A stretch of DNA of 64,000 nucleotides from the sequence record PX068455.1, one strand, 5' to 3'. Origin of the DNA: a phage. The position numbers and the translations under genes were made by a program. Within the stretch, counting starts at the first letter, position 1, and the number at the start of each line of letters is the position of its first letter. The notes beneath the pieces were generated by a model. That model was not told where the DNA came from. It was given only the letters and a program-made list of their open reading frames with translations, and did not search any database. Below are positions 1-64,000 of the stretch, one piece after another.

Positions 1-375
1 CGGGTCTTTGACTTCTACTAAAGGTTCTTCTGACTTGATTGCTACCCCAGTGAACCCTACACCGTGAACAACACACAGCGGATATACCACGCCCCAACGT
101 TTAACGGAACCTTCTCCTAAATCTAAGATCATGGCGTACTTACCGTTATCTTCCAGCCCATATCGAAATAAACGGGCCTCTTCACGGGTTTCAAAATCCT
201 CACGGGTGTAGCAGACGCTGTCACGGTCAGGATCGAACAACTCTGGGGCACCTACTGCCAGTGTCCAGGTTGTGTTACCTTTCTCAATAGCGCATGTGAA
301 ACCCTTCTTCTCAAGCTCTGCACGGCGGTCACGTGCTTCTTTACGAGTTTTGAAATGTTCGTAGATGAAAATCAT
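1..375 (-). CDS. hypothetical protein (N-terminal part; gene runs off the window start)
   Basis: Open minus-strand frame from ATG at 373-375 with AAGGAGA RBS at 381-387; translation begins MIFIYEHFKT. Confidence 0.4.
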   Translation of the reverse strand, partial: MIFIYEHFKTRKEARDRRAELEKKGFTCAIEKGNTTWTLAVGAPELFDPDRDSVCYTREDFETREEARLFRYGLEDNGKYAMILDLGEGSVKRWGVVYPLCVVHGVGFTGVAIKSEEPLVEVKDP

Positions 376-385
376 CTTGGTCTCC

Positions 386-2368
386 TTATTTGATGTTATT
401 CTTTGTATCAATCAGTTCACGGTATTCAATCATAGCAGGAGTGTCCCAATATTTCAAGCCTACATGCTTCAAAAGTGGATATTTCTTTTCCAATCTTGCA
501 ATATAGGCCTTCCCGCACTTAACCCGGTTGGCGATTAAGATTTTGGCACGATGATTTAGCTCACCGTACTTCCACGTGGTGCTACCTTCCCACTTGTGAA
601 AATGTGGCCGATAACTTCCAAAATCCTGCATGGGGATAATTTTACCTAACTGTCTGTACAGGCTGTCATATGAAGTTTCATTTGCTGCGCGAGTTAGTAA
701 GAATTTCCAAGCATCCTCTTTCAACAAATGTTCCACATTCTTCTCTGTAACATATTGGCAATCAGGATCAGTCCAAAGCAGACGAGATTCCGACACCAGG
801 TACAGATCTTCCCCTTCAGGAATCTGGAGTGCCGCACGCACACGGTCATAATCTTGCTGGTAGATGTTGCTCATCTGCCCTAGCCAACAACTTCCGCGTT
901 GGATATCCCCCTCATACGGTATGCAGTGCTTAATCTTCCTGAACTCTGCCTTAGTAATACGCTCACGCCGGAAGTAACCATCCTTCTCAAGTTTTTTAAC
1001 CCAATAGCCTGGTTCGTAACGGGTTTTGGTTTCACCTTTCTTCGTAGGTCGGCGTGGAAGCTCCGATAACAATTTGACCGTATCTGCAAAAAACGGATGG
1101 TGTGCCGCCTCTTTAAACTCTTTCACCAGATCCGTGTTACGGCAATAGAAAACGTTGCGTCCGGTAATCTCGCTTAAGTAGTTACACTTATTCCGGTTAT
1201 ATTTGCCGTCTCCGTCGTTAAATACTAAATAAACTCCCCGTAAGAATTCTACCTTTCCGTAGCAGGCGTAACCTATGCGGCCTTTATTTAAGCCGCCAGC
1301 GAAGATCTCGCAGTCCCCCAAATTTCCTAGCCCTGTTTCTTCCCAGCGGTCATACATAAAATTCTTACCGAAGATGTGCCCGAACACTCCACTGTTCTTC
1401 ATCATCTCGCGTGCTTCTGAGGATGTTTTTGCTGTCTCCAGTTCTGCAACAACTTCTGCTCCACGAAGGCGAATGCCTTCTTTGACAAAAGCTTCCAAAC
1501 GCTCTTGGAATCCACCATCGTCGTGACCTTCTATGGTCCATTCACGCCCTGGGTTAATATTGCAATCTCCGATAGGGATCTCTACACAAATTGCAGGATA
1601 ATCTATTAGTGTCTCCAGGAACTTAGAACGGTAAGGTTGGTGACCCATTACCACACGACTCTCGTCAGAGCTGGTATAACCCTTCAGGATGGTCATTTTC
1701 CAACCATCCTTCTCGTAGTGATACTGCGCCTCAACCTTGTCACCTTCCAGCATCTTACTGGTCATAGGGTCGGTAACGGTAAACGGAAACTTTGCATAGC
1801 GTAGGCATGACGCAATAGCAGTGCGATATTTCAGGACATGCTCTTTCTTAACATGGAACTGAACTTTTACCCCGTTGTGCTCTTCAGTCTTCCGCTCGCG
1901 GATCTTGGTAACGTTTGGGATACCCTGATCCAAGAACAATAGATATGTGCTTTCAACACCATTGTGCACACTGATAACATCGAAAGTGTCCACCATGCTG
2001 AACGGAGCCTTTGAACCAACACCTTTATTACCTACCAGAGCGTTGCTGTTGCGCTTGGTTGACTCCCCGAGGTTCATGAAAGTGTTGCGGACCATCTCTT
2101 CTGACATGCCCAATCCAACGTCCTGCACAAAGAAGTATGGTTCAAGGTCTGTAGGGGAGTGAATGATGATCGGTACATCACCCCGTCCAGACTCAACATG
2201 AGAGTCCACAGCATTGAAGATTGGTTCACGGCAGCTTGCCAGCACCTTATCTTCGTAAATCCCTTTAATGATTAGCCCAAAAGTCTCTTTGTTCAGAGAA
2301 ATTGAGCCCCTGGTGACCTCCATATTTCCGGTTAGTACTGCTTTAGTTTCATTACTGTTTACAATCAT
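386..2368 (-). CDS. Hsp90/GHKL-family ATPase domain protein
   Basis: 660-aa ORF; N-terminal Bergerat-fold motifs in HtpG-like order and spacing: ETFGLIIKGIY..REPIFNAVDS (ExxxNAxD), DVGLGM (DxGxGM), GNKGVGSKA (GxxGxG); C-terminal 450 aa unassigned. Confidence 0.6.
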   Translation of the reverse strand: MIVNSNETKAVLTGNMEVTRGSISLNKETFGLIIKGIYEDKVLASCREPIFNAVDSHVESGRGDVPIIIHSPTDLEPYFFVQDVGLGMSEEMVRNTFMNLGESTKRNSNALVGNKGVGSKAPFSMVDTFDVISVHNGVESTYLLFLDQGIPNVTKIRERKTEEHNGVKVQFHVKKEHVLKYRTAIASCLRYAKFPFTVTDPMTSKMLEGDKVEAQYHYEKDGWKMTILKGYTSSDESRVVMGHQPYRSKFLETLIDYPAICVEIPIGDCNINPGREWTIEGHDDGGFQERLEAFVKEGIRLRGAEVVAELETAKTSSEAREMMKNSGVFGHIFGKNFMYDRWEETGLGNLGDCEIFAGGLNKGRIGYACYGKVEFLRGVYLVFNDGDGKYNRNKCNYLSEITGRNVFYCRNTDLVKEFKEAAHHPFFADTVKLLSELPRRPTKKGETKTRYEPGYWVKKLEKDGYFRRERITKAEFRKIKHCIPYEGDIQRGSCWLGQMSNIYQQDYDRVRAALQIPEGEDLYLVSESRLLWTDPDCQYVTEKNVEHLLKEDAWKFLLTRAANETSYDSLYRQLGKIIPMQDFGSYRPHFHKWEGSTTWKYGELNHRAKILIANRVKCGKAYIARLEKKYPLLKHVGLKYWDTPAMIEYRELIDTKNNIK

Positions 2369-2865
2369 TTATTGCGCTCCTTGTAGTAGATATGACTCCC
2401 GAACTGAGCTGTCCTCTGCATCTTTTTTGCCCATTTCGGTCGTACTTTGGTTGTATGGTAGTGTGTTGCTCCACCTGTTATGTCCATAGCCATGTATGCA
2501 ACATGGTTGTTATTATAGACCTTTAGAAGCATCTTTGCAAGACTTTTAGCGTGATCCCATGAATCTTTTTCTGTCACCTTAAAAGTTTTGCCGTGGTTTG
2601 TCCACGAAAACTGGTTAGGTTGGTAGACAATCTTTCTTATGGTGTCTGGGTATTTGGGGTGAGATTTCCTGTTTAGGGTGGCAAACCCAGATGCCAGCAT
2701 ACCCATCGTGCCATCCCCTCTAGCTTCCCTGTAGATATTGCATGCTAGAATGTTTTCCTTAGTATCTGATGGCTTGCAAGTATGGTATACTTTTTGTTTT
2801 GGTGCTGCAACAACAGGCAGCGATAAAAATGCGCTCAAAATAATAGCAAAGATCTTAATTTTCAC
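2365..2865 (-). CDS. secreted cell-wall hydrolase, SleB-like (candidate lysin)
   Basis: 166 aa, GTG start; N-terminal signal-peptide-like segment KIFAIILSAFLSLPVVAAP; SleB-type motifs NIYREARGDG and QPNQFSW. Confidence 0.65.
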   Translation of the reverse strand: MKIKIFAIILSAFLSLPVVAAPKQKVYHTCKPSDTKENILACNIYREARGDGTMGMLASGFATLNRKSHPKYPDTIRKIVYQPNQFSWTNHGKTFKVTEKDSWDHAKSLAKMLLKVYNNNHVAYMAMDITGGATHYHTTKVRPKWAKKMQRTAQFGSHIYYKERNK

Positions 2866-2878
2866 AATAACTCCAAAT

Positions 2879-2902
2879 AGAAAATCCCCGCCGAAGCGGG
2901 GG
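2879..2902 (-). terminator. intrinsic terminator, CCCCGC-UUCG-GCGGGG hairpin plus U-tract
   Basis: Perfect 6-bp GC stem with UUCG tetraloop on the minus-strand transcript, followed by AUUUU; lies between 2915..3295 and 2365..2865. Confidence 0.6.
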
Positions 2903-2914
2903 AGGTCTTAGAAA

Positions 2915-3295
2915 TTAATCGTAGTGTGCCAAAATCTCTCCATCGTTGCAAGTTCCCTCTACAAAGTTATGAAGATTCATGCACTCATCTTGATAGAAGA
3001 ATTTACCGCTTTTCAGCCGTAAGCCAAACAACTCCGCATCTCCACGATGGCAAGCCTCTACAAGTTCATAGATTTCATACGGCAACTCTCCGTCGTCATG
3101 GAAGAACCCAGCCTTATCGTTGACATAGATGAAGAAATAATCACTGCTGTCGCAAGCGTCCAATATTTTAAACCAGATTTCATCTACATCTTTTTCTCGG
3201 ATATCGATCACGCAAGTGGAGCTGCATTCGTACTCCTTCTCCGGCTCCTCGGTCAATACCACCAGGTAGTTTCCCCGCTTACCTACTTTAGCCAT
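2915..3295 (-). CDS. hypothetical protein
   Basis: 126-aa ORF tightly packed in the minus-strand operon; no motif recognised. Confidence 0.4.
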   Translation of the reverse strand: MAKVGKRGNYLVVLTEEPEKEYECSSTCVIDIREKDVDEIWFKILDACDSSDYFFIYVNDKAGFFHDDGELPYEIYELVEACHRGDAELFGLRLKSGKFFYQDECMNLHNFVEGTCNDGEILAHYD

Positions 3296-3304
3296 ACAAC
3301 CTCC

Positions 3305-4489
3305 TTAAGCTTTAGCCAAAATGGCGCTAAACTCTTCACCAAACTCTTTTACAATCTTCATCAGGTTTGGGTATGCTTTGATCAGCTGAGCAACGATCTT
3401 GTCACGACCTTTACCGATAAGCAAGGCATTTCCTAAGGCATTAGGTTTCATCATCGCCATAAAGACTGAAAATACAAAATCTCGGTTCTCGTCCTTGAAG
3501 TTTTCCCAAAGGAAATCGAGAAAGTTTGCCACACAGCTAACAAGATCTTCGTCGGAGATACTTGCATTTTCCATCATATTACGAATAGCGATGCAACCTT
3601 CAGATCCAAGAATCCACAAGATGTCTGGCTGTTTAGGACCTACGTATTCTTTGCAACCTCCTGCCATAATCCGACCGATTTCCGGTAAGTTGCGTTTCTT
3701 GGTGTGGTAAGTCCAGATCTCTACCGCTGCAGTGTGACCAATAGCACCTTGCAGAAGAACACGGGCCATAGCGTCAGAAATAATACCGCTGTCAAAATCG
3801 TGCAAGATATCAGATGCAGCAACCCAAGATCGCGGTGTGGCAAAAGATGGACAATTAATCTCAGCCATGGCCTCATAATTATCGATAGCTGATGGAACTC
3901 TTTTCAGATATCCAATTACAGAGGAGTGCACCCCATTAAGGAATGCGTAGTCCTCAATAAACACCTCTGCATTGCTTGTAACCTCTACAATGATAAAACG
4001 GTTAGCCAGAGGGGCTTCGAGCGCCGAAAGAACCGCACCATCTGTAGAACGGTTACCAGCAGCCACAAAAACAGACCCCTTAGGGAATGCATAAGTACCG
4101 CACTTGTGGTCAAGCATAATTTGCATTGCAACCTTTTGTAGGTAGTTATCTGCATGAGTGAGCTCATCCAGAAAGATAATTCCGCTCCAGTCAGGATCCG
4201 CAGGCCAAAATTCTGGAATTGCAAACACTGTACGTGTAGTTCCATCCGCTTCTACAGGGATAGGTAGCCCAGATAAGTCGGCAGGATCTTTATCTGACAG
4301 CCGCACGTCAACAAGGTTGTCATCTCGCTCACCGAACATATTATCAGCGATCTGCTTCATCACCTGGCTTTTACCTACACCCATTGGTCCCAAAATTAGG
4401 ACAGATCGGCTATGACGTTGGGCAAACTGAATAATAGCTGGCAACTCACGGACAGTGATTTGACCACTTTCGAATACGTTTCTTGACAT
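3305..4489 (-). CDS. AAA+ ATPase, MoxR/CobS-like
   Basis: 394 aa; Walker A GPMGVGKS, Walker B IIFLDE, compact single-AAA layout. Confidence 0.7.
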   Translation of the reverse strand: MSRNVFESGQITVRELPAIIQFAQRHSRSVLILGPMGVGKSQVMKQIADNMFGERDDNLVDVRLSDKDPADLSGLPIPVEADGTTRTVFAIPEFWPADPDWSGIIFLDELTHADNYLQKVAMQIMLDHKCGTYAFPKGSVFVAAGNRSTDGAVLSALEAPLANRFIIVEVTSNAEVFIEDYAFLNGVHSSVIGYLKRVPSAIDNYEAMAEINCPSFATPRSWVAASDILHDFDSGIISDAMARVLLQGAIGHTAAVEIWTYHTKKRNLPEIGRIMAGGCKEYVGPKQPDILWILGSEGCIAIRNMMENASISDEDLVSCVANFLDFLWENFKDENRDFVFSVFMAMMKPNALGNALLIGKGRDKIVAQLIKAYPNLMKIVKEFGEEFSAILAKA

Positions 4490-4758
4490 TAGTAAAAGTC
4501 CTCTACTTGTGTGTAAGTGTTTTCAAAGTTTTCCAAAACAGATATCACATCGGATCTGTCAATATCATACGTGACTCTCCAGTTGTACGCAACCCTTTCT
4601 GCTGTTGCCTCTTCTGGCGCTAGTCGTCTGCTGGCATAAAAGAGTGTTGGAGTACACTTTCTTGCTTGCCCTCTAACTTTCCCATAATAATATCTGTGAA
4701 TATCTTTGTCAAAATTTAACTCTTTTTCTGCACGAAGTTCATATTGCTGGTATAACAT
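4489..4758 (-). CDS. hypothetical protein
   Basis: 89-aa ORF, start overlaps stop of upstream gene. Confidence 0.35.
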   Translation of the reverse strand: MLYQQYELRAEKELNFDKDIHRYYYGKVRGQARKCTPTLFYASRRLAPEEATAERVAYNWRVTYDIDRSDVISVLENFENTYTQVEDFY

Positions 4759-4802
4759 CTCTACTACTCCTTAAGCAGCATCCTTGCCGCCATTCCTGCC
4801 CA

Positions 4803-5183
4803 CTAAAATGCAGTCCGAATCCAGACAAGGTTCTTATCTGCCCAATCATAGAGGCAAGTCATTGCACTATTGAATTGCTCACACGGAGGATAATCTTCTT
4901 CCATCTGACGCATAGCAGAGCCTTGTGGGTAAAGCTCCCGTGCTGCAAACCACGCGTCGTAGTCATCAACGGTGTCGAAGTAGTATACAACATCCTCCAA
5001 CTCAGGATCGAACTTTGAACTATCAGGATCCAGTTGTTCAGGGAACTTGGAGCGTAACTTGCCAGCCACAATACTTGCCAACTCGCTAACATGCTTATTG
5101 TCCCACTCCATTAGCTTCCCGTCTTCAGTGATGCGTCCTAACCACTGATCATGAAGGTCAACTGTTGTCTTCCACCGGGCCAT
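4803..5183 (-). CDS. hypothetical protein
   Basis: 126-aa ORF in operon context. Confidence 0.4.
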   Translation of the reverse strand: MARWKTTVDLHDQWLGRITEDGKLMEWDNKHVSELASIVAGKLRSKFPEQLDPDSSKFDPELEDVVYYFDTVDDYDAWFAARELYPQGSAMRQMEEDYPPCEQFNSAMTCLYDWADKNLVWIRTAF

Positions 5184-5185
5184 TA

Positions 5186-5443
5186 TCAGTCCACCTCTTC
5201 TTCTCGTTGTAGTTCAAGATACCCGTAGGTCTGGACATCTTCAAGGGTGTGGAACTCCCCATCTGCCGCTAATGCACGAACAACTTGGCACAAAACCTTA
5301 TGAGGAACTTCATCCAGACCAAGATTCAGTGCAGGGAACACCTTATCTAAGTCAACAAAATAAATGAACTGTAGCTCACCAGCTTCAAAAGGTGTATCTT
5401 CAATAAACATCTTCTCGGCATTAGTCAAGATCTGCACTTTCAT
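5186..5443 (-). CDS. hypothetical protein
   Basis: 85-aa acidic ORF. Confidence 0.35.
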   Translation of the reverse strand: MKVQILTNAEKMFIEDTPFEAGELQFIYFVDLDKVFPALNLGLDEVPHKVLCQVVRALAADGEFHTLEDVQTYGYLELQREEEVD

Positions 5444-5799
5444 TATTCTACCTCCTCTTCTTTTTCTTCGGCATTAGTTTCATGGCTACCCCACTCTGGA
5501 GTTTCCACCTCGATAGTAAACTCACGCACTACACGGTAATTGCCCATGAAGCGCTCCACTTCGTCAAGGCTTATGGAGAGGCCATTGGCAACCAGGTCTG
5601 CAGCACCCTCTTCTACCAGGTAGTCCAGATTGGCTTCCAGAGCTTCAGGTTCAAACCCTGTCAATGCAATCAGATAACCTTTCCCTTCATCAGGGAGGAC
5701 AATACATCCCAACTGATTTTCTTTAAAAAGGCAGTGACCATCATTATTGATTGGGTGTTCATTGCAGTAAATAGCTGCACGATAAGTAACTTTAGACAT
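5443..5799 (-). CDS. hypothetical protein
   Basis: Track ORF 5443..5820; ATG at 5797-5799 (MSKVTYRA) has an AGGAG RBS and is preferred over the upstream ATG. Confidence 0.4.
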   Translation of the reverse strand: MSKVTYRAAIYCNEHPINNDGHCLFKENQLGCIVLPDEGKGYLIALTGFEPEALEANLDYLVEEGAADLVANGLSISLDEVERFMGNYRVVREFTIEVETPEWGSHETNAEEKEEEVE

Positions 5800-5812
5800 C
5801 GGCAAGGTCTCC

Positions 5813-6091
5813 TTAGGCAATTGTCATTTTACATTCTTGAAATTTTAACACAAGACGGTGATTGTGTCTAGTGTCTAAAAAGATTTTTTCAACCATCAGG
5901 CACACGGTATAACCGTCCATCTTGTTGACAACAAAATCTCCAGGGTAAGGGAGAGTGTCCCCTGGGCTGGGAAAGCATAACCCGCTCAGAAAGGCATCAT
6001 CGGTGGTGGACTTAATGGATTTCCACACACTATCTGCCTGAACATTCTCACCAACATAATATACACTACCACATGACTTCATCATAGTCAA
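5813..6091 (-). CDS. hypothetical protein
   Basis: 92-aa ORF. Confidence 0.35.
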   Translation of the reverse strand: MTMMKSCGSVYYVGENVQADSVWKSIKSTTDDAFLSGLCFPSPGDTLPYPGDFVVNKMDGYTVCLMVEKIFLDTRHNHRLVLKFQECKMTIA

Positions 6092-6987
6092 ATCTCCGCG
6101 TAAATTAAACTGGAATCAGTATACTTCTTTAATGGGTAAATATCCTGTCCATAGATGCAATCATTAAACACCTCATCTACCCAAAGGCTACGCTTATATC
6201 CCATCATTTCTAAAACACTCATCTCTTCTTCGGTAAACTTATCACCACTCTTGCAAGATGTCAATACCTCATTTTGAACTCTTGCTACCTCGAATCGGTT
6301 ATTGGCAATATCGCTATTGGCGATCAAATACTCACCTAGAGGGTGTGCGGCATTAAAGATGCACAGTGGACGGCTGACGTAATAGTCTCCGGGTGTATAA
6401 AAATTGTTGAGGTCTTTCACTAGAACATTCTTATCAGTCACTTCATTTATAACATCATGCATATCGCACATCTTTATATGTTTGAGGATTCCATCTCCCA
6501 TCACAAAATAAAAACTTGCTGAGACACTTTCGGCATAGATCTTACTAGATCCGTTGTAGTTGTATTTTACTCGGATGCTAACGGGGGTTTTTCCTGTCGC
6601 GTTAGCCATCATCCAAAGAAATGGCAGCTCATACTTCTCCTCTGAGGAAACAAAAGGTGAGGTAGCCAGAGATCGAAAACCTCCAGAGAAGTTGAAAGTT
6701 ACAGAACCGCTCCGGCGGTATGATACCGCGTATTCTACTTTTATATCGACGTACCCATTGGAATAGGTGTGTCCTTCATTATCTAAATATGTCCACTTAT
6801 CAGACCCAGATACCAATCTACGCTCAATAACCTTCATCACTACAGGAATTAGTGGGTTGGTACAAACCGCTTTTGAAGTAGCTTTATCATCTAAAGCCTC
6901 GTAAATTGCAGAAAGGATGTCCCCAGCTGAAAGATTGGTTGTTATGTCCTGTTTCCACCGCGTACTAAAACTGTTAAGATTTGCCAT
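6088..6987 (-). CDS. hypothetical protein
   Basis: 299-aa ORF, first gene behind the divergent promoter region; GGAG RBS. Confidence 0.45.
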   Translation of the reverse strand: MANLNSFSTRWKQDITTNLSAGDILSAIYEALDDKATSKAVCTNPLIPVVMKVIERRLVSGSDKWTYLDNEGHTYSNGYVDIKVEYAVSYRRSGSVTFNFSGGFRSLATSPFVSSEEKYELPFLWMMANATGKTPVSIRVKYNYNGSSKIYAESVSASFYFVMGDGILKHIKMCDMHDVINEVTDKNVLVKDLNNFYTPGDYYVSRPLCIFNAAHPLGEYLIANSDIANNRFEVARVQNEVLTSCKSGDKFTEEEMSVLEMMGYKRSLWVDEVFNDCIYGQDIYPLKKYTDSSLIYAEI

Positions 6988-7027
6988 AAGTAAGTGCTCC
7001 TATGTTAGTTTTCTTTCGAATGGGTGC

Positions 7028-7056
7028 ACTATATTGTGGAGTTAGAGTAAAGTCAA
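7028..7056 (-). promoter_or_regulatory. sigma70-like promoter (TTGACT-17-TATAGT) for the 6987-to-386 minus-strand operon
   Basis: -35 TTGACT at 7051-7056 and -10 TATAGT at 7028-7033 (minus-strand sense), 17-bp spacer, in the divergent intergenic region 6988-7063. Confidence 0.45.
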
Positions 7057-7063
7057 CACGTTT

Positions 7064-7609
7064 TTGATGTTGACATCTGTTGAGACAATTGATACGATTT
7101 CTTCACTTACAGAGCACGAGAGACGACGCATGAATCTTGAAAAATATTATACACCAGAAGAGTTAGAGCGCTTGCTCAAAAAATATAGACGCAAACAGAA
7201 TAACGCACGGAAACGAGATATAGAGTTCGACCTGTCATGGGAAGAATACCTCCTATTTGGTAAAAAACTTTTAGGAGATGGAGTATGCGACTATACCCTT
7301 ATACCTTTTGACATGCACACAGATGAAAACGGGCTGGGGAATCCTTTCTACCCATCTTTGGAGCGTATAGATGATGAAGGTCCTTACGCAATTGACAATT
7401 GTTGTGTGGTAGGGTTGAGGTGCAATGCTCTGAAAGACTGTCTGGTAGATAAAAAGACTGCAATCCTGATTAAAGACAAAACTGATCGAAAAATTGTCCA
7501 GCAGATGATGCTCCACCTGAGTGAAGAGCGTATGGAGAAGTTGAAAGGTGATTATACTTTTGAAGATTTCATCTTGCAATACGGGACAGAAGAAGACAGA
7601 AGAAATTGA
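7064..7609 (+). CDS. HNH-superfamily endonuclease-like protein (degenerate motif), upstream part of a split gene
   Basis: 181 aa; C-x-Y...SLERID..GPYAIDNC..C.N..K pattern typical of phage HNH modules with the His residues replaced; stops within a 10-bp tandem duplication. Confidence 0.45.
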   Translation: MMLTSVETIDTISSLTEHERRRMNLEKYYTPEELERLLKKYRRKQNNARKRDIEFDLSWEEYLLFGKKLLGDGVCDYTLIPFDMHTDENGLGNPFYPSLERIDDEGPYAIDNCCVVGLRCNALKDCLVDKKTAILIKDKTDRKIVQQMMLHLSEERMEKLKGDYTFEDFILQYGTEEDRRN

Positions 7610-7988
7610 AGAACAGACATCTGAAGAGGAAAAAGAGCCTCAGGTGGTTGAAGAGGAGATTGCAGAAGAGGTTCCTGCACTGCCTGATGATGTTGAGATT
7701 GCTAAGGCTTACACTTTCTATTGTCAAACGTTCTACGATGCAGGTATGAAAGTTGACCTGTCGTTCAGCCAATTTAAGAGTTCGTATATTCGCAAATGCT
7801 GTGCTTTAACTGGTGAACGTCTCGGAGCTGGACTTAAACCACTGTTGGTGACCGACTGGAATAAAGGTTTCACTAAAGGAAACTTTATGGTAGTATCTCC
7901 AATTATGGAGAAAGCTATGACAGATCTTATGAAGACCACCCGCATGACAATGACCGAGTTGGCAGGTATTTTCAAACACGTTAAATAA
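7548..7988 (+). CDS. second HNH-like module ORF (downstream part of split gene)
   Basis: 146 aa; acidic linker then KVDLSFSQF...C.LTGE...WNKGFTKGNFMVV resembling the module in 7064..7609; would be in frame with 7064..7609 if one 10-bp repeat copy were removed. Confidence 0.4.
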   Translation: MIILLKISSCNTGQKKTEEIEEQTSEEEKEPQVVEEEIAEEVPALPDDVEIAKAYTFYCQTFYDAGMKVDLSFSQFKSSYIRKCCALTGERLGAGLKPLLVTDWNKGFTKGNFMVVSPIMEKAMTDLMKTTRMTMTELAGIFKHVK

Positions 7989-8021
7989 TGACAGGGGCCA
8001 TTGGCCCCTTCTGGAGTTTTA

Positions 8022-9482
8022 ATGGATAGCAGAAGTTCAGAAATCATTGCCTCACAGAAAGATGATGCCCTGAGAATGTTGCAGGCTGCACGTATGTATC
8101 TCCTTGAAAAGCTGCCGTTTTATGGCACACTGCTGTCAGGATTGCAGTTCGTAGAAAACCACACATGGTGCTCCACCATGGCAACCGACCATAAACGCAT
8201 CTATTACAGCCCTGAGTTCATTATGGGATTGGCTGATGAACGCAAGGTTATTCTTAAGGCTTCTCTAACTGACGAACAGTTTGAGATGGCTGAGGTTTTC
8301 TATTCCCTCAAATCTGTGAAAGAGGTGGCTTTTCTTCTGTCACACGAGGTGGGGCATATTATCTGTGATCACCTGGTCCGTGGTAAAAGCTTCGAGCCGG
8401 AACTGTTTAATATTGCTTGTGATCATGTTATCAACACAGGTCTTGTGGTTGACTTTAGCAAGCCTCCCTGTGTTTTCTTCCCGAAGGGGAAAAGCACTAC
8501 GTTCGTGAAAGGTAAGCCTTTTGGTTTCTTAGCCAGCTGCTACTGCGACATGAGGTTTCATGGATGGATTGCTGAGAACGTCTATGCGGTTCTTGATAAG
8601 CAAAGAGATCAGAATAACGGTAAAAGTAAGAGCGGTAAAGGTGAGAACTCTCAAGGGGATAAGCGACAAACCGATGATCACATGAGTGGGAACGGTGGCA
8701 CCAGCGATGATCTTGGAAAGGCTATGGGGTATGATCAGCCACAACCTGTAATCAGCCAATCTGATAAAGATCAGGCCATGCAAGACTCTGGTGACATGCT
8801 GGAAGCAGCAATGCAAGCTTCCGGAGGTCGTTGCCCCGAGGCGGTGCGTGAGTTTGTCAAGAACAGAGGTAAGCCTGTAATCAACTATATAGACATCATT
8901 AAGCAACGCATGTTGTCTAAACGAAAGGCCGAACTGACCTACAGAAAACCTGGTCGCCGATCTGGGTCTTTGACCAGCACAATGCGAAAAGTTGGGGCTA
9001 TAAACAAGAACCAGCACGTTATTGTTCCTGGTCGTAATCCGGAAAACACCATAGATATTGTGGTAGCTTTAGACGTTTCTGGCTCGATATCTCAAAGAAC
9101 TTTAAAGAAAATGTTCAATGAAATCACCGGATTGTGCAATCTGTATAAAGAGTTTAAGGTTACAATGTTCTGTTGGTCAACTGAAGTCGGAGAGGTTAAA
9201 GTATATACTCGCGGCAACATAGACGAAATGATCAACTATGAGGTCCACTCAACATGGGGCACAACAGCTGCTTGCGTGTTCGAGTATCTGGATGCCAACA
9301 TACCAAATGCAAAAGATGTCATCGTCCTGACCGACCTATACTTTGAGCATAACTTTGAACAAAAGGCTGTTGACAACAAGTGGAAAAAGTACGATACTTT
9401 ATGGGTTCTCACCGAAGGGTATAATAAAAATTATATCCCTAGCTTTGGTAAAACTGTGGAATTAATCGAGTACGCTAAGTAA
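8022..9482 (+). CDS. metallopeptidase-like plus von Willebrand factor A (vWA) domain protein
   Basis: HExxH (SHEVGHIICDH) in N-half; vWA MIDAS motif VVALDVSGSIS in C-half; track ORF starts at TTG 8001, ATG 8022 with GGAG RBS preferred. Confidence 0.65.
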   Translation: MDSRSSEIIASQKDDALRMLQAARMYLLEKLPFYGTLLSGLQFVENHTWCSTMATDHKRIYYSPEFIMGLADERKVILKASLTDEQFEMAEVFYSLKSVKEVAFLLSHEVGHIICDHLVRGKSFEPELFNIACDHVINTGLVVDFSKPPCVFFPKGKSTTFVKGKPFGFLASCYCDMRFHGWIAENVYAVLDKQRDQNNGKSKSGKGENSQGDKRQTDDHMSGNGGTSDDLGKAMGYDQPQPVISQSDKDQAMQDSGDMLEAAMQASGGRCPEAVREFVKNRGKPVINYIDIIKQRMLSKRKAELTYRKPGRRSGSLTSTMRKVGAINKNQHVIVPGRNPENTIDIVVALDVSGSISQRTLKKMFNEITGLCNLYKEFKVTMFCWSTEVGEVKVYTRGNIDEMINYEVHSTWGTTAACVFEYLDANIPNAKDVIVLTDLYFEHNFEQKAVDNKWKKYDTLWVLTEGYNKNYIPSFGKTVELIEYAK

Positions 9483-9488
9483 GAGAGG

Positions 9489-9755
9489 ATGTTATTTATG
9501 GCAACAGAGGTAGTAATTAAAGCTGAACGCCCAGTTAAAAAAGCTATCAACACGTTCCCTGTGGGGACCATTGTGAGCATGATCACAGAGTCAGGTCGTG
9601 TATCTACGCTGCTGATTGTGAAATCTGCATGTTCTTCTTGTGTGTGGGCTTACGATCTGGACGAGAAAGAACTAAAAGATTTTGTTGGGGAGCTGAAAGC
9701 AACCGAGCTCGATGCTCGTATCGAAGTATTTGGTGAAACTATGGAGGAAGAGTAA
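9489..9755 (+). CDS. small hypothetical protein, paralog family member 1
   Basis: 88 aa; shares F-x-x-G-[TE]-[IV]-[VL] then acidic, hydrophobic, Cys pattern with the next two ORFs. Confidence 0.4.
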   Translation: MLFMATEVVIKAERPVKKAINTFPVGTIVSMITESGRVSTLLIVKSACSSCVWAYDLDEKELKDFVGELKATELDARIEVFGETMEEE

Positions 9756-10018
9756 TGACCACGAAAATCACTATTGCAGAACCGAAAGCTAACACGCAAC
9801 CTATCGAAAAGTTTAAATGCGGCGAGGTGGTAACATTCACACCAGATAATGAAGATGCTAAGATTTTCGCAATGGTCACAGCTGAGTGGATGTGTGACAA
9901 CACCACACAGGTTCTGCGTTTTGACACCTATCTTACCGATGAAATCAGGAACGACAAGATTGTGACTGGTGTGGATACTGAGATTGTTTTCTACAAGAGC
10001 TTTTTAGAGGGTTTCTGA
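9755..10018 (+). CDS. small hypothetical protein, paralog family member 2
   Basis: 87 aa; TAATG stop/start overlap with previous ORF. Confidence 0.4.
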   Translation: MTTKITIAEPKANTQPIEKFKCGEVVTFTPDNEDAKIFAMVTAEWMCDNTTQVLRFDTYLTDEIRNDKIVTGVDTEIVFYKSFLEGF

Positions 10019-10019
10019 T

Positions 10020-10253
10020 ATGGCAAAAATTCGAAAATTATCTAGCAATCAGGTTGTGAAAGACTTCGAATCTGGAGAGATTCTTTATGTTCGTGATGCA
10101 GATGACGAAGGTGAAGATCTCGTTATGTTGGTGGGGCACGCTGAGGACGGATGCATCCAAGCTGTTTTTCTTGAAACAGCTATGGTGCACTGGATAGAGC
10201 TGGACTTGAAAGCACGAAAACCTAAAGCAGAAATCCTGATTTACGAAGATTAA
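10020..10253 (+). CDS. small hypothetical protein, paralog family member 3
   Basis: 77 aa; same motif pattern (FESGEILYV...). Confidence 0.4.
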   Translation: MAKIRKLSSNQVVKDFESGEILYVRDADDEGEDLVMLVGHAEDGCIQAVFLETAMVHWIELDLKARKPKAEILIYED

Positions 10254-10269
10254 CAAAAAGGAGATAGCC

Positions 10270-10719
10270 GTGTTGAGCAAGCGTGAATGCGACAGCATTA
10301 GCCTGAATTCTTATAAGAAACAATGGTTTGGGGTAGAAGTTTGCCGACTGCGGCTAGGCTCCTACCTGAACTTCGTTTATTATGAGAGCGATAGTCGTAT
10401 CGTTTCTTATGAAGTGTTCTACACTAAGAACACCTTCGAACTGCGCCGTAAAGTGGATGGCGGGAGAACTACCGCTCAGAATAATTGGGAAACTATCCTA
10501 CCTACAGATGTTATAGGAAGTCCCCTGAATGTATCTGAAGATGAAAATCTTATGGTTCATGCTATGATGGGACTTGACAGCTTAGAGCTGGCAATCTATG
10601 ATATGTCCATCGAAGCAGTTAAGCTGGACTACATCGAAAACACTTTAGAGGAAGGTATCAAGAAGTTTCTCAGTGAGAAATTAAAAGACCACTTTCATAA
10701 GGAGCTATACCTGTTATGA
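10270..10719 (+). CDS. hypothetical protein
   Basis: 149-aa ORF, GGAG RBS. Confidence 0.4.
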   Translation: MLSKRECDSISLNSYKKQWFGVEVCRLRLGSYLNFVYYESDSRIVSYEVFYTKNTFELRRKVDGGRTTAQNNWETILPTDVIGSPLNVSEDENLMVHAMMGLDSLELAIYDMSIEAVKLDYIENTLEEGIKKFLSEKLKDHFHKELYLL

Positions 10720-10961
10720 AGACCCGTAAAGAACGTAACAAAATTTTACCTGGAGCTCTCGAACACCTGATGAAGTGCAGATCTATTTGGCACTCTGCCA
10801 AGGAAGGGCAGAAGGTGGTTGTGGTTAGTGACAATACCAACCCGTTTGGAGATTATACCACTATGATGGCCCCGTATGTCCGTGATGGTGTTGTGGAAGT
10901 GGTCCCTTACAACGGTCTGCATGAACGGCACTTTGAAAGCACTTTGCTAGTGGAGCTATAG
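10716..10961 (+). CDS. hypothetical protein
   Basis: 81-aa ORF, ATGA overlap with upstream gene. Confidence 0.35.
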   Translation: MKTRKERNKILPGALEHLMKCRSIWHSAKEGQKVVVVSDNTNPFGDYTTMMAPYVRDGVVEVVPYNGLHERHFESTLLVEL

Positions 10962-10963
10962 TC

Positions 10964-11530
10964 ATGGCGGTCAATGTGGCTTACAACACAGGAAAGCTTG
11001 ACAGAGACATTGGGTGTCTTGTCCTTTCAGATACAGAAGAGTATTGGGGTTATGGGTTGCTGTCAGACCCACACCCGAGCAACCTTGTATCAACAGTGCT
11101 ATACCGCTACGACCCTGTGCCAACGGTACACGACAAAGACATTCACGACCTTCGGATCAAGTGTCTGGAAGATCTGCTGAACAATGGTTGCAATGATCTG
11201 AGGGTAGCCAAAGAGAAGCTTACAAACATTCACAAAGAGGAAGTGATGAGCACCCTCAGTAAGAGATCAGTGCACAAAAAGATGATGCTGAACTTTGCAA
11301 TGGGTATCTACATGGACGGGTATAAGGGAGGTGATCCGATTCTCAAGCTTCGCTGCCCAACACTGTGGGAAAGGGTGGTTGACAGTAAGGACGGCACTGC
11401 CCTGCTTGAGCTTCACACTGCAGGTTGGATATGGCGGTATGTTGATGGATACCCTCTATGGGCATGTGGGCCTGGGGAATTTGTTGACAGGCCTAGTGCG
11501 GTGGTGGACCTGCTATTGCAGTTTGAATAA
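10964..11530 (+). CDS. hypothetical protein
   Basis: 188-aa ORF. Confidence 0.4.
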   Translation: MAVNVAYNTGKLDRDIGCLVLSDTEEYWGYGLLSDPHPSNLVSTVLYRYDPVPTVHDKDIHDLRIKCLEDLLNNGCNDLRVAKEKLTNIHKEEVMSTLSKRSVHKKMMLNFAMGIYMDGYKGGDPILKLRCPTLWERVVDSKDGTALLELHTAGWIWRYVDGYPLWACGPGEFVDRPSAVVDLLLQFE

Positions 11531-11585
11531 AAGTGAGATATAAGGTGTTCATGCACCTACTAACAATACAACAAGAGAGACTGAG

Positions 11586-11861
11586 ATGACGAAAGAAGAA
11601 GCTGACGTATTAGACTTTGCACTGGAGGCTACGCAAGAGGCTCTGGTGTTAGCTTGGAAAATGAACCAGCGTGCTGCAGAATGCAACCGCCGAATCAATG
11701 AGATCCTGGGCATGTCTATGTATGATTTCACCATGCATGCTGGAGAGATTCCTGAATTAACTGCTGAGATGAATGATCTTGACGATAAAATTAATATCAT
11801 TCTGAAGACAGCAGAAACAACTCACCAAACCGCCCGTAAATTTATCAACGAGAAGGTGTGA
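11586..11861 (+). CDS. hypothetical protein
   Basis: 91-aa ORF. Confidence 0.35.
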   Translation: MTKEEADVLDFALEATQEALVLAWKMNQRAAECNRRINEILGMSMYDFTMHAGEIPELTAEMNDLDDKINIILKTAETTHQTARKFINEKV

Positions 11862-12328
11862 ATATGGACTACAGCTACTGCGGGGAAGAGGTCCCTTTTA
11901 ACTACAGCAATCTTACCACAAGCAATCCATATGAGACACGCCACGGCACACACATCATTGCCATTGACTTTGATGGAACATTTAATGCGAGTCCTTTCAT
12001 CTTCTCCCGCCTGATCAGGGACCTGAAGAAGGAGAGGTGGACAGTATACCTTGTGACTTTCCGATTCATTACTCAAGACAATGTGGACATTGAGTATTGG
12101 CGCAAGGAGCTTGATGTTGGTGTGTTTTATACTGGAGGTATTCAGAAGGCAGCCTATCTGGCGCAGTTTGATATCTACCCAGATATTTGGATTGATGATT
12201 CTCCGGCATGTATTCCGGCTAAAAATCAGTTAGAGTTTGCAATGAAGGAGATCGAGTATAAGTCTGAGGCTAAGCGGAACGGATGGCCTTTTATTATTGA
12301 AGATTACCCAGATCCTGAACCGGAGTAA
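11858..12328 (+). CDS. HAD-superfamily hydrolase-like protein
   Basis: 156 aa; HAD motif I IAIDFDGTF near the N-terminus. Confidence 0.45.
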   Translation: MNMDYSYCGEEVPFNYSNLTTSNPYETRHGTHIIAIDFDGTFNASPFIFSRLIRDLKKERWTVYLVTFRFITQDNVDIEYWRKELDVGVFYTGGIQKAAYLAQFDIYPDIWIDDSPACIPAKNQLEFAMKEIEYKSEAKRNGWPFIIEDYPDPEPE

Positions 12329-12333
12329 GAGCC

Positions 12334-12504
12334 ATGAGGCGAAGATATCATTACCTGATGTGGAAGTTATATCATGGTGCTGCTAAAGCTTACCGCACCG
12401 TGTTTAGTAATGACAATCACTGCATTATGTTACGCCTTGCCGCCATTGGACATCACAATGAGTGGATTCGTGCAATCGTAATAGGTGACAAAGATTTTAA
12501 GTAA
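12334..12504 (+). CDS. small ORF (56 aa), unannotated in the ORF track
   Basis: ATG preceded by GAGTAAGAG RBS-like sequence; falls below the ORF-track length cutoff. Confidence 0.2.
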   Translation: MRRRYHYLMWKLYHGAAKAYRTVFSNDNHCIMLRLAAIGHHNEWIRAIVIGDKDFK

Positions 12505-12534
12505 AGTATTGCTTTCTAGATGGAGACTGATTAA

Positions 12535-12915
12535 ATGTGCAAGTGTAAATCCTATAATTGGAAAGTGAAAGGTGCCAAGCATCAAAATGTTATCGTTGAT
12601 GTGCCTAAAAAGCTCCGTGACGGCAAAAAACGTGTGTGCCTTGATAAGTGCATGGCTAAGCCTATCATGAGTCTATGGGCGGCAGGATTGAAAACTCTAA
12701 ACTGCTGCTGTGGTCATAACAAAGATGTTCCAAGTATCATTATCCCAGAAGATGCAGACCCTAAAGCTTATGCAAAAATACTGACCCGCTACCCCAGCAC
12801 CTTCCTGATCGGAAAATGGTGTCACGATGAACTTCAATGGTGGGTAGCATACGGTAGTATAGGTACTGCTTTTGGCTTTCCAGCCCTGTCAGAGCGCTAC
12901 GTAAAAGTGTCATAA
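12535..12915 (+). CDS. Cys-rich hypothetical protein (possible metal-binding)
   Basis: 126 aa with CxC, CxxxC and CCCGHN clusters; GGAG RBS. Confidence 0.4.
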   Translation: MCKCKSYNWKVKGAKHQNVIVDVPKKLRDGKKRVCLDKCMAKPIMSLWAAGLKTLNCCCGHNKDVPSIIIPEDADPKAYAKILTRYPSTFLIGKWCHDELQWWVAYGSIGTAFGFPALSERYVKVS

Positions 12916-12924
12916 TCGATTTTA

Positions 12925-12942
12925 AGGCCTCAAACGAGGCCT
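12925..12942 (+). terminator. hairpin AGGCCTC-AAAC-GAGGCCT, weak terminator or attenuator
   Basis: 7-bp perfect stem right after the stop of 12535..12915; no strong U-tract. Confidence 0.3.
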
Positions 12943-13021
12943 GTGCCTTCATAAATTGTCCTACCCTATGTGATTACCCACCCTGAACAAAATACCTCTC
13001 CAAAATCGTTTAAAATTAAGC

Positions 13022-13050
13022 TTGACCCCAACATCAGATCTATGTATGAT
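13022..13050 (+). promoter_or_regulatory. sigma70-like promoter (TTGACC-17-TATGAT)
   Basis: -35 at 13022-13027, -10 at 13045-13050; followed by GGAG RBS and ATG at 13081. Confidence 0.45.
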
Positions 13051-13080
13051 TACCTCACCAACCAAACAGAGGAGATCGTC

Positions 13081-13488
13081 ATGAACAATCTTGCAGATGT
13101 AAATGTCGAAATTGTTAAACTAAAGTTCTTGGGCTTTCGAGACCCTTATTCTTTAACAGCTATACTAATGGACACTCACTTCACACCAGGTAAAGAGTAC
13201 ACAGCCTTCCGTTATATTTGTGGAGATCACGAATCAGCTTATAGTGTGAATACAAACCTCGGCGAGGGATATTTCATCAGAGATATCACAGATCACTTAT
13301 GGGGAATGTGGGAGTTGGTGGAAGAAGAGAATAAATCCCTTCCTAAAGAGATTTGGGTGCACACCTTCCACACAGGTAAGTTTGGAGGTACGGAACATAA
13401 GTCTATCCACTATGATGAAGAAAGTGCCATCAAACAACAAGCTGTGCTTGGTGGATCTGTAGAAAAATTTTTTAAATGCGAGGACTGA
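13081..13488 (+). CDS. hypothetical protein
   Basis: Track ORF 12970..13488; internal ATG at 13081 (MNNLADVNV) has a promoter and RBS, so the shorter form is preferred. Confidence 0.4.
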   Translation: MNNLADVNVEIVKLKFLGFRDPYSLTAILMDTHFTPGKEYTAFRYICGDHESAYSVNTNLGEGYFIRDITDHLWGMWELVEEENKSLPKEIWVHTFHTGKFGGTEHKSIHYDEESAIKQQAVLGGSVEKFFKCED

Positions 13489-13491
13489 GAA

Positions 13492-13692
13492 ATGGCTGAT
13501 TTTTGTAAAGATTGCTCTGAAGAGTTGTTTGGCTTTGACTGCAAAGATTTGGAAGGTCTGATCACTGAGGATCAGTGGAAGGAAGGCTATGCAGCACCTG
13601 TTATTTGTGAAGGTTGTGGCTATACCTATGTTGACCATAAAGGTAAGCGCGTCAAGCCGTCTGAAGATGGGGCATGTTGGGAGTATTACTAA
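13492..13692 (+). CDS. small Cys-containing protein (zinc-ribbon-like)
   Basis: 66 aa; CKDC...CEGCG pairs. Confidence 0.35.
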   Translation: MADFCKDCSEELFGFDCKDLEGLITEDQWKEGYAAPVICEGCGYTYVDHKGKRVKPSEDGACWEYY

Positions 13693-13700
13693 CTATAAAA

Positions 13701-13730
13701 AGAAAGGGGCCGTTTGGCCCCTTTTTATTT
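13701..13730. terminator. bidirectional intrinsic terminator between convergent blocks
   Basis: AGGGGCC-GTTT-GGCCCCT hairpin flanked by T-runs on both strands, between stop 13692 (+) and stop 13739 (-). Confidence 0.65.
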
Positions 13731-13738
13731 ACCCCTTG

Positions 13739-16700
13739 TTAACGAGAAAAGGTTGCGTAGGCTTCTAGACGATACTGCTGGTCACCAGGGAACATAACAC
13801 CTATAGAGGCTGTCCCTAGAATCCTGCCTTCCCTTCCAGACTCCATTCTGAACCCTACCCATCCTGAACTCCTTGCAGCCTCGATGTTGTCGCTATACCC
13901 GAAAGTGGCAAGATCGTCAACACCAGCCCCAAACAGCAACTGAAGCTGACTTCTCGGAAGCCCTATAATTTCAGGAATATACGCACCAAAGTACACCATC
14001 TGCCCTACCTTAGGACCGCTGCCGTACTCCATCGGTTTGCTTGTAGAGAAAGTCTTCATACCAGAAGTACCTGCCGGATTAGGGTATGCCCCGTTTGTTG
14101 CTGTACCTATCCACATTCTCCACTGTGGTGCCATCTGTTTAACAGTAAAAGATGTTGAGGACGTTTTGCGGCCTGCATCATCTGTAACTACAAACTTTAT
14201 GGTGACATTCCCAGTAGCTTTAAATGTTACCAGTCCTGTGGTAGCATCCACTGTTGCAATGTTGGTATTGCTACTTTCCCAAGTCTTTCTAATCCCAGAT
14301 ACGTTGGAAGGGGTAATAGAAGGTTCCTGCATCTGCAGTTTACCGCCCACAATCCCTATGCCGTTGCCAGGATTATACAGTGCACCAACCTCGTCTATAA
14401 TGTTCCCTGCTTTGAGACTATACTTCCTTGAGAAATTGTAGGTTCCGTTATAAGTGTGTGTCCCTGAGAAGGTGACATCTGCCTTCCCGTAAGAGATGCA
14501 AACCAACGCATACTTCCTGTCAGGCAACGTTTCTCCAGTCTCTGGGTGAGTTTTACCTACCTGGAACACACTCGGGTCAGTAGAGTCGTGACTATCACTA
14601 ACGGAGCTTGGACCGCCCATCAACTGTGACAAACAATTCCTTACCCATGTCCAGTTATTATCGCTGGAGAAGTCCACAGTCAAATCAAACACAACCCACT
14701 CATTTGGCTTCCACACAGGTGTTGTAATGGACTTGCCTACACCACCTCCTTGGAGTGTTGCCGACTGTTCAGTGATCAGGGCCGCATAGGCCAGAGTTCC
14801 TAAACTCAGAGTCTGGCTTGCTGTCCTCACTACCTTAGAATCAGCATCTGTGAAGTTGTTGATGATTTGGAATGTGCCATAAGTGTTTTTACAGGTAATT
14901 CTGGCGTTCAGTGTGTCAATCTTCCTCACATCTGCCATAGCAGTGTTAGACACAGAGAAGTCAGAAGCTTTAGCTGAGTTTGCCGCAACAGCAGGATCAA
15001 CGTTAAGAGTTGCGTTGAACTGACAAGCAGGAGTAACCAGTAGCTTGTTATCACCTATTTGCTTCCATGAAACACTTTGAACAGGGAGATTCCATTTAAT
15101 ACCTGAGAAAACCTTAGCAACCCTTGGCCCCAAAGCTCCAGTCCTGTTGTCTTTACAGCACATAGACATGGTGATCGTTGACGGAGTGGCCTGACCAAAT
15201 AATTGCTGTGCTTTTGCAGAGGACATAGTGTAGAAATTGTCCTTAACAAACTCATCAGCAGCTAAAGATCCATCAGCTCTCCACCACTGAACCTGATACC
15301 CTGTTTTGTCCCAACCACCGACCTGCTTCAAGTCCTCCCAGGAGATTTCCAGATCCCCGGTGGTAGGATTGATTGCAGCAGTTCCTGGTGTTCCAGATGA
15401 CCATATTGGAATATCGAACCACGCTGGTTTAACCGACTGCACTGCGCTGGGACCTATTGCGGCAGCAAGTTGCTGGCCCATCAATACGCGAGCATCTTTC
15501 ACCAGACCCCACTCAATCATAGACCCAGAGTAACCTTCTTTCTTGTAGGCTGAGGATCCGTTCAAATGGATGAGTCGGCTTGTGCCAAAGTTATGTGCTC
15601 CACCACCGTTGTCGTCTGCAAAATTGGTTATGATTCTGTCCCTGATATTTTTCCATGCCCTGCCTCCAATCTCGTAGTCATGGTCATAACATCTTTGCAG
15701 TGTTGTCCAGCAAATGATCGCCATCCTTCTACCATTGCTGAAGCCAAAGGCCTGATCGTTAAGCTCTCTCCACAAGTAGCAGTTGGTGGTCCACATGGCC
15801 CTATGAATGTTAAACCAGTTTATAGATTTGGCTGAGTTGTTCCACTGAGTCCCAGGTAATTCAGGCCATACTGCATTAACCAGCATGTCTTCTGTTCCTG
15901 CATCAACCAAGAACCCTCTCACCTTCTTACCCATGCCTACCCTATCTTTTGCAATCCAACTGCCAAACAATCTCAGTTTTGGACCGTAGACAACATCTTC
16001 CGGATGCTCAAAAGAAATATATTTTAGGTATATTGTAGGGTCACCATAGGTGCCATCACAAACAGCTTTGTGCATGTTCTCACCAAGGTCTAGACGAAGT
16101 CCTGTTACAACTCTAGACGTGTCGGTGAATTTGTCTGTTAAATCAAACTCATACCACCACCAACCTGCACCCAACAATACTTTCTTACAACGCTGTGCAT
16201 CTGTATCAGATATTCTCTTATCGCCTGCAAAAGGTGAGTCAGCAAACTGATAGTGCAGAGCAACCTCAAAAGGATGTGTGGATGTCCCGTTTTCTGCAAG
16301 AACTTGTTTACCTATCAGGTCGCACTTAATGATCATCACAACACGTTTGTATCCGTTTGTTACCGGAATTTGCATGGACATGGATGTCCCATCCATGTTT
16401 GATCTCAGTGCAGTCATGATGATATAAGGGTCAACGGCATTGCCCAAAGTCTCAGGACCGGGGATTATCTTATACTTCTTGACCTGCCCCATGATGTAGT
16501 CACTTGCGTAAGTTGCCTCATTCAAGCAAGATCCTCCACCAGGTAACTCACCAGGTCCCCAGAAAAATGCGCCGTAACAGTTGTAGAACCACTTGTTAGG
16601 ATCGTATTTATTCTTGAAGGTCTGAACCTCGTTGGCCTGTTTTGTCAAGAAAACCTGCGTGTCTGTGAAGATTGCAGGGTTTACTCTCGCCTGTCTTGGA

Positions 16701-19375
16701 GGGTAACCTGTAGTTTGGTTAAACCACAAATTACAAGAGTAATCCCTCATATAGTCATAATCAGAGTATTTGTTTACATCTTCGTTCCAACACATGTTTA
16801 GGTTGGTACCGCCCATGCATACAATATATTCTGCGACATACTTATCACTTCTGGTAGGAATACCTATGAACCATCTGTTAACAGGCTCATCCCAAGCTGT
16901 GCGCTCATCTTTAACGCAGATAGCAATCCAGTCATGTGTTCCTGTTTTCTTGCACACATCTCGCTTCATACCATAGTAGAACTCTTTAGTATTCGGCTCA
17001 GGTGCATTTATCAGGTAACTCCATGCCTGATTTGCATAAGTTCCATTGGTGCGTGGATCATGATCAAAGGCATACATGATGATCCTTTCCCCACCAAGAT
17101 GTTCGCCAAGAGTAACTTTGACATTCACATCGCCGTAACCATTGCGAACAACATCCATATTGTCAATAGAGATGCCTCTGGGAGTGTAGGCAATCTTCAG
17201 CGAGTTATCCTCACTAGTGCCACCAAGTGTAATCCCTATGTTGTTTGTTGTCCCGTCGGCATATCTTACTGTGGCTTCCCAGCGTATTCCGAAATATCCT
17301 GCATCATGGCTAACAATTTTCAGTGTACGAGCACCAGAGTTAGGTTTTCCAGGATCAGGCCAAGGATTTGGATGTTCATGGACAGTCAACGATGTCCCGT
17401 TTTGCTCGTTGACCTGCAACATTTTACCGCCTCTGCCGTTAGGGTTGAACTCCCACAAGGCTTGTGTTTTCACAATATTGTCATACGTGGTACGTCTCTG
17501 ATCGTAGATCTCCTGAGTCACATCGTAGGTTACAGACCCGGCATCCATTCTATGGAGTCGTACTATATACGATGTATCGCCTTCTACAGCAGGTTGAGCT
17601 GCGTTAAGCCCGAAGTATACAGTATCGTTGACATGGAACTGTTTGTTTCTACCGACAGTATGCCACTTGCCGTTGGACGGGTACGCTGGGACGATAGTGT
17701 TCCAGTTCAAAGTCCTTGTTGTGTGGGTTCTGCCTGTGCCATGTTTGTCATGATAGGTTATTTTTACAGAGTACAGTCCACGTCTGTTAACATTTCTGTT
17801 ATATTGGGTAACAACAACTTCGTTGGCCCCGCCGTGGTTCCAGTTGGTGGAGAATTGGTAATTTGCATCTGTAACAACCGTGCCTGCAGCATTTACCAGT
17901 TCAATCTTGTCAATAATGAACGTAGCCCCCTCTGGCTGAGGCTTCAATTTCATCTTGACCGTGTCACCAATGTAAATATTGCTAACGCTGCTAACACCGT
18001 TAACTTCGAAAATATCATCAACACCCCAACTGTCTACTGGGACATTTTTATACCAATTCTCAGGAACCTCTGTGAACCCCTGGCTATTAAGTCTGCCGCC
18101 AAACAGGTTGTTAGATCCTGCAAAACTTCCCCTTGGGATGCCTGACCACCAAAGTTTACCATTAACAACAGTAAAGGTTCCTAAGAAACCTTCTCTGTGG
18201 ATGCCTTGGAAATAAACACTCTCTGTCCAGCTAACTGGCAGGCGTTGCTCAACATATTTAGCTGTAGCAAGAGCTTGATAGTGGATAAAATTAGCCCTAG
18301 GGCTATTGTTTGCAGATTGTGCACCAATATCATTACACAAGTTGCGAGAGAATCCACGATACTGTTTAGTGCCATTATTGAAGAAAATGCCACTTGTGCC
18401 ATATCCACGAGCCATTATCACCTCATGGGTGTAGGTGATATTTAAGGAACGCCATGTGTCATCTCCCCAGACGTCTTGCCCGTAGAATACGTTAACAAGC
18501 TGCTGGTCATTGGGTTTGTGCATCCTCTGTGTGGCAATTATTGCCCCGTTAGGGCCACACATAAACCCTTTCCACTCCTCATCTGCAGGAATGCCCCTCA
18601 AATCGTTACGAGTAATCTGCACAGGGGGCCAAACAAGGTCGTTTCTACTGTTATTTCTCAGAAAGTCGTATCCAGCAATCCAGAAACCCCTAGGACCACC
18701 GAAAATAACAGAATTGTCATGCACCTCGCAGTTGATGCTTGGGTTTTTCCAAGGTCCTGTTTCAGGATTTTCCGATGTCTCACCAATCTTCACAGGGGTT
18801 GCATGCTGATTTTTATCTACATGTAAAGATCCGTAGGTGTTGTTACCAGATCCATACAGGTTAAGTATGCCAGTACCTTCTGCCTCTGCAATAACCCAGA
18901 CAGTGTTGTTAATACCGCCCATCACCTCAATAAGGCGTTCTGGGTGGGTGTCAAGGTGCAATCCTTTAACAATCTGCTCTGGGAGTGGTGTCCACTCGTT
19001 TACGCAAACATCATTACCGCCTGCAGCAGTGGATCCGATAAGACCTGCAGTGCAGCCGATGTAGAAAAACTGGTTATCAAAAGTCCGGATCACAAACGCG
19101 CGGTCTGCTCTCCACACATGATCAACATTCCAGGCTGTTTCGCTCGGATAGTTTATAGGGCTACGATCCCCAGTGCGGCACTCTCCGAACTTGTTATAGC
19201 CGGTAATATTAAGCTGACCATCATCAAAAAGTATAGCTAAGCTATTTACATAGGATACTGTGTTGCTTGTACCATCACTGTTGTCTATTGGGTATGACAG
19301 AACAGCAAGTTCCTTAATTCCACCCCTCTTATCGAGGAAATGACGACCAAGTTTTAGCAAAGGGATTGGAAGCAT
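13739..19375 (-). CDS. giant virion protein (1878 aa), probable tail fibre/tailspike with Ig-like domain
   Basis: Uninterrupted 5.6-kb ORF; Gly/Asn-rich beta-type repeats; Big_2-like Ig segment NVSGIRKTWESSNTNIATVDATTGLVTFKATGNVTIKF near the C-terminus; sits in the tail-fibre cluster. Confidence 0.55.
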   Translation of the reverse strand: MLPIPLLKLGRHFLDKRGGIKELAVLSYPIDNSDGTSNTVSYVNSLAILFDDGQLNITGYNKFGECRTGDRSPINYPSETAWNVDHVWRADRAFVIRTFDNQFFYIGCTAGLIGSTAAGGNDVCVNEWTPLPEQIVKGLHLDTHPERLIEVMGGINNTVWVIAEAEGTGILNLYGSGNNTYGSLHVDKNQHATPVKIGETSENPETGPWKNPSINCEVHDNSVIFGGPRGFWIAGYDFLRNNSRNDLVWPPVQITRNDLRGIPADEEWKGFMCGPNGAIIATQRMHKPNDQQLVNVFYGQDVWGDDTWRSLNITYTHEVIMARGYGTSGIFFNNGTKQYRGFSRNLCNDIGAQSANNSPRANFIHYQALATAKYVEQRLPVSWTESVYFQGIHREGFLGTFTVVNGKLWWSGIPRGSFAGSNNLFGGRLNSQGFTEVPENWYKNVPVDSWGVDDIFEVNGVSSVSNIYIGDTVKMKLKPQPEGATFIIDKIELVNAAGTVVTDANYQFSTNWNHGGANEVVVTQYNRNVNRRGLYSVKITYHDKHGTGRTHTTRTLNWNTIVPAYPSNGKWHTVGRNKQFHVNDTVYFGLNAAQPAVEGDTSYIVRLHRMDAGSVTYDVTQEIYDQRRTTYDNIVKTQALWEFNPNGRGGKMLQVNEQNGTSLTVHEHPNPWPDPGKPNSGARTLKIVSHDAGYFGIRWEATVRYADGTTNNIGITLGGTSEDNSLKIAYTPRGISIDNMDVVRNGYGDVNVKVTLGEHLGGERIIMYAFDHDPRTNGTYANQAWSYLINAPEPNTKEFYYGMKRDVCKKTGTHDWIAICVKDERTAWDEPVNRWFIGIPTRSDKYVAEYIVCMGGTNLNMCWNEDVNKYSDYDYMRDYSCNLWFNQTTGYPPRQARVNPAIFTDTQVFLTKQANEVQTFKNKYDPNKWFYNCYGAFFWGPGELPGGGSCLNEATYASDYIMGQVKKYKIIPGPETLGNAVDPYIIMTALRSNMDGTSMSMQIPVTNGYKRVVMIIKCDLIGKQVLAENGTSTHPFEVALHYQFADSPFAGDKRISDTDAQRCKKVLLGAGWWWYEFDLTDKFTDTSRVVTGLRLDLGENMHKAVCDGTYGDPTIYLKYISFEHPEDVVYGPKLRLFGSWIAKDRVGMGKKVRGFLVDAGTEDMLVNAVWPELPGTQWNNSAKSINWFNIHRAMWTTNCYLWRELNDQAFGFSNGRRMAIICWTTLQRCYDHDYEIGGRAWKNIRDRIITNFADDNGGGAHNFGTSRLIHLNGSSAYKKEGYSGSMIEWGLVKDARVLMGQQLAAAIGPSAVQSVKPAWFDIPIWSSGTPGTAAINPTTGDLEISWEDLKQVGGWDKTGYQVQWWRADGSLAADEFVKDNFYTMSSAKAQQLFGQATPSTITMSMCCKDNRTGALGPRVAKVFSGIKWNLPVQSVSWKQIGDNKLLVTPACQFNATLNVDPAVAANSAKASDFSVSNTAMADVRKIDTLNARITCKNTYGTFQIINNFTDADSKVVRTASQTLSLGTLAYAALITEQSATLQGGGVGKSITTPVWKPNEWVVFDLTVDFSSDNNWTWVRNCLSQLMGGPSSVSDSHDSTDPSVFQVGKTHPETGETLPDRKYALVCISYGKADVTFSGTHTYNGTYNFSRKYSLKAGNIIDEVGALYNPGNGIGIVGGKLQMQEPSITPSNVSGIRKTWESSNTNIATVDATTGLVTFKATGNVTIKFVVTDDAGRKTSSTSFTVKQMAPQWRMWIGTATNGAYPNPAGTSGMKTFSTSKPMEYGSGPKVGQMVYFGAYIPEIIGLPRSQLQLLFGAGVDDLATFGYSDNIEAARSSGWVGFRMESGREGRILGTASIGVMFPGDQQYRLEAYATFSR

Positions 19376-19383
19376 TGTGTTCT

Positions 19384-19416
19384 CCAGATAAGAAAACCGC
19401 CCCGTCAGGAGCGGTT
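19384..19416 (-). terminator. hairpin AACCGC...GCGGUU plus U-rich tract
   Basis: 6-bp stem, 10-nt loop, UUUUCUUAUCU downstream on the minus transcript. Confidence 0.4.
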
Positions 19417-19423
19417 AGATATA

Positions 19424-21169
19424 TTAACGTTGTGCAATTACTACGTCTACGATATCACCAACACCACAATACGTTAATTGCAGCAAGGTAACACTGTTAG
19501 CCTTGTTGTTAATAACAGGTGTTGCCGACAGGATAGCATACTTATCGTGCAAAGTCACGTTGTGACCTACAGCATCCTGAATTACATAGATAACCGCAGT
19601 GAATGGATAAGGTTTATCTTCCGCTGATGTCCCAGGCCACTGTCCTATTGTAAAATCCCCTTTCGCGTGAACAACATACATACTGGCCTGCCCGTTAGGT
19701 GTCCATGTCCCACTGGACGCGTCAACCTCCTCTAAATCAAAATCTACCTTTCCTGCGTGGAAAGTAGGGGCAGTAATGGTTTTACCCGCCTCAATTTCTT
19801 GAGAGGTGGTTATCTTGCCACTGGAGTTAATGCCATTACAGACAAAGTTGACATTAGAGAAGTCAGGCAACCACCCAGTCACCGTGCCGGATATTTCAAG
19901 GTTGTGAACAGAGGTGGTGCCAGTCCCTGCTGCGTTTAAACTGACATCTCCATTTACCTGCAAGTTGCGGGTAACGTTGCAGTTTTCAGAGTTTGCAGTT
20001 GTTGCAGTTAAAGTGGTTGTTGTCAGCTCGGTAATTACACCTTTGTTGGCTGTAAGCCCTTCTCCTTCAAAAGTTGCACGCTCATTGACTCTTAAGGTAT
20101 TCAGAGCTATGTTTTGGATAGAGGCCGTACCTCGAATAACTACAGACCCGCCAATCTCCAAATCGCCATTTATCAATGCATCACCAGTGCTTTCAATATA
20201 GCTAGGATAGATCATGGTGCCATCGACAGAGTATGTTATCCCTGTAACGGTACCTGTCACCTCAAGGTTCTTAACCCTGGTGGTCCCATCGACCTGCAAT
20301 GTCGGTTCGGTTGCTGCCTTCATGGCATTACCACGAATGTACACGTAGTCAAAAAAGTTATTACCCAGACCATCAAAATGCACATCGTTATTATTAGCCA
20401 CTGGTTTCCCAGAAGTTATAGTGTCAGCTATAACCCTGTGGGTGGACACTTCATGAGGTTGCAGCTCTGTACTTCTCCAGTCTGCATGCTTAGGATCGCT
20501 CCACGCAAAAGTAAGTGTAGAAGTATTTGCCGTGAGGATTAGATTCCTAAAGCGTGCAGTAGAATCTGCCCCATTAACAGGTCCATGTAAGGTAAGGGTG
20601 CCACCAACTATAGTGTTAGCGAGTTCTGTAAGACCTTTTACCACCAAAGATCCTACAGTAACTTTCATCCCCTCCATGGCTTTAAATATGCTATCAACAT
20701 AGTCAACAACAAACTCTGTGTTTGCTATGGACTCTGACTTATCGTCCATTGGAGGTGTAGGTACTCGCGGGTCACCTTCGAACCTTGGGCTGTTAAGTTT
20801 TGCGTAGTATTTTGCCATTACTGCAGAGTCGGTGTATAATCTCCAGTTTGGAGATTGTGAAGGATCTGCTGGCATTCTAACCGGGTTAGATTTTGATGCT
20901 GCTGGGGCGTACCACCACTGAGTGCCTGTATCCCCTTTAAACTCATACAACTGGTTAAAAACTGTTGTGGATGCACCATACGCCCAAGGGATTGGTGGCG
21001 TTTTAAAATAAAGGGTGTCAAGCATGGCTTTTCGTACCGTAGGGATAGTGGTCCCATCCTCTACGACAACTTCATCCACAGCGTTACCGTTGACAATCAA
21101 GTGCAAACGTTCAGAATCAACAATTACTTGATCTACCGCCTGCTCGAAGCTTGTCATGTCTTGCGCCAT
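19424..21169 (-). CDS. tail fibre protein
   Basis: 581 aa; N-terminal MAQDMTSFEQAVDQVIVDSERLHLIVNG resembles conserved baseplate-attachment domains of phage tail fibres; Thr/Gly/Asn-rich beta-type body. Confidence 0.55.
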   Translation of the reverse strand: MAQDMTSFEQAVDQVIVDSERLHLIVNGNAVDEVVVEDGTTIPTVRKAMLDTLYFKTPPIPWAYGASTTVFNQLYEFKGDTGTQWWYAPAASKSNPVRMPADPSQSPNWRLYTDSAVMAKYYAKLNSPRFEGDPRVPTPPMDDKSESIANTEFVVDYVDSIFKAMEGMKVTVGSLVVKGLTELANTIVGGTLTLHGPVNGADSTARFRNLILTANTSTLTFAWSDPKHADWRSTELQPHEVSTHRVIADTITSGKPVANNNDVHFDGLGNNFFDYVYIRGNAMKAATEPTLQVDGTTRVKNLEVTGTVTGITYSVDGTMIYPSYIESTGDALINGDLEIGGSVVIRGTASIQNIALNTLRVNERATFEGEGLTANKGVITELTTTTLTATTANSENCNVTRNLQVNGDVSLNAAGTGTTSVHNLEISGTVTGWLPDFSNVNFVCNGINSSGKITTSQEIEAGKTITAPTFHAGKVDFDLEEVDASSGTWTPNGQASMYVVHAKGDFTIGQWPGTSAEDKPYPFTAVIYVIQDAVGHNVTLHDKYAILSATPVINNKANSVTLLQLTYCGVGDIVDVVIAQR

Positions 21170-21178
21170 GATTTCTCC

Positions 21179-21445
21179 TTAAGCTTTTTGCTCTTCGTTT
21201 TTAACGTGGTCAGGGTGCTGGCAACCCCACCGGAGCGAGATGAATTTGCTAATAAGCTGGGGGCAGGCTACTGAAGGTGCATATATCCACGCATACCATT
21301 CAGGAAGCGTATCATTATACCCCATATGAATAAACACCCCAGTCATCACCGCCATGCCTATGTTCGACCATAGCTTAGATTGGGATACTTTCGTAGGGTC
21401 ATCAGATGCCGCAACCAGTCCCCATAAAAACTGAGTTAGTTTCAT
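21179..21445 (-). CDS. small membrane protein (holin-like, 2 predicted TM segments)
   Basis: 88 aa; hydrophobic stretches LWSNIGMAVMTGVFIHMG and WYAWIYAPSVACPQLI, charged C-terminus. Confidence 0.4.
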   Translation of the reverse strand: MKLTQFLWGLVAASDDPTKVSQSKLWSNIGMAVMTGVFIHMGYNDTLPEWYAWIYAPSVACPQLISKFISLRWGCQHPDHVKNEEQKA

Positions 21446-21456
21446 TTACCCTCTTT

Positions 21457-22503
21457 TTAAGCATAAGATATAGTGATCCATTGACCGTTTACAAGTTTTT
21501 GGATAGCACCTGTCCAGTAATCACCTTGATAAGGGTGTTTATAAGCGTAGTTACCAGAGCACATCACATGTCCAGGGTAGACTCTTGACTCTCTGTAGGT
21601 GGTTTTGAAACGGTTTGCTATCCTTACATCGTCAACCCCTCTACTGGGCATAGGGACAGTAAGGTTACCACTACCGTCTGCGCTGTTACCGTTTACCCTG
21701 CGGACCACGTTTCTTCCACCAACGGTTGCATATTGGCCTCTAACGGTTTCATCGTTACAATCAACTCTTCCACCTATTTGAGCGCTTCCGCAGGATTGTT
21801 GTCCGTTAACAGTGGCTCTTGGTATCGTGACCGCATTGGCATTTGCAGAGGAACTTTTTGCATCGTTGCATTCAAGATTTCCTTGGATAGCCAGTCTTGC
21901 ACGGTTGGCAGTTATAGCATTGAGCTTCATAGCCGAAAACACAGGCTGCCCACCAGAAGGTTGAAATCTCCAACGGAACCCGTCTATTTGGTGAGAAGGA
22001 TCATCAAGGTCTGTGCCGTCAGCACCACCGATGTTGTCCATAATCCAGAAATCCATCGTCGTCTTGTCTGGCGTTATGGTGGTATATATTGCCGCACTGT
22101 CTGTTGACGCAGATGCAAACTCGATTCTTTGGAGACCTAAAGTTTGAGTCTGAGTCATTATGTCTCCAGACTTGTCAACATATAGATCGTCCATTTCTTC
22201 AGGTGAGTATACATTGAGAACTTGACGTGCAGCAGCTTTGTCTGGAACGTCTGCTAGATTATTAGTGACCCTTAAGAATCTATTATCCCATCCTGGGACA
22301 ACATCTTCTGTTAAATGCTTCAACCACGCAGAAAGCATGTGAAGTTCAAAGTTAACAACTTCACATGCCATTCTTTGTGTCATATCCCAACCTTTCAATC
22401 TCTCTTCTTTTTTTGGTTGAGACTTATTCAACTCTCCCGTATTTTCAAGCACAACATCCTGATTGGCCCAAATATCAAGAGGGATAACTGGTTTAGTCAT
22501 CAC
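21457..22503 (-). CDS. tail fibre protein (paralog B)
   Basis: 348 aa; conserved ends shared with 23515..24555 (N-term PLDIWANQD..KGWD, C-term QKLVNGQWITISYA); divergent centre. Confidence 0.6.
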   Translation of the reverse strand: MMTKPVIPLDIWANQDVVLENTGELNKSQPKKEERLKGWDMTQRMACEVVNFELHMLSAWLKHLTEDVVPGWDNRFLRVTNNLADVPDKAAARQVLNVYSPEEMDDLYVDKSGDIMTQTQTLGLQRIEFASASTDSAAIYTTITPDKTTMDFWIMDNIGGADGTDLDDPSHQIDGFRWRFQPSGGQPVFSAMKLNAITANRARLAIQGNLECNDAKSSSANANAVTIPRATVNGQQSCGSAQIGGRVDCNDETVRGQYATVGGRNVVRRVNGNSADGSGNLTVPMPSRGVDDVRIANRFKTTYRESRVYPGHVMCSGNYAYKHPYQGDYWTGAIQKLVNGQWITISYA

Positions 22504-22544
22504 GTTCTCCTGAGAAAATTCCTTAGGACTATTTTAACACTTTA

Positions 22545-22580
22545 GAGAACAAAATGCAAGAACGGAGTCCTTTCCGTTCT
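22545..22580 (-). terminator. hairpin AGAACGGA...UCCGUUCU plus U-rich tract
   Basis: Perfect 8-bp inverted repeat 22559-22566 and 22573-22580, just after the stop of 22590..22904. Confidence 0.45.
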
Positions 22581-22589
22581 GACCTTTGT

Positions 22590-22904
22590 TTACCTTTTAC
22601 TATGCTCTACGAGCATGTGCAAAATCTTTTGTACATCAGCTCGGATGCCGGAGACATCTGTCCTGACATCCTGCTTAAGGTCGTTAATATCGGCCTCTAG
22701 CTTGCTTAACCGGGTCTCGATAACGGAATCAAGTCTATCTTTTGTAACCATACTGTTTTTCACTAAGATGAGGTCTTTCTCCAGTTCATCCAACCTCTGG
22801 GAAATGCCTTTCCATTTGGTGTGCCACTGGTTGAAAGCCCATACACAGATCGGGACAACGGTACCCATACAGATACCGTACAATGCCGCCAAATCCAACT
22901 CCAC
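22590..22904 (-). CDS. membrane-anchored coiled-coil protein
   Basis: 104 aa; N-terminal hydrophobic segment LAALYGICMGTVVPICVWAF then heptad-like charged helix. Confidence 0.35.
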   Translation of the reverse strand: MELDLAALYGICMGTVVPICVWAFNQWHTKWKGISQRLDELEKDLILVKNSMVTKDRLDSVIETRLSKLEADINDLKQDVRTDVSGIRADVQKILHMLVEHSKR

Positions 22905-22915
22905 AACACCTCCTC

Positions 22916-23500
22916 TTAGAGGGTAGGTCGCTCCGGGAAGAAAATGTCAGGGGCTTTAGATGTATCTATTTCAAGAAGTTTTACCCTGTACATTTTCAAA
23001 TCTCTGATGTTACGTTTCTGGTCATCAGTAAGATCATATTCAAGGTCAATCATGTCTTGATAGGCACCAATTCTAGCAGTAGCCCAAGCAAGTTCTGTCT
23101 CTATGACACCCTCTGCCTGTTGAACAAAGAATTCATTGTCTGTGACAAATTCATCACCAACTAAACGCAAAGCGTCGTGGTGAAGCATAATGTTTTCTGG
23201 TACCTCTTCTTTTTTGGCGATAACCACACGAAGACCTGGAGCAGGCCATAAGGCATCAGGTTCTTCTGTAGATGTCTTAAGAATTCCCTTCTCGTCAACA
23301 AGTAGGAAGATACAACCTGGATTTTCTTGTCGCAATGTTCGTGACTGCACATACCAATCGCCATCATCATTACGTAAAAAATACCCAGTGTATGCGGTGT
23401 AATCCTCAACCTCTTGAGGGGTCAGCTCCTTGGTTTCCTTGTTGGCGTGGTATTCGCCAGATCCCGGTTGGTAAAGTTTAAACTCTTGAAGTATTTTCAT
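22916..23500 (-). CDS. tail fibre assembly protein (Tfa-like chaperone)
   Basis: 194 aa directly downstream of a fibre gene; C-terminal YRVKLLEIDTSKAPDIFFPERP resembles the Tfa signature. Confidence 0.5.
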   Translation of the reverse strand: MKILQEFKLYQPGSGEYHANKETKELTPQEVEDYTAYTGYFLRNDDGDWYVQSRTLRQENPGCIFLLVDEKGILKTSTEEPDALWPAPGLRVVIAKKEEVPENIMLHHDALRLVGDEFVTDNEFFVQQAEGVIETELAWATARIGAYQDMIDLEYDLTDDQKRNIRDLKMYRVKLLEIDTSKAPDIFFPERPTL

Positions 23501-23514
23501 GCTAGTCCTCCGAT

Positions 23515-24555
23515 CTATGCATAATTAACAGTGATCCATTGACCGTTTACAAGTTTTTGTAAAGGTCCTGCCCAGTAAGTTGAACCACGCATCTCTTTTT
23601 TGTCACCGAAATGCCAGCCTGTGACAACGTAGCCGTTGCGGATTGGAGATTCAGAAACGCCGTCCACAAGTCTTGCACCGATTCTGATGTCTTGCACACC
23701 TGTCTGCGGGATAGTGATCGTTACATCACCGTTACCGTTAGCCGTCACTCCGTTCACAGAGCGAACCACATTTCTGTTACCGACAACACAGTGCTGGCTT
23801 CTTACAACCATACTGTCACAACTTGCACCACCATTAACATATACTGACCCAGCCGTCAATTGACTAGCCACATTGCAGTTGGTGAATGTTGCTGTATTAC
23901 TGATAGTAAGGTTATTACACCTCATGTTATCGACAACTTCAACATTGCCTACCACTTTCAACAGCGCACGGTTAGCCGTGATCGCGTTAAGGTACATCAA
24001 AGTGAACTCTGGATTAATATCCGGCTGAGTTGGCTGGAATCTCCAACGAAACGCATCTACTGTAGATGTACCGCCATCATCAAACGACCCGGTATTATCA
24101 CTTAACCCAAAGTCGAGAGTTGTCTTATCTGGGCCAATAGTCGTCTCTATCCAAGCCTTATCTGTCTCGGCAGCTTTAAAGTTGATACGTTGCAAACCCA
24201 AGGGGCCTGTCATTGTATCACCTGTAACTTTTACATACCTGGCGTCTGCCTCTTCCTTGGTAATAATCCCAAGGTTTCTACGGGCAACAGGGATGTTCAA
24301 AAGATCACTCAAGTTATTATCACGTACCAGATAACGGCCTTCTTGAGCGGGGATCTGCTCGTCAGCAATATATTTTGCCCAAGTTCCGAGCATATTGAAA
24401 ATATAGTTAAGTTCTTCACATGAGGGCTTTTGACCAAGATCCCAACCTTTTCTCCACAAATCATCAATCGGGCGTAGCCTGTTCTGTCTGTGGGTGTTAG
24501 GCAGAACCTGATCCTCCTCTGCCCAAATCTCTAATGGAAAACTAGGTTTTGACAT
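23515..24555 (-). CDS. tail fibre protein (paralog A)
   Basis: 346 aa; GDTMTGPLGL collar-like motif; paralog of 21457..22503. Confidence 0.6.
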   Translation of the reverse strand: MSKPSFPLEIWAEEDQVLPNTHRQNRLRPIDDLWRKGWDLGQKPSCEELNYIFNMLGTWAKYIADEQIPAQEGRYLVRDNNLSDLLNIPVARRNLGIITKEEADARYVKVTGDTMTGPLGLQRINFKAAETDKAWIETTIGPDKTTLDFGLSDNTGSFDDGGTSTVDAFRWRFQPTQPDINPEFTLMYLNAITANRALLKVVGNVEVVDNMRCNNLTISNTATFTNCNVASQLTAGSVYVNGGASCDSMVVRSQHCVVGNRNVVRSVNGVTANGNGDVTITIPQTGVQDIRIGARLVDGVSESPIRNGYVVTGWHFGDKKEMRGSTYWAGPLQKLVNGQWITVNYA

Positions 24556-24567
24556 TTTATCTCCTGA

Positions 24568-26640
24568 TTATGAGAAGTCTGGCGGGACAACATCTTCTAC
24601 ATACCCTTTCAGAGCAACCTGCCCCATATGAAGCACGGTAGAATCTCTAGCGGTAACAGTGATGCTGTCAGACATTACTTGCGGGTATGCCCACACATAC
24701 TGTTTTACCTCAGGGTATCTATACTCTATAGTTGCCATGTTTCCGCAAATACATCTCCATAAAAATTCTTGGTAATTCCTAGTTGGGTCATAGCCATATA
24801 CCGGAGCAAGCTCTTTACTAGGAACGAACCCTGCAAGGTATTGTATTTCAGACGGTTGCCAACCTAACCTAACGATAGGTATGTTTACAGACTCTTTTGC
24901 CTTTTCAATACCTCCCTGCATCACCCAATCGTAGCACTCGGTGCAGAAGAAATCAAGAGCACCTGCTTCCTTTTTATATTGGTCAGCAAGGTTCAGCTTT
25001 TGTGTAAGCTCGGTTTCCATAATGGTTGGGAAAAACAGCAAAGCTGTCATCTGAGCTGATGCAGCGTGTGCCTTTACTGCCTTTGAAATAGCCGCAATAC
25101 GAGCGCCAAGCTTACCACGACAAAATGCCACATACTTGTCGTAAACACCGCCAGTTTTAGGATCGTCAATAGTCCCAATATCTAATGCATACTCACCTGT
25201 CTCATCATAAAACGCCTGCTTTGTAGGGTAATCATAAATACAAGGCCTACGAGTATCGGTATTGTACCACCACCACGGTTCACCAACCTGCATAATCACT
25301 GGCAGGTTGTTTCTCATAGCGGCTGATGCAAAATTCTTAAATACTGCAGTAAGGAAATTCATACCCTCTTCAATGGTTGGAGATAGGAGGTAGCTACAAG
25401 GTGTATACCCTGTTTTAGCGTAGTTATCGTTCCAGTCTCTTTGGGTCCATTCCAACGGGCAGGCATCGCTGAAAAGCTCAAAACTTACAGATTGCATAAC
25501 GTCGAAGTTATGTCGTTTGGCATTGTACATAAAATCATCATGCCATTTATAAGCTGCAGCGTTTAGCGCTCCTGTTCTGTTTATAGACCATTGGGTTCCG
25601 GACCATGTGTAGTCATAATAATGACTCATACCAACATAATGGTTTATGGTTCCGGTATATCCCAGACGCTTGATATTGTTCAACACCCTTAAAGGAGAGA
25701 CGTTCCACATATCGTCATATGCGGTGCAGATCCCAACGTCGTGCTCTCTCACCTGAATATTATTAAGTTGCATCATTTTCCAGCCTGTGTCTGGCTGAAG
25801 CAAATCTAGGCGCAACTCACACTCTACATTTTCCGTTCTCGGGTCTGTGCTATTACTTACCCAGTCTTTAGGCATGAGTGGTATTAAAATCCTTCTCACC
25901 TGCCGAGGATCAACACCCATCATGTTGTTGTTCTGGTCCATCCCGACGCAGTCCTCGAAATCAATATGAATTTCTGCAACATTCTTATCCTCTGAGATGC
26001 TGACAGCATATTGAGCTAAAGGAACATAGATGATTGTGCCATCAACAAGGTCTACAGTCATAATCATCTTTTCAGGAGTGGAGAAGTTGCTGGCGTTGGT
26101 TATTGACATTCTGAACCAAAGTTTGGTGTTTCTCATCTCATAGTGATCATCAAACCCAATACCGAAATGGTCATACTTGTCAACTGTTTCCCAAATGCAT
26201 CCAGCCATACCCCCATATGTTCTTGACACTAAACGGTTAATACAACAGTTGTTATCTGCAACAATACAGGTACTTTCAGTCTGCTGAGTAGTTGTAACCC
26301 AATATCTTGGGTGGAACATTCTCTCCTCGACAGTATCCCAAGATATCCTGTCAAGATTCTCATCTGAAACTATTGTACATTTCGCCCTTTGTGTCCCGAT
26401 CATCACCCCTTGAGATTTTGATGAAAACTCCATAAAGAAGCTTCTTGGCAACCTGTTGGGTAATTTGTCAACAATTTCCACCGGAATCTCAATACTGGTT
26501 GCCCCGACTGGGATAGTTACATCGCCCTCAACATGATCATAATCCCTACCAGGAACGGCAGTATCCTGAACTGTGCGGTAATGAAACTGCGCAGCCATTG
26601 TAGAGTAATCACGGTAAGGTTTAAAAACAGCTGTTGCCAT
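24568..26640 (-). CDS. virion structural protein, tail-fibre associated (function unknown)
   Basis: 690-aa ORF in the fibre cluster; no confident domain. Confidence 0.4.
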   Translation of the reverse strand: MATAVFKPYRDYSTMAAQFHYRTVQDTAVPGRDYDHVEGDVTIPVGATSIEIPVEIVDKLPNRLPRSFFMEFSSKSQGVMIGTQRAKCTIVSDENLDRISWDTVEERMFHPRYWVTTTQQTESTCIVADNNCCINRLVSRTYGGMAGCIWETVDKYDHFGIGFDDHYEMRNTKLWFRMSITNASNFSTPEKMIMTVDLVDGTIIYVPLAQYAVSISEDKNVAEIHIDFEDCVGMDQNNNMMGVDPRQVRRILIPLMPKDWVSNSTDPRTENVECELRLDLLQPDTGWKMMQLNNIQVREHDVGICTAYDDMWNVSPLRVLNNIKRLGYTGTINHYVGMSHYYDYTWSGTQWSINRTGALNAAAYKWHDDFMYNAKRHNFDVMQSVSFELFSDACPLEWTQRDWNDNYAKTGYTPCSYLLSPTIEEGMNFLTAVFKNFASAAMRNNLPVIMQVGEPWWWYNTDTRRPCIYDYPTKQAFYDETGEYALDIGTIDDPKTGGVYDKYVAFCRGKLGARIAAISKAVKAHAASAQMTALLFFPTIMETELTQKLNLADQYKKEAGALDFFCTECYDWVMQGGIEKAKESVNIPIVRLGWQPSEIQYLAGFVPSKELAPVYGYDPTRNYQEFLWRCICGNMATIEYRYPEVKQYVWAYPQVMSDSITVTARDSTVLHMGQVALKGYVEDVVPPDFS

Positions 26641-27326
26641 TAACCCTCCTGTCTAGTTGCGTTTACTGTAATACTTTCACAATAAATGGTTGTGGTGTCC
26701 CAATCAGGTCTTACGTCAGGAACATACAGCAAAGTAGCCAGCCCACCAACTCCGAATTGGTTTTCTTCCCACACTGATCCGAAGCCAAGAGCTGTATGGT
26801 CCCCTTCAAAACCAAAAGCTTGCCCTTGCGATTCTGTAAGACGCAAATGACAAGGCAATGGTAGCATGTCTAAGATCTGATCGATAGACTGCAATATGTC
26901 AAAGCAAGTTTTTCTAATATTTATGTCAAATCTGAAGTTGTCTCCTTTCCACGTATCGAAATTGTCCCTTCCGAACAATTGTCGCAAGGTGGAGATGACA
27001 TCTTCGCGAGTCCCACCCCTTGATGCTGCGGCCTGCTGAATAATCAGCGTGGCACGAAAATCAGCATCTGAAAGTCCATTCCTAAGAATACCAAGTTGAT
27101 TACCAACTTCGTCAAGGTATCTTCCGCTAGCATTGTTAAGCAATCTTCCTTCAGCCAAACCTACCAGCATCTTATCAACATCCTCCAACCTTTTAAGGTA
27201 CACGGTTAAGAATGTGACCAAATTAACCTTCTCAGCCAGAAAATCTCCAGGCAGGTAGTCAAGACCTCCCTGAACAAAATCTGGCAGAGTGTGGATGTGG
27301 TTAACATCCGACTTAATCTCTGCCAT
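26640..27326 (-). CDS. putative baseplate wedge protein (gpI-position)
   Basis: 228 aa immediately downstream of the baseplate-J-like gene. Confidence 0.35.
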   Translation of the reverse strand: MAEIKSDVNHIHTLPDFVQGGLDYLPGDFLAEKVNLVTFLTVYLKRLEDVDKMLVGLAEGRLLNNASGRYLDEVGNQLGILRNGLSDADFRATLIIQQAAASRGGTREDVISTLRQLFGRDNFDTWKGDNFRFDINIRKTCFDILQSIDQILDMLPLPCHLRLTESQGQAFGFEGDHTALGFGSVWEENQFGVGGLATLLYVPDVRPDWDTTTIYCESITVNATRQEG

Positions 27327-27337
27327 ATCTCGCCGCC

Positions 27338-28828
27338 TTAAATAGTTTGTTGGAAAGTTATATTACTTTCGTCGAGGTCAAACACCTCGGTCATGTTCGC
27401 AACAATATCGTTTGTAGTGTAAGCTTCATCAGAAGCTCCTACTGGTTTAACTTGAATTACCAGTCTATTAAATCTGCCTATTGACACAGCAGCAGATGCA
27501 GCACCGACCAATTGGATATTATACAACGTATCTGCAACATCCAGTCCGTTAACAACCTGTAAAAGAGCCTCTACAATGGCATCTTTTTCGGTTGTGGAAA
27601 GCGCAGCACCAGAGTAGGTAATTCTTACATCCAGGCGGTAGGTATTTGCCTTGGAGTAATAAATTCTTTCAGTTTGACCGTCAGATGTAGTGACATCGTA
27701 GAAAATATTACCATAAGTCCTGTTCGTACAGGCTATAGTTTGGTAAAGTGCTTGGCAAATGTCCTCCGTTGCACCACCAAACACAACCACTTGGAACTTG
27801 TAAGGAGGTATACCTTTAGCATCAGTTTTATCGGTGTTGTTGGAGAACACTCTCACTTTCTCAACACCTTTCACCTCGCTTACAGCGCTAAGGATTGCAG
27901 GACGGGTAGCCTTAGATGTTAACTGTTTTGTGCTGGAAGCTCTTAAGCGATACTCTGAGTCTTTCTCAACATCTCTGCCCTCATTGAATCTTTCTCGGTT
28001 GGTAAGTTTGATAAATCCACTAGGGGTAGGTGACATTGTTGTCACGGTTTCTGCCTCTCTTGACAGCTCACCAGCCTCGTTAGCGATAACATCCAGGGTG
28101 ATAGTTCTTTCTCCTACAATCGGGGATACTCTGAAATCTACCCTGCTATTAAGTCCAACTTGATCAAGATTCGAATTGTACCCTATCCACAACGTTCCTG
28201 TCAACATATCGATCTGAATCAAATCGTCGTTCAACAGGGTTGTATTATCGACAATGAACTGCTTAATCTCTCCGTAAAAGCTTGGCAGATCAGAGGAGTC
28301 CAGAGCCTTATCTGTTAAAACCAGACTTTTTGTTTTGATACTTCCGTCTGTCTGGTTGGTAATTTGAAAGTTGTATTTCCCAATTCTTAGGTCTGGAGCG
28401 TTTATTCTGTGAGCAATAAGATTTCCAGCCACCTGCACATCGTTGCTAAGAACAAAGTTGCCACTGTCCAGCGTATAAGTTTTGGAATCATAAATCATAT
28501 TGTACGGCACAGTTGTGTTGATTGTCAACTGGCAGGTACCTGATGATTTAGAACGGCCTCTTCGGTAAATACCCTGCCTTCCAAGAAGCTCATCCAGGTA
28601 AATACCTTCTGCCCCATACAGCGTCTGTGATGCGTATACAGATGCTGCCATAAGAATAAGTTGATATTCTCGCTCGTTGAAAATAGTGGTCAGCTTATCT
28701 GCAACTGAGTTACTCTGTACGTTGAAGTTTTCGCCAAAAGCACGGATCAGGCTTTGCTTAGTTTCAACGATTAGGTCATTTAGGGTTGGTATAACGAAAC
28801 CAGCCTCTGTCAATCCATACTTAGCCAC
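27338..28828 (-). CDS. baseplate J-like protein
   Basis: 496 aa; N-terminal LTEAGFVIPTLNDLIVE...AFGENF and later ASQTLYGAEGIYLDELLG fit the Baseplate_J family pattern; GTG start with GGAGG RBS. Confidence 0.55.
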   Translation of the reverse strand: MAKYGLTEAGFVIPTLNDLIVETKQSLIRAFGENFNVQSNSVADKLTTIFNEREYQLILMAASVYASQTLYGAEGIYLDELLGRQGIYRRGRSKSSGTCQLTINTTVPYNMIYDSKTYTLDSGNFVLSNDVQVAGNLIAHRINAPDLRIGKYNFQITNQTDGSIKTKSLVLTDKALDSSDLPSFYGEIKQFIVDNTTLLNDDLIQIDMLTGTLWIGYNSNLDQVGLNSRVDFRVSPIVGERTITLDVIANEAGELSREAETVTTMSPTPSGFIKLTNRERFNEGRDVEKDSEYRLRASSTKQLTSKATRPAILSAVSEVKGVEKVRVFSNNTDKTDAKGIPPYKFQVVVFGGATEDICQALYQTIACTNRTYGNIFYDVTTSDGQTERIYYSKANTYRLDVRITYSGAALSTTEKDAIVEALLQVVNGLDVADTLYNIQLVGAASAAVSIGRFNRLVIQVKPVGASDEAYTTNDIVANMTEVFDLDESNITFQQTI

Positions 28829-28861
28829 GTCACTCCTCCGGTATGAAAATCTCTACAAGGT

Positions 28862-28890
28862 ATTTTACCAAATTTTGTAACAATAGTCAA
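28862..28890 (-). promoter_or_regulatory. sigma70-like promoter (TTGACT-17-TAAAAT)
   Basis: -35 at 28885-28890, -10 at 28862-28867 (minus sense); just downstream of terminator 28901-28924. Confidence 0.5.
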
Positions 28891-28900
28891 TCTGAGCATA

Positions 28901-28924
28901 AAAATAAACCCCGCCGAAGCGGGG
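28901..28924 (-). terminator. intrinsic terminator CCCCGC-UUCG-GCGGGG plus UUUAUUUU
   Basis: Same stem-loop as 2886-2901; follows stop of 28934..32773. Confidence 0.65.
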
Positions 28925-28933
28925 CTTTAAAGG

Positions 28934-31900
28934 TTAGTCGTGAGACTCGTTCCAAGGTCCTTGGAAACTAGAGTTAGAACGGCTTACCACAACAGTAGGA
29001 CAGGATATTGCGACCCCTGTTACAGAAGACGTTGACCATGGTGTGTAGATTTCAACAACAATATCTATGGTTTGTTCACCAAGACCCGTTATCCCTACTG
29101 CACACATACCGTTGTTGTCGTTTCCGTACTTCTTACCTGCAAGGATTTGATGTCCGGCTATCCAAACGTTAAGCTGGGAGCCAGACAAGGTTCCGTTTAG
29201 TTTAAAGAAGAATGTTACGTTCTTACCTTGTCCTGAAACGTTGTCCACATATCTCCACCTCCAACGGCAAACCCTCTGCTGTGAGTTATATACTGGAGGA
29301 CAGTCACCGTAGGTTCTGTGTGCAACTATTGCACCTTCGAACTGGTTAGCACGGATAACAGAAGCTTCTACACGCCCACGAAAGGTACCTCCGGTTGCAT
29401 CTATGGTGCCCCTAAAGCTACCATTATTGGCATAAACATCCCCACGGAAGGTACCACTAGTGGCGTTAACTGCCCCTGTGAAGTTACCAGAACTGGCGTT
29501 GATGTTGCCTTTCACCCACACATCCATAAATTGGGCGTGCCCGTTCTTGTTAATATACCAACCGTATTTATGGTACCCGTTGCCATCGTAGTTGTTTGAC
29601 GAAATTTCTTGTGCGATCTTGGCAGATGAAATCGTCCCGTTCTCTATAAAAGCATCTTTCAAGAACGCTTGGTTGTTCTTGATTGCGAAAGCAAGGGTTG
29701 CTGTTCCATTTCCAGGGTTGTATACCGCAAAATTGTTTGCACTAACCATGAAGTAGGATTGAACTTGGCCTCCAGACCCTTCCATCCCCAACTGGATACC
29801 TGCAACATATTTATTCCCTGCGGAGTCTACCTGTATTTTTGTGCCCCATTGAGCATTTACTTTACCCTCTAAGTCGGTTACAGCCTTAGATGTTGTAGCT
29901 ACTGCAGCCCTGATCTCGGACACATCCCCAACATCATCAATGATCTCCTGCTTAGCAACAGCAAGTTCTTGACGAATAGCTGACGCTGTGCCGTTGATAA
30001 GGTCCACAGTAGCTTTGTTGGTATCGGAAATTGTAGCATCCAGCGCTGTTTTTGTGGAAGTCAGTTTTCCATCCAAAGCATCAATCGCCTGCTTGTTGGT
30101 AGAAATCTCCCCACGTGCAGAAGTTATCTGCTCTGACAGTGCAGATGTTTTCTGATTCAACAAGTCAGTGGTGGCCTTGTTGGTATTGGCAATCAAGGTG
30201 TTGAGGTCAGTTTTTGCGGTGGTTATCTTGCCATCCAGGGTGGTATAGTTTTTAGATACCGTCGCGTTTGTCTGACTGATCTTTTGATCCAGAGTTTCAG
30301 ATGTCCTGTTCAAAAGATCCACAGTTGCCTGGTTAGTGCTCAAGATGCTTGCGTCAAGTTCTGTTCTCTGAGTATTGATCTTACCATCCAGAGTTTTATC
30401 TCCGGCTAAATACCCGCTCTCAACTCCCTCTATCTGCTCTACCAGCTCACCTTTGGCGGCAACCAATTTCTCATCTAAAGCCTCTGTCTTTTTGTTCAGA
30501 AGATCAGTAGTTGCTTTATTGGTTGTCTCGATCAGAGATGCCAGTCTGCCACTTTCAGTGTTCAGATCGTTGGTGAATTTGTTCTGTGCAGCAACAAGTT
30601 TCCTATCCAGCGCTGTAATGTTACCATTGACATCTTCAAACTTCTGAGTTGTTTCTGTAACTACCGCACCTATTCTGTCCCCAAGTTGTTGGAACGCTTC
30701 ATCTACCCTACCATCCATGTACCTGTTAAGTTCTGTGACACGATTTTCAACCTCTTCAATAGAGGAATCCAAAGTGCTCATCAACTCTTTATAAGTTTCT
30801 GTCTTTTTGAATTCAGCATCTATCTGAGGCATCAAATCCTCAATAGAGGTATAGCAGCGTGCAGCGCATTCTACAAACTGAGAGCTACCAAAAGCGTTTG
30901 TGGTTCGAATATACCAATAATAAACCTTATCGTTCTGCAGACCTTCAGATGTCCAAGTCGAACCAACACCCATACGGGTGGCTTCTGAAGTAACGGTTGC
31001 ATCACTAGTGTCTGGCAACCTTGTCATACCAGATGTCCAAAAGTCATACTGGGTGCTTACACTTGCTAAATCCCTGCTGTGTGGAATCAAGGTGATAGCA
31101 AAGTATCCTTGCTTAACCTCTACAGAAACAGGAGCTTCAGGTGCCTGAATGTTAAACTCGCAGTACGCTTCTGGAGATACACCACCTTTATAAGATGTTG
31201 CAACCACGGTTGCTGTGTATGACCCTTTGGTCAAGCCTTCTACTCTGACAAACTGCTCAACTGTCTGTGCTGTCCAAACAATCTCTCCGTTCTTTCTTAC
31301 CTGCACAATATTTTGAGCGTAAGTTCCAACGTTGTCCCAAGCCAAAACACCGTGAGTTACTTCCCCAGCTTGGAGAACGGAGTATCTGAAGTTTTGCGGT
31401 TGAGCTACACCGGATGGGGATATCGGAATATCTACATCGCCGGAATCCGGAAGTTGCCCTGTGGCATCATTCCACTCTTTAGCATCTTGACGAAGTTTTA
31501 CCTTGACACCGCCCTTTTTGGTGAACTCCCATTCAAGAACCCTCATTTCTTGGCCCACTATACCAATACTTGGGAGATTCATTGTAACGTAACGGCCAGG
31601 TTTAAATTTAAAACCTCGCATATTGCAGGTGACTTCAATAATCCTGCCAGCTCTAGCACGTCTTAAAAATATTGCAGAAACACGCTGAGCTTGATAAGGG
31701 CTGGTAACAAAGCGGTAGTCTATATCGATTATCTTTCTTTCTCCATCCTTCTCTATCCACTCTGGGACAAACACTGATGGAAAATCTGTTTCAGAATACC
31801 CTTTGGTCGGACTGGTGAATCTGCCAGTTATTGTGTTGGATCTTTTGTCAAACGAGGCTTCCGGATAGATCTTAACCTCACCACAGACACAGTCCTCACT

Positions 31901-32773
31901 CAGTGTCATTGTTGCCGGACCATAATATGCACCTACCAGCAGTCCATACTTACCAGCTACATAGCTGAGATCTGCACCACAAGCTTTCAGCATTTCTGCC
32001 ATAATACTTGCTGGGGCCTCATCCATATCGAACTCGCCATTAATGGTGTAACGGCGCTCACTAGTTCCGTCCGCGTTTCTTACCGCCTCATCGCATATGT
32101 TAGCAGCCTCCTTGAAGGACTCCCAGTTGATGGTTTCGTCAGGACATTTAAGGTACGTTCTTAAATAGTCTAGAATCACCAAGGCCGCGTTATTGGTATA
32201 CACCTCTTTACTGATACGAGGATCATAGCATTTTTTACCAACCTTGACGAGTGTAACGTTTGGCAACCCAAAAGGGAACTTGTTAGGGTCAAACCTGAAG
32301 CTGGCACGTAGCCAACTGATCCCTCTACCTATCATGTCTGGTGACCACGACGGGCAGTGTGTACCCATGAAAGGATCAGATGTTTTTCTGTCGTTATGTA
32401 GCTCCCACGATATCAAATCTCCATACGAGGAAATAGGATTACCGTCGATGAGTATATCTTCTATACCTTCCAGGGGATGATTGGCAAGAACAATAGCACA
32501 ATGGAGGGTCCTGTCCCTGTCCTGCTCCAAAAACGCAAGTAATCCAGATGTGCGTGTCTTCCCATACACTACAGAGCAAGGTGCAGCAGAAGATCTGAGA
32601 AGCTTTTGTCTATCTTGCTGACTTCTGTAAGATTTGTTGCCCTCAAAAATCTTATCCAGAGTTCTGGTGGTAACAGTGTTCAGGCTGTCAGCCAGAGCTG
32701 CCTTGGATGCGTTCCAGTCATAACTTGAAGATCTTGCAGAAGCAACGATGTTATCAATCATTGCAATTGGCAT
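28934..32773 (-). CDS. lambda gpJ-like host-specificity / central tail fibre protein with expanded coiled-coil repeats
   Basis: 1279 aa; matches to remembered lambda J signature blocks: NNAALVILDYLRT, PEAPVSVEVKQGYFAITLIPH, YYWYIRTTNAFGSSQFVE, YVAGIQLGMEG...FMVSANNFAVYNPGNG; about 330 aa of coiled-coil repeats inserted. Confidence 0.6.
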   Translation of the reverse strand: MPIAMIDNIVASARSSSYDWNASKAALADSLNTVTTRTLDKIFEGNKSYRSQQDRQKLLRSSAAPCSVVYGKTRTSGLLAFLEQDRDRTLHCAIVLANHPLEGIEDILIDGNPISSYGDLISWELHNDRKTSDPFMGTHCPSWSPDMIGRGISWLRASFRFDPNKFPFGLPNVTLVKVGKKCYDPRISKEVYTNNAALVILDYLRTYLKCPDETINWESFKEAANICDEAVRNADGTSERRYTINGEFDMDEAPASIMAEMLKACGADLSYVAGKYGLLVGAYYGPATMTLSEDCVCGEVKIYPEASFDKRSNTITGRFTSPTKGYSETDFPSVFVPEWIEKDGERKIIDIDYRFVTSPYQAQRVSAIFLRRARAGRIIEVTCNMRGFKFKPGRYVTMNLPSIGIVGQEMRVLEWEFTKKGGVKVKLRQDAKEWNDATGQLPDSGDVDIPISPSGVAQPQNFRYSVLQAGEVTHGVLAWDNVGTYAQNIVQVRKNGEIVWTAQTVEQFVRVEGLTKGSYTATVVATSYKGGVSPEAYCEFNIQAPEAPVSVEVKQGYFAITLIPHSRDLASVSTQYDFWTSGMTRLPDTSDATVTSEATRMGVGSTWTSEGLQNDKVYYWYIRTTNAFGSSQFVECAARCYTSIEDLMPQIDAEFKKTETYKELMSTLDSSIEEVENRVTELNRYMDGRVDEAFQQLGDRIGAVVTETTQKFEDVNGNITALDRKLVAAQNKFTNDLNTESGRLASLIETTNKATTDLLNKKTEALDEKLVAAKGELVEQIEGVESGYLAGDKTLDGKINTQRTELDASILSTNQATVDLLNRTSETLDQKISQTNATVSKNYTTLDGKITTAKTDLNTLIANTNKATTDLLNQKTSALSEQITSARGEISTNKQAIDALDGKLTSTKTALDATISDTNKATVDLINGTASAIRQELAVAKQEIIDDVGDVSEIRAAVATTSKAVTDLEGKVNAQWGTKIQVDSAGNKYVAGIQLGMEGSGGQVQSYFMVSANNFAVYNPGNGTATLAFAIKNNQAFLKDAFIENGTISSAKIAQEISSNNYDGNGYHKYGWYINKNGHAQFMDVWVKGNINASSGNFTGAVNATSGTFRGDVYANNGSFRGTIDATGGTFRGRVEASVIRANQFEGAIVAHRTYGDCPPVYNSQQRVCRWRWRYVDNVSGQGKNVTFFFKLNGTLSGSQLNVWIAGHQILAGKKYGNDNNGMCAVGITGLGEQTIDIVVEIYTPWSTSSVTGVAISCPTVVVSRSNSSFQGPWNESHD

Positions 32774-33210
32774 TAATACCTCCAGACATCAACAACAATA
32801 GAATCTTTCATGTCGAACATAAAGACCCCTTTATCACCTTTCGCCCAAATCTGGTTGTTCCAGAACACACCCGCGGTGAGTCCGTTCAGTCCTTCGAAAA
32901 TAACAATATCCCCACGCTGAACCTGTTTAGGAGTGTCCAGTCGAGTCATAAAGAAATCAAAAATAGTAGGCAGGTGTGTGGTTTTGAAATGAAGCATGCA
33001 CCATCTCTTGCTTTCCAACTCTGTTTTATACGTTCCTTCGAAGTTAGAAAGAAAATCTGTTCCGTATTGGGCATCAACACACTTAGCCGCAAAGGTGCAA
33101 CAATCGTGGAATCCCCATTCAAAAGGTATGGTGGCCTCTTCGTCAAACACTTTCCACAACCTTTCTTGCCAGTCCACTAGACGAGGATGTGTGCTCATTA
33201 AACCTCCCAA
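32773..33210 (-). CDS. NlpC/P60-like protein (lambda gpK-like C-terminal half)
   Basis: 145 aa; Cys in FEWGFHDCCTFAA and His in GDIVIFEGLNGLTAGVFW in papain-like order. Confidence 0.45.
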   Translation of the reverse strand: MGGLMSTHPRLVDWQERLWKVFDEEATIPFEWGFHDCCTFAAKCVDAQYGTDFLSNFEGTYKTELESKRWCMLHFKTTHLPTIFDFFMTRLDTPKQVQRGDIVIFEGLNGLTAGVFWNNQIWAKGDKGVFMFDMKDSIVVDVWRY

Positions 33211-33764
33211 ATGATCGGGCGGCTCGCCACCTGATCCACATATTTAAAAAATCTGTCGTTATCGTTTCTTGAGCTGTGGCTTTCCTCCGTGTACCGATAA
33301 GGAAAACCTCTTAACCAGCTGTTGAAGATGGAAGAGATGGATATGGACAAAGCACTATTCTCTCCTGTCTGGATAGCCATATCTGTTATAAGGCCGTCAA
33401 ACAAGCCATTAGTTGTGACAGGCAGACCATTCTCCATAGCGGTAATGTACAACGTGGCACGACAACCAGAATACTCCGTCTTCAGCAGATCACCCACATA
33501 CTTAGGATCAAACCCGTTCAATGTTGCTACCACAGATCCGAAGTTGGTGGCATCTTTCTCAGACACAGCGGTCAATGTTGCTGATCCGCCTATCCCTATA
33601 AAATGTTGACCCTCAATTACTACAACACCAGTGCCTGAGCACACCCTGACAGTGCCTGTCGGTAGCTCCAGCTTTGCAGCAATTAAGATCTCAACACCAT
33701 CAAGCTCTAGCTTTTCAAGAAATAAATTATCTAATGGCGCTCTGATCATCTTAGAAATCCTCAA
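33198..33764 (-). CDS. tail-tip assembly protein (gpL-position), putative
   Basis: 188 aa; assignment by position only. Confidence 0.3.
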   Translation of the reverse strand: MRISKMIRAPLDNLFLEKLELDGVEILIAAKLELPTGTVRVCSGTGVVVIEGQHFIGIGGSATLTAVSEKDATNFGSVVATLNGFDPKYVGDLLKTEYSGCRATLYITAMENGLPVTTNGLFDGLITDMAIQTGENSALSISISSIFNSWLRGFPYRYTEESHSSRNDNDRFFKYVDQVASRPIIWEV

Positions 33765-34341
33765 AGAAGTTGATAACTATATTATCACCTTTTTGCATAG
33801 CATCGACTTTTTGCTTAATTTTATAAATATCTCTGATATGGAACCTACCCTTCGGGGATTGAGTTATTATCTTCATAGTGTCCCCTGCGGCAATAGGTTT
33901 TCTAAGTCTTGGAGATATGCTTATAACAGCAGACCCAACACCATCACTACGCACTGGAGCTGTTACCACTTTCAATTCATCATTGACAGATATTTTATCC
34001 CCAGCTCTGGCTATGTCTCTGTTTGGCTCCCATCCGACCGTATTCAAAAAATCGTCGTTGCCAGTAGGCCCAAGGGCGATTGGCTCATTAGCTGTTACTG
34101 AGTGACCGTAAGTTTTAATGAGAAAGATGTTCCCATCTTTATACACCTGATCAACAAAGCTTTTAAGCTCTAGCAACTGTGACTCGCTGATATTGGAGAC
34201 CGTCAAAGTGCCTTTCCAGTTAGGTGTGGCATAGGTTACTTTTTGCGTCTTACCTGTAAACGGACTTTTAAACGTAACAATATCTGCCAGCAGCTCCAAT
34301 CTAATATCTGGAAGGTATCTAGGCCTTTCCCATAAAAACAT
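33751..34341 (-). CDS. tail-tip protein (gpM-like), putative
   Basis: 196 aa; LTVSNISESQLLELKSFVDQV..G..FL weakly resembles lambda gpM core; GGAGG RBS. Confidence 0.3.
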   Translation of the reverse strand: MFLWERPRYLPDIRLELLADIVTFKSPFTGKTQKVTYATPNWKGTLTVSNISESQLLELKSFVDQVYKDGNIFLIKTYGHSVTANEPIALGPTGNDDFLNTVGWEPNRDIARAGDKISVNDELKVVTAPVRSDGVGSAVISISPRLRKPIAAGDTMKIITQSPKGRFHIRDIYKIKQKVDAMQKGDNIVINFFEDF

Positions 34342-34372
34342 TGTGCCTCCAGGTTAAACAATCATGATAGTT

Positions 34373-34401
34373 ATTTTACCAGATTTTGAGTTAATACGCA
34401 A
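34373..34401 (-). promoter_or_regulatory. sigma70-like promoter (TTGCGT-17-TAAAAT)
   Basis: -10 at 34373-34378, -35 at 34396-34401 (minus sense); shares the AAAAT(C/T)TGGTAAAATA core with the 28862 promoter. Confidence 0.45.
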
Positions 34402-34405
34402 TACA

Positions 34406-34433
34406 AACAAAAAGCCCCCGCCGAAGCGAGGGC
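34406..34433 (-). terminator. intrinsic terminator GCCCUCGC-UUCG-GCGGGGGC plus UUUUUGUU
   Basis: UUCG tetraloop hairpin after the stop of 34441..38241. Confidence 0.55.
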
Positions 34434-34440
34434 AAAACAG

Positions 34441-37400
34441 TTACTTCAATTTCTCTTGCAATCCAGTAACAACCTCTGTCAATTTTTTAACCTGCTCCTC
34501 AAGGGCGGTTATTTTATCGTCCTGTTCCCTGCAAACCTGGACAAGCAAGCCTGTTACAGCTGCGTAGTCAACGTTATAGAACCTTTCCTCAGTCATTAAA
34601 GGAATGCCGTCTTGAGTAGGACCTTCTATTTCCTTCCTTTTCACGAAAGATCCTACTGCCTCTGGCAATGCTTCCATAACCTCTTGAGCAATCACGCCTG
34701 CATAAGGCATACCATTCTCTTTCAAGGTGTAGGTATAGCCTTTCATCTTTCTAATTGCTTCCAGAGCGTTAGGTATGACCTCTATGTTATCCTTCAGGTC
34801 CCTATCGGAACTTTGACTAACAGTAGTACATTCTACCGTGCCGTTGACAGCAAAATATCTTGATTTAGCCTCATCTGCCTTAGCACCACAGTGGAATACC
34901 CAGCTGGCGACTGTTGAGTTATCACTTATCTGAAACTCCAGCACATTCTTCCTATCTGCGCCATTACCCCAATAGTACAACCTACCTGTATTAGAAGGCA
35001 TGTTGGAAGTGTTGGTAACATCCGCACCACCACCTGTGTGTATTGTGAACTCCGGTTCAAGATTGGATCCTTGAGTTTTTAAAGTGATACCTTTACCACC
35101 AAGCTGCTGCCAATGGCCCCATGTGAAAACACCACCTATCGTTGTTCCATAACGCAGGAATTTTTCTCCAAGATATGTCGTATATTCCTGTACGCAACTC
35201 TCTGGAACGTTGGCATAGTTTCTGTAGACAACGAGAGTACCTGCCTGGGAGCATGGGTAGTTTTTATCAAGTGCGGCCTGAGCATTAGCCTCCTGATGAT
35301 AAAAACCCTCTCTATCCCCTTTGTAGTCGTTAAGGTCATTAGTCCCCAGCCCTTGACCACGGTGCTGAATAACTTTGTTCCATGCCCTATGGTTACCACC
35401 CTCGATAGATCTGGTGTATAGCTGATCAAGGCGACCAGCCATTTGGAAGGCATAGTTTCCAGAAAACGCCACAGACAGCCCACCAACAACCATCGAACCT
35501 TCAGGTCCGTTGACATTGCCTGCCATTATTTTAGAAGGGTTGTTAGGACCAAACTGGTTGTTCCAGTCTGCACCAGTATGGCATACAAAACCACCTGGAG
35601 CTGAGAAAGTACCATCCTTGTTGAAGTTGTAGAATCTATGAGCTGTGCCTACAACATCGCGAACAATAACTTGACCAGCTTCCGGAGTAGATCTGAACTC
35701 TGCCTGGCCTTTGAGACCAGCACCATTACCGCATTTAGAGGTAAACGTACCGTTAGTCAGATCCTCTGTCCCATCAGATGCACACTGGAATCCTGCATTA
35801 GAGAATAACGCCTTTCTAGGACTGCCGTAGCACAAATAGTCAAGACCGTCTGCCCATAGCTCGACTTTTGGCATATTCATTTTGCTCATCACAGCATAGC
35901 GTTCAGCAGTGCCTATATAGTGCCACTGTGTGCCGCCGCCAGTGTAGAACCCTGAAGTACCTTTAAAATCAACAATAGGTCTGGTATTGGTGTTGTTATC
36001 TCCAAGAATGGCAAGATTCAAATCTGCTGACTGAAGAGGTGCAACGAACTTAACCCCATCCTGATTGTCTGTTACAGAGCCAACCTGGTAATCTTGCTCT
36101 CTGGTAAACACTTCGACAACATTTCTACTTGCGTATATGCTGACAGGGAAAGCACGAGCCTCTACATAGAAAGCAACATACTCTTGTTTACCCCTTGTTG
36201 GAGCAACCATCCCAAGAAGTGCTTTTTCATTCTGGTAGAAATTTACTACCCCGTAGAAAGCGTCCCCTCTGTCTGTCCAACCACCAGTTCTATAGTGACA
36301 CTGTAAGGTAGCACAGTTCATAGGGTCACCGCCGGATGACGATCTGGTAACTATGGTAATATCAGTGCCAGTTGCTGGAGCATAGTACGGATCTGTTCTA
36401 ACGATAATTGGGTAGTATTTCCCATCTTCCATCCCTGCGGTTCTTGGCAGTGTTAAGAAGTCTTTTACACCTGCTGCTATAGGAACTTTGAACAGATTCT
36501 GAGCATCTGCTAAAGTTGTGGCTCCAGTACCACCTGCGGCGTGAGGTAAAGGTTCCCACTTGGCCTTCCGGTTGTTATAAACACCCCATTCCAAACTGCC
36601 GTTACCGGATTCGTCCATCCCGCCATCCCAGATAACCATCTTGGCGGCTTTCTTGGACCCCCAAAAGCCTCTTTCTGCTCCTGAACTACGGATCCACTCC
36701 CCAAGTCCCCAGTTTGTCAGCTGACCAGTAAGATCCCCAACCTGCATATATTTAGGACAGTCTAATACACCGTCCTCGCGGAAACCTAAATATCTATGAG
36801 TTTCAGATCCTTTTGCACCTTTGTGGAGGTGGATTGTCAACCAAGCCTTATTGTCGTTTCTTACCTCAGAATAGATCCTATAACCATGCTCAAGAATACC
36901 ATCAGTATTATATTTATCTCCATGGAGAATACCTGAGGCCGATTTAACATCTCCAGAGTATTGAGCTAAGTAAAGGTGCCCGAAGGCTGGCGAGTTGTTT
37001 TTACCAAGGCCGATATGAGATCTGAAAGTATCATCGTTACGAGGTCTGACCATCGGCTGCCATGCAGTCCACTGGTTTGTGTTGGCCTGATAGGTTCTCA
37101 AATACCAAACATCTACGTTAGAAAATGGATAGTATTCCTGACGACAACCTGTACCGCCGTTAGCATTGTTCTGCCAAACAATCAAGTGACCAGCACCAGA
37201 ACCTGCAGGGTAACCATTTGCCTCAGTTGCATAAGCAGTCATCGGCTGGTAGTATACGCCATCCTGATTACCAGTCAAGTTATTGATATTGAAATTTGGC
37301 TCAAGGGCTGCACGTTGCTTATAGAAAGCACCGATATTGATACGGACTCCAGCGGCATCTCTAGCCCCTGTGCCGCCTTGCTCTATAGCAAGAGGTTGCC

Positions 37401-38241
37401 ACGAAGCTGTTTGTTGGTTCCACATACCCCAACGGCCTGTTGCATCAAGCTGCAAGTACCCTGCCGTATTTAAATCATCTCCAGCACGGATAACTGTTCT
37501 TGTTGGGTTGTTTGCCTCTAGGCGTTTAAATTCATCACGAAGTGCTATTCTTTTCGTTGTTGCTACACCGTTGGTTACTGCAATGGTGTACATGGCTCCG
37601 GTGGTAGCGCCACGGAAAATACCATCAACAGTTGTAGTATCACGACGAGATACCACACCGTTCAGAAATTTTTCACCAGCTGCTACAGAAGGGTAGTTGG
37701 TAGTTCTTCCCTCTTCAATAACTGCAGGGCCAACAAAGTTATCGAGGTGAATAACATCGCCTACAGTGTGCACTGTACCAAAATCTACACGCTGTGCAAG
37801 TGCTTTGGCATCGTTAGCTGTCTGAACAGTAACATCCATTACATCCTGGACAGACTGCCCTTCGGCTGTCATGATCATAGATGCGCCAATGGTAGATTCC
37901 AGCTCCTCCCTTAATGACGGATCTGTATATACCATCCATGCAGCGTCAGTAATCCCACCATCGGAGTACGGTGAAGACAGTGCAGGAACAGTGTGTGGAA
38001 ATTCGCCTTTCCAACGTAGGTAGAGGTCTTCCTCTTCGAAGTAGGCAAAATCCATTGGGCCGTTTAACTTACCACCTTCCTTAAAGGAGATTACATGAGA
38101 AACAGTCCCATCAACATGGACAACATCGCCAATTTTTACACGACGGGTCAGGTCTGGTTGTTGAACAACCAGGTAATCATCCTCTGTCACTGCGGTAGTG
38201 GCAGGAAGAGATTCAATTCTGACAACTTTAATATCAGCCAT
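34441..38241 (-). CDS. tail fibre/tailspike with C-terminal intramolecular chaperone (peptidase S74-like) domain
   Basis: 1266 aa; C-terminal SDRDLKDNIE...GYTYTL...GVIAQEV...coiled coil matches the self-cleaving chaperone signature; N-terminal 100 aa homologous to 40876..41544. Confidence 0.65.
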   Translation of the reverse strand: MADIKVVRIESLPATTAVTEDDYLVVQQPDLTRRVKIGDVVHVDGTVSHVISFKEGGKLNGPMDFAYFEEEDLYLRWKGEFPHTVPALSSPYSDGGITDAAWMVYTDPSLREELESTIGASMIMTAEGQSVQDVMDVTVQTANDAKALAQRVDFGTVHTVGDVIHLDNFVGPAVIEEGRTTNYPSVAAGEKFLNGVVSRRDTTTVDGIFRGATTGAMYTIAVTNGVATTKRIALRDEFKRLEANNPTRTVIRAGDDLNTAGYLQLDATGRWGMWNQQTASWQPLAIEQGGTGARDAAGVRINIGAFYKQRAALEPNFNINNLTGNQDGVYYQPMTAYATEANGYPAGSGAGHLIVWQNNANGGTGCRQEYYPFSNVDVWYLRTYQANTNQWTAWQPMVRPRNDDTFRSHIGLGKNNSPAFGHLYLAQYSGDVKSASGILHGDKYNTDGILEHGYRIYSEVRNDNKAWLTIHLHKGAKGSETHRYLGFREDGVLDCPKYMQVGDLTGQLTNWGLGEWIRSSGAERGFWGSKKAAKMVIWDGGMDESGNGSLEWGVYNNRKAKWEPLPHAAGGTGATTLADAQNLFKVPIAAGVKDFLTLPRTAGMEDGKYYPIIVRTDPYYAPATGTDITIVTRSSSGGDPMNCATLQCHYRTGGWTDRGDAFYGVVNFYQNEKALLGMVAPTRGKQEYVAFYVEARAFPVSIYASRNVVEVFTREQDYQVGSVTDNQDGVKFVAPLQSADLNLAILGDNNTNTRPIVDFKGTSGFYTGGGTQWHYIGTAERYAVMSKMNMPKVELWADGLDYLCYGSPRKALFSNAGFQCASDGTEDLTNGTFTSKCGNGAGLKGQAEFRSTPEAGQVIVRDVVGTAHRFYNFNKDGTFSAPGGFVCHTGADWNNQFGPNNPSKIMAGNVNGPEGSMVVGGLSVAFSGNYAFQMAGRLDQLYTRSIEGGNHRAWNKVIQHRGQGLGTNDLNDYKGDREGFYHQEANAQAALDKNYPCSQAGTLVVYRNYANVPESCVQEYTTYLGEKFLRYGTTIGGVFTWGHWQQLGGKGITLKTQGSNLEPEFTIHTGGGADVTNTSNMPSNTGRLYYWGNGADRKNVLEFQISDNSTVASWVFHCGAKADEAKSRYFAVNGTVECTTVSQSSDRDLKDNIEVIPNALEAIRKMKGYTYTLKENGMPYAGVIAQEVMEALPEAVGSFVKRKEIEGPTQDGIPLMTEERFYNVDYAAVTGLLVQVCREQDDKITALEEQVKKLTEVVTGLQEKLK

Positions 38242-38276
38242 TCTTTCTCCTGAAAGGGGGCAAACAGCCCCCTATG

Positions 38277-40874
38277 TTAAAGGTACAATCCACGGTATTG
38301 AGCATAGAGGCCCAGACCGCGAAGGATTTCGCCAGAGTGATAGCCTACCGGATCAGAAACTGCCCAGCAGCCGTTTAAAACATTATCCCCATTAATGAAG
38401 TGGTGCTTTTGCAGTAGCTTCACACAGGCTTCTACAACAATGTCTATTTGAGGTATTGTCTCTGAATACCCACACAGACCTAGCCAGCAGCAACCTGCAA
38501 GCCATTCACCTACCACCCACATCCTGTCTCCTCTGTCTTGATAAGAATATCCCCCAGAGGTGTTAAAGTCTGTAGGCAGATTTCCTGAATGAGATGACTG
38601 GAATCTGTTGAGGAACCATGCCCATTTCTGGCAGAACAGGAATAGTCTTTCATCAACAGGTTCTTTATGTTTCTTGAGCTCATATATTGTGCGGCACGCA
38701 GCAACAAAAGATCTTGACTGGAGCTTAGAGTTATCTACCATCTCCCACCAACCAGTCAACCCTTCATTACCTCTTTGCCATACATAACGTGAGGCAACTG
38801 GACCCTCTGTCTTAAATGTATTATTATACCAGACTTGAGCGTCATACAGAAAGCCTATTGTATTTGACAATCTATGGCGATCTATGTTTTCTGCACCCAT
38901 ACAGTAGACTGCTGGGTATTGCATGCCAGGGTAGGGCCAATTTGGCCTTTCCTCTAAGAGATAGTTTTCCTTATCTATCACCTTTCCGGCAGGGAACACC
39001 CCTGGCGTGTGCCTGTATGCACCTTGCTTGTAGTTTCTGACATAGCAATCGCCAACCTTAGCGGTTGATTCTGTCTTGCTTGCCATCCATACGCTAAACC
39101 AGATTAGATAAGCATCCCTGTCTGCAATATAGAATTGCGGCAGCGTGTTGACGCAGTACAGATCAAACAAGCCATTACCTATCTGCCTGTCGCTTAGGCT
39201 GAAATCTACAGAGGTGAGCCCCTTAGGATTAGCAAAGAAAGGTTTAATCTCTTCTTCGGTGTGATGAGGTTGTGTCGGATCTAGTTTGAAATCTCCTAGA
39301 GTAAGAGTTTCTGTTATCCATTGTCCATTAGTGGCATATAGATCAGCATACCATAACCACCTGTCTTTGTCAAGAAATTTGACCCTTACCATCTCATCAT
39401 CTGATCGATAAGTTACTGAGTTTAAAGAAATCTCTCTTCCAAAATTGAAAGTTACTTTACCTCTTGCTATATTACAACGGGTGAAGTTGTCAGAGTGGTT
39501 GTAAATGTCGGTATCATACTGCATACCAACACCAGCACCACCGCTTACGGCAATGTTTTCCTCTTTAGGTAAGAGATACGGATTACCGTCTTTACCAACC
39601 ACCTCTACGAAATCAGTAACCTTGGCAACTATTTCTGTTACCTCTGCACCTCCAAAAGGGACACCTATCCTGTACTGTTTTTTGTTATTGTTACCATCAT
39701 TAAGGATGAAATGCGGCTGGAACAGAACACCTTCTCCTCCGAAATTCATAACAATTTCAGCATCTCTACCTATTTTGTATGTAGTCCCTTTTTGAATTAT
39801 TTCGCAAGGCTGGCGTGCGTTCATTCTAAAATTGATATACCCGTCACTGTCCCTGCTCATGACAGGAACTGTTCCTGCAACAAGACAAGCACCATCTGTG
39901 AACGGTGCCTTAATCAACGTGGTCTTTCTAAACAGCTTGTCGTAGGCGTTTATATCACTGAAATTAAGCAACTTGTTGTAAGACTGTTTAAACGCGGTGT
40001 AATACTTTTCCTCACCTGTCAAGGTGTAGAGTTGATAACAAGCGTCACACCACATTTCTTCCCCGTCCAACTCCGGGGCCTGATTATCTGCAACCACGTT
40101 TATAGGATTTACAATTACAGGGGATCCTGCAGGTATCACCGATCCACCCTGCTCTTGAGGTAATCTTACACAATAGGTCACCTTGTGGCTGCCTGTAACA
40201 CCCTTATCTTGTAATTGGATTGTGCCGAACTCTACAGATGTATGACCACTGTCGGCTATGCTACCGTTAGCCCAATAGCGGTTACCATCCCATGCTATAT
40301 ACCACTCAACCCACCAACTTAATCCGGATGTTGTCCAATCCGGGTTAGCATCTGTGCCGCCGTAAACATCAGAGTCTACAGTGTTTCTTCCTAACACACC
40401 GTTATACGCTTGGAATGCCTTGTCCAGGTATTCCCCCCATGTCGGAGATCCAGCTGGGATTTTTCCTCTACCATTGGTAAAAGACACCACCACATCTTTA
40501 AACCCACCATGTGATGGAACCCCGTCTGTGGATAGAGGGTAGTGGGACAATCTTTGCATTTTACTTTCTACAGCATATGCACCCAGAAGATGACTATTGT
40601 AAGCTTCCCAAGCATCTTTTGCCCTATCCAGATAGAAATCGCTTTTCGATGCCCTATATGCTTCAATGTATCCCAGAATCAACACAGCTTGGGACTCATG
40701 CATTGCCCAATCATTATTTATCTTATTACCTGCCCACCCTGCAGCTATAAGACCATCAGGGTTTACTAGCTTATTTTGTGTAGGGGTGTTGGTAATACCT
40801 GTGTTGTTATCGAGGCACTTCCTGTGCCCCTCAATCATCTGAAATACGTTATCAATGTTGTGTTGAATACGCAT
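38277..40874 (-). CDS. tailspike enzymatic subunit, putative glycoside hydrolase/depolymerase
   Basis: 865 aa; N-terminal helical region (ESQAVLILGYIEAYRASKSDFYLDRAKDAWEAY) suggestive of an alpha/alpha-barrel glycosidase; ATG one nt after stop of the adaptor ORF with AGGAG RBS. Confidence 0.4.
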   Translation of the reverse strand: MRIQHNIDNVFQMIEGHRKCLDNNTGITNTPTQNKLVNPDGLIAAGWAGNKINNDWAMHESQAVLILGYIEAYRASKSDFYLDRAKDAWEAYNSHLLGAYAVESKMQRLSHYPLSTDGVPSHGGFKDVVVSFTNGRGKIPAGSPTWGEYLDKAFQAYNGVLGRNTVDSDVYGGTDANPDWTTSGLSWWVEWYIAWDGNRYWANGSIADSGHTSVEFGTIQLQDKGVTGSHKVTYCVRLPQEQGGSVIPAGSPVIVNPINVVADNQAPELDGEEMWCDACYQLYTLTGEEKYYTAFKQSYNKLLNFSDINAYDKLFRKTTLIKAPFTDGACLVAGTVPVMSRDSDGYINFRMNARQPCEIIQKGTTYKIGRDAEIVMNFGGEGVLFQPHFILNDGNNNKKQYRIGVPFGGAEVTEIVAKVTDFVEVVGKDGNPYLLPKEENIAVSGGAGVGMQYDTDIYNHSDNFTRCNIARGKVTFNFGREISLNSVTYRSDDEMVRVKFLDKDRWLWYADLYATNGQWITETLTLGDFKLDPTQPHHTEEEIKPFFANPKGLTSVDFSLSDRQIGNGLFDLYCVNTLPQFYIADRDAYLIWFSVWMASKTESTAKVGDCYVRNYKQGAYRHTPGVFPAGKVIDKENYLLEERPNWPYPGMQYPAVYCMGAENIDRHRLSNTIGFLYDAQVWYNNTFKTEGPVASRYVWQRGNEGLTGWWEMVDNSKLQSRSFVAACRTIYELKKHKEPVDERLFLFCQKWAWFLNRFQSSHSGNLPTDFNTSGGYSYQDRGDRMWVVGEWLAGCCWLGLCGYSETIPQIDIVVEACVKLLQKHHFINGDNVLNGCWAVSDPVGYHSGEILRGLGLYAQYRGLYL

Positions 40875-40875
40875 C

Positions 40876-41544
40876 TTAGATAGCTCCTGCGATAATCAGT
40901 GCCCCGTACCAAGTTAACCCGTTGTCGTAGGTTTCCAACTTGAAAATATCTGTTGCACCAGCTGTAAATGTTAGGATAGGATCTCTTCCGTAGGACCATT
41001 TAACATTGTCAGGCCAATAGACTTTGTTGCCGCCAGAGGTCTGAGTAATGCATACGGTTATAGTTCTCGCCACCCCTTCAAGACCTTCTGTTTGATTTTC
41101 AAAAGAGATTGTGGTATTTGAAGTTAGTCGAACTTTAAAGGTATCCGCAACTTCAAGATCCATATCAAGCTGACCACCGATAGATCCGTAATCAACTATT
41201 CTGCCATAAGAAGTTGCAGCAAGCTCACCAAAAACAGACCATGCATTTGCAGACACACCCCCAGCACCCTCTACAGTGGAGTCTGGGAGGATTATTTTAG
41301 GATAATCCCCGTTCCACGTGTAGTAGCGCTTAGTCTCTGGGTCATAAGCAAAGTCCTTCTTGCTCTTAAGATAGCCACCCTCTGTGAAATAGACTATCTT
41401 AGTAATGCTAAGATCGTTGACAACATCGTCAATCTTAGCCTTTCTTGTCCCATCAGTCTGGTTGACAACCAAGAAGTCATCACTCAGGACTGTTTCTGCA
41501 TCTTCAAGATCTGGAATTGGTATTGTAGGATAAGCTACAGCCAT
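40876..41544 (-). CDS. tail fibre/tailspike N-terminal adaptor-domain protein
   Basis: 222 aa; DDFLVVNQTDGTRKAKIDDVV...FTEGGYLKSKKDFAY aligns with the N-terminus of 34441..38241. Confidence 0.5.
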   Translation of the reverse strand: MAVAYPTIPIPDLEDAETVLSDDFLVVNQTDGTRKAKIDDVVNDLSITKIVYFTEGGYLKSKKDFAYDPETKRYYTWNGDYPKIILPDSTVEGAGGVSANAWSVFGELAATSYGRIVDYGSIGGQLDMDLEVADTFKVRLTSNTTISFENQTEGLEGVARTITVCITQTSGGNKVYWPDNVKWSYGRDPILTFTAGATDIFKLETYDNGLTWYGALIIAGAI

Positions 41545-41553
41545 GATTTCTCC

Positions 41554-42270
41554 TTAGTTAACATCAATAGCACGACCAGACTGGTTGGCAATGGCCTCAT
41601 CATTGGAGGTAGCAATAACACCAGAGTATTCGCGCTCATCTGGAGCAAGCGTCCAGGTATTGCGGTTAATGGTTTGTTCTGCCTCAGTCATCAGCAGATC
41701 TTTATCCTGAGTCAACAGAGAGCCTACAGGGATCGGGTTTTCCATCTCAGGACCAGCATACTGGTTCCACCATGTGGCATCTCCGGTTCTAGGCAATCTG
41801 AAGTTGATCAGATAGTACAGTTTATTAGCCCACTTAATCCAACCCTCATCATCACAGAGAGAGGTTGTCCCAGAATCAGGCTGTGGGTAGGTGAACTGAT
41901 CAAGACCTACGAAAGCCAGCCTTACAATCTCGTTCTCTTTGGTAACAACCTCAAAGAACGCTTGGTATGTTCTCGATCTTCGATCCATGGTAGACTGGAA
42001 GTTTATGATGTTTAGCACATCCGGCTCTTGTCTTGCCACTTCCATAATCTTGTTATCAAGAACAGTCTTCATGACCTTCTTACTGAGAAAGTCCATATAA
42101 GGGAAGCCAAACAACTCGTCAAAGTACCAGCTCCCCTTCCACGTATTAAACCTCATCCACAAGCGCTGGCGCAGACTTACTTGGTTTGAATCTATCAACT
42201 CAAGACCTTTGTCTATCGCCAAATCGCCTGTCTGTGGGTCCATCAATATATCACTATAAAGCGTAGCCAT
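41554..42270 (-). CDS. baseplate protein with gpW/gp25-like N-terminal domain
   Basis: 238 aa; SLRQRLWMRFNTWKGSWYFDELFGFPY...ARQEPDV fits the W/gp25 pattern; C-terminal 120-aa extension. Confidence 0.45.
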   Translation of the reverse strand: MATLYSDILMDPQTGDLAIDKGLELIDSNQVSLRQRLWMRFNTWKGSWYFDELFGFPYMDFLSKKVMKTVLDNKIMEVARQEPDVLNIINFQSTMDRRSRTYQAFFEVVTKENEIVRLAFVGLDQFTYPQPDSGTTSLCDDEGWIKWANKLYYLINFRLPRTGDATWWNQYAGPEMENPIPVGSLLTQDKDLLMTEAEQTINRNTWTLAPDEREYSGVIATSNDEAIANQSGRAIDVN

Positions 42271-42282
42271 GAAAGCCCTCTA

Positions 42283-42960
42283 TTAGTGCGGTCCACTTGT
42301 CTCGCCATCAGGGCAAGAGTGGGTATGACCTTTATATTCTGCATAGAATGAATCCAAATCCACACCAGCAGCAGTTATAATTCTACCAGATGGGTCTATT
42401 GTGGCACCATTCATTCTGATATTTCCATCCACAGCAGCTCGCAAATTGGCAGCCCCGTTAGTGAAAGAAAACTCCCCGCTACTGTCGCACCGTAATGTCC
42501 CACCAGGTGTTTGAAGCTCAAAATCGCCAGAAGGTGTCAGTTTAAAATAAACCCTATCATTCCATAACTCTACGTTATCAGGATCGATCTGTAAAGCGTT
42601 TGAGTCTGAATGAACAGAGGTGATTGCCCACCCTGGAAACAGGCCGTGAGTTTGTTGATCGTCGTTATTGTTTTCATTTCTCTCTGAAAACTGCAATCCT
42701 ACAACATCCCCAGCCTTAATAGGAAGTGTTAACCTTGCCTTTCCGCTGTTTGCAGACATCACCTGAATTGGAACGTCATAGATAAGAGGGTATCTCTCCA
42801 CATCCCCGTCATCAAACGTGGTTTCAGCTATTGGCTGCACGGCTGCAGAAGGTATACTGTAGTCAACACTGACAACTCTGGCCCTGATACTGGTGTGATA
42901 GTCCCTCATTATTTTTTCTATAAAGGATCTTACAGCAGCATCTTTCCTATTTATTGCCAT
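42283..42960 (-). CDS. baseplate central spike, P2 gpV-like
   Basis: 225 aa; C-terminal EYKGHTHSCPDGETSGPH matches the gpV apex HTH..P.D..G.T motif. Confidence 0.6.
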   Translation of the reverse strand: MAINRKDAAVRSFIEKIMRDYHTSIRARVVSVDYSIPSAAVQPIAETTFDDGDVERYPLIYDVPIQVMSANSGKARLTLPIKAGDVVGLQFSERNENNNDDQQTHGLFPGWAITSVHSDSNALQIDPDNVELWNDRVYFKLTPSGDFELQTPGGTLRCDSSGEFSFTNGAANLRAAVDGNIRMNGATIDPSGRIITAAGVDLDSFYAEYKGHTHSCPDGETSGPH

Positions 42961-43958
42961 TATACCTCCTCAGTTTTGTCAACAACTCCACCCACTGTTT
43001 CCCCAAGGCCAAGCTCTGTAGTGTAATCACCGCCTTCTATGGTGCCCTTATGATGCACCGTGATCACCTTATAGAAGCCTGTATATTGCCTGCTTTTAAG
43101 ATAAATAGTGGACTCTGGGAGGATAGCTCCGTTAAGGCATGTGGTTACAGTAAGGCCAACATCCTCTCTCGGGTTTTTCTTTTTCTTACGTGTGCCACCT
43201 TTCGCAGCAGCTTTAGCTTTTCGCTTTTTAGCAGGTTCTGGGTTTTTAGGGGTAGGTGATCCGTGCATCCCAGACTCTGCACTTATTTCAAACACAGAGT
43301 CTTTAAACCTTTTTCCAACCTTAGTCCAATACAAAGCCCCATCCTGAACGCTAAATGTGGAGTTGGTCAGCCTTGCAAACCTGCGGAGGTTCTCTGCAGT
43401 GTTTCCAGAGAAAGCCATAGAGTATTGCAAAGTCTGGTTTCCAAAACCAACAACCCTACCTTTTGGCAAGTTCATATCCTTCAGCAGGTCATTAAGCACA
43501 GAGTTCAGAGGTGTACCTTTCTGATAAGATCTTGTGCTTTGGCACTTAATGATGTTCTCAGTGCCATCCCCAAAGATGAACTTAGTTTTTCTGGTCGGGC
43601 CTTCCCATCTGTCCTCAACAAACTCTACAGTTCCAGAGAATATCAACTGGTTCTCATTGTCATAGCCAGCCTCAAACATAACTGCAAGAGCATCAGCTTG
43701 ATGCATATCCAGATAGTTAACTGTATCGTCAGACAGGTTGTAAACTGTCACATAGCCTTTGTTTGGCTCTTTGGTATTGTCCTTTTGTATGTCAAACTCT
43801 ATATTGGCAGCACCAGTGTCCGAGCTAATCTCATAAACTCCGGAATCACTCTCTCCTTTCTTTTCAACAGATTTTGGGATATTGGTTTTTGATTTACCGC
43901 CATGCTCTACAGGACGACCAAATAATAATCGCCATGTTCTACGTCTGTACTCTGCCAT
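42960..43958 (-). CDS. putative baseplate hub protein
   Basis: 332 aa with Lys-rich linker; position between tape measure and spike. Confidence 0.35.
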   Translation of the reverse strand: MAEYRRRTWRLLFGRPVEHGGKSKTNIPKSVEKKGESDSGVYEISSDTGAANIEFDIQKDNTKEPNKGYVTVYNLSDDTVNYLDMHQADALAVMFEAGYDNENQLIFSGTVEFVEDRWEGPTRKTKFIFGDGTENIIKCQSTRSYQKGTPLNSVLNDLLKDMNLPKGRVVGFGNQTLQYSMAFSGNTAENLRRFARLTNSTFSVQDGALYWTKVGKRFKDSVFEISAESGMHGSPTPKNPEPAKKRKAKAAAKGGTRKKKKNPREDVGLTVTTCLNGAILPESTIYLKSRQYTGFYKVITVHHKGTIEGGDYTTELGLGETVGGVVDKTEEV

Positions 43959-44338
43959 TATTCTAACCCTTGCTGTTCCTTGTAAAGATCAACTGGGGTG
44001 CCGTATACAAGCTGTAGCTCGGATCTTGCTCCAAGGTTGTATCTTCCAACCCTGCCCCAATATTGATCATCTTTAAACGACAGCGCCATCAATCTACCTT
44101 TCGGTAAATCGTCTCTGTAATGCAGTCCGTCTAAGATATCTTGACAAGCTGTTACTTTTCTGGTTACTAAAGGGCTGTCACCTACCGGACCAAGGGATAA
44201 CCACCAAGACTCATCCCTCTCATTCCATTGCATACGCATTTCATATGTTTCATTGTCTAAAACAACACGCATGGTTTGATCAGGAAAGCCGTCAATGTCC
44301 CACACAAAGGTGATTATGCACCAATCTTTAAGCTCCAT
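43958..44338 (-). CDS. hypothetical tail protein
   Basis: 126-aa ORF. Confidence 0.35.
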   Translation of the reverse strand: MELKDWCIITFVWDIDGFPDQTMRVVLDNETYEMRMQWNERDESWWLSLGPVGDSPLVTRKVTACQDILDGLHYRDDLPKGRLMALSFKDDQYWGRVGRYNLGARSELQLVYGTPVDLYKEQQGLE

Positions 44339-44350
44339 TACACGCTCCCC

Positions 44351-45235
44351 TTATTTTCCGTTAACTTTGTTGTAGTTTCCCTGCTCAGATGGGACTATGG
44401 TAGAAGGTCTTCCATATTCCTGGTAATACCAATCCGCAGCAGATTGGGTAACACCGTTTTCATCTGTCCACATCATAGATTTGTATGGCTGCCACTCTTC
44501 TGCAGCATTTGTGGATGCAGTGTCTGCAAATGCCCCTGTGTCCCTCTTGTTACCTACGTTACTGCCATTCTTACAATCGTTGACAGCACCTTTTTGCTGG
44601 GTCTTGCCTACTTTCTTAGGGTTGCTGTATACAGTTGCATTAACAACCTTGTTCAAGTAGAATGTGCGGAACTCTGTAAGTTCTACATCAAACACCATCG
44701 CAGCACCTTCACCAACAGACTTGTTGGCAGAAAGACTGGTTATGATGTAGTTCTCAAGGAGCCTCTCCTCGGTAACCAAAGAAACCAACTGGCGCTTATT
44801 AATGATCTCAGTCAAAGCCTCCAGTGCAGCGCCTGGTCGCATAGATGCTGCAGGGTTTTTAGAGTCAGTATTCCTGTCAATGTAGTTTTGCTCATAGATT
44901 ATGTGTGGTGATGTATTTACCCTACCAGTAAAAGAAAATACACCATCTTTAATTACAGCGTGGTCTGACAGGGTAGATTTATCTTCCACCGCAAAATCAG
45001 TCTTATCAACAGAATGTTTGAAAGAGTAATTCTCAATCTGATCGAAGATGATGGCAAGATCGTTAGTAAAGTTTTTGCCCTTCATCTCCGTATTGCGACC
45101 ACCATAGTTAAGACCGCTGACAAACATAGTGTACTTTACATCGCTTTCAGTTTGTTGCTCTGCCTTTTCAGCCTTTGGAGATTTAACCTCTTGAGGCTTG
45201 TACAGGTCTTTTTCATCAACTATATTGCTTGGCAT
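44351..45235 (-). CDS. tail/baseplate protein following the tape measure
   Basis: Track ORF 44351..45262; ATG at 45233-45235 has a GGAGAGG RBS, whereas the -10 element lies only 7 nt from the upstream ATG. Confidence 0.4.
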   Translation of the reverse strand: MPSNIVDEKDLYKPQEVKSPKAEKAEQQTESDVKYTMFVSGLNYGGRNTEMKGKNFTNDLAIIFDQIENYSFKHSVDKTDFAVEDKSTLSDHAVIKDGVFSFTGRVNTSPHIIYEQNYIDRNTDSKNPAASMRPGAALEALTEIINKRQLVSLVTEERLLENYIITSLSANKSVGEGAAMVFDVELTEFRTFYLNKVVNATVYSNPKKVGKTQQKGAVNDCKNGSNVGNKRDTGAFADTASTNAAEEWQPYKSMMWTDENGVTQSAADWYYQEYGRPSTIVPSEQGNYNKVNGK

Positions 45236-45268
45236 AACCTCTCCAGGACACTCCGATACCATCTAAAT

Positions 45269-45297
45269 ATTGTATCATAAAATAGCCGTTTTTACAA
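45269..45297 (-). promoter_or_regulatory. sigma70-like promoter (TTGTAA-17-TACAAT)
   Basis: -10 at 45269-45274, -35 at 45292-45297 (minus sense), just downstream of terminator 45303-45329. Confidence 0.4.
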
Positions 45298-45302
45298 CAC
45301 CG

Positions 45303-45329
45303 ATAAAATAAAGGGGGCCGGAGCCCCCT
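45303..45329 (-). terminator. intrinsic terminator GGGGGC-UCCG-GCCCCC plus UUUAUUUUAU
   Basis: Perfect 6-bp GC hairpin after the tape-measure stop at 45342. Confidence 0.6.
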
Positions 45330-45341
45330 GTGTGCTGTTTA

Positions 45342-47681
45342 TTACCAAAGATCTGTTGACATAAAGTTAATATCCTTGTTGTTCTCCCACTCAAGTTTTG
45401 CATCAAGTATTTTGCTAAACTCCCCCTCATCTATTGAAATCGTGATTTTACCATCACTAATCTCTAAAGGGAGCATTTCCATAGTTCTTAATTGAGAAGC
45501 AAAACCAGGGCCACCGGGCAACGGAAGAGTCCCTCCCGGTAAGGTGTCCAAAGGATCAACAAACCCGTTACCTCCAGATATGATATCTTTGCGAATCATA
45601 TCGCTGATAGTATCCAGTTGCTGATTTCTCTCACTCAGTGGGTTGAAACGGTCATTAAATAACTCCCCGGCGCTTAATATTGTACCGATAATACCAAGCT
45701 TACCAAGCAGGCCAACTTTACCACCAGGTGTCTTGAGGCCACCTCCCCCTTTTCCTGCCGCACCACCACCAGATCCTTCTGTGGTAGCTGCACCTGCACC
45801 TGCTGCTCCAGCTGCACCTCTTATAGAACTAAGGAATTTGAAGGTTTTTACAAGCATAGATGCCATGACAAAACCTTTTGTCAGGGCGTTCACTACCAGC
45901 ATAATGGCAGCAGCAAACCCTGCCCATTTAGCATAGCTAAAGGTGTCATTAAGCTCTTCAGAATATTCCTTCGTCTTAGCTGTTATGAGTCCCCATTTAA
46001 TCCCCCATTCAAGGAAAAACATGCGGATCTTGACTATGGTATTGTTTAGTTCACCAACTACCCAGTTGAGACCTCTCACAAAACCACTAACAAAATCACC
46101 AGAGGCATCCCACACAAATTGCAAAGTCTCACCAGTGCGAATCAGTGTATAATAGAACTCTGTTAGTTCATCAGCCCAACGGGTGAATAGTTTCTGACGA
46201 GACAGTTCAATGAAGGTTTTCAGTCTGTTTTCTGCCAGTACGTTAGACTTCTGCATTCTTTCATAACCAGCTGCAGATGCCTCGTTCATGTACTTAGCCA
46301 CATACTTCATGATCTTGGCTGTCTTAACCTCACCTTTCTTCATCATGTCCATGAACTGATCCATGGATAGTTCAGAAAGACCAAAAGCCTCTTTGGTGGC
46401 TTTGATAAAAGGTTCGTATGCACCAGGCAATGCTTCAGCAAGTTGTTGCTTCAGTTCTTCGGACATTACCTGTCCTTTACCGAGCATTTGCTGGATTGCC
46501 ATGATGCCACGCTGGTATTTTACCTCATCTGCACCGTAAGCAGCAGCATACTGTGAGTATGCAGAGAATAGCTCATGCACCTCTTGATTTGTCATCTGGT
46601 TTTTGGCGTTTACCGCCATCTGGGCGTAACCTTGAAGACCAGATTTGAGATCAAAACCAAGACGCATAGCCTCTTGCTGGACAAACGCAACCTCACTGTT
46701 GGCTTTGTTTGGATCTCCAGTAACAGCAGTAAGAGCAGCACTTGCCCCCTCCATCATGTGACCAGATCTGTTCACAGCAGTAAATCCAGAGAAAGCCGTA
46801 TACGCAGCTGTTGCATTAATAACAGACCTACGTAAGTCTCTCATGGCATCACCAAGTGTAAGCGTTTGGCTGGTGGCGCTTTTAAATCCAGACTGCAGAG
46901 CTGACAGGTGGGCGTTAAAGGTTGACTTTTTCATCTCTCCGCGAGCAAACCTGGACTCTAACTCTGAGTATCCTGGCAAGCTTCCACGGAATCCGGCCCC
47001 ATACTTGGCAGAAAGTCTTATCGCAGAGTTGTAGAGGTGGGTTCTCCTTGCCTCACGATCCGACATAAGCTTATTATCCATACCAGCTTTACTGTCTCTT
47101 CTTAGCTGCCTATGATAACGATTCATAGCGGCTGTCTGAGCTTTCACAAGGTTAGGGTCGGAAGCCACACCACCCATATTAGGGTTACCTGGGATATACT
47201 TGAAAGATTTGGCATTAGCCAAAACTCTTGCCTTAGGTGCCTTATAACCGCCGTAAGACACTGGTGCAGATTTGGTAGCCTTTTTGGCCTCTTTAGCTTG
47301 CTGCTGGTAGAACTTACGCATCCTAGCCATTTCTGGATTTTTAGCGGTAAGATTACCCACAGCTTGTTTACGTCTCGCGTTCTCCCTACGTTCTATTGCA
47401 GCCCTTACTGCAGCCTCTTTCTTGGCCTGTGCTACGCTCTCCCTGTGCAGTTTAGCATTTGCCTGATATTGCTGTCTGGCAACCCGCTGCATTGTTTGCT
47501 GGGTTTTAACAGCCACTGCCTGCCATCTACTCATTGGGTTGGCTGAGTTAAAATCCTCGCCCAGTTTCCTGAACTCCCTCCCAATACTGCGAATTTTCTC
47601 TACAGCTTTTTTGTAGGAGGAGTTCTCTATCTCAAAGCCAATCTTGTTGACTGTTGTGGCAACTATTTTGTTTGTAGCCAT
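45342..47681 (-). CDS. tail tape measure protein
   Basis: 779 aa, helical and Ala/Lys/Gln-rich; TMP-core-like GIMAIQQMLGKGQVMSEELKQQL; Gly-rich C-terminal region; downstream of frameshifted chaperone pair. Confidence 0.8.
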   Translation of the reverse strand: MATNKIVATTVNKIGFEIENSSYKKAVEKIRSIGREFRKLGEDFNSANPMSRWQAVAVKTQQTMQRVARQQYQANAKLHRESVAQAKKEAAVRAAIERRENARRKQAVGNLTAKNPEMARMRKFYQQQAKEAKKATKSAPVSYGGYKAPKARVLANAKSFKYIPGNPNMGGVASDPNLVKAQTAAMNRYHRQLRRDSKAGMDNKLMSDREARRTHLYNSAIRLSAKYGAGFRGSLPGYSELESRFARGEMKKSTFNAHLSALQSGFKSATSQTLTLGDAMRDLRRSVINATAAYTAFSGFTAVNRSGHMMEGASAALTAVTGDPNKANSEVAFVQQEAMRLGFDLKSGLQGYAQMAVNAKNQMTNQEVHELFSAYSQYAAAYGADEVKYQRGIMAIQQMLGKGQVMSEELKQQLAEALPGAYEPFIKATKEAFGLSELSMDQFMDMMKKGEVKTAKIMKYVAKYMNEASAAGYERMQKSNVLAENRLKTFIELSRQKLFTRWADELTEFYYTLIRTGETLQFVWDASGDFVSGFVRGLNWVVGELNNTIVKIRMFFLEWGIKWGLITAKTKEYSEELNDTFSYAKWAGFAAAIMLVVNALTKGFVMASMLVKTFKFLSSIRGAAGAAGAGAATTEGSGGGAAGKGGGGLKTPGGKVGLLGKLGIIGTILSAGELFNDRFNPLSERNQQLDTISDMIRKDIISGGNGFVDPLDTLPGGTLPLPGGPGFASQLRTMEMLPLEISDGKITISIDEGEFSKILDAKLEWENNKDINFMSTDLW

Positions 47682-47735
47682 GCTTTCCTCATAATAAAAA
47701 GGGCCAGATCCCAGAAAAGGAATCCGGCCCTTAGA

Positions 47736-48101
47736 TTATCCTCTCCTGCGCTTAGCTTTCGCAGCAGCTGCGGCAGCCTTCTGCTCCCGCTCCATTTCCC
47801 TGTTTTGGACGGTATCTAGGAATTCTTCGATATCAAGATACTCACAGAGCTTCAGGAAATACGCCATATCTGCAAGATTTAGCGATTCAAAATTTTCCCC
47901 TTTGAAATTCTTGAGCACCCTGCACCAAAGAAAGTCGAACCAGTTAAGTGAACTGTTCTTAGCTGCCCACTCACTGGCCCTCACAACAACCTTGCTTATT
48001 CCTGCTCTTCCGGAGTCTGATCCAGATTGTTCACCTGCTGGATCATACCCATCTGCTGTAACATCTCCAGAAGGCTTCCTAAACCGTCTTGTGTGAAAAA
48101 A
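47736..48101 (-). CDS. tail assembly chaperone -1 frame extension (gpT-like), made as a G-T fusion by frameshift
   Basis: -1 frame is open from the slippery heptamer U_UUU_UUC (about 48095-48101) through the 82-aa ORF to stop at 47736. Confidence 0.5.
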   Translation of the reverse strand, partial: FFHTRRFRKPSGDVTADGYDPAGEQSGSDSGRAGISKVVVRASEWAAKNSSLNWFDFLWCRVLKNFKGENFESLNLADMAYFLKLCEYLDIEEFLDTVQNREMEREQKAAAAAAKAKRRRG

Positions 48102-48469
48102 CAGCCGTAGTTAACCTCCAGAACCTTACCTGCCAGCTTAATCATCTCCAGCAGATGCCCTGCAAACACAACATCAGGGTTAAGCTTATCCACACCATCC
48201 ACGGTAATATCTTCGAACAAGATTTTAAATAACTCTTCAATAGAGTTATCATCAAGTTCTTGGAACAGGTAAGCTAGGGCTGTAGGAAGGACCTCTGCCA
48301 TATTCTGACCGCCTGAGAGAATAGATCCACCGATAGCACCTAGCGGGACAGCCACAATCTTACCGATTTTAGGCATGTTTTTCATTGCTTTCATCGGTCC
48401 CCAGTGGGTGATCACAAAGTTGTGCCCTGCTAAATCAATCTCTGTTGTAGGTCTAAAGTTTATAGCCAT
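47996..48469 (-). CDS. tail assembly chaperone (gpG-like)
   Basis: 157-aa acidic ORF immediately upstream of tape measure; contains the slippery site 43 codons before its stop. Confidence 0.55.
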   Translation of the reverse strand: MAINFRPTTEIDLAGHNFVITHWGPMKAMKNMPKIGKIVAVPLGAIGGSILSGGQNMAEVLPTALAYLFQELDDNSIEELFKILFEDITVDGVDKLNPDVVFAGHLLEMIKLAGKVLEVNYGCFFTQDGLGSLLEMLQQMGMIQQVNNLDQTPEEQE

Positions 48470-48512
48470 TTTATAGCATCCTTATTAGTCATGTTGTGCA
48501 CCATATTTGTGT

Positions 48513-48541
48513 ATTTTACCATGATTACGGTGCATTGTCAA
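48513..48541 (-). promoter_or_regulatory. sigma70-like promoter (TTGACA-17-TAAAAT)
   Basis: Consensus -35 at 48536-48541 and -10 at 48513-48518 (minus sense), after terminator 48583-48613. Confidence 0.55.
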
Positions 48542-48582
48542 TTTAACCTTTCAAGCAACTCAAGAACGTGTGTCAAAACCAT

Positions 48583-48613
48583 AAAAGCAAAAAGCCCCAC
48601 CCGAAGGTGAGGC
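48583..48613 (-). terminator. intrinsic terminator GCCUCACC-UUCG-GGUGGGGC plus UUUUUGCUUUU
   Basis: UUCG tetraloop hairpin 19 nt after the tube gene stop. Confidence 0.6.
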
Positions 48614-48631
48614 CTATGCTAAAGTGTGCCC

Positions 48632-49105
48632 TTAGATAATACCTGCAAGACCTGCGAGGCCAGTGAGAGCACCAGTGATGTTGTCACGGTTGAGCCATGC
48701 ATCCAGAATACCGATATCCCAGTCCAGCTGACCTACTTCGGTTCCGTAAGTTAGGTCAGGCTGTTTCTGGATCCAACCGATTGTAGCAATGCCAGGGCCC
48801 TGGCTACCTTCCAGCAGAACCGGGAAGAATACCAGACCAGTAATAGATGCCTGTTTCTGCCAGTCAGAAAGGTAAGCGTTCCATACAGAAGTGTTCTGCA
48901 AGGATACAGTCATAACACCAGATTGGTTACGAGACAGAGCTGCAGACATTTCACCATCCACACCAACGTGAGGGTAGATGTTGTCTTCGTTTCTTGAAAC
49001 AACGATCTTGGTGTCAGCAGCGAAGCCAGTGACACGCTGCTGCATCAGATACAGTTTGACCTTTTTAGGGTCATACGCATAAGGAGTTAAAATTTGAGTT
49101 TCCAT
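48632..49105 (-). CDS. tail tube protein (putative)
   Basis: 157 aa between sheath-like gene and chaperone pair. Confidence 0.45.
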   Translation of the reverse strand: METQILTPYAYDPKKVKLYLMQQRVTGFAADTKIVVSRNEDNIYPHVGVDGEMSAALSRNQSGVMTVSLQNTSVWNAYLSDWQKQASITGLVFFPVLLEGSQGPGIATIGWIQKQPDLTYGTEVGQLDWDIGILDAWLNRDNITGALTGLAGLAGII

Positions 49106-49115
49106 CTAGTCTTCC

Positions 49116-50492
49116 TTATTCAGTCATTGCAACAGCATTGGTGGATTTAGAACCAACTTTGTCCAGAAGGACGTTGATCCGGATACGAACGAAGTGCAGG
49201 GCGTTGTTATACACCAGTTCTACTTTCACACCTTCCAGAACACGAGCAGCCAACTGATTGGTTGGGATTTCTGCACGTTTAGGAACTGTGATGATCGGGT
49301 CGTAGAATACATTATTGTCTTCGTCAAAACCTGTCAGGATCGCACCATTTTTAATGCCAGTATTGATCGGGTTGTTCATCAGAACAGACTTGATAACCGG
49401 AAGATCATCATCAGACATCTTCATGCTTAAGCCCATATTGGAGCGGCGATGCATGTACCCAAACATGGACTCTTCAGATCTGAACTTGATCCAGTGTGCA
49501 AAACGGATAGCGTCTGCATACTGACCTGAAGCACACTTACCTTCCCAGAAAGCGCCAACACCGTTAATCATTCTATAGAAGTTAACGTGGTTTTCCCAAA
49601 TCGCCATACGCTGAGTTAAAGTCAGGGATGGTGCAATAACGCCCGGCATCTGTTTTAAATGCAAGCTGTCGCCGTAAGACGGATCGTTGGATGCCATAGC
49701 GCCTACGATACCACCCTCTGGAAAATCTTTATCCGCACGAGGATCGTACATGCCGACACTATCATATTGTGCAGCCATCAGTTTGGTGGCGATGTTATTT
49801 TCTTTGCCAGTCACATCTTCTGCAGTAGAATAGACATGGAGCTTGTAGTTAGCCTGAGCCCACTTAGCACATGCTTCAATGTCGGTGTGGTCTTCATGGC
49901 ACAGGAAGTACCAATTATCACGCTCAGCATTGATCTTATCAACTACTGTAGAAGGTTTTTCAGAATTGGCGATATTTTTGATTGTATAGTTACCAGTATG
50001 ATAACCAACAGTGCAGTCACCAGTGATGGTAATAACACCTTCAGAAGCCTCTACAGTGATATCGTTCAAGTTATCATCTGCTTCGATTTTAGTCTTCATT
50101 GATTCTGCAATCTGAGTTGCACCTGTTCCACCAGAGATAGGTACTATCAGAGAAGTATTGTAGCCACCTTTTGCAATGGTCATTACGACATCGGTATCAG
50201 CTGCGGCAGCAATACCTTTAAAATCTACAGTGGTTTTTTCTTTAGCCTGTCTGCCGATCATAACGTATTGTGGAGGGAATACACCGCCGAAAGCTTTTGC
50301 TGCAAACTCATACGCTGCAGAGCCTTGTGCGAAACCGTCTTCCACCATCTGGTCCAGCTCCGCATACACGCGAGCTCGCTCAGTAAAGTTGTTGTGGATA
50401 GCGATGAACAGCGGGGTTTCGAAACCTACAGTGTCAATAGGCTGGGTTCCGAGGTTAACTGTAACATCTACCACTTTATCTAAATATGGCAT
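49116..50492 (-). CDS. tail sheath protein (putative)
   Basis: 458 aa; C-terminal IWENHVNFYRMINGVGAFWEGK resembles the conserved sheath motif; followed by a tube-sized ORF. Confidence 0.55.
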   Translation of the reverse strand: MPYLDKVVDVTVNLGTQPIDTVGFETPLFIAIHNNFTERARVYAELDQMVEDGFAQGSAAYEFAAKAFGGVFPPQYVMIGRQAKEKTTVDFKGIAAAADTDVVMTIAKGGYNTSLIVPISGGTGATQIAESMKTKIEADDNLNDITVEASEGVITITGDCTVGYHTGNYTIKNIANSEKPSTVVDKINAERDNWYFLCHEDHTDIEACAKWAQANYKLHVYSTAEDVTGKENNIATKLMAAQYDSVGMYDPRADKDFPEGGIVGAMASNDPSYGDSLHLKQMPGVIAPSLTLTQRMAIWENHVNFYRMINGVGAFWEGKCASGQYADAIRFAHWIKFRSEESMFGYMHRRSNMGLSMKMSDDDLPVIKSVLMNNPINTGIKNGAILTGFDEDNNVFYDPIITVPKRAEIPTNQLAARVLEGVKVELVYNNALHFVRIRINVLLDKVGSKSTNAVAMTE

Positions 50493-50564
50493 TTGTTTCC
50501 TCTTAATATCTGTGCACGGATATCAAACACGCAGTGTAATCATTACACTACACAATTATAACGA

Positions 50565-51116
50565 TTACTGACCACTGTCTGTAACCGATTTATCAGAATT
50601 GGGTGAAGGGAAGTGCGTGGTTATTTCAGCCTTAATTCCCTGAAGATCCTCAAAAGCCCCAATGTCTGTCTCAACAAACCTTACGTTAAATGTCAGCATT
50701 ACCGTGGCTCTATTTTCATACGTCTGCTTATTCAACGGCACCCTTTGAGGGGAGATTGTTGAATTGTTAGAGTAAGCAAAGCACGACCCCAGAGGGAAAT
50801 ACTTGTCATAAAACATTGGAAGATTTATTGCTTGCAATACTCTGCTAAGTGCAGCATGTGCCCTGCCACGATAAGCTGTTAACAGATAGGTAACAGTGTA
50901 ACTGTGTGTTACGTAAGCATTACCCTCCGCATCTTGAAACTCATTATCTTCCCAAGTGGTTGGATTGATCGCCAAGGTTTGTAAAAGTACAAACTCACCT
51001 TCCGGCTTCGGTATGGTAGAGCTTTCTGCCAGAACTACAGTTCTTCCTGTGGCAACCTTGACAAGCTTAGCAATGGTTGTTTCAAGATCAGAAAAAACTT
51101 TTTCGAAAGCTTCCAT
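50565..51116 (-). CDS. neck / tail completion protein (putative)
   Basis: 183-aa ORF between head and tail modules. Confidence 0.35.
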   Translation of the reverse strand: MEAFEKVFSDLETTIAKLVKVATGRTVVLAESSTIPKPEGEFVLLQTLAINPTTWEDNEFQDAEGNAYVTHSYTVTYLLTAYRGRAHAALSRVLQAINLPMFYDKYFPLGSCFAYSNNSTISPQRVPLNKQTYENRATVMLTFNVRFVETDIGAFEDLQGIKAEITTHFPSPNSDKSVTDSGQ

Positions 51117-51541
51117 CAGTCTTCTCCTTCAGGCTCTTCTACCACAAAAAATCTATATCTTCCACCACCAGACGTGACATATGCATCGCATTTTAAAACG
51201 GTAAACCATTTCAAGTCACCACGGATGTCAGGCAGCTGAATTTGATCAGCCATTGCATATGTTCCTTCATCTGGACTATACAACTTGGTTGAGGAGTAAA
51301 CTGTAAAAGCCTCGTACTGTCTGTCACCTTCGGGATTTATTTGAGAGGAGTAATCTTTAGCTGCCCTTCCTGTCAACGGCTGCACAACACACTCTAAGAC
51401 ATCAAACTCTTCATACTCAAGTTCTAACCCCTCGTTAGCAAAAGGACCACCAACTGTTTTGTTATACACTCTGTGGCGACCTTTGAATGTTTTGCGGGGT
51501 ATTAGCCTGTTCTTTCCTATCAGCTTATAACCTGCTGCCAC
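51116..51541 (-). CDS. head-tail connector protein (putative)
   Basis: 141-aa ORF, ATGA-type overlap. Confidence 0.35.
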   Translation of the reverse strand: MAAGYKLIGKNRLIPRKTFKGRHRVYNKTVGGPFANEGLELEYEEFDVLECVVQPLTGRAAKDYSSQINPEGDRQYEAFTVYSSTKLYSPDEGTYAMADQIQLPDIRGDLKWFTVLKCDAYVTSGGGRYRFFVVEEPEGED

Positions 51542-51550
51542 TCAACCCCC

Positions 51551-52015
51551 TTATTTTTGCTGTCCAATTTTAAAGGTTGCAGATTCCAGCAGCACATCGT
51601 AATGCCGCATAGCCTCGTTGAAGCCCTTCTCTTGTGCCCACTGCTCACTAACAGTAGGGTTACTAAACTGCCCAGCCTCAATAACAAACTGGATAGCTTT
51701 GGCTCCTGTGTCCCCCATCTGCTTAAGAACAGCCTCTGCACTTGATCCTCTAGCCATAGCTCTCAACAATTTTTCTGTCAAGGTCTGCAGTTGCGTGCTG
51801 TGAAATGCAAAGGCCGTCTCCATGAAATTGCGAACAGGCAGCCCGTTCCAACCGAAGTTGTGAATAGCTGCCAATGTTGCCATATTTAAGCCTGACGGGT
51901 GAGGTTCATCATAAAAGCCGTAGGTTATTGTTTTGCTTTCAAGTTTCACAAGGTCTTTATAAAAGCGATCTAAACGCTTTAAGTTGAACCTTGTTTGACA
52001 TTTAACCTTTAGCAT
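51551..52015 (-). CDS. head-tail joining protein (putative)
   Basis: Track ORF 51551..52027; ATG at 52013-52015 with GAGGA RBS preferred because the promoter -10 lies 6 nt from the GTG. Confidence 0.35.
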   Translation of the reverse strand: MLKVKCQTRFNLKRLDRFYKDLVKLESKTITYGFYDEPHPSGLNMATLAAIHNFGWNGLPVRNFMETAFAFHSTQLQTLTEKLLRAMARGSSAEAVLKQMGDTGAKAIQFVIEAGQFSNPTVSEQWAQEKGFNEAMRHYDVLLESATFKIGQQK

Positions 52016-52033
52016 TATATTCCTCACTAATGT

Positions 52034-52062
52034 ATTTTACCACAAAGATACATCAAAAGCAA
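52034..52062 (-). promoter_or_regulatory. sigma70-like promoter (TTGCTT-17-TAAAAT)
   Basis: -10 at 52034-52039, -35 at 52057-52062 (minus sense). Confidence 0.4.
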
Positions 52063-52068
52063 CAATTT

Positions 52069-52689
52069 TTAAAAACTGCGTTTGCGTCTTGGGTGGCGAG
52101 GAGGTTGATTATTTAGACCACTGATAGGTGTAATCCCTTGGACATCGAAAGGGCCGTTACTGTTTTCATTAAATTTAACCCGAATTCCTTCGTCTACACG
52201 AACACCCCCAATGATAATCATTCTGCTATAAGCATCTAACTCAGAGTCTACATAGTCAGGGTGTGCCAGCAGCCAATCAAGGAAATCTTTCCACTGGGCG
52301 TAGGAAGATCCACCACGGATCTCTATGGTCTCATCACCTATCTTTTCCAGACGAGAAGTTATACTTGCATTACCGCTGGACACTTCCTGCATCATCAGCC
52401 ACCGCACAAGCTGCACAAGCACATTGTACTTAAGCAGTGGTAGCTTATCAGGGTCTGCCGGATAATTTAGTTTCAGCTTCTCCATGTCAAGGAATGTTTT
52501 AATTACTCCGTCAGGGAGTGTTTCCTCATCAATATTGCCAAGCAATAACCTCATAATATCAATAAGAGGTTGGTCTGGATCAGGTTCCGGAGGTACAGGA
52601 TCTTCTTTTGGTGGTTCTTCTGGGGTATCGACTACACCATCATGGTTAGGCGGGGACGGGATAATCTCTTCATCTTCATACCATGCCAT
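52069..52689 (-). CDS. hypothetical head/neck protein, Pro/Glu-rich N-terminus
   Basis: Track ORF 52069..52746; ATG at 52687-52689 (MAWYEDEE) follows the terminator. Confidence 0.35.
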   Translation of the reverse strand: MAWYEDEEIIPSPPNHDGVVDTPEEPPKEDPVPPEPDPDQPLIDIMRLLLGNIDEETLPDGVIKTFLDMEKLKLNYPADPDKLPLLKYNVLVQLVRWLMMQEVSSGNASITSRLEKIGDETIEIRGGSSYAQWKDFLDWLLAHPDYVDSELDAYSRMIIIGGVRVDEGIRVKFNENSNGPFDVQGITPISGLNNQPPRHPRRKRSF

Positions 52690-52703
52690 TTGAAAATACC
52701 TCG

Positions 52704-52738
52704 TAAAAATAAAGCCCCATTCCTGATTTGGAAGGGGC
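52704..52738 (-). terminator. hairpin GCCCC...GGGGC plus UUUAUUUUU
   Basis: 5-bp GC stem with 15-nt loop and U-tract after the stop of 52749..53603. Confidence 0.4.
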
Positions 52739-52748
52739 CTTAACAAAA

Positions 52749-53603
52749 TTATGCCAGTGCAGCCTCAAAATCTTTCATCATATTTTGGAAAGTTTTTGCC
52801 TTACTTAAGGTAACACCGTACTCTTTAGCAAAGGTTTGGAGTGCATCTTTTGAACCACTTTTGTCATCTTCGTTGTTAAGAGCTGCGGCTTGCTGCAGTA
52901 TGGCATCAGTATCACTGTGAGAAGATCTTGATTCTTGTGCCTGTTCAGGATCCTGCTCAGTACCTTCCGTACCTTCCGGTGCAGTCGGGCCTGGTGATTC
53001 CTCGCCGCCACCACCAGGTTCAGTAGGGCCTACAGGTGGCTCCGGCTCAGGTTCAGGCTCTGGAGCCACTGTAGAAGTTAGCCCAAGATTTACAACCTGA
53101 GAACGTTTCTTAGGCCACTCAATAGTGAAAGTTTGGGTATCTTCTTCATAAACAATGCTGCATTGCTCATCGTTTATGGTCACTTTTTTAGGCATCCCTA
53201 CAGGGTCCCACAGATGTCCCTCTGCCACGGAAACTTTGAAAGCGGCATCTACCTCTTTAAACACTGACGGAGTGAGTGTGATATTGACATCTCCGCTTTG
53301 CAGTGTTAAAGTGCTTTCATCAAGGTTCTCTGTGAAGAACAGAAGAATAACACCCATACGGATAGTTGAAATACCGGTATCAATTGGCAGGCCTGTATGT
53401 TTTGCAATCTTCTCGAAGAAGTCTACAATAGTTCTGCATGGATAGTGAACACTGCCAATAACGAATTCTGTTGGTGGCAGCAAGGCTGATAAACCAACAT
53501 TGATTTCTGGGTTATATTGTGCTAAAAATTGATAGAAACTTAACTGATTGTTGAAAACTCTTAATAGAGGATCATACTCAACTGGATATACGGCTCTCTT
53601 CAC
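52749..53603 (-). CDS. hypothetical virion protein with PEPEPEPEPP linker
   Basis: 284 aa, GTG start with GGAG RBS directly after the capsid-gene terminator. Confidence 0.4.
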   Translation of the reverse strand: MKRAVYPVEYDPLLRVFNNQLSFYQFLAQYNPEINVGLSALLPPTEFVIGSVHYPCRTIVDFFEKIAKHTGLPIDTGISTIRMGVILLFFTENLDESTLTLQSGDVNITLTPSVFKEVDAAFKVSVAEGHLWDPVGMPKKVTINDEQCSIVYEEDTQTFTIEWPKKRSQVVNLGLTSTVAPEPEPEPEPPVGPTEPGGGGEESPGPTAPEGTEGTEQDPEQAQESRSSHSDTDAILQQAAALNNEDDKSGSKDALQTFAKEYGVTLSKAKTFQNMMKDFEAALA

Positions 53604-53624
53604 GGGACACTCCTGTTAAACCCT

Positions 53625-53659
53625 AATAAATAAAAAGGGGAGGGGAGAACCCCCTCCCC
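53625..53659 (-). terminator. strong intrinsic terminator GGGGAGGGG...CCCCUCCCC plus UUUUUAUUUAUU
   Basis: 9-bp perfect GC-rich stem after the capsid gene stop; likely sets capsid stoichiometry by partial termination. Confidence 0.7.
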
Positions 53660-53683
53660 ATATGGGATGAATCACCTTAGTGA

Positions 53684-54694
53684 TTAGCCACCGTTTTTCA
53701 GAGTTACTTTAACAACCAACTCTGGACGGGTGTTAACTGCCAGCATGGAAGTTTCAGATTCAATCTTCTCTTCACGCAGGTATGCAGAGTGTTTGTACCA
53801 CATATACAGTTCCTGTGCTGGAGTGTTTGCTTCGTTAACATCATCTGCCGGAGCAAAGTGCAGCTGGAACATCTGATCAATACCCATCGGCAGAATGCGA
53901 GCTTCTTTCTTAGGAATATTGCCAGAGATATCTTCGATAAAGGTGATACCTTTATGTTCAAACACACGGTATACGCTGTCTTGACCGCCAGCACCAAGAC
54001 GGCGACGCAGAGGTTCCTGAGCAGAGCCGTAATAGGTGTATGCCAGTTCTACCAGCGGGTGATGGGTAATAGCACTGAAGAACTCTGGTGAGCACAGAGC
54101 TACAATACGATAGCCAGCTGCGTTATCACCAGCTTGCAGTGCGATGTGCAGACGAGCTTCTTCCAGAACCTCCATAGGATCCTGATCTGCTTTTGCAGGG
54201 TCAATCTCAACAGATTTCTGTTCAACACCCCACAGAGTGTAGTAGTCATACTGACAGGTGGTGTCACCAGGTGCATAGGATTTACCCAGAATAGCCTGGA
54301 ACAGCGCTTTCTCACGCAGTGCTTCATGAGAAACACGGATACGGCGAACAACGCGGGTTACTACGTCCTGAACAGTTTTCGGAGCATCAGGGGTGAAGTA
54401 ACGACGGAAGTTCTGAACATCTGCGGCAGTGATGCCTTTGTCCAGAGGGAAGAACGGGATGTTCAGGTTTTTAACCTGGGCACGTTCACTACCAACGTAG
54501 TTACGCTCACCACCACGACGGCGTGCCGGAATGTCGGTTACAACTTCATCAACACGCTCGATCTGAGCAATCGTTGAGGTGCCGAGACGGGTTTCGAACA
54601 GATCCATACCAGTAATCAGTCGGAATTGGCGCGGAACAAGTTCCAGAGTAGCACCTAAATCAACAATGCCAAATTCATCTTTACGAGTAATCAT
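53684..54694 (-). CDS. major capsid protein (lambda gpE-like)
   Basis: 336 aa, similar size and layout to E-type capsid proteins; preceded by decoration-like and scaffold genes, followed by strong terminator. Confidence 0.7.
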   Translation of the reverse strand: MITRKDEFGIVDLGATLELVPRQFRLITGMDLFETRLGTSTIAQIERVDEVVTDIPARRRGGERNYVGSERAQVKNLNIPFFPLDKGITAADVQNFRRYFTPDAPKTVQDVVTRVVRRIRVSHEALREKALFQAILGKSYAPGDTTCQYDYYTLWGVEQKSVEIDPAKADQDPMEVLEEARLHIALQAGDNAAGYRIVALCSPEFFSAITHHPLVELAYTYYGSAQEPLRRRLGAGGQDSVYRVFEHKGITFIEDISGNIPKKEARILPMGIDQMFQLHFAPADDVNEANTPAQELYMWYKHSAYLREEKIESETSMLAVNTRPELVVKVTLKNGG

Positions 54695-54741
54695 TTATTT
54701 CTCCAAAGTAAAACTTAAATATTTCCCGAACAATTTAGGGC

Positions 54742-55131
54742 TTACTCATCACCAAGGGTCTGGACTTGAACCTTGTTACCAAGGGCCTCAAGCTTGTCTA
54801 ACACAGCCTGTGCTGCTTTAGCGCCACCAGTTGCCAGCAATTTATCCTTGGCAAAAGTAACACCACGTACAGCAACAACCAGTTTATATTTCTTTGTGCC
54901 AAGAGGTTCAGCGATATGCACTTTACCAGCAGAGTCTGGAATTAAAGCACGATCCACCAGAACGCCGTAAGCGTCTGAACCGTCCTGATTGGCAATGCTA
55001 CCATCTTTGGTCACAACCGTGCCAGCGTGGTGATGCTCTGTCAGTGTAATTTCCATCTCTTTAAAATTGTAGCCAGCATCGCTAGAATCAACTTTGCCGA
55101 GCACGATATCAGAATATTGAGCGGTAATCAT
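54742..55131 (-). CDS. head decoration protein (gpD-like), putative
   Basis: 129 aa immediately upstream of the capsid gene. Confidence 0.45.
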   Translation of the reverse strand: MITAQYSDIVLGKVDSSDAGYNFKEMEITLTEHHHAGTVVTKDGSIANQDGSDAYGVLVDRALIPDSAGKVHIAEPLGTKKYKLVVAVRGVTFAKDKLLATGGAKAAQAVLDKLEALGNKVQVQTLGDE

Positions 55132-55151
55132 TTATTTCCCCCGTTAATGTC

Positions 55152-56129
55152 TTATTTGGTAGATTCTGCACGTGCACGAGCAAGTGCTTTTGCAACGTTT
55201 TCAGCAAGAATTTCTTCTGCGGATTTTGCAATATCATCCACAACAGGTTCGCCATCATTACCATGTTCAGTGGTGGCAAACTCTTCTTTGGTTTTATGCA
55301 CCTCTGCTTCCAGCTCTTTAATTTTGGCTTGAGCTTTCTCCAGCATAGCTACGATAGGTTCGTTAGCTTTTTCCAGCATGAAGTCAACCAGGGTTGCATG
55401 ATCTTCTTCACCAACAAAGCTTAAAGCTTGAGCTTTAGCCAGCATTTTAGCTTTTTCAACTTCAACCTGGGCCTTGATGATTTCTTCAGCTTTACTCTGG
55501 GTTGCTTTCAGCTCTTCTACTTGCTTCAGCAGATCCAGATACTCTTTAGTTTTGGTTACGTCCACCGGATTCTCCTCGGTATTTGCGGATTTTGCAACAT
55601 CATCCACCTCGGTAGTTTTATCCACCTCAGTAGGTTCCTGTACCGCCTTGATCAGGTTCCCTTCTTTATCGAAGAGATCAGCGGTTACTTGTTCAAAAAT
55701 CTGTTGTGTTTTTAACAGGCTGTACTGATCTACCACACTAAGCTGCTTGCCTTCTTTTGCAGCTTTATGAATGGTCACGTTATCACAACGCTCTTCCAGC
55801 CATGCAATGCAAGACTCTGCGTCAGCTTGCGCCCATTCCCAATCAGGATGCTCTTTAGCCCAAGCTTCCTCTTCAATCTCAAAACCAAGCATGTGTGCGA
55901 GTGCTTTGGCATCGTCATACCACATATCGAAGAAACGACGCAGGTATTCTTCAAAACTCAGCTCCACAGTAACTTGGCGAAGTGCCTTAACAATATCGTC
56001 TGTTAACTGCTCAGGCTGAAGATCACTCTTCATCAAAAGAGATACAGGTCTGTTGTTAGCGCTATAGCCTTGAGCCTTATGGCACAGGGCAATCCCCTTC
56101 TCTTTAATAGTGATTGTTTTTTCAGACAT
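55152..56129 (-). CDS. scaffolding protein
   Basis: 325 aa with long Glu/Lys/Ala-rich coiled-coil C-terminal half; between portal and capsid. Confidence 0.5.
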   Translation of the reverse strand: MSEKTITIKEKGIALCHKAQGYSANNRPVSLLMKSDLQPEQLTDDIVKALRQVTVELSFEEYLRRFFDMWYDDAKALAHMLGFEIEEEAWAKEHPDWEWAQADAESCIAWLEERCDNVTIHKAAKEGKQLSVVDQYSLLKTQQIFEQVTADLFDKEGNLIKAVQEPTEVDKTTEVDDVAKSANTEENPVDVTKTKEYLDLLKQVEELKATQSKAEEIIKAQVEVEKAKMLAKAQALSFVGEEDHATLVDFMLEKANEPIVAMLEKAQAKIKELEAEVHKTKEEFATTEHGNDGEPVVDDIAKSAEEILAENVAKALARARAESTK

Positions 56130-56548
56130 TATTCATTGCCCTCTTCTACAACACTGATCCCGAAATTTACGTTGGTAATTTCGCCCGTCTCTTCATCAAC
56201 ATTGCCTGTTGCCTGAATGCTTAGGCCACCAACAATGCCAGCCTTCTTAGCTTCCCATAATTCAGGATTATTGTATTTAACTTTAGCAACCCAAGAGCCA
56301 GCCTTGATGACCTGCTCAGTACCAATTACTACAACATCAAACTCTTCTTGAATCCACGTCTTTTCAATAGTGAAAGCATCTGTAGAGGTCAAGTGGAAAA
56401 GGTTTTCAGAAACTAGGCCTGCGGCGTATGCTGCGTCCCAATTATCTTTAGCCTTTTTGATGGTGTCTTTACTCATCCACTCACCGTGAGCGTCTTTAGT
56501 GTCCGGTTCGTAGATGATTTCGTAGGAAATCATTTCTTCCTGTGGCAT
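56129..56548 (-). CDS. head morphogenesis protein (possible prohead protease or core protein)
   Basis: Track ORF 56129..56704 would overlap the portal by 89 nt; ATG at 56546-56548 preferred. Confidence 0.3.
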   Translation of the reverse strand: MPQEEMISYEIIYEPDTKDAHGEWMSKDTIKKAKDNWDAAYAAGLVSENLFHLTSTDAFTIEKTWIQEEFDVVVIGTEQVIKAGSWVAKVKYNNPELWEAKKAGIVGGLSIQATGNVDEETGEITNVNFGISVVEEGNE

Positions 56549-56615
56549 CTTATTCCCCATGTGGATTATTTTATCACGCCAAAGGAGGTTTTGCAACCCC
56601 CTGTGTTGATAATTT

Positions 56616-58172
56616 TTAATTTTCCATGTTGGATATGGAATTATCTCTGGTTGATGACATCTTAGAAGTGCCGTTGCCAGTGGATCCTGCAGCCATACCA
56701 TCACCAGCCCTGCTGATATCCTGGCCCAAAAGCTTCATCAGCTCTTCTTGATCCATGTCTTCGTCAAATCTTTCATCAAACCCGCCTACTTCAAGAATCT
56801 TATTAATTACTGTAGGAGTTTTTGGCAAGTAACCTACAGCACCGATCCTCTGGACAAACTTGGAGAAGCTCTCCATGTCCACTTCTTCAATCAGACCAGG
56901 TTTCAGTTTAGGCATATCATCATCTTCAAGGATGATACCATTCAATGCCAGAAGCTGTGGAATAAGATCTTTATTGAAGGCCTCAGTGATAATATCTATA
57001 TCACGCTGAACAAAATGCCCATGGATGGATTGTTTTGACTCAGACAGAGAGAAGGACCCAACGTTATCGTTACCAAGGTTAATAAAGCCAGCACCGAAAC
57101 GGTCAAGAATCGCCTTCTTACGGGCATCAATCAAATCTTTAGTGGAATACTGCTTACCCATACCATCAACCCCCTTCAGGGTCATGGAGTAAAGCTCTTT
57201 ACCAGACTTATCTCTATCAGACGGAAGTATAAAGAAACTTTGCTCCCCACTATGGGCGTTTGCTGCGTCCAACATAAGATCTGCAACCATTCTCCCTTCC
57301 ATCGAATTCGGGTCAATGCTGGCCTTGTTCAAAATATTGGAAGGAATTTTCAGCTCAAGCACACCACCAAGGTCTTTGGAGCAGCCAACAACCTCAAGGT
57401 TTTCAATCAAAACTTTCTCACGGAAAGATCTGTAGCAACCTATCATCGGTGACACACCTGCAGGATTAGATTCTGTTCCTGACAGAGTCATGAGCATAAG
57501 CTTTTTAGCAGGGATGAAAATTTCAGGCTCATTAAAGCCTTTTGAAGGCATTGCAGCAAGAGGACCAGCCCAGCGTGCATTCTGCGTGTTTAGAAATGCA
57601 TTAGGTGATTGATAAATACCTGTCAGTGTTCTACTATTCTTGTCAAAGACAAACGGCTCTGATCTGGACAAACTGGCCTGTGGTCGGAACGCAATCTTAT
57701 CAATAAGAAGCATCCCGGCGTATTTACCTTCTTTCTCTCTGCGGTATACTTTCTCAAACAGTGAAAAACCATACTCGTTAAAGGTAGCTGCGCTTCTTGC
57801 AATATCTCGAAGAGTTTGTTGGTTTGCCAAATTACGCAAAGAATACTCTACAAGCTCGGCAGCTTTCTTAGAGTCTTCACTTTTAACATTATAAAGTATC
57901 TTAAAATCATTAAATGCTTTCGTGATGAAAACATATTTTGTATCTAAGGCAGTAGCAACTGTGGAATCACATTTCATAGTTTCCACTGTAGCAATCAGCT
58001 GAGGCCAACGCAATTCCTCAACCATCATAGATTGTGATTCTGCCATAATTTGGGAAAGTGCGCCAGAACCGATCTCACTCATACGAACATTATGAGTTGG
58101 TGCGCCTGCGTTCCCAGATTTATTCACAGTTTTGGCTGTGGCGTTGTGTTTCCTGCGGTTCTTTTTGGACAC
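56616..58172 (-). CDS. portal protein
   Basis: 518 aa directly downstream of terminase large subunit; basic N-terminus, acidic C-terminus. Confidence 0.65.
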   Translation of the reverse strand: MSKKNRRKHNATAKTVNKSGNAGAPTHNVRMSEIGSGALSQIMAESQSMMVEELRWPQLIATVETMKCDSTVATALDTKYVFITKAFNDFKILYNVKSEDSKKAAELVEYSLRNLANQQTLRDIARSAATFNEYGFSLFEKVYRREKEGKYAGMLLIDKIAFRPQASLSRSEPFVFDKNSRTLTGIYQSPNAFLNTQNARWAGPLAAMPSKGFNEPEIFIPAKKLMLMTLSGTESNPAGVSPMIGCYRSFREKVLIENLEVVGCSKDLGGVLELKIPSNILNKASIDPNSMEGRMVADLMLDAANAHSGEQSFFILPSDRDKSGKELYSMTLKGVDGMGKQYSTKDLIDARKKAILDRFGAGFINLGNDNVGSFSLSESKQSIHGHFVQRDIDIITEAFNKDLIPQLLALNGIILEDDDMPKLKPGLIEEVDMESFSKFVQRIGAVGYLPKTPTVINKILEVGGFDERFDEDMDQEELMKLLGQDISRAGDGMAAGSTGNGTSKMSSTRDNSISNMEN

Positions 58173-58274
58173 AAGCTTTACCCCTCAAAACAGTATAACA
58201 AAATAGCCCTCGTGTCAGAGGGCTAGTATCTCCGATTACTCTATTCTACCACATCTAATTAAGATTGGCAACAC

Positions 58275-59822
58275 TTAGATAAAACGCTTGAACATAGAAG
58301 GTGATGAGATTGATGGAATCACACAAGGCAGCGCTACCTCCTCTTTCTCTAGGAAATTAATCGCAGAAGCTACACAGTCGGCCCAGTCGTCTTTTCTGTT
58401 AAATGTTGATCTTTCCCCGTTGAACTTTTCAAGTTCAGTCAGAAATGCTTCCAGAGTGTCAGGATGGAAACTGGATTTTACAATCCTCACCATTCCTTGT
58501 TGGGCAAGATTGGCAAAAGGTGAGAACCTTGTCAGTTTAGATTTGTTGGAAGGCATTGGATCTTCTTCAACCCTGAACCCTTCGGCGAGCAAGGATCTGG
58601 ATGAGGTTAAGAACTCACTCTTACCTGCCTGGCCGGGGTCCACAGAAAATACGATTATGCAATCATCTCCATCAAACTGTGCCTGTTTCCTGATGATCAC
58701 ATCTCGTTCCCCAGCCTTTTTACAGAACTTGCCTTCCAGACCTGTGGAATACCTACCGTCATCCACGTTCTCAGGACAATAATCTCCGGACAGGTAATAA
58801 AAGCCGTCGCTATCTTTACTTACCTTAACACTGGCGGTAAAGTCAGGAAATTTATTACCGGAAGTTCTCTCGGTCCCTGCCTTATCCCATGCCCTGCAAG
58901 ATACTGATCCAAGAGGTACTCTATCGGCATCCCGAAGGAAAGATCTTTGGAAATAGTTTGCACCCTCAGGTTTGGCAAACCAGTTGCCATGAAGAAGCTG
59001 GGCTTTTTCAAGCTCTGGCAGACCTTCAAGGAAAGCAAGGTATTCTGGGTTGTCTCTCAAGCAGACAGGATTATCGAAAATTGTTGCGCCTATAAACGAG
59101 AATGACAACGGTCTTGGCTTGATCTCCACACCCAGTCCGTTAACCGTGGTGTATTTCTCTATTAACTCTTCTTTAGAGTCTCCCCAAATAAATTCACCGT
59201 CGCGTCGGATAAAATATCTTTTCTTACCACATTTCTCCGGATCTGGATACCCTTCATCGTCCAACCACCACCTAACCAGTTTGGCAAGCATGTGTTCTGA
59301 GTCGGGGTTACAGCTGATAACCATTCTTGATGGATACTTTGACTGAGATCGCAGACGAGACATCAAATAGTCTATCTGCTCCCATTCGAATTGCGTGCCT
59401 TCATCGAAGCAAACCATGGTGTACTCAAGGCCTTGATGGTTAAGCTTATCTTGGACATACTCCATGTGGCAGTATTTTACAACGGCCCCCTTTTTGCTCC
59501 TATCCCACTTGCCAGTGCTCGGATCAAACCGTGGAAAAATAAACTTATGATCCTTCTCTCTGAACTTTGGTTTAATGTTTTCAGGCAGATCACTGTAAAT
59601 AGCTACTGCTTTAGGCCATAGCCCACCCTCACCTTCCAACTGGGGAGTTGTTCTTCGGAACATAACCACAGAGCTGTGCGGGTCATCAATAATTTTAAGC
59701 GGCATTAGCTGCAAGAGGAACGACTTGCCAGACCCAGCTGCACCTCCGATCACCAAAATATCTGCATCGTTCTCTAGGATCATCTTCTGCTTTTCAGAAC
59801 ACGGTCCGTAAATCTTAGACAT
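58275..59822 (-). CDS. terminase large subunit
   Basis: 515 aa; Walker A ILVIGGAAGSGKS near the N-terminus, Walker B MVCFDEGTQFE, nuclease-type acidic residues in the C-terminal half. Confidence 0.85.
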   Translation of the reverse strand: MSKIYGPCSEKQKMILENDADILVIGGAAGSGKSFLLQLMPLKIIDDPHSSVVMFRRTTPQLEGEGGLWPKAVAIYSDLPENIKPKFREKDHKFIFPRFDPSTGKWDRSKKGAVVKYCHMEYVQDKLNHQGLEYTMVCFDEGTQFEWEQIDYLMSRLRSQSKYPSRMVISCNPDSEHMLAKLVRWWLDDEGYPDPEKCGKKRYFIRRDGEFIWGDSKEELIEKYTTVNGLGVEIKPRPLSFSFIGATIFDNPVCLRDNPEYLAFLEGLPELEKAQLLHGNWFAKPEGANYFQRSFLRDADRVPLGSVSCRAWDKAGTERTSGNKFPDFTASVKVSKDSDGFYYLSGDYCPENVDDGRYSTGLEGKFCKKAGERDVIIRKQAQFDGDDCIIVFSVDPGQAGKSEFLTSSRSLLAEGFRVEEDPMPSNKSKLTRFSPFANLAQQGMVRIVKSSFHPDTLEAFLTELEKFNGERSTFNRKDDWADCVASAINFLEKEEVALPCVIPSISSPSMFKRFI

Positions 59823-60109
59823 TAACCTCTCTCCTTTGGAAACAGTGTTCTTATATAGTCTTGCAAAATGATCAATTTAGCTCTATCATTACTACAAGAC
59901 AGGTTATTATCCCTCATAATGCCAGAATTCACCGCATCTGGCGCACCTTTCTTCAAAGGGATAGCTTTAGCAGGTGGTTTCATAGCACCCTCGGGAGGTT
60001 TAACAATCAACCTTCCTACATTCGGAGGGTCAATCTTGTATTCTCTCTCAACGCTGGTTGCACACCCACACAATAACAAGCACAAAACAACCAGTGCAGT
60101 AACTCTCAT
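59822..60109 (-). CDS. outer-membrane spanin-like lipoprotein (o-spanin candidate)
   Basis: 95 aa; signal peptide MRVTALVVLCLLLCGCA with lipobox-like LCGC, Pro-rich mature region; 4-nt overlap with upstream i-spanin-like gene. Confidence 0.5.
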   Translation of the reverse strand: MRVTALVVLCLLLCGCATSVEREYKIDPPNVGRLIVKPPEGAMKPPAKAIPLKKGAPDAVNSGIMRDNNLSCSNDRAKLIILQDYIRTLFPKERG

Positions 60110-60504
60110 CGAACCTCCTGATTGATACTCTCATTATAAATATCTATTAGCTGATCAGGAAGTGTTGACTTCTTACCTTCAGGAGATTGGAGGTAGATAA
60201 TCTGCTTTTCTTTACCTGCCTTCTCAGCCATATTTAATTTATCCTGTAGATCAGAAAGAGATTTTTCAAGGTTTTTAACCTCCTCTGCGTGGCCCATTTT
60301 AATTTTGTCGGCCTGCTTTTGTTGTTGGTCAAGGATCCGTTCCCACTTTAACTCTGTTGCTGACACACCTTCTTGATAAGCATCATTGAGCTTAGAGTTA
60401 AACCAATACACGGCCCCAAGATAAGCCATGCCTATAGCCGCTGCAAAAACTAAACCTTTTATGATCCCTCTGTGTTTACTCATCAATGTTAAAACTGAAA
60501 TCAT
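60106..60504 (-). CDS. inner-membrane spanin-like protein (i-spanin candidate)
   Basis: 132 aa; N-terminal TM GLVFAAAIGMAYLGAVYWF then coiled-coil periplasmic domain. Confidence 0.5.
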   Translation of the reverse strand: MISVLTLMSKHRGIIKGLVFAAAIGMAYLGAVYWFNSKLNDAYQEGVSATELKWERILDQQQKQADKIKMGHAEEVKNLEKSLSDLQDKLNMAEKAGKEKQIIYLQSPEGKKSTLPDQLIDIYNESINQEVR

Positions 60505-60610
60505 TTTTAAGGCTCCAGAAACGAAAAAACCCCGCAGCTATACAGCTAACGGGGCGGGTTAAAATTGAGTAACCTAAATAGATCGAAACTAACTAAAAGG
60601 AGACTAATAC

Positions 60611-60880
60611 TTATCGAGGCACTCGGTGGATGATTCTGACAGTAACCGCATTCTCATTCATCAAGTAAGCATCCACATCTCTGTAAATATAAAACTTCTG
60701 CTCGCTATCAACAACACAAGCTACTGCCCCTTCAGAGTTGTCTTCAAAGAAGACCACAACTGCATCGCAGCTTAGTTCATGATACGACTCTCGAAGATTT
60801 ACAGCAAGAGGGTTGAAATCGTCACGAAGATCTAAAGTATGGGTTGGATTTACACGTTCTACAATTTTAAGTGTATACAT
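60611..60880 (-). CDS. hypothetical protein
   Basis: 89-aa ORF with AAGGAA RBS, just downstream of the tRNA cluster. Confidence 0.4.
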   Translation of the reverse strand: MYTLKIVERVNPTHTLDLRDDFNPLAVNLRESYHELSCDAVVVFFEDNSEGAVACVVDSEQKFYIYRDVDAYLMNENAVTVRIIHRVPR

Positions 60881-60926
60881 TTTAAAGGTTCCTTTTGTGT
60901 GTATATATTTAAAGTATAACTAAAGG

Positions 60927-61003
60927 TGGTCTCCACGGAGTGATTCGAACACTCGACCTCCTGATCCCAAATCAGGCGCTCTACCAAGCTGAGCTACGCG
61001 GAG
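60927..61003 (-). tRNA. tRNA-Pro (anticodon UGG)
   Basis: 77-nt cloverleaf read by hand: acceptor CTCCGCG/CGTGGAG, anticodon loop UUUGGGA, T-loop GTTCGAATC, CCA encoded. Confidence 0.8.
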
Positions 61004-61014
61004 TATTTATTATT

Positions 61015-61089
61015 TGGTGGCCCTGGGTGGAATTGAACCACCGTCTGGCGATTATGAGTCGCTTGCTTGAACCTTCCAGCTACAGGGCC
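61015..61089 (-). tRNA. tRNA-Met or Ile2 (anticodon CAU)
   Basis: 75 nt: acceptor GGCCCTG/CAGGGCC, anticodon loop CUCAUAA, T-arm GGTGG-TTCAATT-CCACC, CCA encoded. Confidence 0.75.
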
Positions 61090-61090
61090 A

Positions 61091-61166
61091 TGGTGCTGAT
61101 GGCAGGACTTGAACCTGCAACCTATTGATTACAAATCAATTGCACTGACAATTGTGCTACATCAGC
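61091..61166 (-). tRNA. tRNA-Thr (anticodon UGU)
   Basis: 76 nt: acceptor GCTGATG/CATCAGC, D-arm GCAC/GTGC, anticodon loop UUUGUAA, T-arm GCAGG-TTCAAGT-CCTGC. Confidence 0.8.
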
Positions 61167-61170
61167 AAAA

Positions 61171-61269
61171 GGTGCTAGGTGATGGAATCGAACCACCTAT
61201 GTATTCAACGACTACCTCGTCTATTTTCAGGATTAAAAATCCTCGCCCTTGCCAAAGGGCTTACCTAGC
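61171..61269 (-). ncRNA. atypical tRNA-like gene (about 99 nt) with non-canonical anticodon region
   Basis: Perfect acceptor GCTAGGT/ACCTAGC, canonical D-arm GCCC/GGGC and T-arm GGTGG-TTCGATT-CCATC, but anticodon arm only 15 nt and a 31-nt extra region. Confidence 0.45.
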
Positions 61270-61367
61270 GCAATATGTTGACCATGTGGCTAGTCGGCGA
61301 TGACGACTGTAACATTTGATAATCCGGTTCTGCTTCCGGCTTTCGCTTAATTACAAGGTCAACAATG

Positions 61368-61458
61368 TGGCGGAGAGTAATGGAATCGAACCATCATCGA
61401 GTTATCCTCAACGGGACGGTTTTCAAGACCGCTTGAGCACCATTGCTCCCTACCCTCC
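61368..61458 (-). tRNA. tRNA-Ser (anticodon UGA), type II
   Basis: About 91 nt: acceptor GGAGGGT/ACTCTCC, anticodon arm GCGGT-CUUGAAA-ACCGT, long variable arm, T-loop TTCGATT, CCA encoded. Confidence 0.7.
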
Positions 61459-61572
61459 TTTATAAATTACACTGATAATGACACTGATTTTCGAGCAGTT
61501 AGTGACTAGTATAAACGACGATAAATATCAATGTCATTATCTGTATGATTTATGCATTTAAAAATATAAATT

Positions 61573-61659
61573 TGGTGGGGAGTGGTGGAGTCGAACCACC
61601 CGAGTCGCAATGACAATAGATTTACAGTCTACACCGCTACCTCTACGGGATAACTCCCC
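61573..61659 (-). tRNA. tRNA-Tyr (anticodon GUA), type II
   Basis: 87 nt: acceptor GGGGAGT/ACTCCCC, anticodon arm ending ACUGUAAAUCU as in bacterial tRNA-Tyr, T-loop TTCGACT, CCA encoded. Confidence 0.75.
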
Positions 61660-61663
61660 AATT

Positions 61664-61738
61664 TGGCACCCCGTACTGGACTCGAACCAGTGTCAACGGC
61701 TTAGAAGGCCGCTGCTTTATCCACTAAGCTAACAGGGC
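61664..61738 (-). tRNA. tRNA-Arg (anticodon UCU)
   Basis: 75 nt: D-arm GCTT/AAGC, anticodon arm GCGGC-CUUCUAA-GCCGT, T-arm ACTGG-TTCGAGT-CCAGT, CCA encoded; G1-U72 wobble. Confidence 0.7.
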
Positions 61739-61796
61739 ACTGGGTGGCTTTCTTTTACACCTGAGCCGCCAGAAAAGGTGGGAGACCATGTTTATA

Positions 61797-61825
61797 ATAT
61801 TACACTGTTAGGCAAAGTTTGTCAA
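61797..61825 (-). promoter_or_regulatory. sigma70-like promoter (TTGACA-17-TAATAT) for the tRNA cluster
   Basis: Consensus -35 at 61820-61825, -10 at 61797-61802 (minus sense), about 55 nt upstream of tRNA-Arg. Confidence 0.55.
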
Positions 61826-61834
61826 GAAAATATT

Positions 61835-62173
61835 TTAACTATTGCCAACAGGCTGTATTTCTGTGGTAAATGGCATAAAAGGTGCTGGTTTTTCAGCCTC
61901 TTCTACTACCACCTCTTCCTCTTCACCAAACATCTCATCATATTCTTCCTGCATTCGGTCTGCCTTATCAAGAACATACTCTGCAATGCTTTGACGAATA
62001 TTTTGTTTGGTTTTCGGGTCCAACATCAGCTCTCTTAAAACTTTGTGAGCTTCTGGAACCATCGCTATAAAAGATTCCTTCATATCAAGGATGTTCTTCT
62101 CTAGCTGAATGGCGTTGGACTCCTCTTTCAGAGGTCTGCCTCTACGGCGACGCTTTTTAGTTGTATCCGCCAT
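61835..62173 (-). CDS. basic DNA-binding protein, possible terminase small subunit
   Basis: Track ORF 61835..62293; ATG at 62171-62173 (MADTTKKRRRRGRP) has a GGAGG RBS; AT-hook-like basic N-terminus, acidic C-terminus. Confidence 0.3.
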   Translation of the reverse strand: MADTTKKRRRRGRPLKEESNAIQLEKNILDMKESFIAMVPEAHKVLRELMLDPKTKQNIRQSIAEYVLDKADRMQEEYDEMFGEEEEVVVEEAEKPAPFMPFTTEIQPVGNS

Positions 62174-62518
62174 GTTTCCTCCATTATCACGTGATAGGTG
62201 GATTTTATCACGGCAAATACTGATTGTCAAGTTCGCCGCAGGGTGGTATTCCCTGCGACTTGCCCAGCGTCCTGGACCAGCAAGACCCAACAAGTGGGTT
62301 ACCAGATACCCATTACCGCGCTCTGGCTCGACCTTATTACAGGTTGGCTGGGGTCACATCGTCATGTGCTGGCTGCCCCTACCATTTTAAGTGTGGTGCA
62401 CTATCAAGCCCTCTAAGGGGAACTCAGACTTCTCCGAACCCTGTTTCAAAGCATCCGGAGATAAAGCCATCAAACTCATCTTTAAATTGGATATTCATCA
62501 TGATACACGAAAACAACC

Positions 62519-62761
62519 TCATTGTAAAGCACAAATAAATAAAACATACTTAATTTGTTTGTTATCGGGCTCAGGGTAGAAGTAGAAGATCTTGCTATCA
62601 CCAATCTGCACACCACCATCCCAACAACATAAACCATAACCCGTATTCATACAAGCTAAGTCGTTTGCAAAATCTATTGCATCATCTAGTGCACGAAATT
62701 CACCTTCATCTTCTAAATAATCCTCATTCATGGAACGGAAAACGAGCTTAACCTTAAACAT
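62519..62761 (-). CDS. hypothetical protein
   Basis: 80-aa ORF. Confidence 0.3.
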   Translation of the reverse strand: MFKVKLVFRSMNEDYLEDEGEFRALDDAIDFANDLACMNTGYGLCCWDGGVQIGDSKIFYFYPEPDNKQIKYVLFICALQ

Positions 62762-62837
62762 AGCATTACCTGTAGACCTCGTAAGTTAAAATTGTATCAC
62801 ATCATATTGCAGATCTTATCAGGTAACATTATTTTTG

Positions 62838-63026
62838 TCAACAGATTCCGGCCTTATCCCTCCTGTCTGCGTATTCTTTAATCGCAACCTCACCTGCATT
62901 GGTAACCAGATCTTCAAAGTAATTCTCAAGCTCCTCGTCAATGTCCGGTGACCAGCTCTTTTTCCTGTCAGTGTGAATTGCAGACTTGTTGAACTTATTA
63001 CAATTCTTTGCTACCGGATTGTTCAT
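62838..63026 (-). CDS. hypothetical protein
   Basis: 62-aa ORF. Confidence 0.25.
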   Translation of the reverse strand: MNNPVAKNCNKFNKSAIHTDRKKSWSPDIDEELENYFEDLVTNAGEVAIKEYADRRDKAGIC

Positions 63027-63036
63027 TAAGCTCTCC

Positions 63037-63615
63037 TCAACGTTCGTAGTAAATCTTATTCAACATTACCTCATCGTTTGCAGAAAGGATATCAAGATAT
63101 GCATCACCAAATCTGCCTGCAACAACCTCTGCATGATACATCACTTCGTTAACATCGTCAAGAGTGATAACCGGATGACCATATCTTTCTGAATATTGTC
63201 TCAGTGTGCGATGTAACGAGTCGTCATCATATGCAGACTTTTTAATATCACAAACACGACGAATGGCCTTGATGTCGAAAAAACCTGTGCGATACCACCC
63301 AAGAAAAAAGTTCCGTGTAGTGTCAACATCTACATCAATACCATTAAGAACCTTATCTACAAGATAGCTGTCATCCTTTGGACTAGCGTCCTTAGTGCGA
63401 ATGTAGTTGCCATCTTTTCCAGGTGATAGCTCCTTCTCATCACCAACTTGCATGCCATCATTTGGCGGTGTTAGCCACTTATCAGGATGCTTACGATCAC
63501 GAGCGTTAGAATGATTACGCTGGAAACCTGGCTTCCACTTGAAAGTTTTCTCCATCTGTTCTTCATTCTGATAACGTTTTGCAATCTTTTCACTGGCATC
63601 TTTGCGTGAACTCAT
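63037..63615 (-). CDS. hypothetical protein
   Basis: 192-aa ORF with AGGAG RBS. Confidence 0.4.
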   Translation of the reverse strand: MSSRKDASEKIAKRYQNEEQMEKTFKWKPGFQRNHSNARDRKHPDKWLTPPNDGMQVGDEKELSPGKDGNYIRTKDASPKDDSYLVDKVLNGIDVDVDTTRNFFLGWYRTGFFDIKAIRRVCDIKKSAYDDDSLHRTLRQYSERYGHPVITLDDVNEVMYHAEVVAGRFGDAYLDILSANDEVMLNKIYYER

Positions 63616-64000
63616 AGCAGACTCCTCTTCAAGTTATAGAAAAACTCACTGTATCGCTTTGTAACGAGCTTTTCTATCAAACTGGTGCGATTGCCTTACT
63701 TGGTATAGTTTATATAGCTGTGGAGCGATTTAGGGGCCTTCTTGTCAGTTTCCACACATAAACTTTATCCGAACTCGCGCGGGAGGCTCTCAACCGACTC
63801 CTTCCGGCGCTGGCAAGCTTTCGTCGGTGGTACACATTAGTGCTCGGCCTTTGGCCTGCGCTATCGCTTCGCTCCCACACATGTTAACAGTCCTGCATGT
63901 ATGCACTTCTGTTATTGTGTGCACTATGGAGGCCCGGCATCTCGCCCCTCGTAGGCGAGTGCCAATGAAGGGCCGACACTACCCATAATAAGTAATAAAT

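Follow-up and report, generated by a model that had tools for sequence, protein, structure and literature searches.

Short tail fibres in rV5 and related systems

Paired short tail fibres are a known feature of the Vequintavirus myophage rV5, for which the paralogy of gp30 and gp33 (42.3% identity), their T4 gp12-like character as detected by HHpred, the accompanying chaperone, the putative late promoter P030 and a transmembrane domain (TMD) in gp31 have all been published, together with the suggestion that the two fibres target two LPS chemotypes (PMC3606486). The text of that paper counts gp30, gp32 and gp33 as detected, while its gene table carries no 'MS evidence' tag for them (PMC3606486). 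The peptides that were searched for in the MS file are absent from it. A proposed binding to the LPS core is common to T4 gp12 and the rV5-type fibres; PDB searches with gp33 and gp30 returned no sequence-level gp12 match. The two systems differ in their chaperone, which is gp57A for T4 gp12 and of the Tfa/GpU type in the locus described here.

In Pectobacterium phage phiTE (PDB 9cuy/9mjn; Certrevirus, Vequintavirinae), a short tail fibre homologous to gp33 and gp30 over its N-terminal ~100 residues is joined to baseplate wedge 1, residues 3-92 having been modelled in the bound position (PMC11972413). The neighbourhood is also shared, with genes for a fibre, a Tfa protein, gp31-like and gp29-like proteins and a large fibre. 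However, phiTE has a single fibre of 554 aa, whose distal portion contains a coiled coil, is rich in Ig domains and presumably binds flagella, and it carries a membrane gene, MID, in the slot that is occupied here by a second fibre.

The third point of comparison is the tail fibre protein S of phage Mu and its assembly protein U (5yvq). The C-terminus of S is homologous to the tip of gp33 and U is homologous to gp32 over its full length, whereas the N-terminal and shaft parts of gp33 are unrelated to S by sequence. The Mu G segment holds two alternative fibre specificities, and two are likewise carried here, but without inverted repeats and without an invertase: both fibre genes have the same orientation and appear to be expressed from late promoters. 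Mu carries two chaperones, U and U', where a single one is encoded here for two fibres. An invertible fibre cassette of the Mu G or P1 C type was rejected because the genes are direct and no inverted repeats flank them. Inverted repeats over the region are only short, scattered matches of 71-94%, and no Gin/Cin-type recombinase is found among the ORFs of the locus.

A Vequintavirus short-tail-fibre module

The window, that is, the whole stretch of 64,000 nucleotides analysed from record PX068455.1, belongs to an rV5-like myophage (Vequintavirus) and very probably encodes at this locus its short-tail-fibre module, in which a 30 bp repeat is a trace of sequence exchange and not a recombination site. 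Positions 21000-25000 show 100% identity to Escherichia phage ECP2303 and 98-99% to phages of the rV5 type, and at least 80% of this interval is covered in 113 of the 117 matching records; for at least one of the four records with low coverage, PDX, the shortfall is explained by a locus that spans the record ends. All five ORFs are confirmed, all on the minus strand, and correspond to genes 33 to 29 of rV5. The same genes in the same order, at 98-100% nucleotide identity, are found in rV5 and all Vequintavirus (LL12, BASEL Bas51-58 and others), from which nothing substantive differs, except that the length of the exact repeat varies among isolates. The short-fibre cluster is therefore ordinary and previously known; what is new is that the second fibre sits in the slot of a gene for a protein with 4-5 transmembrane (TM) helices, and that fibre tips and bodies are discordant in a sister clade. 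The features of the locus are as follows.

23515-24555, minus strand: short tail fibre 1, rV5 gp33 ortholog, 346 aa (phrog_4465 tail fibre, 1.8e-171)
24232-24555, minus strand: putative N-terminal baseplate-attachment domain of fibre 1, aa 1-108 (homology to phiTE short tail fibre)
23515-23700, minus strand: tip module of fibre 1, aa 286-346, Mu GpS C-terminal type (5yvq_A match)
23530-23559, minus strand: 30 bp repeat in fibre 1, codons Q333-T342 (exact match)
22916-23500, minus strand: Tfa chaperone, rV5 gp32, 194 aa, Mu GpU type (PF02413, phrog_136)
22590-22904, minus strand: rV5 gp31 homolog, 104 aa, GTG start (phrog_5345, 1.8e-48, function unknown)
22504-22589, minus strand: 86-nt spacer ahead of the second fibre gene (hairpin and late-promoter-like motif)
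21457-22500, minus strand: short tail fibre 2, rV5 gp30 ortholog, 347 aa (phrog_4465, 2.7e-166)
21457-21642, minus strand: tip module of fibre 2, aa 287-347 (~45% identity to the fibre 1 tip, last strand excepted)
21472-21501, minus strand: 30 bp repeat in fibre 2, codons Q334-T343 (exact match)
21179-21445, minus strand: rV5 gp29 homolog, 88 aa (phrog_1322 'membrane protein', 2.7e-32)

The two fibres and their chaperone

The original prediction described two paralogous short fibres with conserved termini around a divergent centre. Their paralogy is confirmed, gp33 and gp30 sharing 43% identity along their entire length (E=1e-95) and both covering positions 1-342 of the 342 in the phrog_4465 profile. 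The termini are indeed conserved, but the interior is a mosaic rather than a divergent centre, with residues 119-214 among the best conserved. In the alignment of both fibres, the conserved blocks comprise residues ~1-20, 101-214, 251-270 and 331-346, and the divergent blocks residues ~61-100, 215-250 and 291-330. The start of gp30 is likely the ATG at 22500 rather than the GTG at 22503, because AGGAG lies 6 nt upstream and relatives annotate a protein of 347 aa.

At the N-terminus, residues 1-108 of gp33 align with residues 1-111 of the phiTE short tail fibre (9cuy_c, 1.4e-19), and residues 1-83 of gp30 match the same chain (1.9e-8). At the opposite end, residues 286-343 of gp33 match residues 440-501 of Mu tail fibre protein S (5yvq_A, 1.7e-6), and the fibre 1 tip module alone recurs at 57-61% identity in the fibres of Phapecoctavirus and of ~52-kb Salmonella/E. 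coli myophages. The tip of gp30 gave no direct match to Mu S in the PDB search and is assigned to the GpS type, as a prediction, through paralogy, with ~45% tip identity to gp33 (last strand excepted) and a common terminal strand.

A Tfa-like chaperone was expected between the fibres, and gp32 is clearly one: it matches PF02413 Caudo_TAP (8.4e-12) at 45.8 bits, against a Pfam cut-off of 22.1 bits, and phrog_136 at 2.1e-36, and its family profile aligns over the full length (1-175 / 1-174) with 5yvq_B, 'Tail fiber assembly protein U' (8.9e-27). Tfa places number 247 in 245 records, with one each in 12 records among the matches listed, all of which are 100% identical and of Vequintavirus type, and the 64-kb window holds no second Tfa copy. 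A Tfa gene directly follows the gene of gp33 (gp32 is next) but not that of gp30, which is followed by gp29, a protein that is not Tfa-like (hhalign probability 0.15%).

Judging from these homologies, the first ~100 residues of both fibres would anchor them to the baseplate wedge and the last ~60 residues would form a receptor-binding tip of the Mu GpS type. Since there is a single Tfa gene and the two fibres have the common terminal strand QKLVNGQWIT, gp32, the only chaperone of the Mu GpU type, most likely folds both tips. Both fibres are probably present in the virion, and by analogy with published receptor genetics of the rV5 group their most likely target in irreversible adsorption is the LPS core. 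If this is true, two different tips would allow a broader set of core types to be recognised.

Origin of the second fibre and exchange between tips

Searches with gp33 (tblastn) found two places per listed record at at least 95% identity and one in all other genera, and gp33 is 47.9% identical to the single fibre of Av-05. The closest relative of gp30 is gp33 (43%), fibres of other genera reaching 36-40%, and gp30 is confined to Vequintavirus and an uncultured sister clade. In six annotated relatives, the gene order is fibre, Tfa, gp31-like, MID, gp29-like and gp28-like fibre, where MID (phrog_7451, 152-157 aa, 4-5 TM helices) lies between gp31 and gp29; this slot was seen in the genera sampled, namely Seunavirus, Certrevirus, Avunavirus and Mydovirus. 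MID occurs in 107 records, none of them Vequintavirus-type in the summary tables and in 40 records among the matches listed, and the 224 phage records with a gp31-like gene equal 117 plus 107. The 33 IMG/VR loci follow the same pattern, with a second fibre in 8, MID in 22 and both in none. On this distribution, gp33 is the ancestral copy, corresponding by position to the one short fibre that other genera of Vequintavirinae possess, and gp30 is an extra copy in the exact slot of MID, which it probably replaced.

The gp30 gene is preceded by the spacer at 22504-22589, which contains a hairpin at 22559-22580, then TTGCATTTTG, then the late-promoter-like motif TGTTAAAATA at 22530-22539, whose sequence is that of the published putative late promoter P030 of rV5. 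The spacer folds at -23.4 kcal/mol (z = -2.07) and the window has 5 occurrences of the motif, TGKTAAAATA, where 0.49 would be expected. The spacer is kept in both clades, and the sequence of its stem varies.

It is possible, though doubtful, that gp30 came from another Vequintavirinae-like phage, not yet sampled, within a moron-like unit of terminator hairpin, late promoter and gene that displaced MID, with its 3' end later converted from gp33. The hairpin and the gene's own late-promoter motif would fit such a unit, as would an overall sequence only a little closer to gp33 (43%) than to the fibres of other genera (36-40%) and a tip that, in the lineage of the window, is equidistant from all other tips (0.35-0.47). 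However, gp33 is still the top match of gp30 in the phage collection, no donor lineage was found among GenBank phages or in IMG/VR, and conserved blocks run along the whole length of the two proteins, as expected of an old duplicate.

In the sister clade, the tips of gp33 and gp30 are 0.80-0.84 identical whereas the bodies are 0.43-0.45 identical (Fisher p = 6e-9), the gp30 tip of this uncultured clade being of the gp33 type. At the level of sequence, this discordance points to an old exchange between the 3' tip regions of gp33 and gp30.

The small proteins gp31 and gp29

The protein encoded at 22590-22904 had been read as a TM segment followed by a coiled coil. Its N-terminal TM helix is supported by a Kyte-Doolittle value of 1.91 (residues 5-23), and the AlphaFold2 model (pLDDT 87), with helices at residues 5-50 and 55-103, predicts that this helix is followed by a helical hairpin. 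A gp31 homolog lies directly after the Tfa gene across Vequintavirinae, in the 224 records mentioned above. The 88-aa ORF was placed between the fibres and called a holin-like protein with two TM helices; it is in fact downstream of the second fibre, and its hydrophobicity is weak, the two hydrophobic segments of gp29 having Kyte-Doolittle peaks of 1.05 and 1.0 (19-residue window) where the usual TM threshold is 1.6. One Phapecoctavirus homolog reaches 1.65. The gene table of rV5, based on TMHMM and Phobius, likewise lists one TMD for gp31 and none for gp29, and the rV5 endolysin, gp89, is distant from gene 29 (PMC3606486). Searches of Pfam, NCBIfam and PHROGs gave no holin-family match for gp29, and the endolysin gene is not adjacent. 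Homologs of gp29 are present in 369 phage records, including Phapecoctavirus, with 19 invariant columns across 16 sequences, and combine a conserved core with a variable charged C-terminal tail; AlphaFold2 models the protein with a pLDDT of only 58.

A role of gp31 as an i-spanin was rejected. It has a TMD and helices, but no partner lipoprotein gene: the overlapping 48-aa ORF at 22763-22909 lacks a lipobox, and the next gene after gp31 encodes a fibre. In this group of phages, the spanin pair has been assigned beside the terminase gene, as LL12 gp65/gp66 (PMC6658697), and also in CB7, rV5 and PVP-SE1.

A further alternative, which we consider rather improbable, is that gp31 and gp29, with MID elsewhere, form a late inner-membrane lysis-control set (holin, antiholin or releasin-like) within the fibre operon, comparable to the T4 holin gene t after gene 38. 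For phages of the rV5 type, no holin has been identified positively (PMC6658697), and the core of gp29, with its two hydrophobic segments, and its variable charged C-terminal tail would suit such a function. The architecture of gp31 is that of the Mu releasin gp25, both being ~100 aa long with an N-terminal TM helix and then a coiled coil; the genomic context differs, the gp31 family and Mu gp25 gave an hhalign probability of ~1%, and there was no DUF2730 match. A gp31-like protein of Phapecoctavirus weakly matched an Rz-like spanin PHROG (1.2e-3), and the part of the W70 virion MS table that was examined does not contain the products of the genes numbered between those of the fibre and of the gp28-like fibre. 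Nevertheless, neither protein matched a holin, antiholin or releasin family, gp29 remains under the TM threshold and without a TMD in the rV5 table, the spanin pair is assigned elsewhere in the phage group, and the endolysin gene is far from both. In two subfamilies the genes are closely linked to those for fibres and baseplate, which agrees at least as well with a role connected to the fibres.

The 30 bp direct repeat

The 30-mer AGTGATCCATTGACCGTTTACAAGTTTTTG has two exact copies and no more, at 21472-21501 and 23530-23559, near the 3' ends of both fibre genes, just as had been noticed. Such a match was given by 0 of 100 shuffles, and the similarity around it extends to 63 nt at 84%. On the coding strand it reads CAA AAA CTT GTA AAC GGT CAA TGG ATC ACT, or QKLVNGQWIT, which is located near the C-termini of both fibres; the direct repeat is the coding sequence of their common terminal strand. 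Identical codons for ten identical residues have a probability of ~1.3e-4 under the late-gene codon usage of this phage, and the nucleotide identity therefore exceeds what amino-acid conservation explains.

This identity is not maintained in relatives. QKLVNGQWIT-type motifs in other genera use different codons, and the two copies differ at 1 (L002), 2 (L009), 4 (L010), 5 (L017/L018) or 8 (L015) of the 30 positions in related loci, that is, at 0-5 within the genus and 8 in the sister clade, all differences being synonymous. The longest exact match between the fibre genes of L017 is 20 nt and lies elsewhere than the repeat, and that of L010 is 14 nt. The exact 30-mer is lineage-specific, not conserved, and is a real trace of nucleotide-level exchange, not a switch; its identity would be the decaying remnant of short-tract exchange between the fibre genes.

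In E. coli and its phages, 30 bp of exact identity is roughly the least that homologous recombination requires, and the original prediction held that recombination could swap or delete a cassette. That the repeats are working recombination sites, with populations carrying deleted, duplicated or swapped cassettes and varying in host range, is very unlikely, even though the identity exceeds the codon-usage prediction and the tips of both genes have exchanged sequence over evolution. The repeats are direct, so recombination between them only deletes or duplicates and cannot swap, and the 2,058 bp deletion would take gp32 (the sole Tfa), gp31 and nearly all of gp30. No structural variant was seen among the relatives compared, which comprise 117 GenBank Vequintavirus records (those with gp30 at at least 90% identity) and 16 metagenome-derived two-fibre loci, the gene order being identical in 16 of 16 of the latter. 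Nor were there fibre-losing variants in GenBank, where every sampled Vequintavirus record shows at least two fibre places, and the exact repeat is missing from close relatives (L017 and L010).

It is least credible, to the point of being negligible, that selection on the nucleic acid keeps the 30-mer identical, for instance as an RNA or DNA element with a regulatory or structural function at gene 3' ends, since, for all that chance codon identity is improbable (1.3e-4) and each copy lies directly upstream of the next gene, synonymous positions drift freely (1-8 differences) while the protein stays constant, the codons used for the motif differ in other genera, and the coding-strand repeat carries no promoter or terminator call. 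Short-tract exchange followed by decay is the reading we retain. In JohannBauhin the exact repeat has the same length as in the window, 30 nt, and in rV5_ev147 it measures 14 + 15 nt.

A conserved two-fibre locus

The stretch from 21000 to 25000 carries a published locus, fixed in a well-studied phage genus that serves phage therapy and food safety. It is 100% identical to Escherichia phages ECP2303 and ECP2309 in the GenBank comparison and 98–99% identical to about 110 other rV5-type Vequintavirus phages. Query coverage reaches at least 80% in 113 of the 117 matching records, and at least one of the GenBank records with partial coverage (PDX) falls short because the locus runs across its ends. 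The genes, all on the minus strand, correspond one to one with rV5 genes 27–37 in the annotation of JohannBauhin and rV5_ev147 and agree with the rV5 gene table too; we therefore use rV5 names for the two fibre genes, gp33 (23515..24555) and gp30 (21457..22500), the Tfa chaperone gp32 (22916..23500), and the small proteins gp31 (22590..22904) and gp29 (21179..21445). Kropinski et al. 2013 (PMC3606486) had reported gp30 and gp33 to be 42.3% identical and suggested two LPS chemotypes as their targets, and in Maffei et al. 2021 the short tail fibres appear as a paralogous pair with a chaperone, homologues of Mu GpS and GpU showing hardly any allelic variation, alongside the single short fibre of phi92-like phages and Phapecoctavirus. 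The original prediction, whose ORFs are present as described, had read this known locus correctly, while over-interpreting a repeat and making one doubtful membrane-protein call. Replacement of a membrane protein gene by the second fibre and exchange of fibre tips, both set out below, are modest additions to what was known.

Among the matching GenBank entries are 16–21 records labelled as Campylobacter jejuni phages (MG0656xx; ‘Campylobacter phage C2, A142, C9, D1 ...’), which are 98–100% identical to E. coli rV5-type phages across the locus. Their host labels look doubtful, with contamination or propagation on E. coli as possible causes.

Fibres and chaperone

Both fibre proteins fit the tail-fibre family phrog_4465 along their whole length, and the start of gp30 is most likely the ATG at 22500. 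At the N-terminus each matches the short tail fibre of Pectobacterium phage phiTE, whose structure in the baseplate has been solved (9cuy; 1.4e-19 for gp33 and 1.9e-8 for gp30); in phiTE the N-terminal segment is the joint binding baseplate wedge 1 (PMC11972413). At its other end gp33 resembles Mu tail fibre protein S, its last 60 residues matching the C-terminus of that protein (5yvq_A, 1.7e-6). The paralogues do not have conserved termini around a divergent centre, as had been described; the pattern is mosaic, with residues 119–214 among the best conserved.

The chaperone gp32, encoded after gp33, scores above the Pfam Caudo_TAP threshold, and its family profile matches Mu chaperone U over the full length (5yvq_B, 8.9e-27). 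The chaperone query hits 247 places in 245 records overall, with one gene per record in each of the 12 records listed, all 100% identical and Vequintavirus-type; no second Tfa was found elsewhere in the window. For two fibre genes there is one chaperone gene, which would presumably serve both. Should the chaperone be common to both fibres, an engineered tip may have to retain the terminal strand.

Origin of the second fibre

With gp33 as the tblastn query, every listed record of at least 95% identity has two places and every other genus one, and gp30 is found in 117 records. By position gp33 is the orthologue of the single fibre of other genera, to which it is also closer in sequence (47.9% to Av-05). 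The best relative of gp30 is gp33 itself (43%), with other fibres at 36–40%, and for its origin we favour duplication in place over import.

Seunavirus, Certrevirus, Avunavirus and Mydovirus share the order fibre, Tfa, gp31-like, MID, gp29-like and gp28-like fibre, where MID denotes the gene (phrog_7451) for a membrane protein of 152–157 aa with 4–5 TM helices. MID occurs in 107 phage records, none of them Vequintavirus-type in the summary tables or the 40 listed records, and the 224 records with a gp31-like gene equal the 117 with gp30 plus the 107 with MID. Of 33 IMG/VR loci collected with the gp29 family as seed, eight had the second fibre, 22 had MID and three were Phapecoctavirus-like; none had both genes. 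Gene order and this mutual exclusion indicate that the second fibre sits in the MID slot; no MID remnant was found elsewhere in the window. A membrane protein gene that is dispensable and replaced by a second fibre would mark the slot as insertion-tolerant. A Pfam search of the MID protein, run on the idea that it might be GtrA-like, gave zero matches.

The direct repeat

The 30-mer shared by the two fibre genes (21472–21501 and 23530–23559) had been proposed as a site at which homologous recombination could swap or delete a fibre cassette. It occurs exactly twice, as predicted, and never in shuffled sequence, and similarity around it extends to 63 nt at 84%. The cassette variants did not appear: both fibres are kept in all 117 GenBank records, in eight public metagenome assembly loci (L015, L017–L022, with L016 a fragment), including a sister clade of uncultured relatives whose gp33 DNA is only ~69% identical, and in eight IMG/VR loci. 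The copies are direct, so that deletion or duplication are the only possible products, and deletion between them would take out the sole chaperone gene.

The 30-mer codes for QKLVNGQWIT, five codons ahead of each stop. Across gp30 and gp33 the same codon is used at 54 of 143 identical degenerate residues, as against 10 of 11 in the last 16 residues, and the chance of ten identical codons is ~1.3e-4 from late-gene codon usage. The nucleotide identity is real, and protein conservation does not suffice to account for it. Selection acting on the DNA would account for it but is excluded by synonymous differences between the copies and by different codons elsewhere. The copies differ at one position in rV5_ev147, two in L009, four in L010 and five in L017/L018, all synonymous apart from one in L010 that alters a residue (L to F in gp30), and at eight positions in L015, every one synonymous. 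Only some members of the genus Vequintavirus have the exact 30-mer, and the same motif is written with other codons in other genera. This drift between copies also argues against a maintained role as a recombination site. A sigma-70 promoter scan found sites no commoner than in shuffled sequence, and on the coding strand it placed none on the repeat. The 30-mer is most likely the 3′ anchor of a tip module, bearing the fading trace of a short conversion.

Exchange of the fibre tip

In the sister clade (L015, L019–L022), residues 1–285 of the two paralogues are 0.43–0.45 identical, as in the window, while from residue 286 on they are 0.80–0.84 identical versus 0.45–0.48 in the window (Fisher p ~6e-9), the gp30 tip being of the gp33 type. 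Tips of gp30 and gp33 within that clade are 0.84 identical to each other and gp33 tips between the two clades 0.64, which places the exchange after the two clades diverged. It is nonetheless old, the synonymous sites of the sister-clade tips being saturated (~30% same codons). The tip module starts near residue 286, has the conserved blocks RNVVRxVNG...GNG and QKLVNGQWIT as its bounds, and is the only part shared with the fibres of Phapecoctavirus and of ~52-kb myophages, at 57–61% identity. Tip-only sharing and exchange identify the tip as the exchangeable unit, which has been exchanged among phage groups as well as from one fibre gene to the other. Its boundaries, like the one chaperone gene for two fibres and the putatively insertion-tolerant slot, may help host-range engineering of rV5-type phages.

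The sister clade, seen in metagenome assemblies and IMG/VR (L015, L019–L022, L026–L029), has the same two-fibre order as the window, with gp33 ~75% identical at the protein level and a Tfa of 199–205 aa that is ~45% identical. Its gp29 homologues mostly carry a C-terminal extension of 25–40 residues rich in Tyr, Asp, Ser and Arg.

Expression signals

Only one gap of any size interrupts the locus, the 86 nt before gp30. In it come a hairpin, TTGCATTTTG directly behind it and then TGTTAAAATA (22530–22539), the published rV5 late promoter P030, and this upstream spacer is conserved in both two-fibre clades. The degenerate motif TGKTAAAATA has five copies in the window versus 0.49 expected, namely the TGTTAAAATA copy at the P030 site and four copies of TGGTAAAATA, which appear to correspond to rV5 P036, P040, P051 and P056. 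A hairpin further downstream matches the published rV5 terminator t028.

Late-promoter-like and terminator-like features
28861–28870, minus strand, rV5 late-promoter-like motif TGGTAAAATA, exact copy
34372–34381, minus strand, TGGTAAAATA, exact copy
48512–48521, minus strand, TGGTAAAATA, exact copy
52033–52042, minus strand, TGGTAAAATA, exact copy
19395–19416, minus strand, strong terminator-like hairpin AACCGCTCCTGACGGGGCGGTT then a T run, after the 581-aa fibre gene

Small proteins gp31 and gp29

The 104-aa gp31 has a clear N-terminal TM helix, also in the rV5 gene table, and is modelled confidently as two long helices (pLDDT 87). A family search returned nothing past coiled-coil noise, and a fold search of the model against viral structures gave zero matches with E <0.5, helical hairpins being uninformative. 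Two identities were rejected. As a Mu releasin homologue it is alike in architecture, but the hhalign probability is ~1% and no member matches DUF2730; as an i-spanin it is without a partner lipoprotein, and the spanins of the phage group are assigned elsewhere.

The 88-aa gp29 had been placed between the fibres as a 2-TM holin-like protein. Its actual place is behind the second fibre, the two hydrophobic segments it contains are weak, the rV5 gene table records no TMD and no holin family matches. The family occurs in 369 phage records, has 19 invariant columns across 16 sequences from several genera, and gave no relatives in bacterial genomes in a pattern scan; its predicted structure is poor (pLDDT 58), below use for a fold search. 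A degenerate Tfa for the second fibre, suggested by position, was rejected at a profile–profile probability of 0.15%. The name ‘DUF2644’ given to a homologue by one source was rejected too, a Pfam hmmscan of 16 members being empty and a literature search giving no paper on that family.

In phage W70, four genes separate the short fibre (W70_112) from the gp28-like fibre (W70_107), and they are absent from the part of the virion MS table that was covered; by gene numbering and synteny, these four would be the counterparts of gp29, MID, gp31 and Tfa. For rV5 itself the mass-spectrometry evidence on gp29–gp33 in virions is ambiguous, the text of the paper counting gp30, gp32 and gp33 as detected and its gene table giving them no such tag. 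Both gp29 and gp31 are probably late, membrane-associated, non-structural proteins, with a possible role in lysis timing or fibre assembly. A wider and rather unlikely scenario is that both fibres must fit one GpU-type chaperone, with 3′-end conversion repeatedly keeping the tips compatible (the 30-mer and the sister-clade tips being two snapshots), and that gp31, MID and gp29 make up a conserved inner-membrane module with a function linked to short-fibre assembly or lysis timing, the second fibre having displaced its middle gene in this lineage.

In Phapecoctavirus Ro121c4YLVW (L004, 5696–6243) the gp29-like gene is not beside the short fibre; on one side it has a 102-aa protein that resembles the N-termini of tail spikes, on the other the baseplate wedge gene. 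The Phapecoctavirus gp31-like protein after Tfa is annotated ‘lipoprotein’ and has an N-terminal hydrophobic helix without an obvious lipobox.

Neighbouring genes

Upstream of gp33, a 690-aa protein (24568–26640, minus strand) is the homologue of rV5 gp34, with Pfam NCTSP_N and TIM-barrel_NCTSP (non-contractile tail sheath protein; 1.1e-80) and Calx-beta domains; published work has linked this protein to the receptor-binding protein for the ECA/NGR glycan that is N4 gp65-like. A 403-aa ORF (16934–18145, plus strand), antisense within the 1878-aa fibre gene, is most likely a chance ORF inside a long gene.

Follow-up and report, generated by a model that had tools for sequence, protein, structure and literature searches.

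We analysed a stretch of 64,000 nucleotides (record PX068455.1; the window) from an rV5-like coliphage (Vequintavirus) with a contractile tail. It is 100% identical to phage ECP2309 and matches rV5 at about 96% identity with unchanged gene order. All the gene coordinates that an earlier note on this DNA had named proved to be real open reading frames on the minus strand. The features are, in descending coordinates:

42960..43958, minus strand, baseplate hub (gp27/gpD class), phi92 gp137 homolog (tblastn, 35% identity, E = 1e-52)
42283..42960, minus strand, central spike (gpV class; Pfam PF18352, E = 1.4e-9; tblastn to the phi92 spike, E = 3e-22)
41554..42270, minus strand, sheath initiator (gp25/gpW class), 238 aa (phmmer against the PDB)
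40876..41544, minus strand, 222-aa adaptor with N-terminal Tail_spike_N docking domain (Pfam PF18668, E = 2.1e-10; PHROG 7760)
38277..40874, minus strand, 865-aa fibre/arm protein of the phi92 gp141 and PVP-SE1 gp050 family (tblastn; PHROG 2871)
34441..38241, minus strand, 1266-aa fibre with Tail_spike_N (Pfam PF18668, residues 46-103) and S74 intramolecular chaperone (PF13884, residues 1145-1196)
34433-34414 and 34387-34372, minus strand, terminator and late-promoter motif AAAATCTGGTAAAATA, predicted start of the J-module transcription unit (rV5 t041 and P040)
33751..34341, minus strand, siphophage-type distal tail protein (Dit), 196 aa
33198..33749, minus strand, siphophage-type hub protein 1 (lambda gpL / DUF2163 class), 183 aa if started at the ATG that GenBank records use
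32773..33210, minus strand, DUF6950 protein at the gpK / tail-tip assembly position (Pfam PF22262, E = 4.5e-33)
28934..32773, minus strand, 1279-aa lambda-J-like tail tip / central fibre, rV5 gp37 (Pfam Ig_J, Ig_J_second, Phage_Tail_Tip)
28927-28906 and 28890-28861, minus strand, terminator and promoter TTGACT-17-TAAAAT with the TGGTAAAATA motif, before wedge-2 (rV5 P036)
27338..28828, minus strand, wedge protein 2 (Baseplate_J / gp6 / TssF class; Pfam PF04865, E = 4.1e-9)
26640..27326, minus strand, wedge protein 1 (gpI / gp7 / TssG class; phmmer)
24568..26640, minus strand, 690-aa N4 gp65-like receptor-binding protein, phi92 gp142 homolog (Pfam PF23845, 1.1e-80; PF23844)

The explanation that we consider, as a whole, very probably correct is that this is the usual late region for tail and baseplate in an rV5-like myovirus. 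The set of core baseplate genes is complete, with tube initiator, plug, hub, spike and sheath initiator, wedge-2 and wedge-1, and the short tail fibres. The spike, the gpW-like gene, the Baseplate_J-like gene and its partner had been recognised in the earlier note, and Pfam, phmmer and tblastn agreed with these identifications. For the sheath initiator, phmmer against the PDB returned the phiTE protein (E = 5e-61, residues 1-171 aligned), phi92 gp139 (5.5e-15) and Pam3 gp21 (0.003); the protein of the window carries a C-terminal extension of about 65 aa relative to that of phiTE. Wedge-2 matched phiTE Wedge 2 (E = 1.7e-158) and phi92 gp145 (E = 1.2e-55), which together with PF04865 confirms it as a Baseplate_J homolog, and wedge-1 matched phiTE Wedge 1 (E = 1.5e-66) and phi92 gp146 (E = 1.2e-23). 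No solved rV5-like baseplate was among the PDB matches of the window's tail proteins. The hub gene is also annotated as a hub in relatives.

From the stop of the sheath initiator to the start of wedge-2 there are 12,725 bp (28829-41553), in agreement with the split of about 12.7 kb described earlier. This interval, hereafter the slot, contains seven genes, namely those of the 222-aa, 865-aa and 1266-aa proteins, three small genes and that of the 1279-aa protein. Relative to the contiguous clusters of the P2/Mu type and the Ounavirinae type, receptor-binding genes do lie inside the baseplate cluster, as had been claimed. Among 126 matching phage records, 113 match 80% or more of the 16.3 kb with 90-100% identity, and all the Vequintavirus loci examined (JohannBauhin, 241Ecol014PP, V18, nomo, ECP32) have this same order. 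At the genus level, the order seen in the window is thus the conserved one.

The contents of the slot varied widely among more distant phages. An analogous split was found in phi92, Phapecoctavirus, Seunavirus, a Klebsiella phage, and Aeromonas and Vibrio phages. Occupied slots hold one to seven receptor-binding genes: one in Barba9A, two in Aeromonas 4L372XY and Vibrio IBT_VpB-34 (where one fibre has a phiTE-LTF-type N-terminus), three in Seunavirus, five in phi92 and ETEC-TG, six in a Klebsiella phage and seven in the window. The slot is empty in phiTE, SSBI34, Pantoea F5M2A (Vequintavirinae), Vibrio phage 249E41-1 and Erwinia phage Fifi318 (Ounavirinae), and in Fifi318 the adaptor/865 pair is located downstream of the wedge genes. 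Homologs of gp142 and gp144 lie within the slot in phi92 and downstream in the window; the former is the 690-aa protein, with 42-43% identity to phi92 and ETEC-TG by tblastn. Between phi92 and a Seunavirus-like phage, gp141 reaches 76% identity, while the flanking sheath initiator, wedge-2 and hub have only 31-34%.

The sequences indicate a conserved operon boundary where the sheath initiator and wedge-2 genes adjoin, formed by a predicted intrinsic terminator and then a predicted late promoter with the motif TGnTAAAATA. This motif occurs 18 times in the window against 5.8 expected, and none of 100 shuffles reached 18. The window, phiTE and a Seunavirus-like phage all have a terminator with TG(A/G)TAAAATA immediately upstream of wedge-2, and in the window the same punctuation follows both the tube gene and the tape-measure gene. 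The terminator-promoter pairs reported earlier at 28.9 and 34.4 kb are both present. Their terminators are the two strongest in the scan, lie directly 3' of the stop codons of the giant genes (1266-aa fibre and 1279-aa J-like protein), occupy the region's only intergenic gaps of about 100 nt, and are each followed by the identical 16-mer AAAATNTGGTAAAATA. As classes, promoter-like and terminator-like matches were not enriched over shuffles (31 vs 34.4 and 17 vs 15.0, respectively); the significance of the two sites is their position and quality. Kropinski et al. (2013, PMC3606486, Table S4) already listed the putative rV5 late promoters P036 and P040 and the terminator t041. The pair before wedge-2, present in phiTE without the insert, appears to be the ancestral operon boundary. 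Genes could be added at this boundary without disturbing the expression of essential genes, which would explain a slot where receptor-binding cassettes come, go, swap and move; cassettes would also move to and from a second fibre cluster downstream of the wedge genes. In the papers searched on the rV5 / Vequintavirus locus, no mention was found of a conserved operon boundary as a cassette slot.

GC content, GC3 and codon usage, proposed earlier as a check, did not distinguish the intervening genes from their flanks. GC was 0.447-0.452 in the slot and 0.431-0.451 in the flanks, and the codon-usage distance of the J module was 0.322 (null, 0.313 ± 0.062). Because of this likeness, the interval is not a recent 12.7-kb insertion. 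The proposal of cassette insertion into the wedge operon therefore stands as regards receptor-binding genes inside the cluster and fails as regards one recent event. On the sequence comparisons, the intervening genes constitute at least two layers differing in age and origin, and not one insertion.

The first layer (34441-41544), with the adaptor, the 865-aa arm protein and the 1266-aa fibre, would have been appended to the operon of hub, spike and initiator. It is probably the older unit, because its homologs in this slot of Seunavirus and phi92-like phages have no more than 34-43% identity to it. Residues 109-222 of the adaptor, its C-terminal domain, match phi92 gp140 (tblastn, 42% identity), and the 865-aa protein matches its same-position homologs in phi92, ETEC-TG and Seunavirus over the full length (tblastn, 34-35%), with no sequence match in Pfam, NCBIfam or PDB; the enzymatic role given in the earlier note is at most putative. 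The 1266-aa fibre shares the docking domain of the adaptor and would mature through its S74 chaperone: the two N-terminal Tail_spike_N regions are 38% identical over about 100 aa, and the Peptidase_S74 domain was found at E = 7e-15. The duplication of Tail_spike_N in adaptor and fibre is seen in Seunavirus too. The fibre is allelically variable (87-97% identity within the genus), and in phage nomo its C-terminus has been replaced.

A possibility that we consider real, if somewhat doubtful, is that the common ancestor of Vequintavirinae and Stephanstirmvirinae already had fibre genes between sheath initiator and wedge-2, that only the J module was inserted later, and, jointly, that contiguity in phiTE, F5M2A, SSBI34 and Vibrio 249E41-1 arose by deletion. 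Homologous adaptor and 865-aa genes at the same position in Vequintavirus, Seunavirus, phi92 and ETEC-TG accord with such a history, as do the reduced fibre set of the Certrevirus-type phages and their shorter sheath initiators (174-177 aa vs 204-238 aa). The empty slot of these phages could be a secondary loss instead of the ancestral state. However, shared position need not mean shared ancestry, because the adaptor/865 unit moves horizontally (76% vs about 31% between phi92 and a Seunavirus-like phage) and sits at another position in Ounavirinae. Moreover, more distant outgroups are contiguous (Ounavirinae, P2 and Mu).

Under the reading that we prefer, in which cassettes were added at a conserved boundary, the second layer (28934-34341) would be an autonomous late transcription unit with a complete siphophage tail-tip set. 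All four of its genes are collinear with those that immediately follow the tape measure in siphophages (CSP1C, FSL SP-016, K9PH25C2, Vibrio 1216), to which they are 30-54% identical. The DUF6950 protein has 36-44% identity to the third gene of these modules; the J-like protein has 47-54% identity to siphophage J proteins and matches lambda J at E = 2.1e-28 (phmmer). Weak Apolipoprotein, SF-assemblin and DUF1664 matches over residues 643-971 of the latter suggest a long predicted coiled-coil insert. The structural model of the hub was of moderate confidence (pLDDT 74.7). Matches to the J-like protein comprised 2156 records, of which 127 reach a query coverage of 80% or more; every full-length one sampled came from an Escherichia phage of about 136-138 kb, a size like that of rV5. 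Outside the rV5-like phages, the best match was siphophage CSP1C at 76% coverage. These comparisons indicate that the four-gene module is Vequintavirus-specific, and it is predicted to form its own late transcription unit. The ancestor of Vequintavirus probably acquired it in a single event, the donor being a siphophage of the Queuovirinae-like or enterobacterial-prophage-like kind. In the papers searched on the rV5 locus, gp37-gp40 were not found mentioned as a complete siphophage tail-tip set.

The module would form a Dit-hub-J complex, an extra receptor-binding appendage on the virion, and the variable C-terminal part of J may be a host-range determinant. It is improbable that the module is instead a passenger with no working role in the virion, whether expressed or not, either as a moron-like relic or as a gene set that yields free decoy or bacteriocin-like complexes. 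It is true that it has no tape-measure or tube partner, that comparison with the siphophage homologs revealed no anchoring domain specific to rV5, and that its transcription unit is self-contained. Mass spectrometry of rV5 virions gave four peptides for gp37 (4.2% coverage, only one clean tryptic peptide) and none for gp38-40 (Dit, hub, DUF6950). However, those gp37 peptides came from purified virions, and the late-promoter motif is the same as that of structural genes. The four genes are intact in all four rV5-like loci whose annotation was examined in full, and at least 113 records match the region at 90-100% identity. The V18 record is an exception: its J-like ORF is shortened or split, as are several of its fibre genes. 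Within the genus, Dit, hub and DUF6950 are 96-99% conserved; J, at 79-83% identity, has diversified allelically, as is typical of receptor-binding proteins (BASEL, PMC8594841, S5C Fig).

A single, fairly recent receptor-binding insertion of about 12.7 kb into a contiguous V-W-J-I wedge operon, delimited by both terminator/promoter pairs, would fit the contiguous spike, sheath initiator and wedge order of outgroups and Certrevirus-type relatives and the strong terminators and promoter motifs at 28.9 and 34.4 kb, but it is hardly credible given the identical order in at least 113 genomes, the lack of deviation in GC or codon usage, the adaptor/865 unit at only 34-43% identity in the same slot of Seunavirus and phi92-like phages, the confinement of the J module, unlike that unit, to Vequintavirus, and the position of the two pairs, which flank the J module only and do not bracket all the inserted units, as the earlier note had it, one of them being present in phiTE with its empty slot.

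The core order of phi92 (gp134-gp151; cryo-EM, PMC13450770) is tape measure, tube initiator, plug, hub, spike and gp139, as in the window, although the core proteins are only 25-35% identical. The sheath initiator gp139 is followed in both by fibres, wedge genes (gp145/gp146) and a short fibre (gp147), and 8.6 kb of fibre genes separate gp139 from gp145, the same split. The 865-aa and 690-aa proteins and the C-terminal domain of the adaptor all have homologs in phi92; unlike the window, phi92 lacks the Dit-hub-DUF6950-J module, and its slot contains the endosialidase gp143 along with gp142 and gp144. The closest solved baseplate is that of phiTE (Certrevirus; cryo-EM, PMC11972413; PDB 9cuy/9mjn), with sheath initiator, wedge-2 and wedge-1 57%, 51% and 50% identical. 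It shares a terminator and TGATAAAATA motif upstream of wedge-2, and its long tail fibre is homologous to the 581-aa fibre of the window. However, its slot is empty, with wedge-2 directly after a sheath initiator of 177 aa that is without the C-terminal tail of about 65 aa.

In P2 and Mu, the genes V-W-J-I are contiguous (Mu 45-46-47-48). Their simple baseplate operon has the same four classes as the window: spike, gpW/gp25, gpJ/gp6 and gpI/gp7. In the window, W-J contiguity is broken by seven genes, and plug and tube initiator also belong to the cluster. A short tail fibre with chaperone after the wedge genes is found as in Mu (S/U; BASEL, PMC8594841, S5D). The Tail_spike_N docking domain of branched tailspikes (CBA120 TSP1-4, G7C gp63.1/gp66) also starts the adaptor and the fibre of the window, which outside this domain are not homologs of the Ackermannviridae or G7C proteins.

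Siphophage tail tips (lambda M-L-K-I-J; T5 pb9/pb3; T1, JBD30, R4C and RcGTA-type Dit-hub-peptidase-J) have four collinear, size-matched genes, and the module of the window is 30-54% identical to Queuovirinae-like and prophage modules, with Ig_J and Phage_Tail_Tip in J. Unlike these, it lies in a contractile-tail phage, 11 kb from the tape-measure gene, is predicted to be transcribed alone, has no cognate non-contractile tube and contains the long predicted coiled-coil insert in J. The tail-fibre locus of rV5 / Vequintavirus (gp34-gp46; PMC3606486, PMC8594841) is essentially the same DNA without substantive difference, and BASEL treats the stretch that runs from the tape-measure gene as far as gp27 as a conserved locus for lateral tail fibres, in which three genes vary allelically. 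The split itself is ordinary and already documented, and the siphophage tail-tip module is the sole unusual part.

The four core baseplate genes of the window are exact ORFs, and the minus strand carries every gene between about 50.5 and 13.7 kb. The junction between the sheath-initiator and wedge-2 genes (28829-41553, hereafter the slot) holds seven genes in two layers:

42283-42960, minus strand: spike
41554-42270, minus strand: sheath initiator (SI)
34441-41544, minus strand: layer A, in order a 222-aa Tail_spike_N adaptor, an 865-aa protein, and a 1266-aa fibre with Tail_spike_N and Peptidase_S74 domains
28934-34341, minus strand: layer B, three small genes and then a gene for a 1279-aa lambda-J-like protein
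27338-28828, minus strand: wedge-2 (W2)
26640-27326, minus strand: wedge-1 (W1)

The spike has a spike N-terminal domain (PF18352, E = 1.4e-9) and is a homolog of the phi92 spike. A Pfam search of 41554-42270 gave no match, GPW_gp25 included; phmmer matched it to four solved sheath initiators, among them those of phiTE (5e-61), phi92 (gp139, 5.5e-15), and Pam3 (gp21, 0.003), so the gene had rightly been called gpW-like in the earlier note. That note had also taken 27338-28828 for a Baseplate_J homolog, and this was confirmed by the Pfam Baseplate_J match and by matches to 'Wedge 2' of phiTE (1.7e-158) and of phi92 (gp145, 1.2e-55). W1 is 'Wedge 1' (phiTE, 1.5e-66; phi92 gp146, 1.2e-23). The P2/Mu-class core is all present, namely the spike, a gp25/gpW-type SI, a gpJ/gp6/TssF-type wedge, and its gpI/gp7/TssG-type partner. 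However, the V-W-J-I contiguity of P2 and Mu is absent. The W-like and J-like genes are 12,725 bp apart, with seven genes, two terminators, and two promoter motifs between them, and the split of about 12.7 kb described earlier between the spike/gpW-like and J-like/partner pairs is therefore real.

The whole virion of phi92 was solved in 2026 (PMC13450770). Its gene order is gp134 (tape-measure protein, TMP), tube initiator gp135, plug gp136, hub gp137, spike, SI gp139, fibre genes gp140-gp144, wedge gp145/gp146, and fibre III gp147. The split is thus arranged by the same logic as in the window, with fibre genes between the SI and wedge genes. The text of that paper gives the wedge as one gp145 and two gp146, whereas its figure legend gives gp145-i, gp145-o, and gp146. 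In PDB entry 21vq, gp145 is present as two chains and gp146 as one, which fits the legend as well as the usual (J-like)2:(I-like)1 stoichiometry.

Megablast of 26640-42960 matched 126 GenBank phage records, nearly all of them rV5-like Escherichia phages (Vequintavirus), and for 113 of the 126 the match spanned 80% or more of the query with 90-100% identity. The top match was phage ECP2309 (100%), and rV5 matched at 96.1%. The tail-fibre/baseplate locus of rV5 (gp34-gp46) has near-identical sequence and the same gene order as the window, and this order was found in all five Vequintavirus loci inspected (JohannBauhin, 241Ecol014PP, V18, nomo, and ECP32). In the record of Escherichia phage V18 (129 kb), several shorter ORFs stand in place of the J-like gene and the large fibre gene, next to shortened wedge genes (locus 2594-9935), probably because of mistakes in sequencing or assembly or because these are pseudogenes. 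According to the BASEL study (PMC8594841), all Vequintavirinae, and relatives of theirs, have lateral tail fibre genes in 'large orthologous loci'.

GC content is flat along the window (0.42-0.47), and the slot genes match their flanks in GC, GC3, and codon usage. The codon-usage distance of layer B was 0.322 (resampling null, 0.313 ± 0.062). That of layer A was 0.383 (null, 0.253 ± 0.051), and the two wedge genes were themselves higher (0.496). By this check for a foreign insert, the slot was indistinguishable from its flanks and gave no sign of recent insertion. Because the order is the same genus-wide, the composition is like that of the flanks, phi92 follows the same logic, and BASEL describes such loci, the slot is not a recent insertion. 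The split is the ordinary, documented gene order of rV5-like phages, phi92, and their relatives, and no new rearrangement. The earlier proposal that receptor-binding cassettes had been inserted into the wedge operon can stand for deep evolutionary time. If read as one insertion, or a recent one, it is contradicted by composition and by synteny, the order being the same in every Vequintavirus locus inspected, which at genus level is what the earlier note had named as refuting it. What is left of interest is a conserved slot at an operon boundary and, above all, a genus-specific siphophage tail-tip module.

Two terminators score best in the region, with GC-rich stems of 8-9 bp, TTCG loops, and T-runs. 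Each sits directly 3' of a stop codon, one after the 1266-aa gene and the other after the 1279-aa gene, and the exact 16-mer AAAATNTGGTAAAATA is found downstream of both. With at most one mismatch allowed, the window has 18 copies of the motif TGGTAAAATA where 5.8 would be expected (about three-fold), and none of 100 shuffles reached 18.

Copies of TGGTAAAATA found by motif search of the window
28861, 34372, 48512, 52033; minus strand; exact
22530, 45444, 56567, 58242, 59473 and others; minus strand; one mismatch

Within the late region, the exact copies are placed in gaps between minus-strand genes; one of these gaps follows the tube gene and likewise has a terminator. The same sites have been listed for rV5 as putative late promoters P036, P040, P051, and P056, together with terminator t041 (Kropinski et al. 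2013, Table S4, PMC3606486). Terminator-promoter pairs had been noted earlier as bracketing the inserted units. The pairs are present, and layer B lies exactly between them, but the same punctuation is also found after the TMP gene; it is therefore general to the late region and not the scar of an insert.

In phiTE, the SI stop codon is followed by a terminator, then by ...TGATAAAATA..., and then by the W2 ribosome-binding site. A terminator and the motif also precede W2 in the window and in a Seunavirus-like phage. Thus, W2 heads its own predicted transcription unit across the subfamily, and on these sequence signals the SI-W2 junction is a putative pre-existing operon boundary. Such a boundary would tolerate added genes and could in this way serve as a cassette slot.

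To compare slot contents, the window proteins were mapped by tblastn onto 13 related loci and the annotations of these loci were compared. The order TMP, tube initiator, plug, hub, spike, SI, slot, W2, W1, and short fibre was recovered in Vequintavirinae, phi92-like, Aeromonas, and Vibrio loci. It was only partly kept in Barba9A and Fifi318, the most distant of the 13, because several core proteins had no tblastn match there.

Number of genes in the slot
Empty: Erwinia Fifi318 (Ounavirinae); Vibrio 249E41-1; phiTE, Pantoea F5M2A, and SSBI34 (Certrevirus-type, of the subfamily of rV5)
1 gene: Rheinheimera Barba9A
2 genes: Aeromonas 4L372XY, Vibrio IBT_VpB-34
3 genes: Seunavirus
5 genes: phi92, ETEC-TG
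6 genes: a Klebsiella phage
7 genes: the window

The conserved boundary, filled to a varying degree by lineage, gives a rule for locating receptor-binding genes in Vequintavirinae and phi92-like phages, and makes the junction a natural 'safe harbour' for host-range engineering of therapeutic phages of both groups. The cassettes also move. Phi92 gp141 (locus 4712-7588) and the 865-aa-family protein of a Seunavirus-like Salmonella phage (locus 14949-17798) are 76% identical over 950 aa, whereas SI, W2, and hub are only 31-34% identical between the two phages, and the core baseplate proteins next to gp141 are 27-35% identical. This contrast points to a recent horizontal exchange of a fibre cassette, in the same slot, between subfamilies. 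In Fifi318, the adaptor/865-aa pair lies downstream of the wedge genes, and phi92 gp142 and gp144, which are inside the slot in phi92, have their homologs downstream of the wedge genes in the window. The homolog of gp142, which has been linked to NGR glycan binding (2026 preprint), is a 690-aa protein just downstream of the wedge genes (24568-26640, minus strand). By its domains (PF23845, 1.1e-80; PF23844; Calx-beta), it is a receptor-binding protein of the N4 gp65-like 'non-contractile tail sheath' kind.

Layer A is predicted to be co-transcribed with the hub, spike, and SI genes, because no terminator occurs until 34433. The Tail_spike_N docking domain (PF18668) is found at the N-terminus of both the adaptor and the 1266-aa fibre, where about 100 aa are 38% identical, and the same duplication exists in Seunavirus. 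By analogy with branched tailspike systems, where a gp10-like domain receives the docking domain, this suggests that the two proteins may dock on a common partner, for which the 865-aa 'arm' is a positional candidate. The 865-aa protein had no Pfam, NCBIfam, or PDB sequence match, and hence no domain backs its description as an enzymatic tailspike. Like fibres and tailspikes of the S74 intramolecular-chaperone class, the 1266-aa fibre has a C-terminal Peptidase_S74 domain (PF13884, E = 7.1e-15, residues 1145-1196), and it may cleave itself.

We also compared SI lengths, taken from annotations and tblastn mapping. With empty slots, the SI has 138 aa in Fifi318, 174-177 aa in SSBI34, phiTE, and F5M2A, and 184 aa in Vibrio 249E41-1. 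With filled slots, it has 183 aa in Vibrio IBT_VpB-34, 203-211 aa in the Aeromonas phage, Seunavirus, the Klebsiella phage, phi92, and ETEC-TG, 238 aa in the window, and 441 aa in Barba9A. SI length is thus correlated with slot occupancy (138-184 aa empty, 183-238 aa filled, Barba9A apart) in a small and phylogenetically non-independent sample. In phiTE, the SI's C-terminal helix belongs to a fibre-docking bundle, where it is joined by the long tail fibre's N-terminal domain (PMC11972413). Docking may take place at the additional C-terminal tail of the longer SIs. The slot of IBT_VpB-34 has a single large fibre gene (locus 8916-11468) with this N-terminal domain (42% identity over 106 aa), which is common to the long tail fibre of phiTE and the 581-aa fibre of the window. 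The idea that the gene next after the SI encodes the fibre that binds the SI helix, as in the 'rip-cord bundle' of phiTE, was not supported, since the window's homolog of the long tail fibre of phiTE is encoded far downstream (the 581-aa protein, 19424-21169).

Other features were observed nearby. Two paralogous short tail fibres (21457-22503 and 23515-24555, minus strand; 348 and 346 aa) lie on either side of a Caudo_TAP chaperone (22916-23500), whereas phi92, Seunavirus, and phiTE have a single copy; this duplication was noted in BASEL (PMC8594841). At the far end of the fibre region is a 1878-aa ORF (13739-19375, minus strand), a homolog of rV5 gp27 for which the annotation gives a lateral tail fibre containing an intimin/Ig domain, and beyond it there is a strand switch with a GC-skew reversal at about 7-14 kb. 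ARAGORN found seven tRNA genes at 60927-61738, one of them a 99-nt 'tRNA-???' with a four-base anticodon (atcc) between tRNA-Thr and tRNA-Ser (61171-61269, minus strand). This tRNA could contain an intron or be degenerate, or the call could be false.

Like a siphophage tail-tip complex, layer B contains a Dit fold and a gpL/DUF2163-type hub protein. Its third gene, in the position of gpK (an NlpC/P60-MPN protein), has DUF6950 as the sole domain match, and its CSP1C homolog carries a peptidoglycan endopeptidase annotation. The J-like protein (rV5 gp37) has Ig_J and tail-tip domains (PF24489, 1.9e-30; PF09327, 1.2e-38) and matches lambda J (2.1e-28). The four genes are collinear and size-matched with, and 30-54% identical to, genes directly after the TMP gene in the siphophages CSP1C, FSL SP-016, K9PH25C2 (Queuovirinae), and Vibrio 1216. 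The Dit homolog is encoded by many enterobacterial prophages, and a single-sequence search with the hub-like protein found three proteins. The J-like protein was matched in 2156 phage records, and in 127 of these the match took in 80% or more of the query; the full-length matches sampled were Escherichia phages of rV5-like size, and the best other match was siphophage CSP1C (76% coverage). Mapping by tblastn found the module in none of the other Vequintavirinae and phi92-like loci.

Within the genus, the Dit, hub, and DUF6950 proteins are 96-99% identical, and J falls to 79-83%, its alleles measuring 1022+183, 1279, or 1381 aa. Apart from J, only the 1266-aa fibre varies. This variation agrees with the remark in BASEL (PMC8594841) on three allelically variable fibre genes, and it is the pattern that would be expected of a receptor-binding protein. 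In rV5, gp37 was among the 19 proteins detected in virions, with four peptides only, and gp38-40 were not reported. No rV5-specific anchoring domain was apparent against the siphophage homologs, and we found no paper on this module of Vequintavirus in the literature searched.

We consider it possible, though somewhat short of probable, that a myovirus genus has co-opted the entire tail-tip organelle of a siphophage under its own late promoter, in which a Dit hexamer, a hub of gpL type, and a J trimer would form a Dit6-hub3-J3 complex on the particle, along with the DUF6950 protein. The organelle would be mounted on the contractile-tail baseplate as an extra receptor-binding device, either a lateral appendage or an alternative tip, and would dock via the lengthened SI C-terminus or the wedge periphery. 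This genus-specific module poses the structural question of how Dit, hub, and J attach to a contractile-tail baseplate and to which of the unassigned fibres of the 'Swiss-army-knife' phages they correspond. In CSP1C, FSL SP-016, K9PH25C2, and Vibrio 1216 the module comes immediately after the TMP gene of a non-contractile tail and caps the tube of that tail, whereas in the window it lies about 11 kb from the TMP gene, in a phage that encodes a sheath; the co-opted organelle, if real, would be a chimeric adsorption apparatus joining both tail architectures.

Follow-up and report, generated by a model that had tools for sequence, protein, structure and literature searches.

Why should a phage with a contractile tail carry the tail tip genes of a siphovirus? 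The window analysed here (all 64,000 nucleotides of the stretch taken from sequence record PX068455.1) belongs to a Vequintavirus, an rV5-like myovirus infecting E. coli. It contains a four-gene cassette (28934-34341), 100% identical over this region to phage ECP2303, whose genes are homologues of rV5 gp37 to gp40 and encode a J-type protein, an NlpC/P60-fold DUF6950 protein, a predicted hub attachment-domain protein, and a protein labelled distal tail protein, or Dit (Table 1). The likeness to J is already in the databases: the rV5 GenBank notes (2008) tie gp37-40 to proteins of the siphovirus PY54, and the RefSeq name for rV5 gp37 is "central tail fiber J"; no explanation of the function of the cassette was found in the literature searched. 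An earlier note on this DNA had described a lambda gpJ-like product preceded by an NlpC/P60-like ORF and by two ORFs at gpL/gpM positions, all beside contractile tail genes, and had proposed a chimeric or dual adsorption apparatus.

Table 1. Coordinates of the cassette, its flanking signals, and contractile tail genes of the window.
Feature	Position	Strand	Basis or remark
gp37 homologue, 1279 aa	28934-32773	-	Pfam, PHROG, PDB matches
gp37 residues 1-47, polar N-terminal segment	32633..32773	-	siphoviral J homologues hydrophobic, "iris/penetration"-type, here
gp37 residues 48-490, putative hub (Tal/BHP-like) region	31304..32632	-	Seuratvirus J, PHROG 31 and 5616
gp37 residues 493-652, Ig_J and Ig_J_second domains	30818..31297	-	Pfam; aligns with lambda J 666-838
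gp37 residues 653-955, coiled-coil-like stalk	29909..30817	-	proline-free; weak coiled-coil family matches
gp37 residues 957-1097, Phage_Tail_Tip domain	29483..29905	-	PF09327, 132 bits; aligns with lambda J 843-991
gp37 residues 1120-1279, conserved genus-specific distal domain	28937..29416	-	tblastn
gp38 homologue, 141 aa, DUF6950, predicted NlpC/P60 fold	32773..33198	-	lambda gpK / RcGTA g14 position
gp39 homologue, 183 aa, predicted hub attachment-domain protein	33198..33749	-	lambda gpL / RcGTA g13 position
gp40 homologue, 196 aa, labelled distal tail protein (Dit)	33751..34341	-	PHROG 1302, synteny
Intrinsic-terminator-like hairpin, GCCCTCGCTTCGGCGGGGGC then T-run	34414..34433	-	just 3' of gp41-like gene, upstream of cassette
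Extended -10 promoter-like motif, TGGTAAAATA	34372..34381	-	upstream of gp40
Intrinsic-terminator-like hairpin	28906..28927	-	immediately 3' of gp37 stop codon
Promoter-like motif, TGGTAAAATA	28861..28870	-	upstream of wedge gene
Baseplate wedge subunit (rV5 gp36)	27338..28828	-	PHROG 6; directly downstream of cassette
Central spike, HTHSCPDG apex	42283..42960	-	phiTE spike and phi92 gp138 matches
Tail sheath	49116..50492	-	phiTE and phi92 sheath chains

The assignment of gp37 to the J family holds at the level of Pfam, PHROG, and PDB. PHROG 31, "central tail fiber J", matches residues 143-1118 with an E-value of 1e-163, and lambda gpJ chains in the PDB also match (8iyk, E 2e-28); the NCBIfam lambda_TipJ profile gives 153 bits and its curated cut-off of 1950 is not reached. 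The putative hub region, from residue 48 to about 490-500, is 56-57% identical to Seuratvirus J and has a distant tblastn match to T5 pb3. Phage-tail_3, one of the profiles named in the earlier note, scores only 13 bits in this region against a cut-off of 23, and another, DUF1983 (now Phage_Tail_Tip), is well above its cut-off of 22 bits. Ig_J_second is found at 105 bits (cut-off 27), while Ig_J, at 24.7 bits, is under its cut-off of 29. The stalk holds four N[KQ]AT[TV]DL[LI]N repeats and has weak matches to coiled-coil families and to P22 gp26. All five gp37 genes translated are intact; alleles of 1199, 1279, and 1381 aa are found, and the variation is confined to stalk length. Matches to the distal domain in tblastn are to Vequintavirus records only (82-100% identity, at least 90% in all but three), apart from one weak 30% match in a siphovirus.

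The N-terminus of gp37 also differs from that of its siphoviral relatives. Its highest Kyte-Doolittle score over 19 residues is 0.31, and 10 residues are charged, compared to 1.44-2.54 and a median of 2 charges for J in 77 siphoviral loci. The hydrophobic segment is kept in all 77 of these homologues and is lost in gp37. By position and length the lost segment corresponds to the RcGTA megatron's iris/penetration domain, which comprises residues 1-46 (PMC7296036).

The NlpC/P60-like ORF is assigned to DUF6950 by Pfam, and the AF2 model of gp38 (pLDDT 80) has Foldseek matches to MepS, LytE, and RipD at a probability of 1.0 and a TM-score of about 0.55-0.6. Among five aligned sequences there is an invariant DCC motif but no invariant histidine, and catalytic competence therefore seems doubtful. 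It is also the fastest-evolving gene of the cassette, with a dN of 0.385 compared to 0.08-0.155 for gp37, gp39, and gp40. Of the ORFs at the gpL/gpM positions, gp39 matches PHROG 2048, "tail protein", and gp40 matches PHROG 1302, "distal tail protein", with an E-value of 3e-50. The gp39 model is of moderate confidence (pLDDT 66, core 70-87) and has Foldseek matches to hub chains of T5/DT57C pb3, JBD30, Chi, RcGTA (6tba_7A), and R4C (probability 1.0, TM 0.4-0.57), from which gp39 is predicted to be equivalent to the attachment domain, with its tube-like fold, in the hub proteins of siphoviruses and GTAs. In alignments it is without the C-terminal GSKKDAPGFxY tail that is near-invariant in the siphoviral homologues, and because it has only two cysteines there is no four-cysteine Fe-S site. 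No Pfam match was found for gp40, nor any PDB sequence match, even by profile, so that it is labelled Dit on PHROG and synteny only. Shine-Dalgarno sites are present at all four genes; gp38 and gp39 probably start at ATG codons at 33198 and 33749, each preceded by GGAGG, and not with the longer TTG-start frames.

Alongside the cassette a complete contractile set is encoded: sheath, tube, tube initiator, hub, HxH spike, sheath initiator, and wedge pair. The sheath and the gpV-type spike, both read correctly in the earlier note, match chains of phiTE and phi92 (for the sheath, E 5e-144 and 2e-48, respectively), as does the adjacent wedge subunit (phiTE Wedge 2, E 2e-158; phi92 gp145, E 1e-55). 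The expected Pfam families are found for the tube, tape measure protein (TMP), plug, and Dit_like tube initiator; for the sheath initiator, the family is on record in a 92%-identical homologue from the sister lineage. The axial position is already taken by a spike of the P2 gpV/phi92 gp138 type. No second tape measure or tube gene accompanies the cassette; the sole TMP gene is 11 kb away, within the myovirus tail module. Chain searches of the PDB returned no Vequintavirus virion structure. Of the baseplate and fibre proteins listed in the papers on phi92 (PMC13450770) and phiTE (PDB 9CUY), none is of the J, Dit, or NlpC/P60 type, and relative to these baseplates the cassette is a Vequintavirus-specific addition.

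The cassette is bracketed by two terminator-promoter units. The upstream hairpin, which separates it from a gp41-like tailspike protein gene (Tail_spike_N and Peptidase_S74), is conserved in the sister-lineage loci L012 and L015. The TGGTAAAATA motif occurs four times without mismatch in the window, each time between genes and upstream of a minus-strand structural gene; the copy at 48512, for example, precedes the gp51 homologue, a place at which the sigma70-type promoter P51 is annotated in the rV5 record. These signals suggest that the cassette is its own transcription unit on the predicted promoter type of the phage.

The closest counterpart is found in the Queuovirinae. In Seuratvirus SLUR26 and Nonagvirus JenK1, the TMP gene is followed by genes for Dit (196 aa), a "tail protein" (194 aa), DUF6950 (144 aa), and J (about 1040 aa): the same four genes in the same order and of nearly equal sizes. 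Identity is 32% for gp40 (to the gene directly 3' of the TMP gene), 39-40% for gp39, 43-44% for gp38, and 49-54% for gp37, and J and gp37 have a common layout of putative hub, two Ig domains, coiled coil, and Tail_Tip domain. The proposal that the locus is chimeric is upheld by this collinearity next to a full contractile baseplate, and by the finding that PVP-SE1, Av-05, and the Phapecoctavirus Schickermooser have no cassette in this position. Unlike in the Queuovirinae, the Vequintavirus cassette is in a myovirus genome without an adjacent tape measure or tube gene. Its gp37 has a polar N-terminus, a coiled coil that exceeds the siphoviral one by about 200 aa and varies in length, and a genus-specific stretch over the last 160 aa; gp39 is without the conserved tail, and gp37 is not followed by an RBP locus.

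The functional order is also shared with g12 (distal tail), g13 (hub), g14 (peptidase), and g15 (megatron) of RcGTA (PDB 6TBA; PMC7296036). The gp39 model matches the g13 chain, gp38 shares its size class and predicted NlpC/P60 fold with the 150-aa g14, and the siphoviral relatives of gp37 bear a hydrophobic N-terminus of about 46 aa where the megatron has its iris/penetration domain. However, no sequence identity is detectable between the cassette and RcGTA proteins, gp39 would correspond to the attachment domain only, and gp37 is without the hydrophobic iris segment. In comparison to lambda gpM-gpL-gpK-gpI-gpJ, gp37 aligns with gpJ 666-991 (Ig and tail-tip domains) and a gene for an NlpC/P60 fold precedes J, as gpK does, but the cassette has no Pfam matches to gpM, gpL, gpI, or the MPN domain of gpK, has no gpI equivalent, and encodes a coiled coil of about 300 aa where lambda J runs from Ig straight to the tip domain.

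Cassette order is kept in 80 of 80 IMG/VR loci (77 siphoviral and three Vequintavirus), and wedge genes are nearby only in the three from Vequintavirus. None of the sister genera examined has the cassette, and no cassette-type genes are in the gene list of Septuagintavirus W70; the sister lineage, in contrast, retains it in place. There, dN is 0.08-0.155 for gp37, gp39, and gp40 and 0.05-0.15 for tail genes outside the cassette; dS is either saturated or could not be computed. Identity within the genus is higher for protein (98-99.5%) than for DNA (96.5%), and most of the 117-119 matching records carry the region full-length. This pattern argues that the cassette has been inherited vertically under purifying selection and is still maintained by it.

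We give about an even chance to the explanation that a captured siphovirus tip complex is reused as a low-copy accessory adhesin and not as a second DNA conduit. A Vequintavirus ancestor would have taken the cassette from a Queuovirinae-like siphovirus, and the captured genes, sitting at a terminator-promoter junction upstream of the wedge gene, would have come to be driven by the phage's own promoter type. The complex most likely assembles as in the donor, with a J trimer on the hub and the Dit-labelled protein and with the NlpC/P60-fold protein helping assembly, but would no longer terminate a DNA-conducting tube. There is no TMP, the pore-forming or plug segment of J has turned polar, and the conserved tail of the hub protein is lost, while a long stalk of variable length and a conserved distal domain are present; an accessory adhesin attached to the contractile baseplate is therefore suggested. 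With the part thought to pierce the membrane lost, an extra attachment fibre is the most likely role. What the sequences show is the homology and synteny, the restriction to one lineage, the constraint by selection, the bracketing by regulatory signals, and the three losses; we infer how the complex assembles, its place on the virion, an adhesin function, and a receptor. Several observations count against this reading. It is not obvious where a trimeric hub on a hexameric ring could dock at the six-fold wedge periphery, and the whole hub is kept together with the Dit-labelled and NlpC/P60 genes, seemingly beyond the needs of a simple fibre. Sister genera manage without the cassette, and genome-wide host screens with rV5-like phages, which report dependence only on the NGR glycan and LPS core, attribute no receptor to it. 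Mass spectrometry of rV5 virions gives thin support: gp37 was identified by five spectra with one convincing (good tryptic) peptide, and gp38-40 were not detected, in a shallow set with non-tryptic identifications among its low-scoring entries.

The dual apparatus of the earlier note would be an axial sleeve, in which the Dit-labelled protein, hub, and J are stacked along the tail axis below the baseplate, the HxH spike fills the lumen held in siphoviruses by the TMP C-terminus and iris, and a true central fibre uncaps the spike by receptor-triggered hub opening. We consider this unlikely. Every ring-forming part is retained in the cassette, and the altered elements are the C-terminus of gp39 and the N-terminus of J, a segment that in RcGTA forms the lining of the lumen (PMC7296036); such changes could accommodate an occupant that is new and polar. 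The weak MS signal would be in keeping with three copies of J per virion, and donor-type hubs are built for opening upon receptor binding in the RcGTA model (PMC7296036). However, in the phi92 and phiTE baseplates, which are without the cassette, wedge pin domains surround the spike and no docking surface is reported (PMC13450770; PDB 9CUY), the stalk of a central fibre, some 300 residues, would stand between spike and membrane, and what is mentioned for rV5 micrographs is not one fibre but five to six thin ones of 70 nm.

It is very unlikely that the cassette product acts outside the infectious virion, either within the host cell during infection or once that cell has lysed, where it might, for instance, serve as a decoy, interfere with co-infecting siphoviruses of the Queuovirinae type as a complex, or block the receptors that these use. 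The bare detection of gp37 and the lack of detection of gp38-40 in rV5 virions would fit, together with the lack of an attributed receptor dependence, as would the closest relatives being E. coli siphoviruses of the same niche. Against this, the cassette is inside the late structural operon with a structural-gene promoter type, purified virions were the source of the one high-quality gp37 peptide, a stalk of polymorphic length together with a conserved distal domain is what an exposed fibre typically has, and the literature searched gave no precedent. That the cassette is a functionless piece of a siphovirus, acquired recently and now decaying as a hitch-hiker, is extremely improbable and already contradicted by the selection data: its absence from sister genera and the three- to fourfold faster evolution of gp38 relative to its neighbours would agree, but the intact gp37 genes, the mostly full-length records, retention in a lineage with saturated synonymous sites, dN values matching those of essential baseplate genes, and the ribosome-binding sites go against it.

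If the cassette encodes an accessory adhesin, then DNA delivery would stay with the sheath, tube, and HxH spike. A myovirus tail with an entire siphovirus tip complex on its axis, made up of a ring of the Dit-labelled protein, a hub ring, and a J trimer, and with the contractile spike capped by a receptor-gated hub and central fibre, is quite unlikely; if true, it would be a hybrid trigger in which siphovirus-style opening licenses sheath-driven puncture.

The four-gene cassette encoding the homologues of rV5 gp37, gp38, gp39, and gp40 has 100% identity to Escherichia phage ECP2303 over its whole stretch, and matches were found in 119 records, nearly all of them full length and mostly named Escherichia phages. 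The genus was Vequintavirus in the matching records whose taxonomy was inspected. Eighteen GenBank records named "Campylobacter phage" (MG0656xx, host Campylobacter jejuni) are 91-99% identical to the cassette; some are partial genomes only (e.g. A116, 59.5 kb), and the records look like mislabelled or contaminating coliphages. In GenBank, the rV5 notes already likened gp37-gp40 to proteins of PY54, a Yersinia siphovirus; the RefSeq labels are "central tail fiber J" for gp37 and "distal tail protein" for gp40. The rV5 paper noted COG4733 for gp37 and placed this protein among fibre-like proteins. The cassette is a real, conserved, and previously annotated feature with parts from known families; what is new here is the genomic context and the specific remodelling of those parts. 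In the literature searched, no paper explained or located gp37-40, and they were nowhere treated as a unit, their donor lineage was unnamed, and the lost segments were unremarked. PDB searches returned no Vequintavirus structure.

The earlier note had seen a J-type cassette alongside a contractile tail set, and both are indeed present in the window. The proposed sheath matches the sheath chains of the myoviruses phiTE and phi92, and for the proposed gpV-type spike, which has a terminal HTHSCPDG, the matches are the phiTE spike and phi92 gp138. The wedge protein matches phiTE Wedge 2 and phi92 gp145, while the tube, chaperone, tape measure, Dit_like tube initiator, and plug were all identified by Pfam. 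A Tail_spike_N domain (Ackermannviridae TSP1/Gp66) stands at the N-terminus of both the gp41 and the gp43 homologue, which suggests branched tailspike attachment like that of CBA120-type phages; the gp41 homologue additionally has a Peptidase_S74 intramolecular-chaperone domain. For the gp34 homologue of a sister lineage, the recorded families are NCTSP_N and TIM-barrel_NCTSP, both of them domains of the type known from the non-contractile sheath protein of N4. A 2026 preprint linked an N4-like tail-fibre domain to NGR glycan binding in Vequintavirus, and this region may be that domain. In one sister-lineage locus the gp42 homologue is broken into two overlapping ORFs (750 and 124 amino acids); possible explanations are a frameshift, a pseudogene, or an error of assembly.

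Assignment of the 1279-amino acid gp37 homologue to the J family, as first proposed, is borne out by Pfam matches to Phage_Tail_Tip (132 bits) and Ig_J_second (105 bits), with a sub-threshold match to Ig_J, and by a match to PHROG 31 "central tail fiber J" (E 1e-163). Residues 666-838 and 843-991 of lambda gpJ align with it in a PDB sequence search. Its residues 48-500 have 56-57% identity to J of the ~60-kb Escherichia coli Queuovirinae siphoviruses (Seuratvirus, Nonagvirus) and more distant similarity to many 40-60-kb phages and to T5 pb3. The stalk (residues 653-955) is proline-free and coiled-coil-like, with four degenerate N[KQ]AT[TV]DL[LI]N repeats of ~50-60 residues each that are visible at the protein level only; Tandem Repeats Finder gave no meaningful repeat in the gp37 DNA. 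Alleles of 1199, 1279, and 1381 amino acids occur within the genus, the differences being almost confined to region 650-950, and the hub and distal domains are 96-100% identical across isolates. By tblastn, the last 160 residues are 82-100% conserved in Vequintavirus (at least 90% in all but three records) and have a single weak 30% match, in one siphovirus, outside it.

The genes gp38 and gp39 probably begin at ATG codons, each preceded by GGAGG, rather than in the longer TTG frames. By Pfam, gp38 is a DUF6950 protein, and its AlphaFold model (pLDDT 80) has an NlpC/P60 fold, the top matches being MepS, LytE, and RipD, the last of which is non-catalytic. Five aligned gp38 sequences share an invariant DCC motif but have no conserved histidine, and canonical catalysis is therefore doubtful. 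The gp39 model is of moderate confidence (pLDDT 66, core 70-87) and resembles the hub tube-like attachment domain of T5/DT57C pb3, JBD30, Chi, R4C, and g13 of the gene transfer agent RcGTA. In Escherichia phage BP9 the annotated gp39 is shorter (148 amino acids), with a 105-bp gap before gp40, which may be another start call or a local indel. The gp40 homologue matches the PHROG "distal tail protein" and has no match in Pfam or among PDB sequences. PDB sequence searches with gp38, gp39, and gp40, singly or as profiles, gave nothing significant, and relaxed Pfam and NCBIfam scans found no gpM, gpL, gpK, or gpI families. Word-indexed homologue searches with gp38 or gp39 alone recover close relatives only; a siphovirus-seeded alignment is needed to reach more distant homologues.

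The order of the cassette is that of siphoviral tail tips. Seuratvirus SLUR26 and Nonagvirus JenK1 have, in sequence, a tape measure, a Dit of 196 amino acids, a "tail protein" of 194, a DUF6950 protein of 144, and a J of ~1040, and all four window proteins are collinear with theirs at identities of 32% (gp40), 39-40% (gp39), 43-44% (gp38), and 49-54% (gp37). The layout also parallels RcGTA g12 (distal tail), g13 (hub), g14 (peptidase), and g15 (megatron), in which g14 is a 150-amino acid peptidase required for tail formation (PMC7296036). An IMG/VR scan gave 80 loci, all of which keep the four-gene order, and only the three Vequintavirus loci have wedge genes near the cassette. Upstream sequence was available for 58 of these loci (Vequintavirus among them), and in them the frame immediately preceding the Dit-labelled gene is usually long (median ~1000 amino acids), as expected for a tape measure gene. 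Vibrio phage vB_VibM_83AMN was considered as a second cassette-bearing myovirus and rejected, being a 58-kb Queuovirinae genome.

Several elements of the siphoviral complex are changed or missing in the myoviral one. In SLUR26, JenK1, 83AMN, and all 77 non-Vequintavirus IMG/VR loci, J residues 1 to 46-51 are hydrophobic (best 19-residue Kyte-Doolittle window 1.44-2.54, with 1-3 charged residues, median 2), whereas in both myoviral lineages the best window is 0.31-0.39 with 9-10 charges, and the MPxA start is kept. In the RcGTA megatron, the iris plugging the tail channel consists of residues 1-46, which have been proposed to enter the outer membrane as a helix that lines a pore (PMC7296036). 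The gp39 homologue lacks the C-terminal GSKKDAPGFxY tail that 28 homologues from siphoviruses and prophages keep almost without variation, and the cassette, unlike the siphoviral original, is unaccompanied by a tape measure or tube gene. The gp37 stalk is ~200 residues longer than that of Seuratvirus J. Specificity genes lie directly downstream of gpJ in the donor group, but no receptor-binding-protein locus follows gp37. The losses fit what would be expected of a complex that no longer caps a DNA-filled tube.

The sister genera examined lack the cassette. No gp37-40 homologues were found by tblastn in the 35-kb loci of PVP-SE1 (Seunavirus), Av-05, or a Phapecoctavirus; in PVP-SE1 the gp41-like gene directly adjoins the wedge gene, and in Av-05 the wedge genes come immediately after the sheath-initiator gene. 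The virion gene list of Septuagintavirus W70 has no cassette-type genes, and the structural papers on phi92 and phiTE list no J-like component. The sister lineage, represented by metagenomic contigs and a 74-kb contig inside an E. coli genome assembly, and not among the matches in a 50,697-record phage collection, has the cassette in exactly the same position, with tail proteins 78-92% identical to those of the window. Synonymous sites between the two are saturated (dS >1.4 wherever computable, which excludes six genes, gp37, gp38, and gp40 among them). Values of dN are 0.115 for gp40, 0.081 for gp39, and 0.155 for gp37, comparable with the 0.05-0.15 of the spike, sheath initiator, wedges, and fibres; gp38 evolves faster, with a dN of 0.385. 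Relative to rV5, the cassette proteins are 98-99.5% identical and the DNA 96.5%. From this constraint, together with the stalk-confined variation and distal-domain conservation of gp37, the cassette is concluded to be functional and vertically inherited after a single capture.

A GC-rich hairpin with a T-run lies at each flank of the cassette, followed downstream by the extended -10-like motif TGGTAAAATA. All four exact copies in the window are intergenic and upstream of minus-strand structural genes, one of them preceding the gp51 homologue, at the place of the annotated promoter P51 in the rV5 record; with one mismatch, 18 matches were observed and 5.8 expected. The motif is probably the structural-gene promoter consensus of the phage. 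The sister lineage has the same terminator-promoter arrangement with TGATAAAATA replacing TGGTAAAATA, and PVP-SE1 likewise uses TGATAAAATA. With these signals at both flanks, the cassette is predicted to be a separate transcription unit using the phage's own signals. Duplication of the flanking units by the cassette insertion was considered. The two intergenic regions can be aligned from end to end, both mutually and with the one junction at the PVP-SE1 empty site. Other places in the window use the motif too, which makes duplication indistinguishable from a shared regulatory consensus.

Coordinates of features in the window and of loci in related phages
Feature	Position or accession	Strand	Remark
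Cassette (gp37-gp40)	28934-34341	-	
gp37 stalk	29909-30817	-	
gp38 probable ATG	33198	-	
gp39 probable ATG	33749	-	
GC-rich hairpin + T-run	28927-28906	-	after gp37
GC-rich hairpin + T-run	34433-34414	-	after gp41-like gene
TGGTAAAATA decamer, exact	28861, 34372, 48512, 52033	-	48512 upstream of gp51 homologue
gp34	24568-26640		
gp41 homologue	34441-38241		
gp43 homologue	40876-41544		
Sister-lineage locus L012	ENA ERZ16268152 scaffold_272		
Sister-lineage locus L013	Logan ERR4623478_835		split gp42 homologue, 2042-4634
Sister-lineage locus L014	ENA ERZ17292902		
Sister-lineage locus L015	NCBI GCA_002973135.1 JZQG01000004.1		
BP9 locus L010	7071-7623		short gp39

On the most economical interpretation, the captured tip complex is still able to self-assemble and would have found a new use on the baseplate as an accessory fibre of low copy number. 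Capping of the DNA-filled tube is left to the tube initiator, hub, and iron-binding spike that belong to the phage itself. Virion proteomics support for a gp37-40 complex is weak: rV5 mass spectrometry gave four peptides and five spectra for gp37, with one convincing fully tryptic peptide, and no gp38-40 peptides were found in its supplement, in a data set so shallow that the sheath itself has only 15 spectra. An axial sleeve, in which the spike takes the place of the tape measure inside the rings, is a less likely arrangement; a role outside the virion is unlikely, and decay of the cassette very unlikely. Genome-wide host screens of rV5-like phages have assigned NGR glycan and LPS-core sugars and named no outer-membrane protein, and any gp37 ligand would therefore be K-12-nonessential, host-essential, or a glycan.

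Phages of the rV5 type belong to the E. coli phages that are isolated most often and are therapy candidates, and their gene-to-fibre assignment has been stated as unclear (PMC8594841); in the related phi92, which is without the cassette, cryo-EM has left one fibre unassigned. Four proteins that are inherited together are now identified as a discrete unit specific to the genus, its donor lineage named, and the functional elements lost in the move of a tube-terminating tip complex to a contractile tail specified. The cassette is a concrete example from nature of a module of one tail type exapted by another, and it gives cryo-EM, deletion work, and the engineering of host range a defined target.
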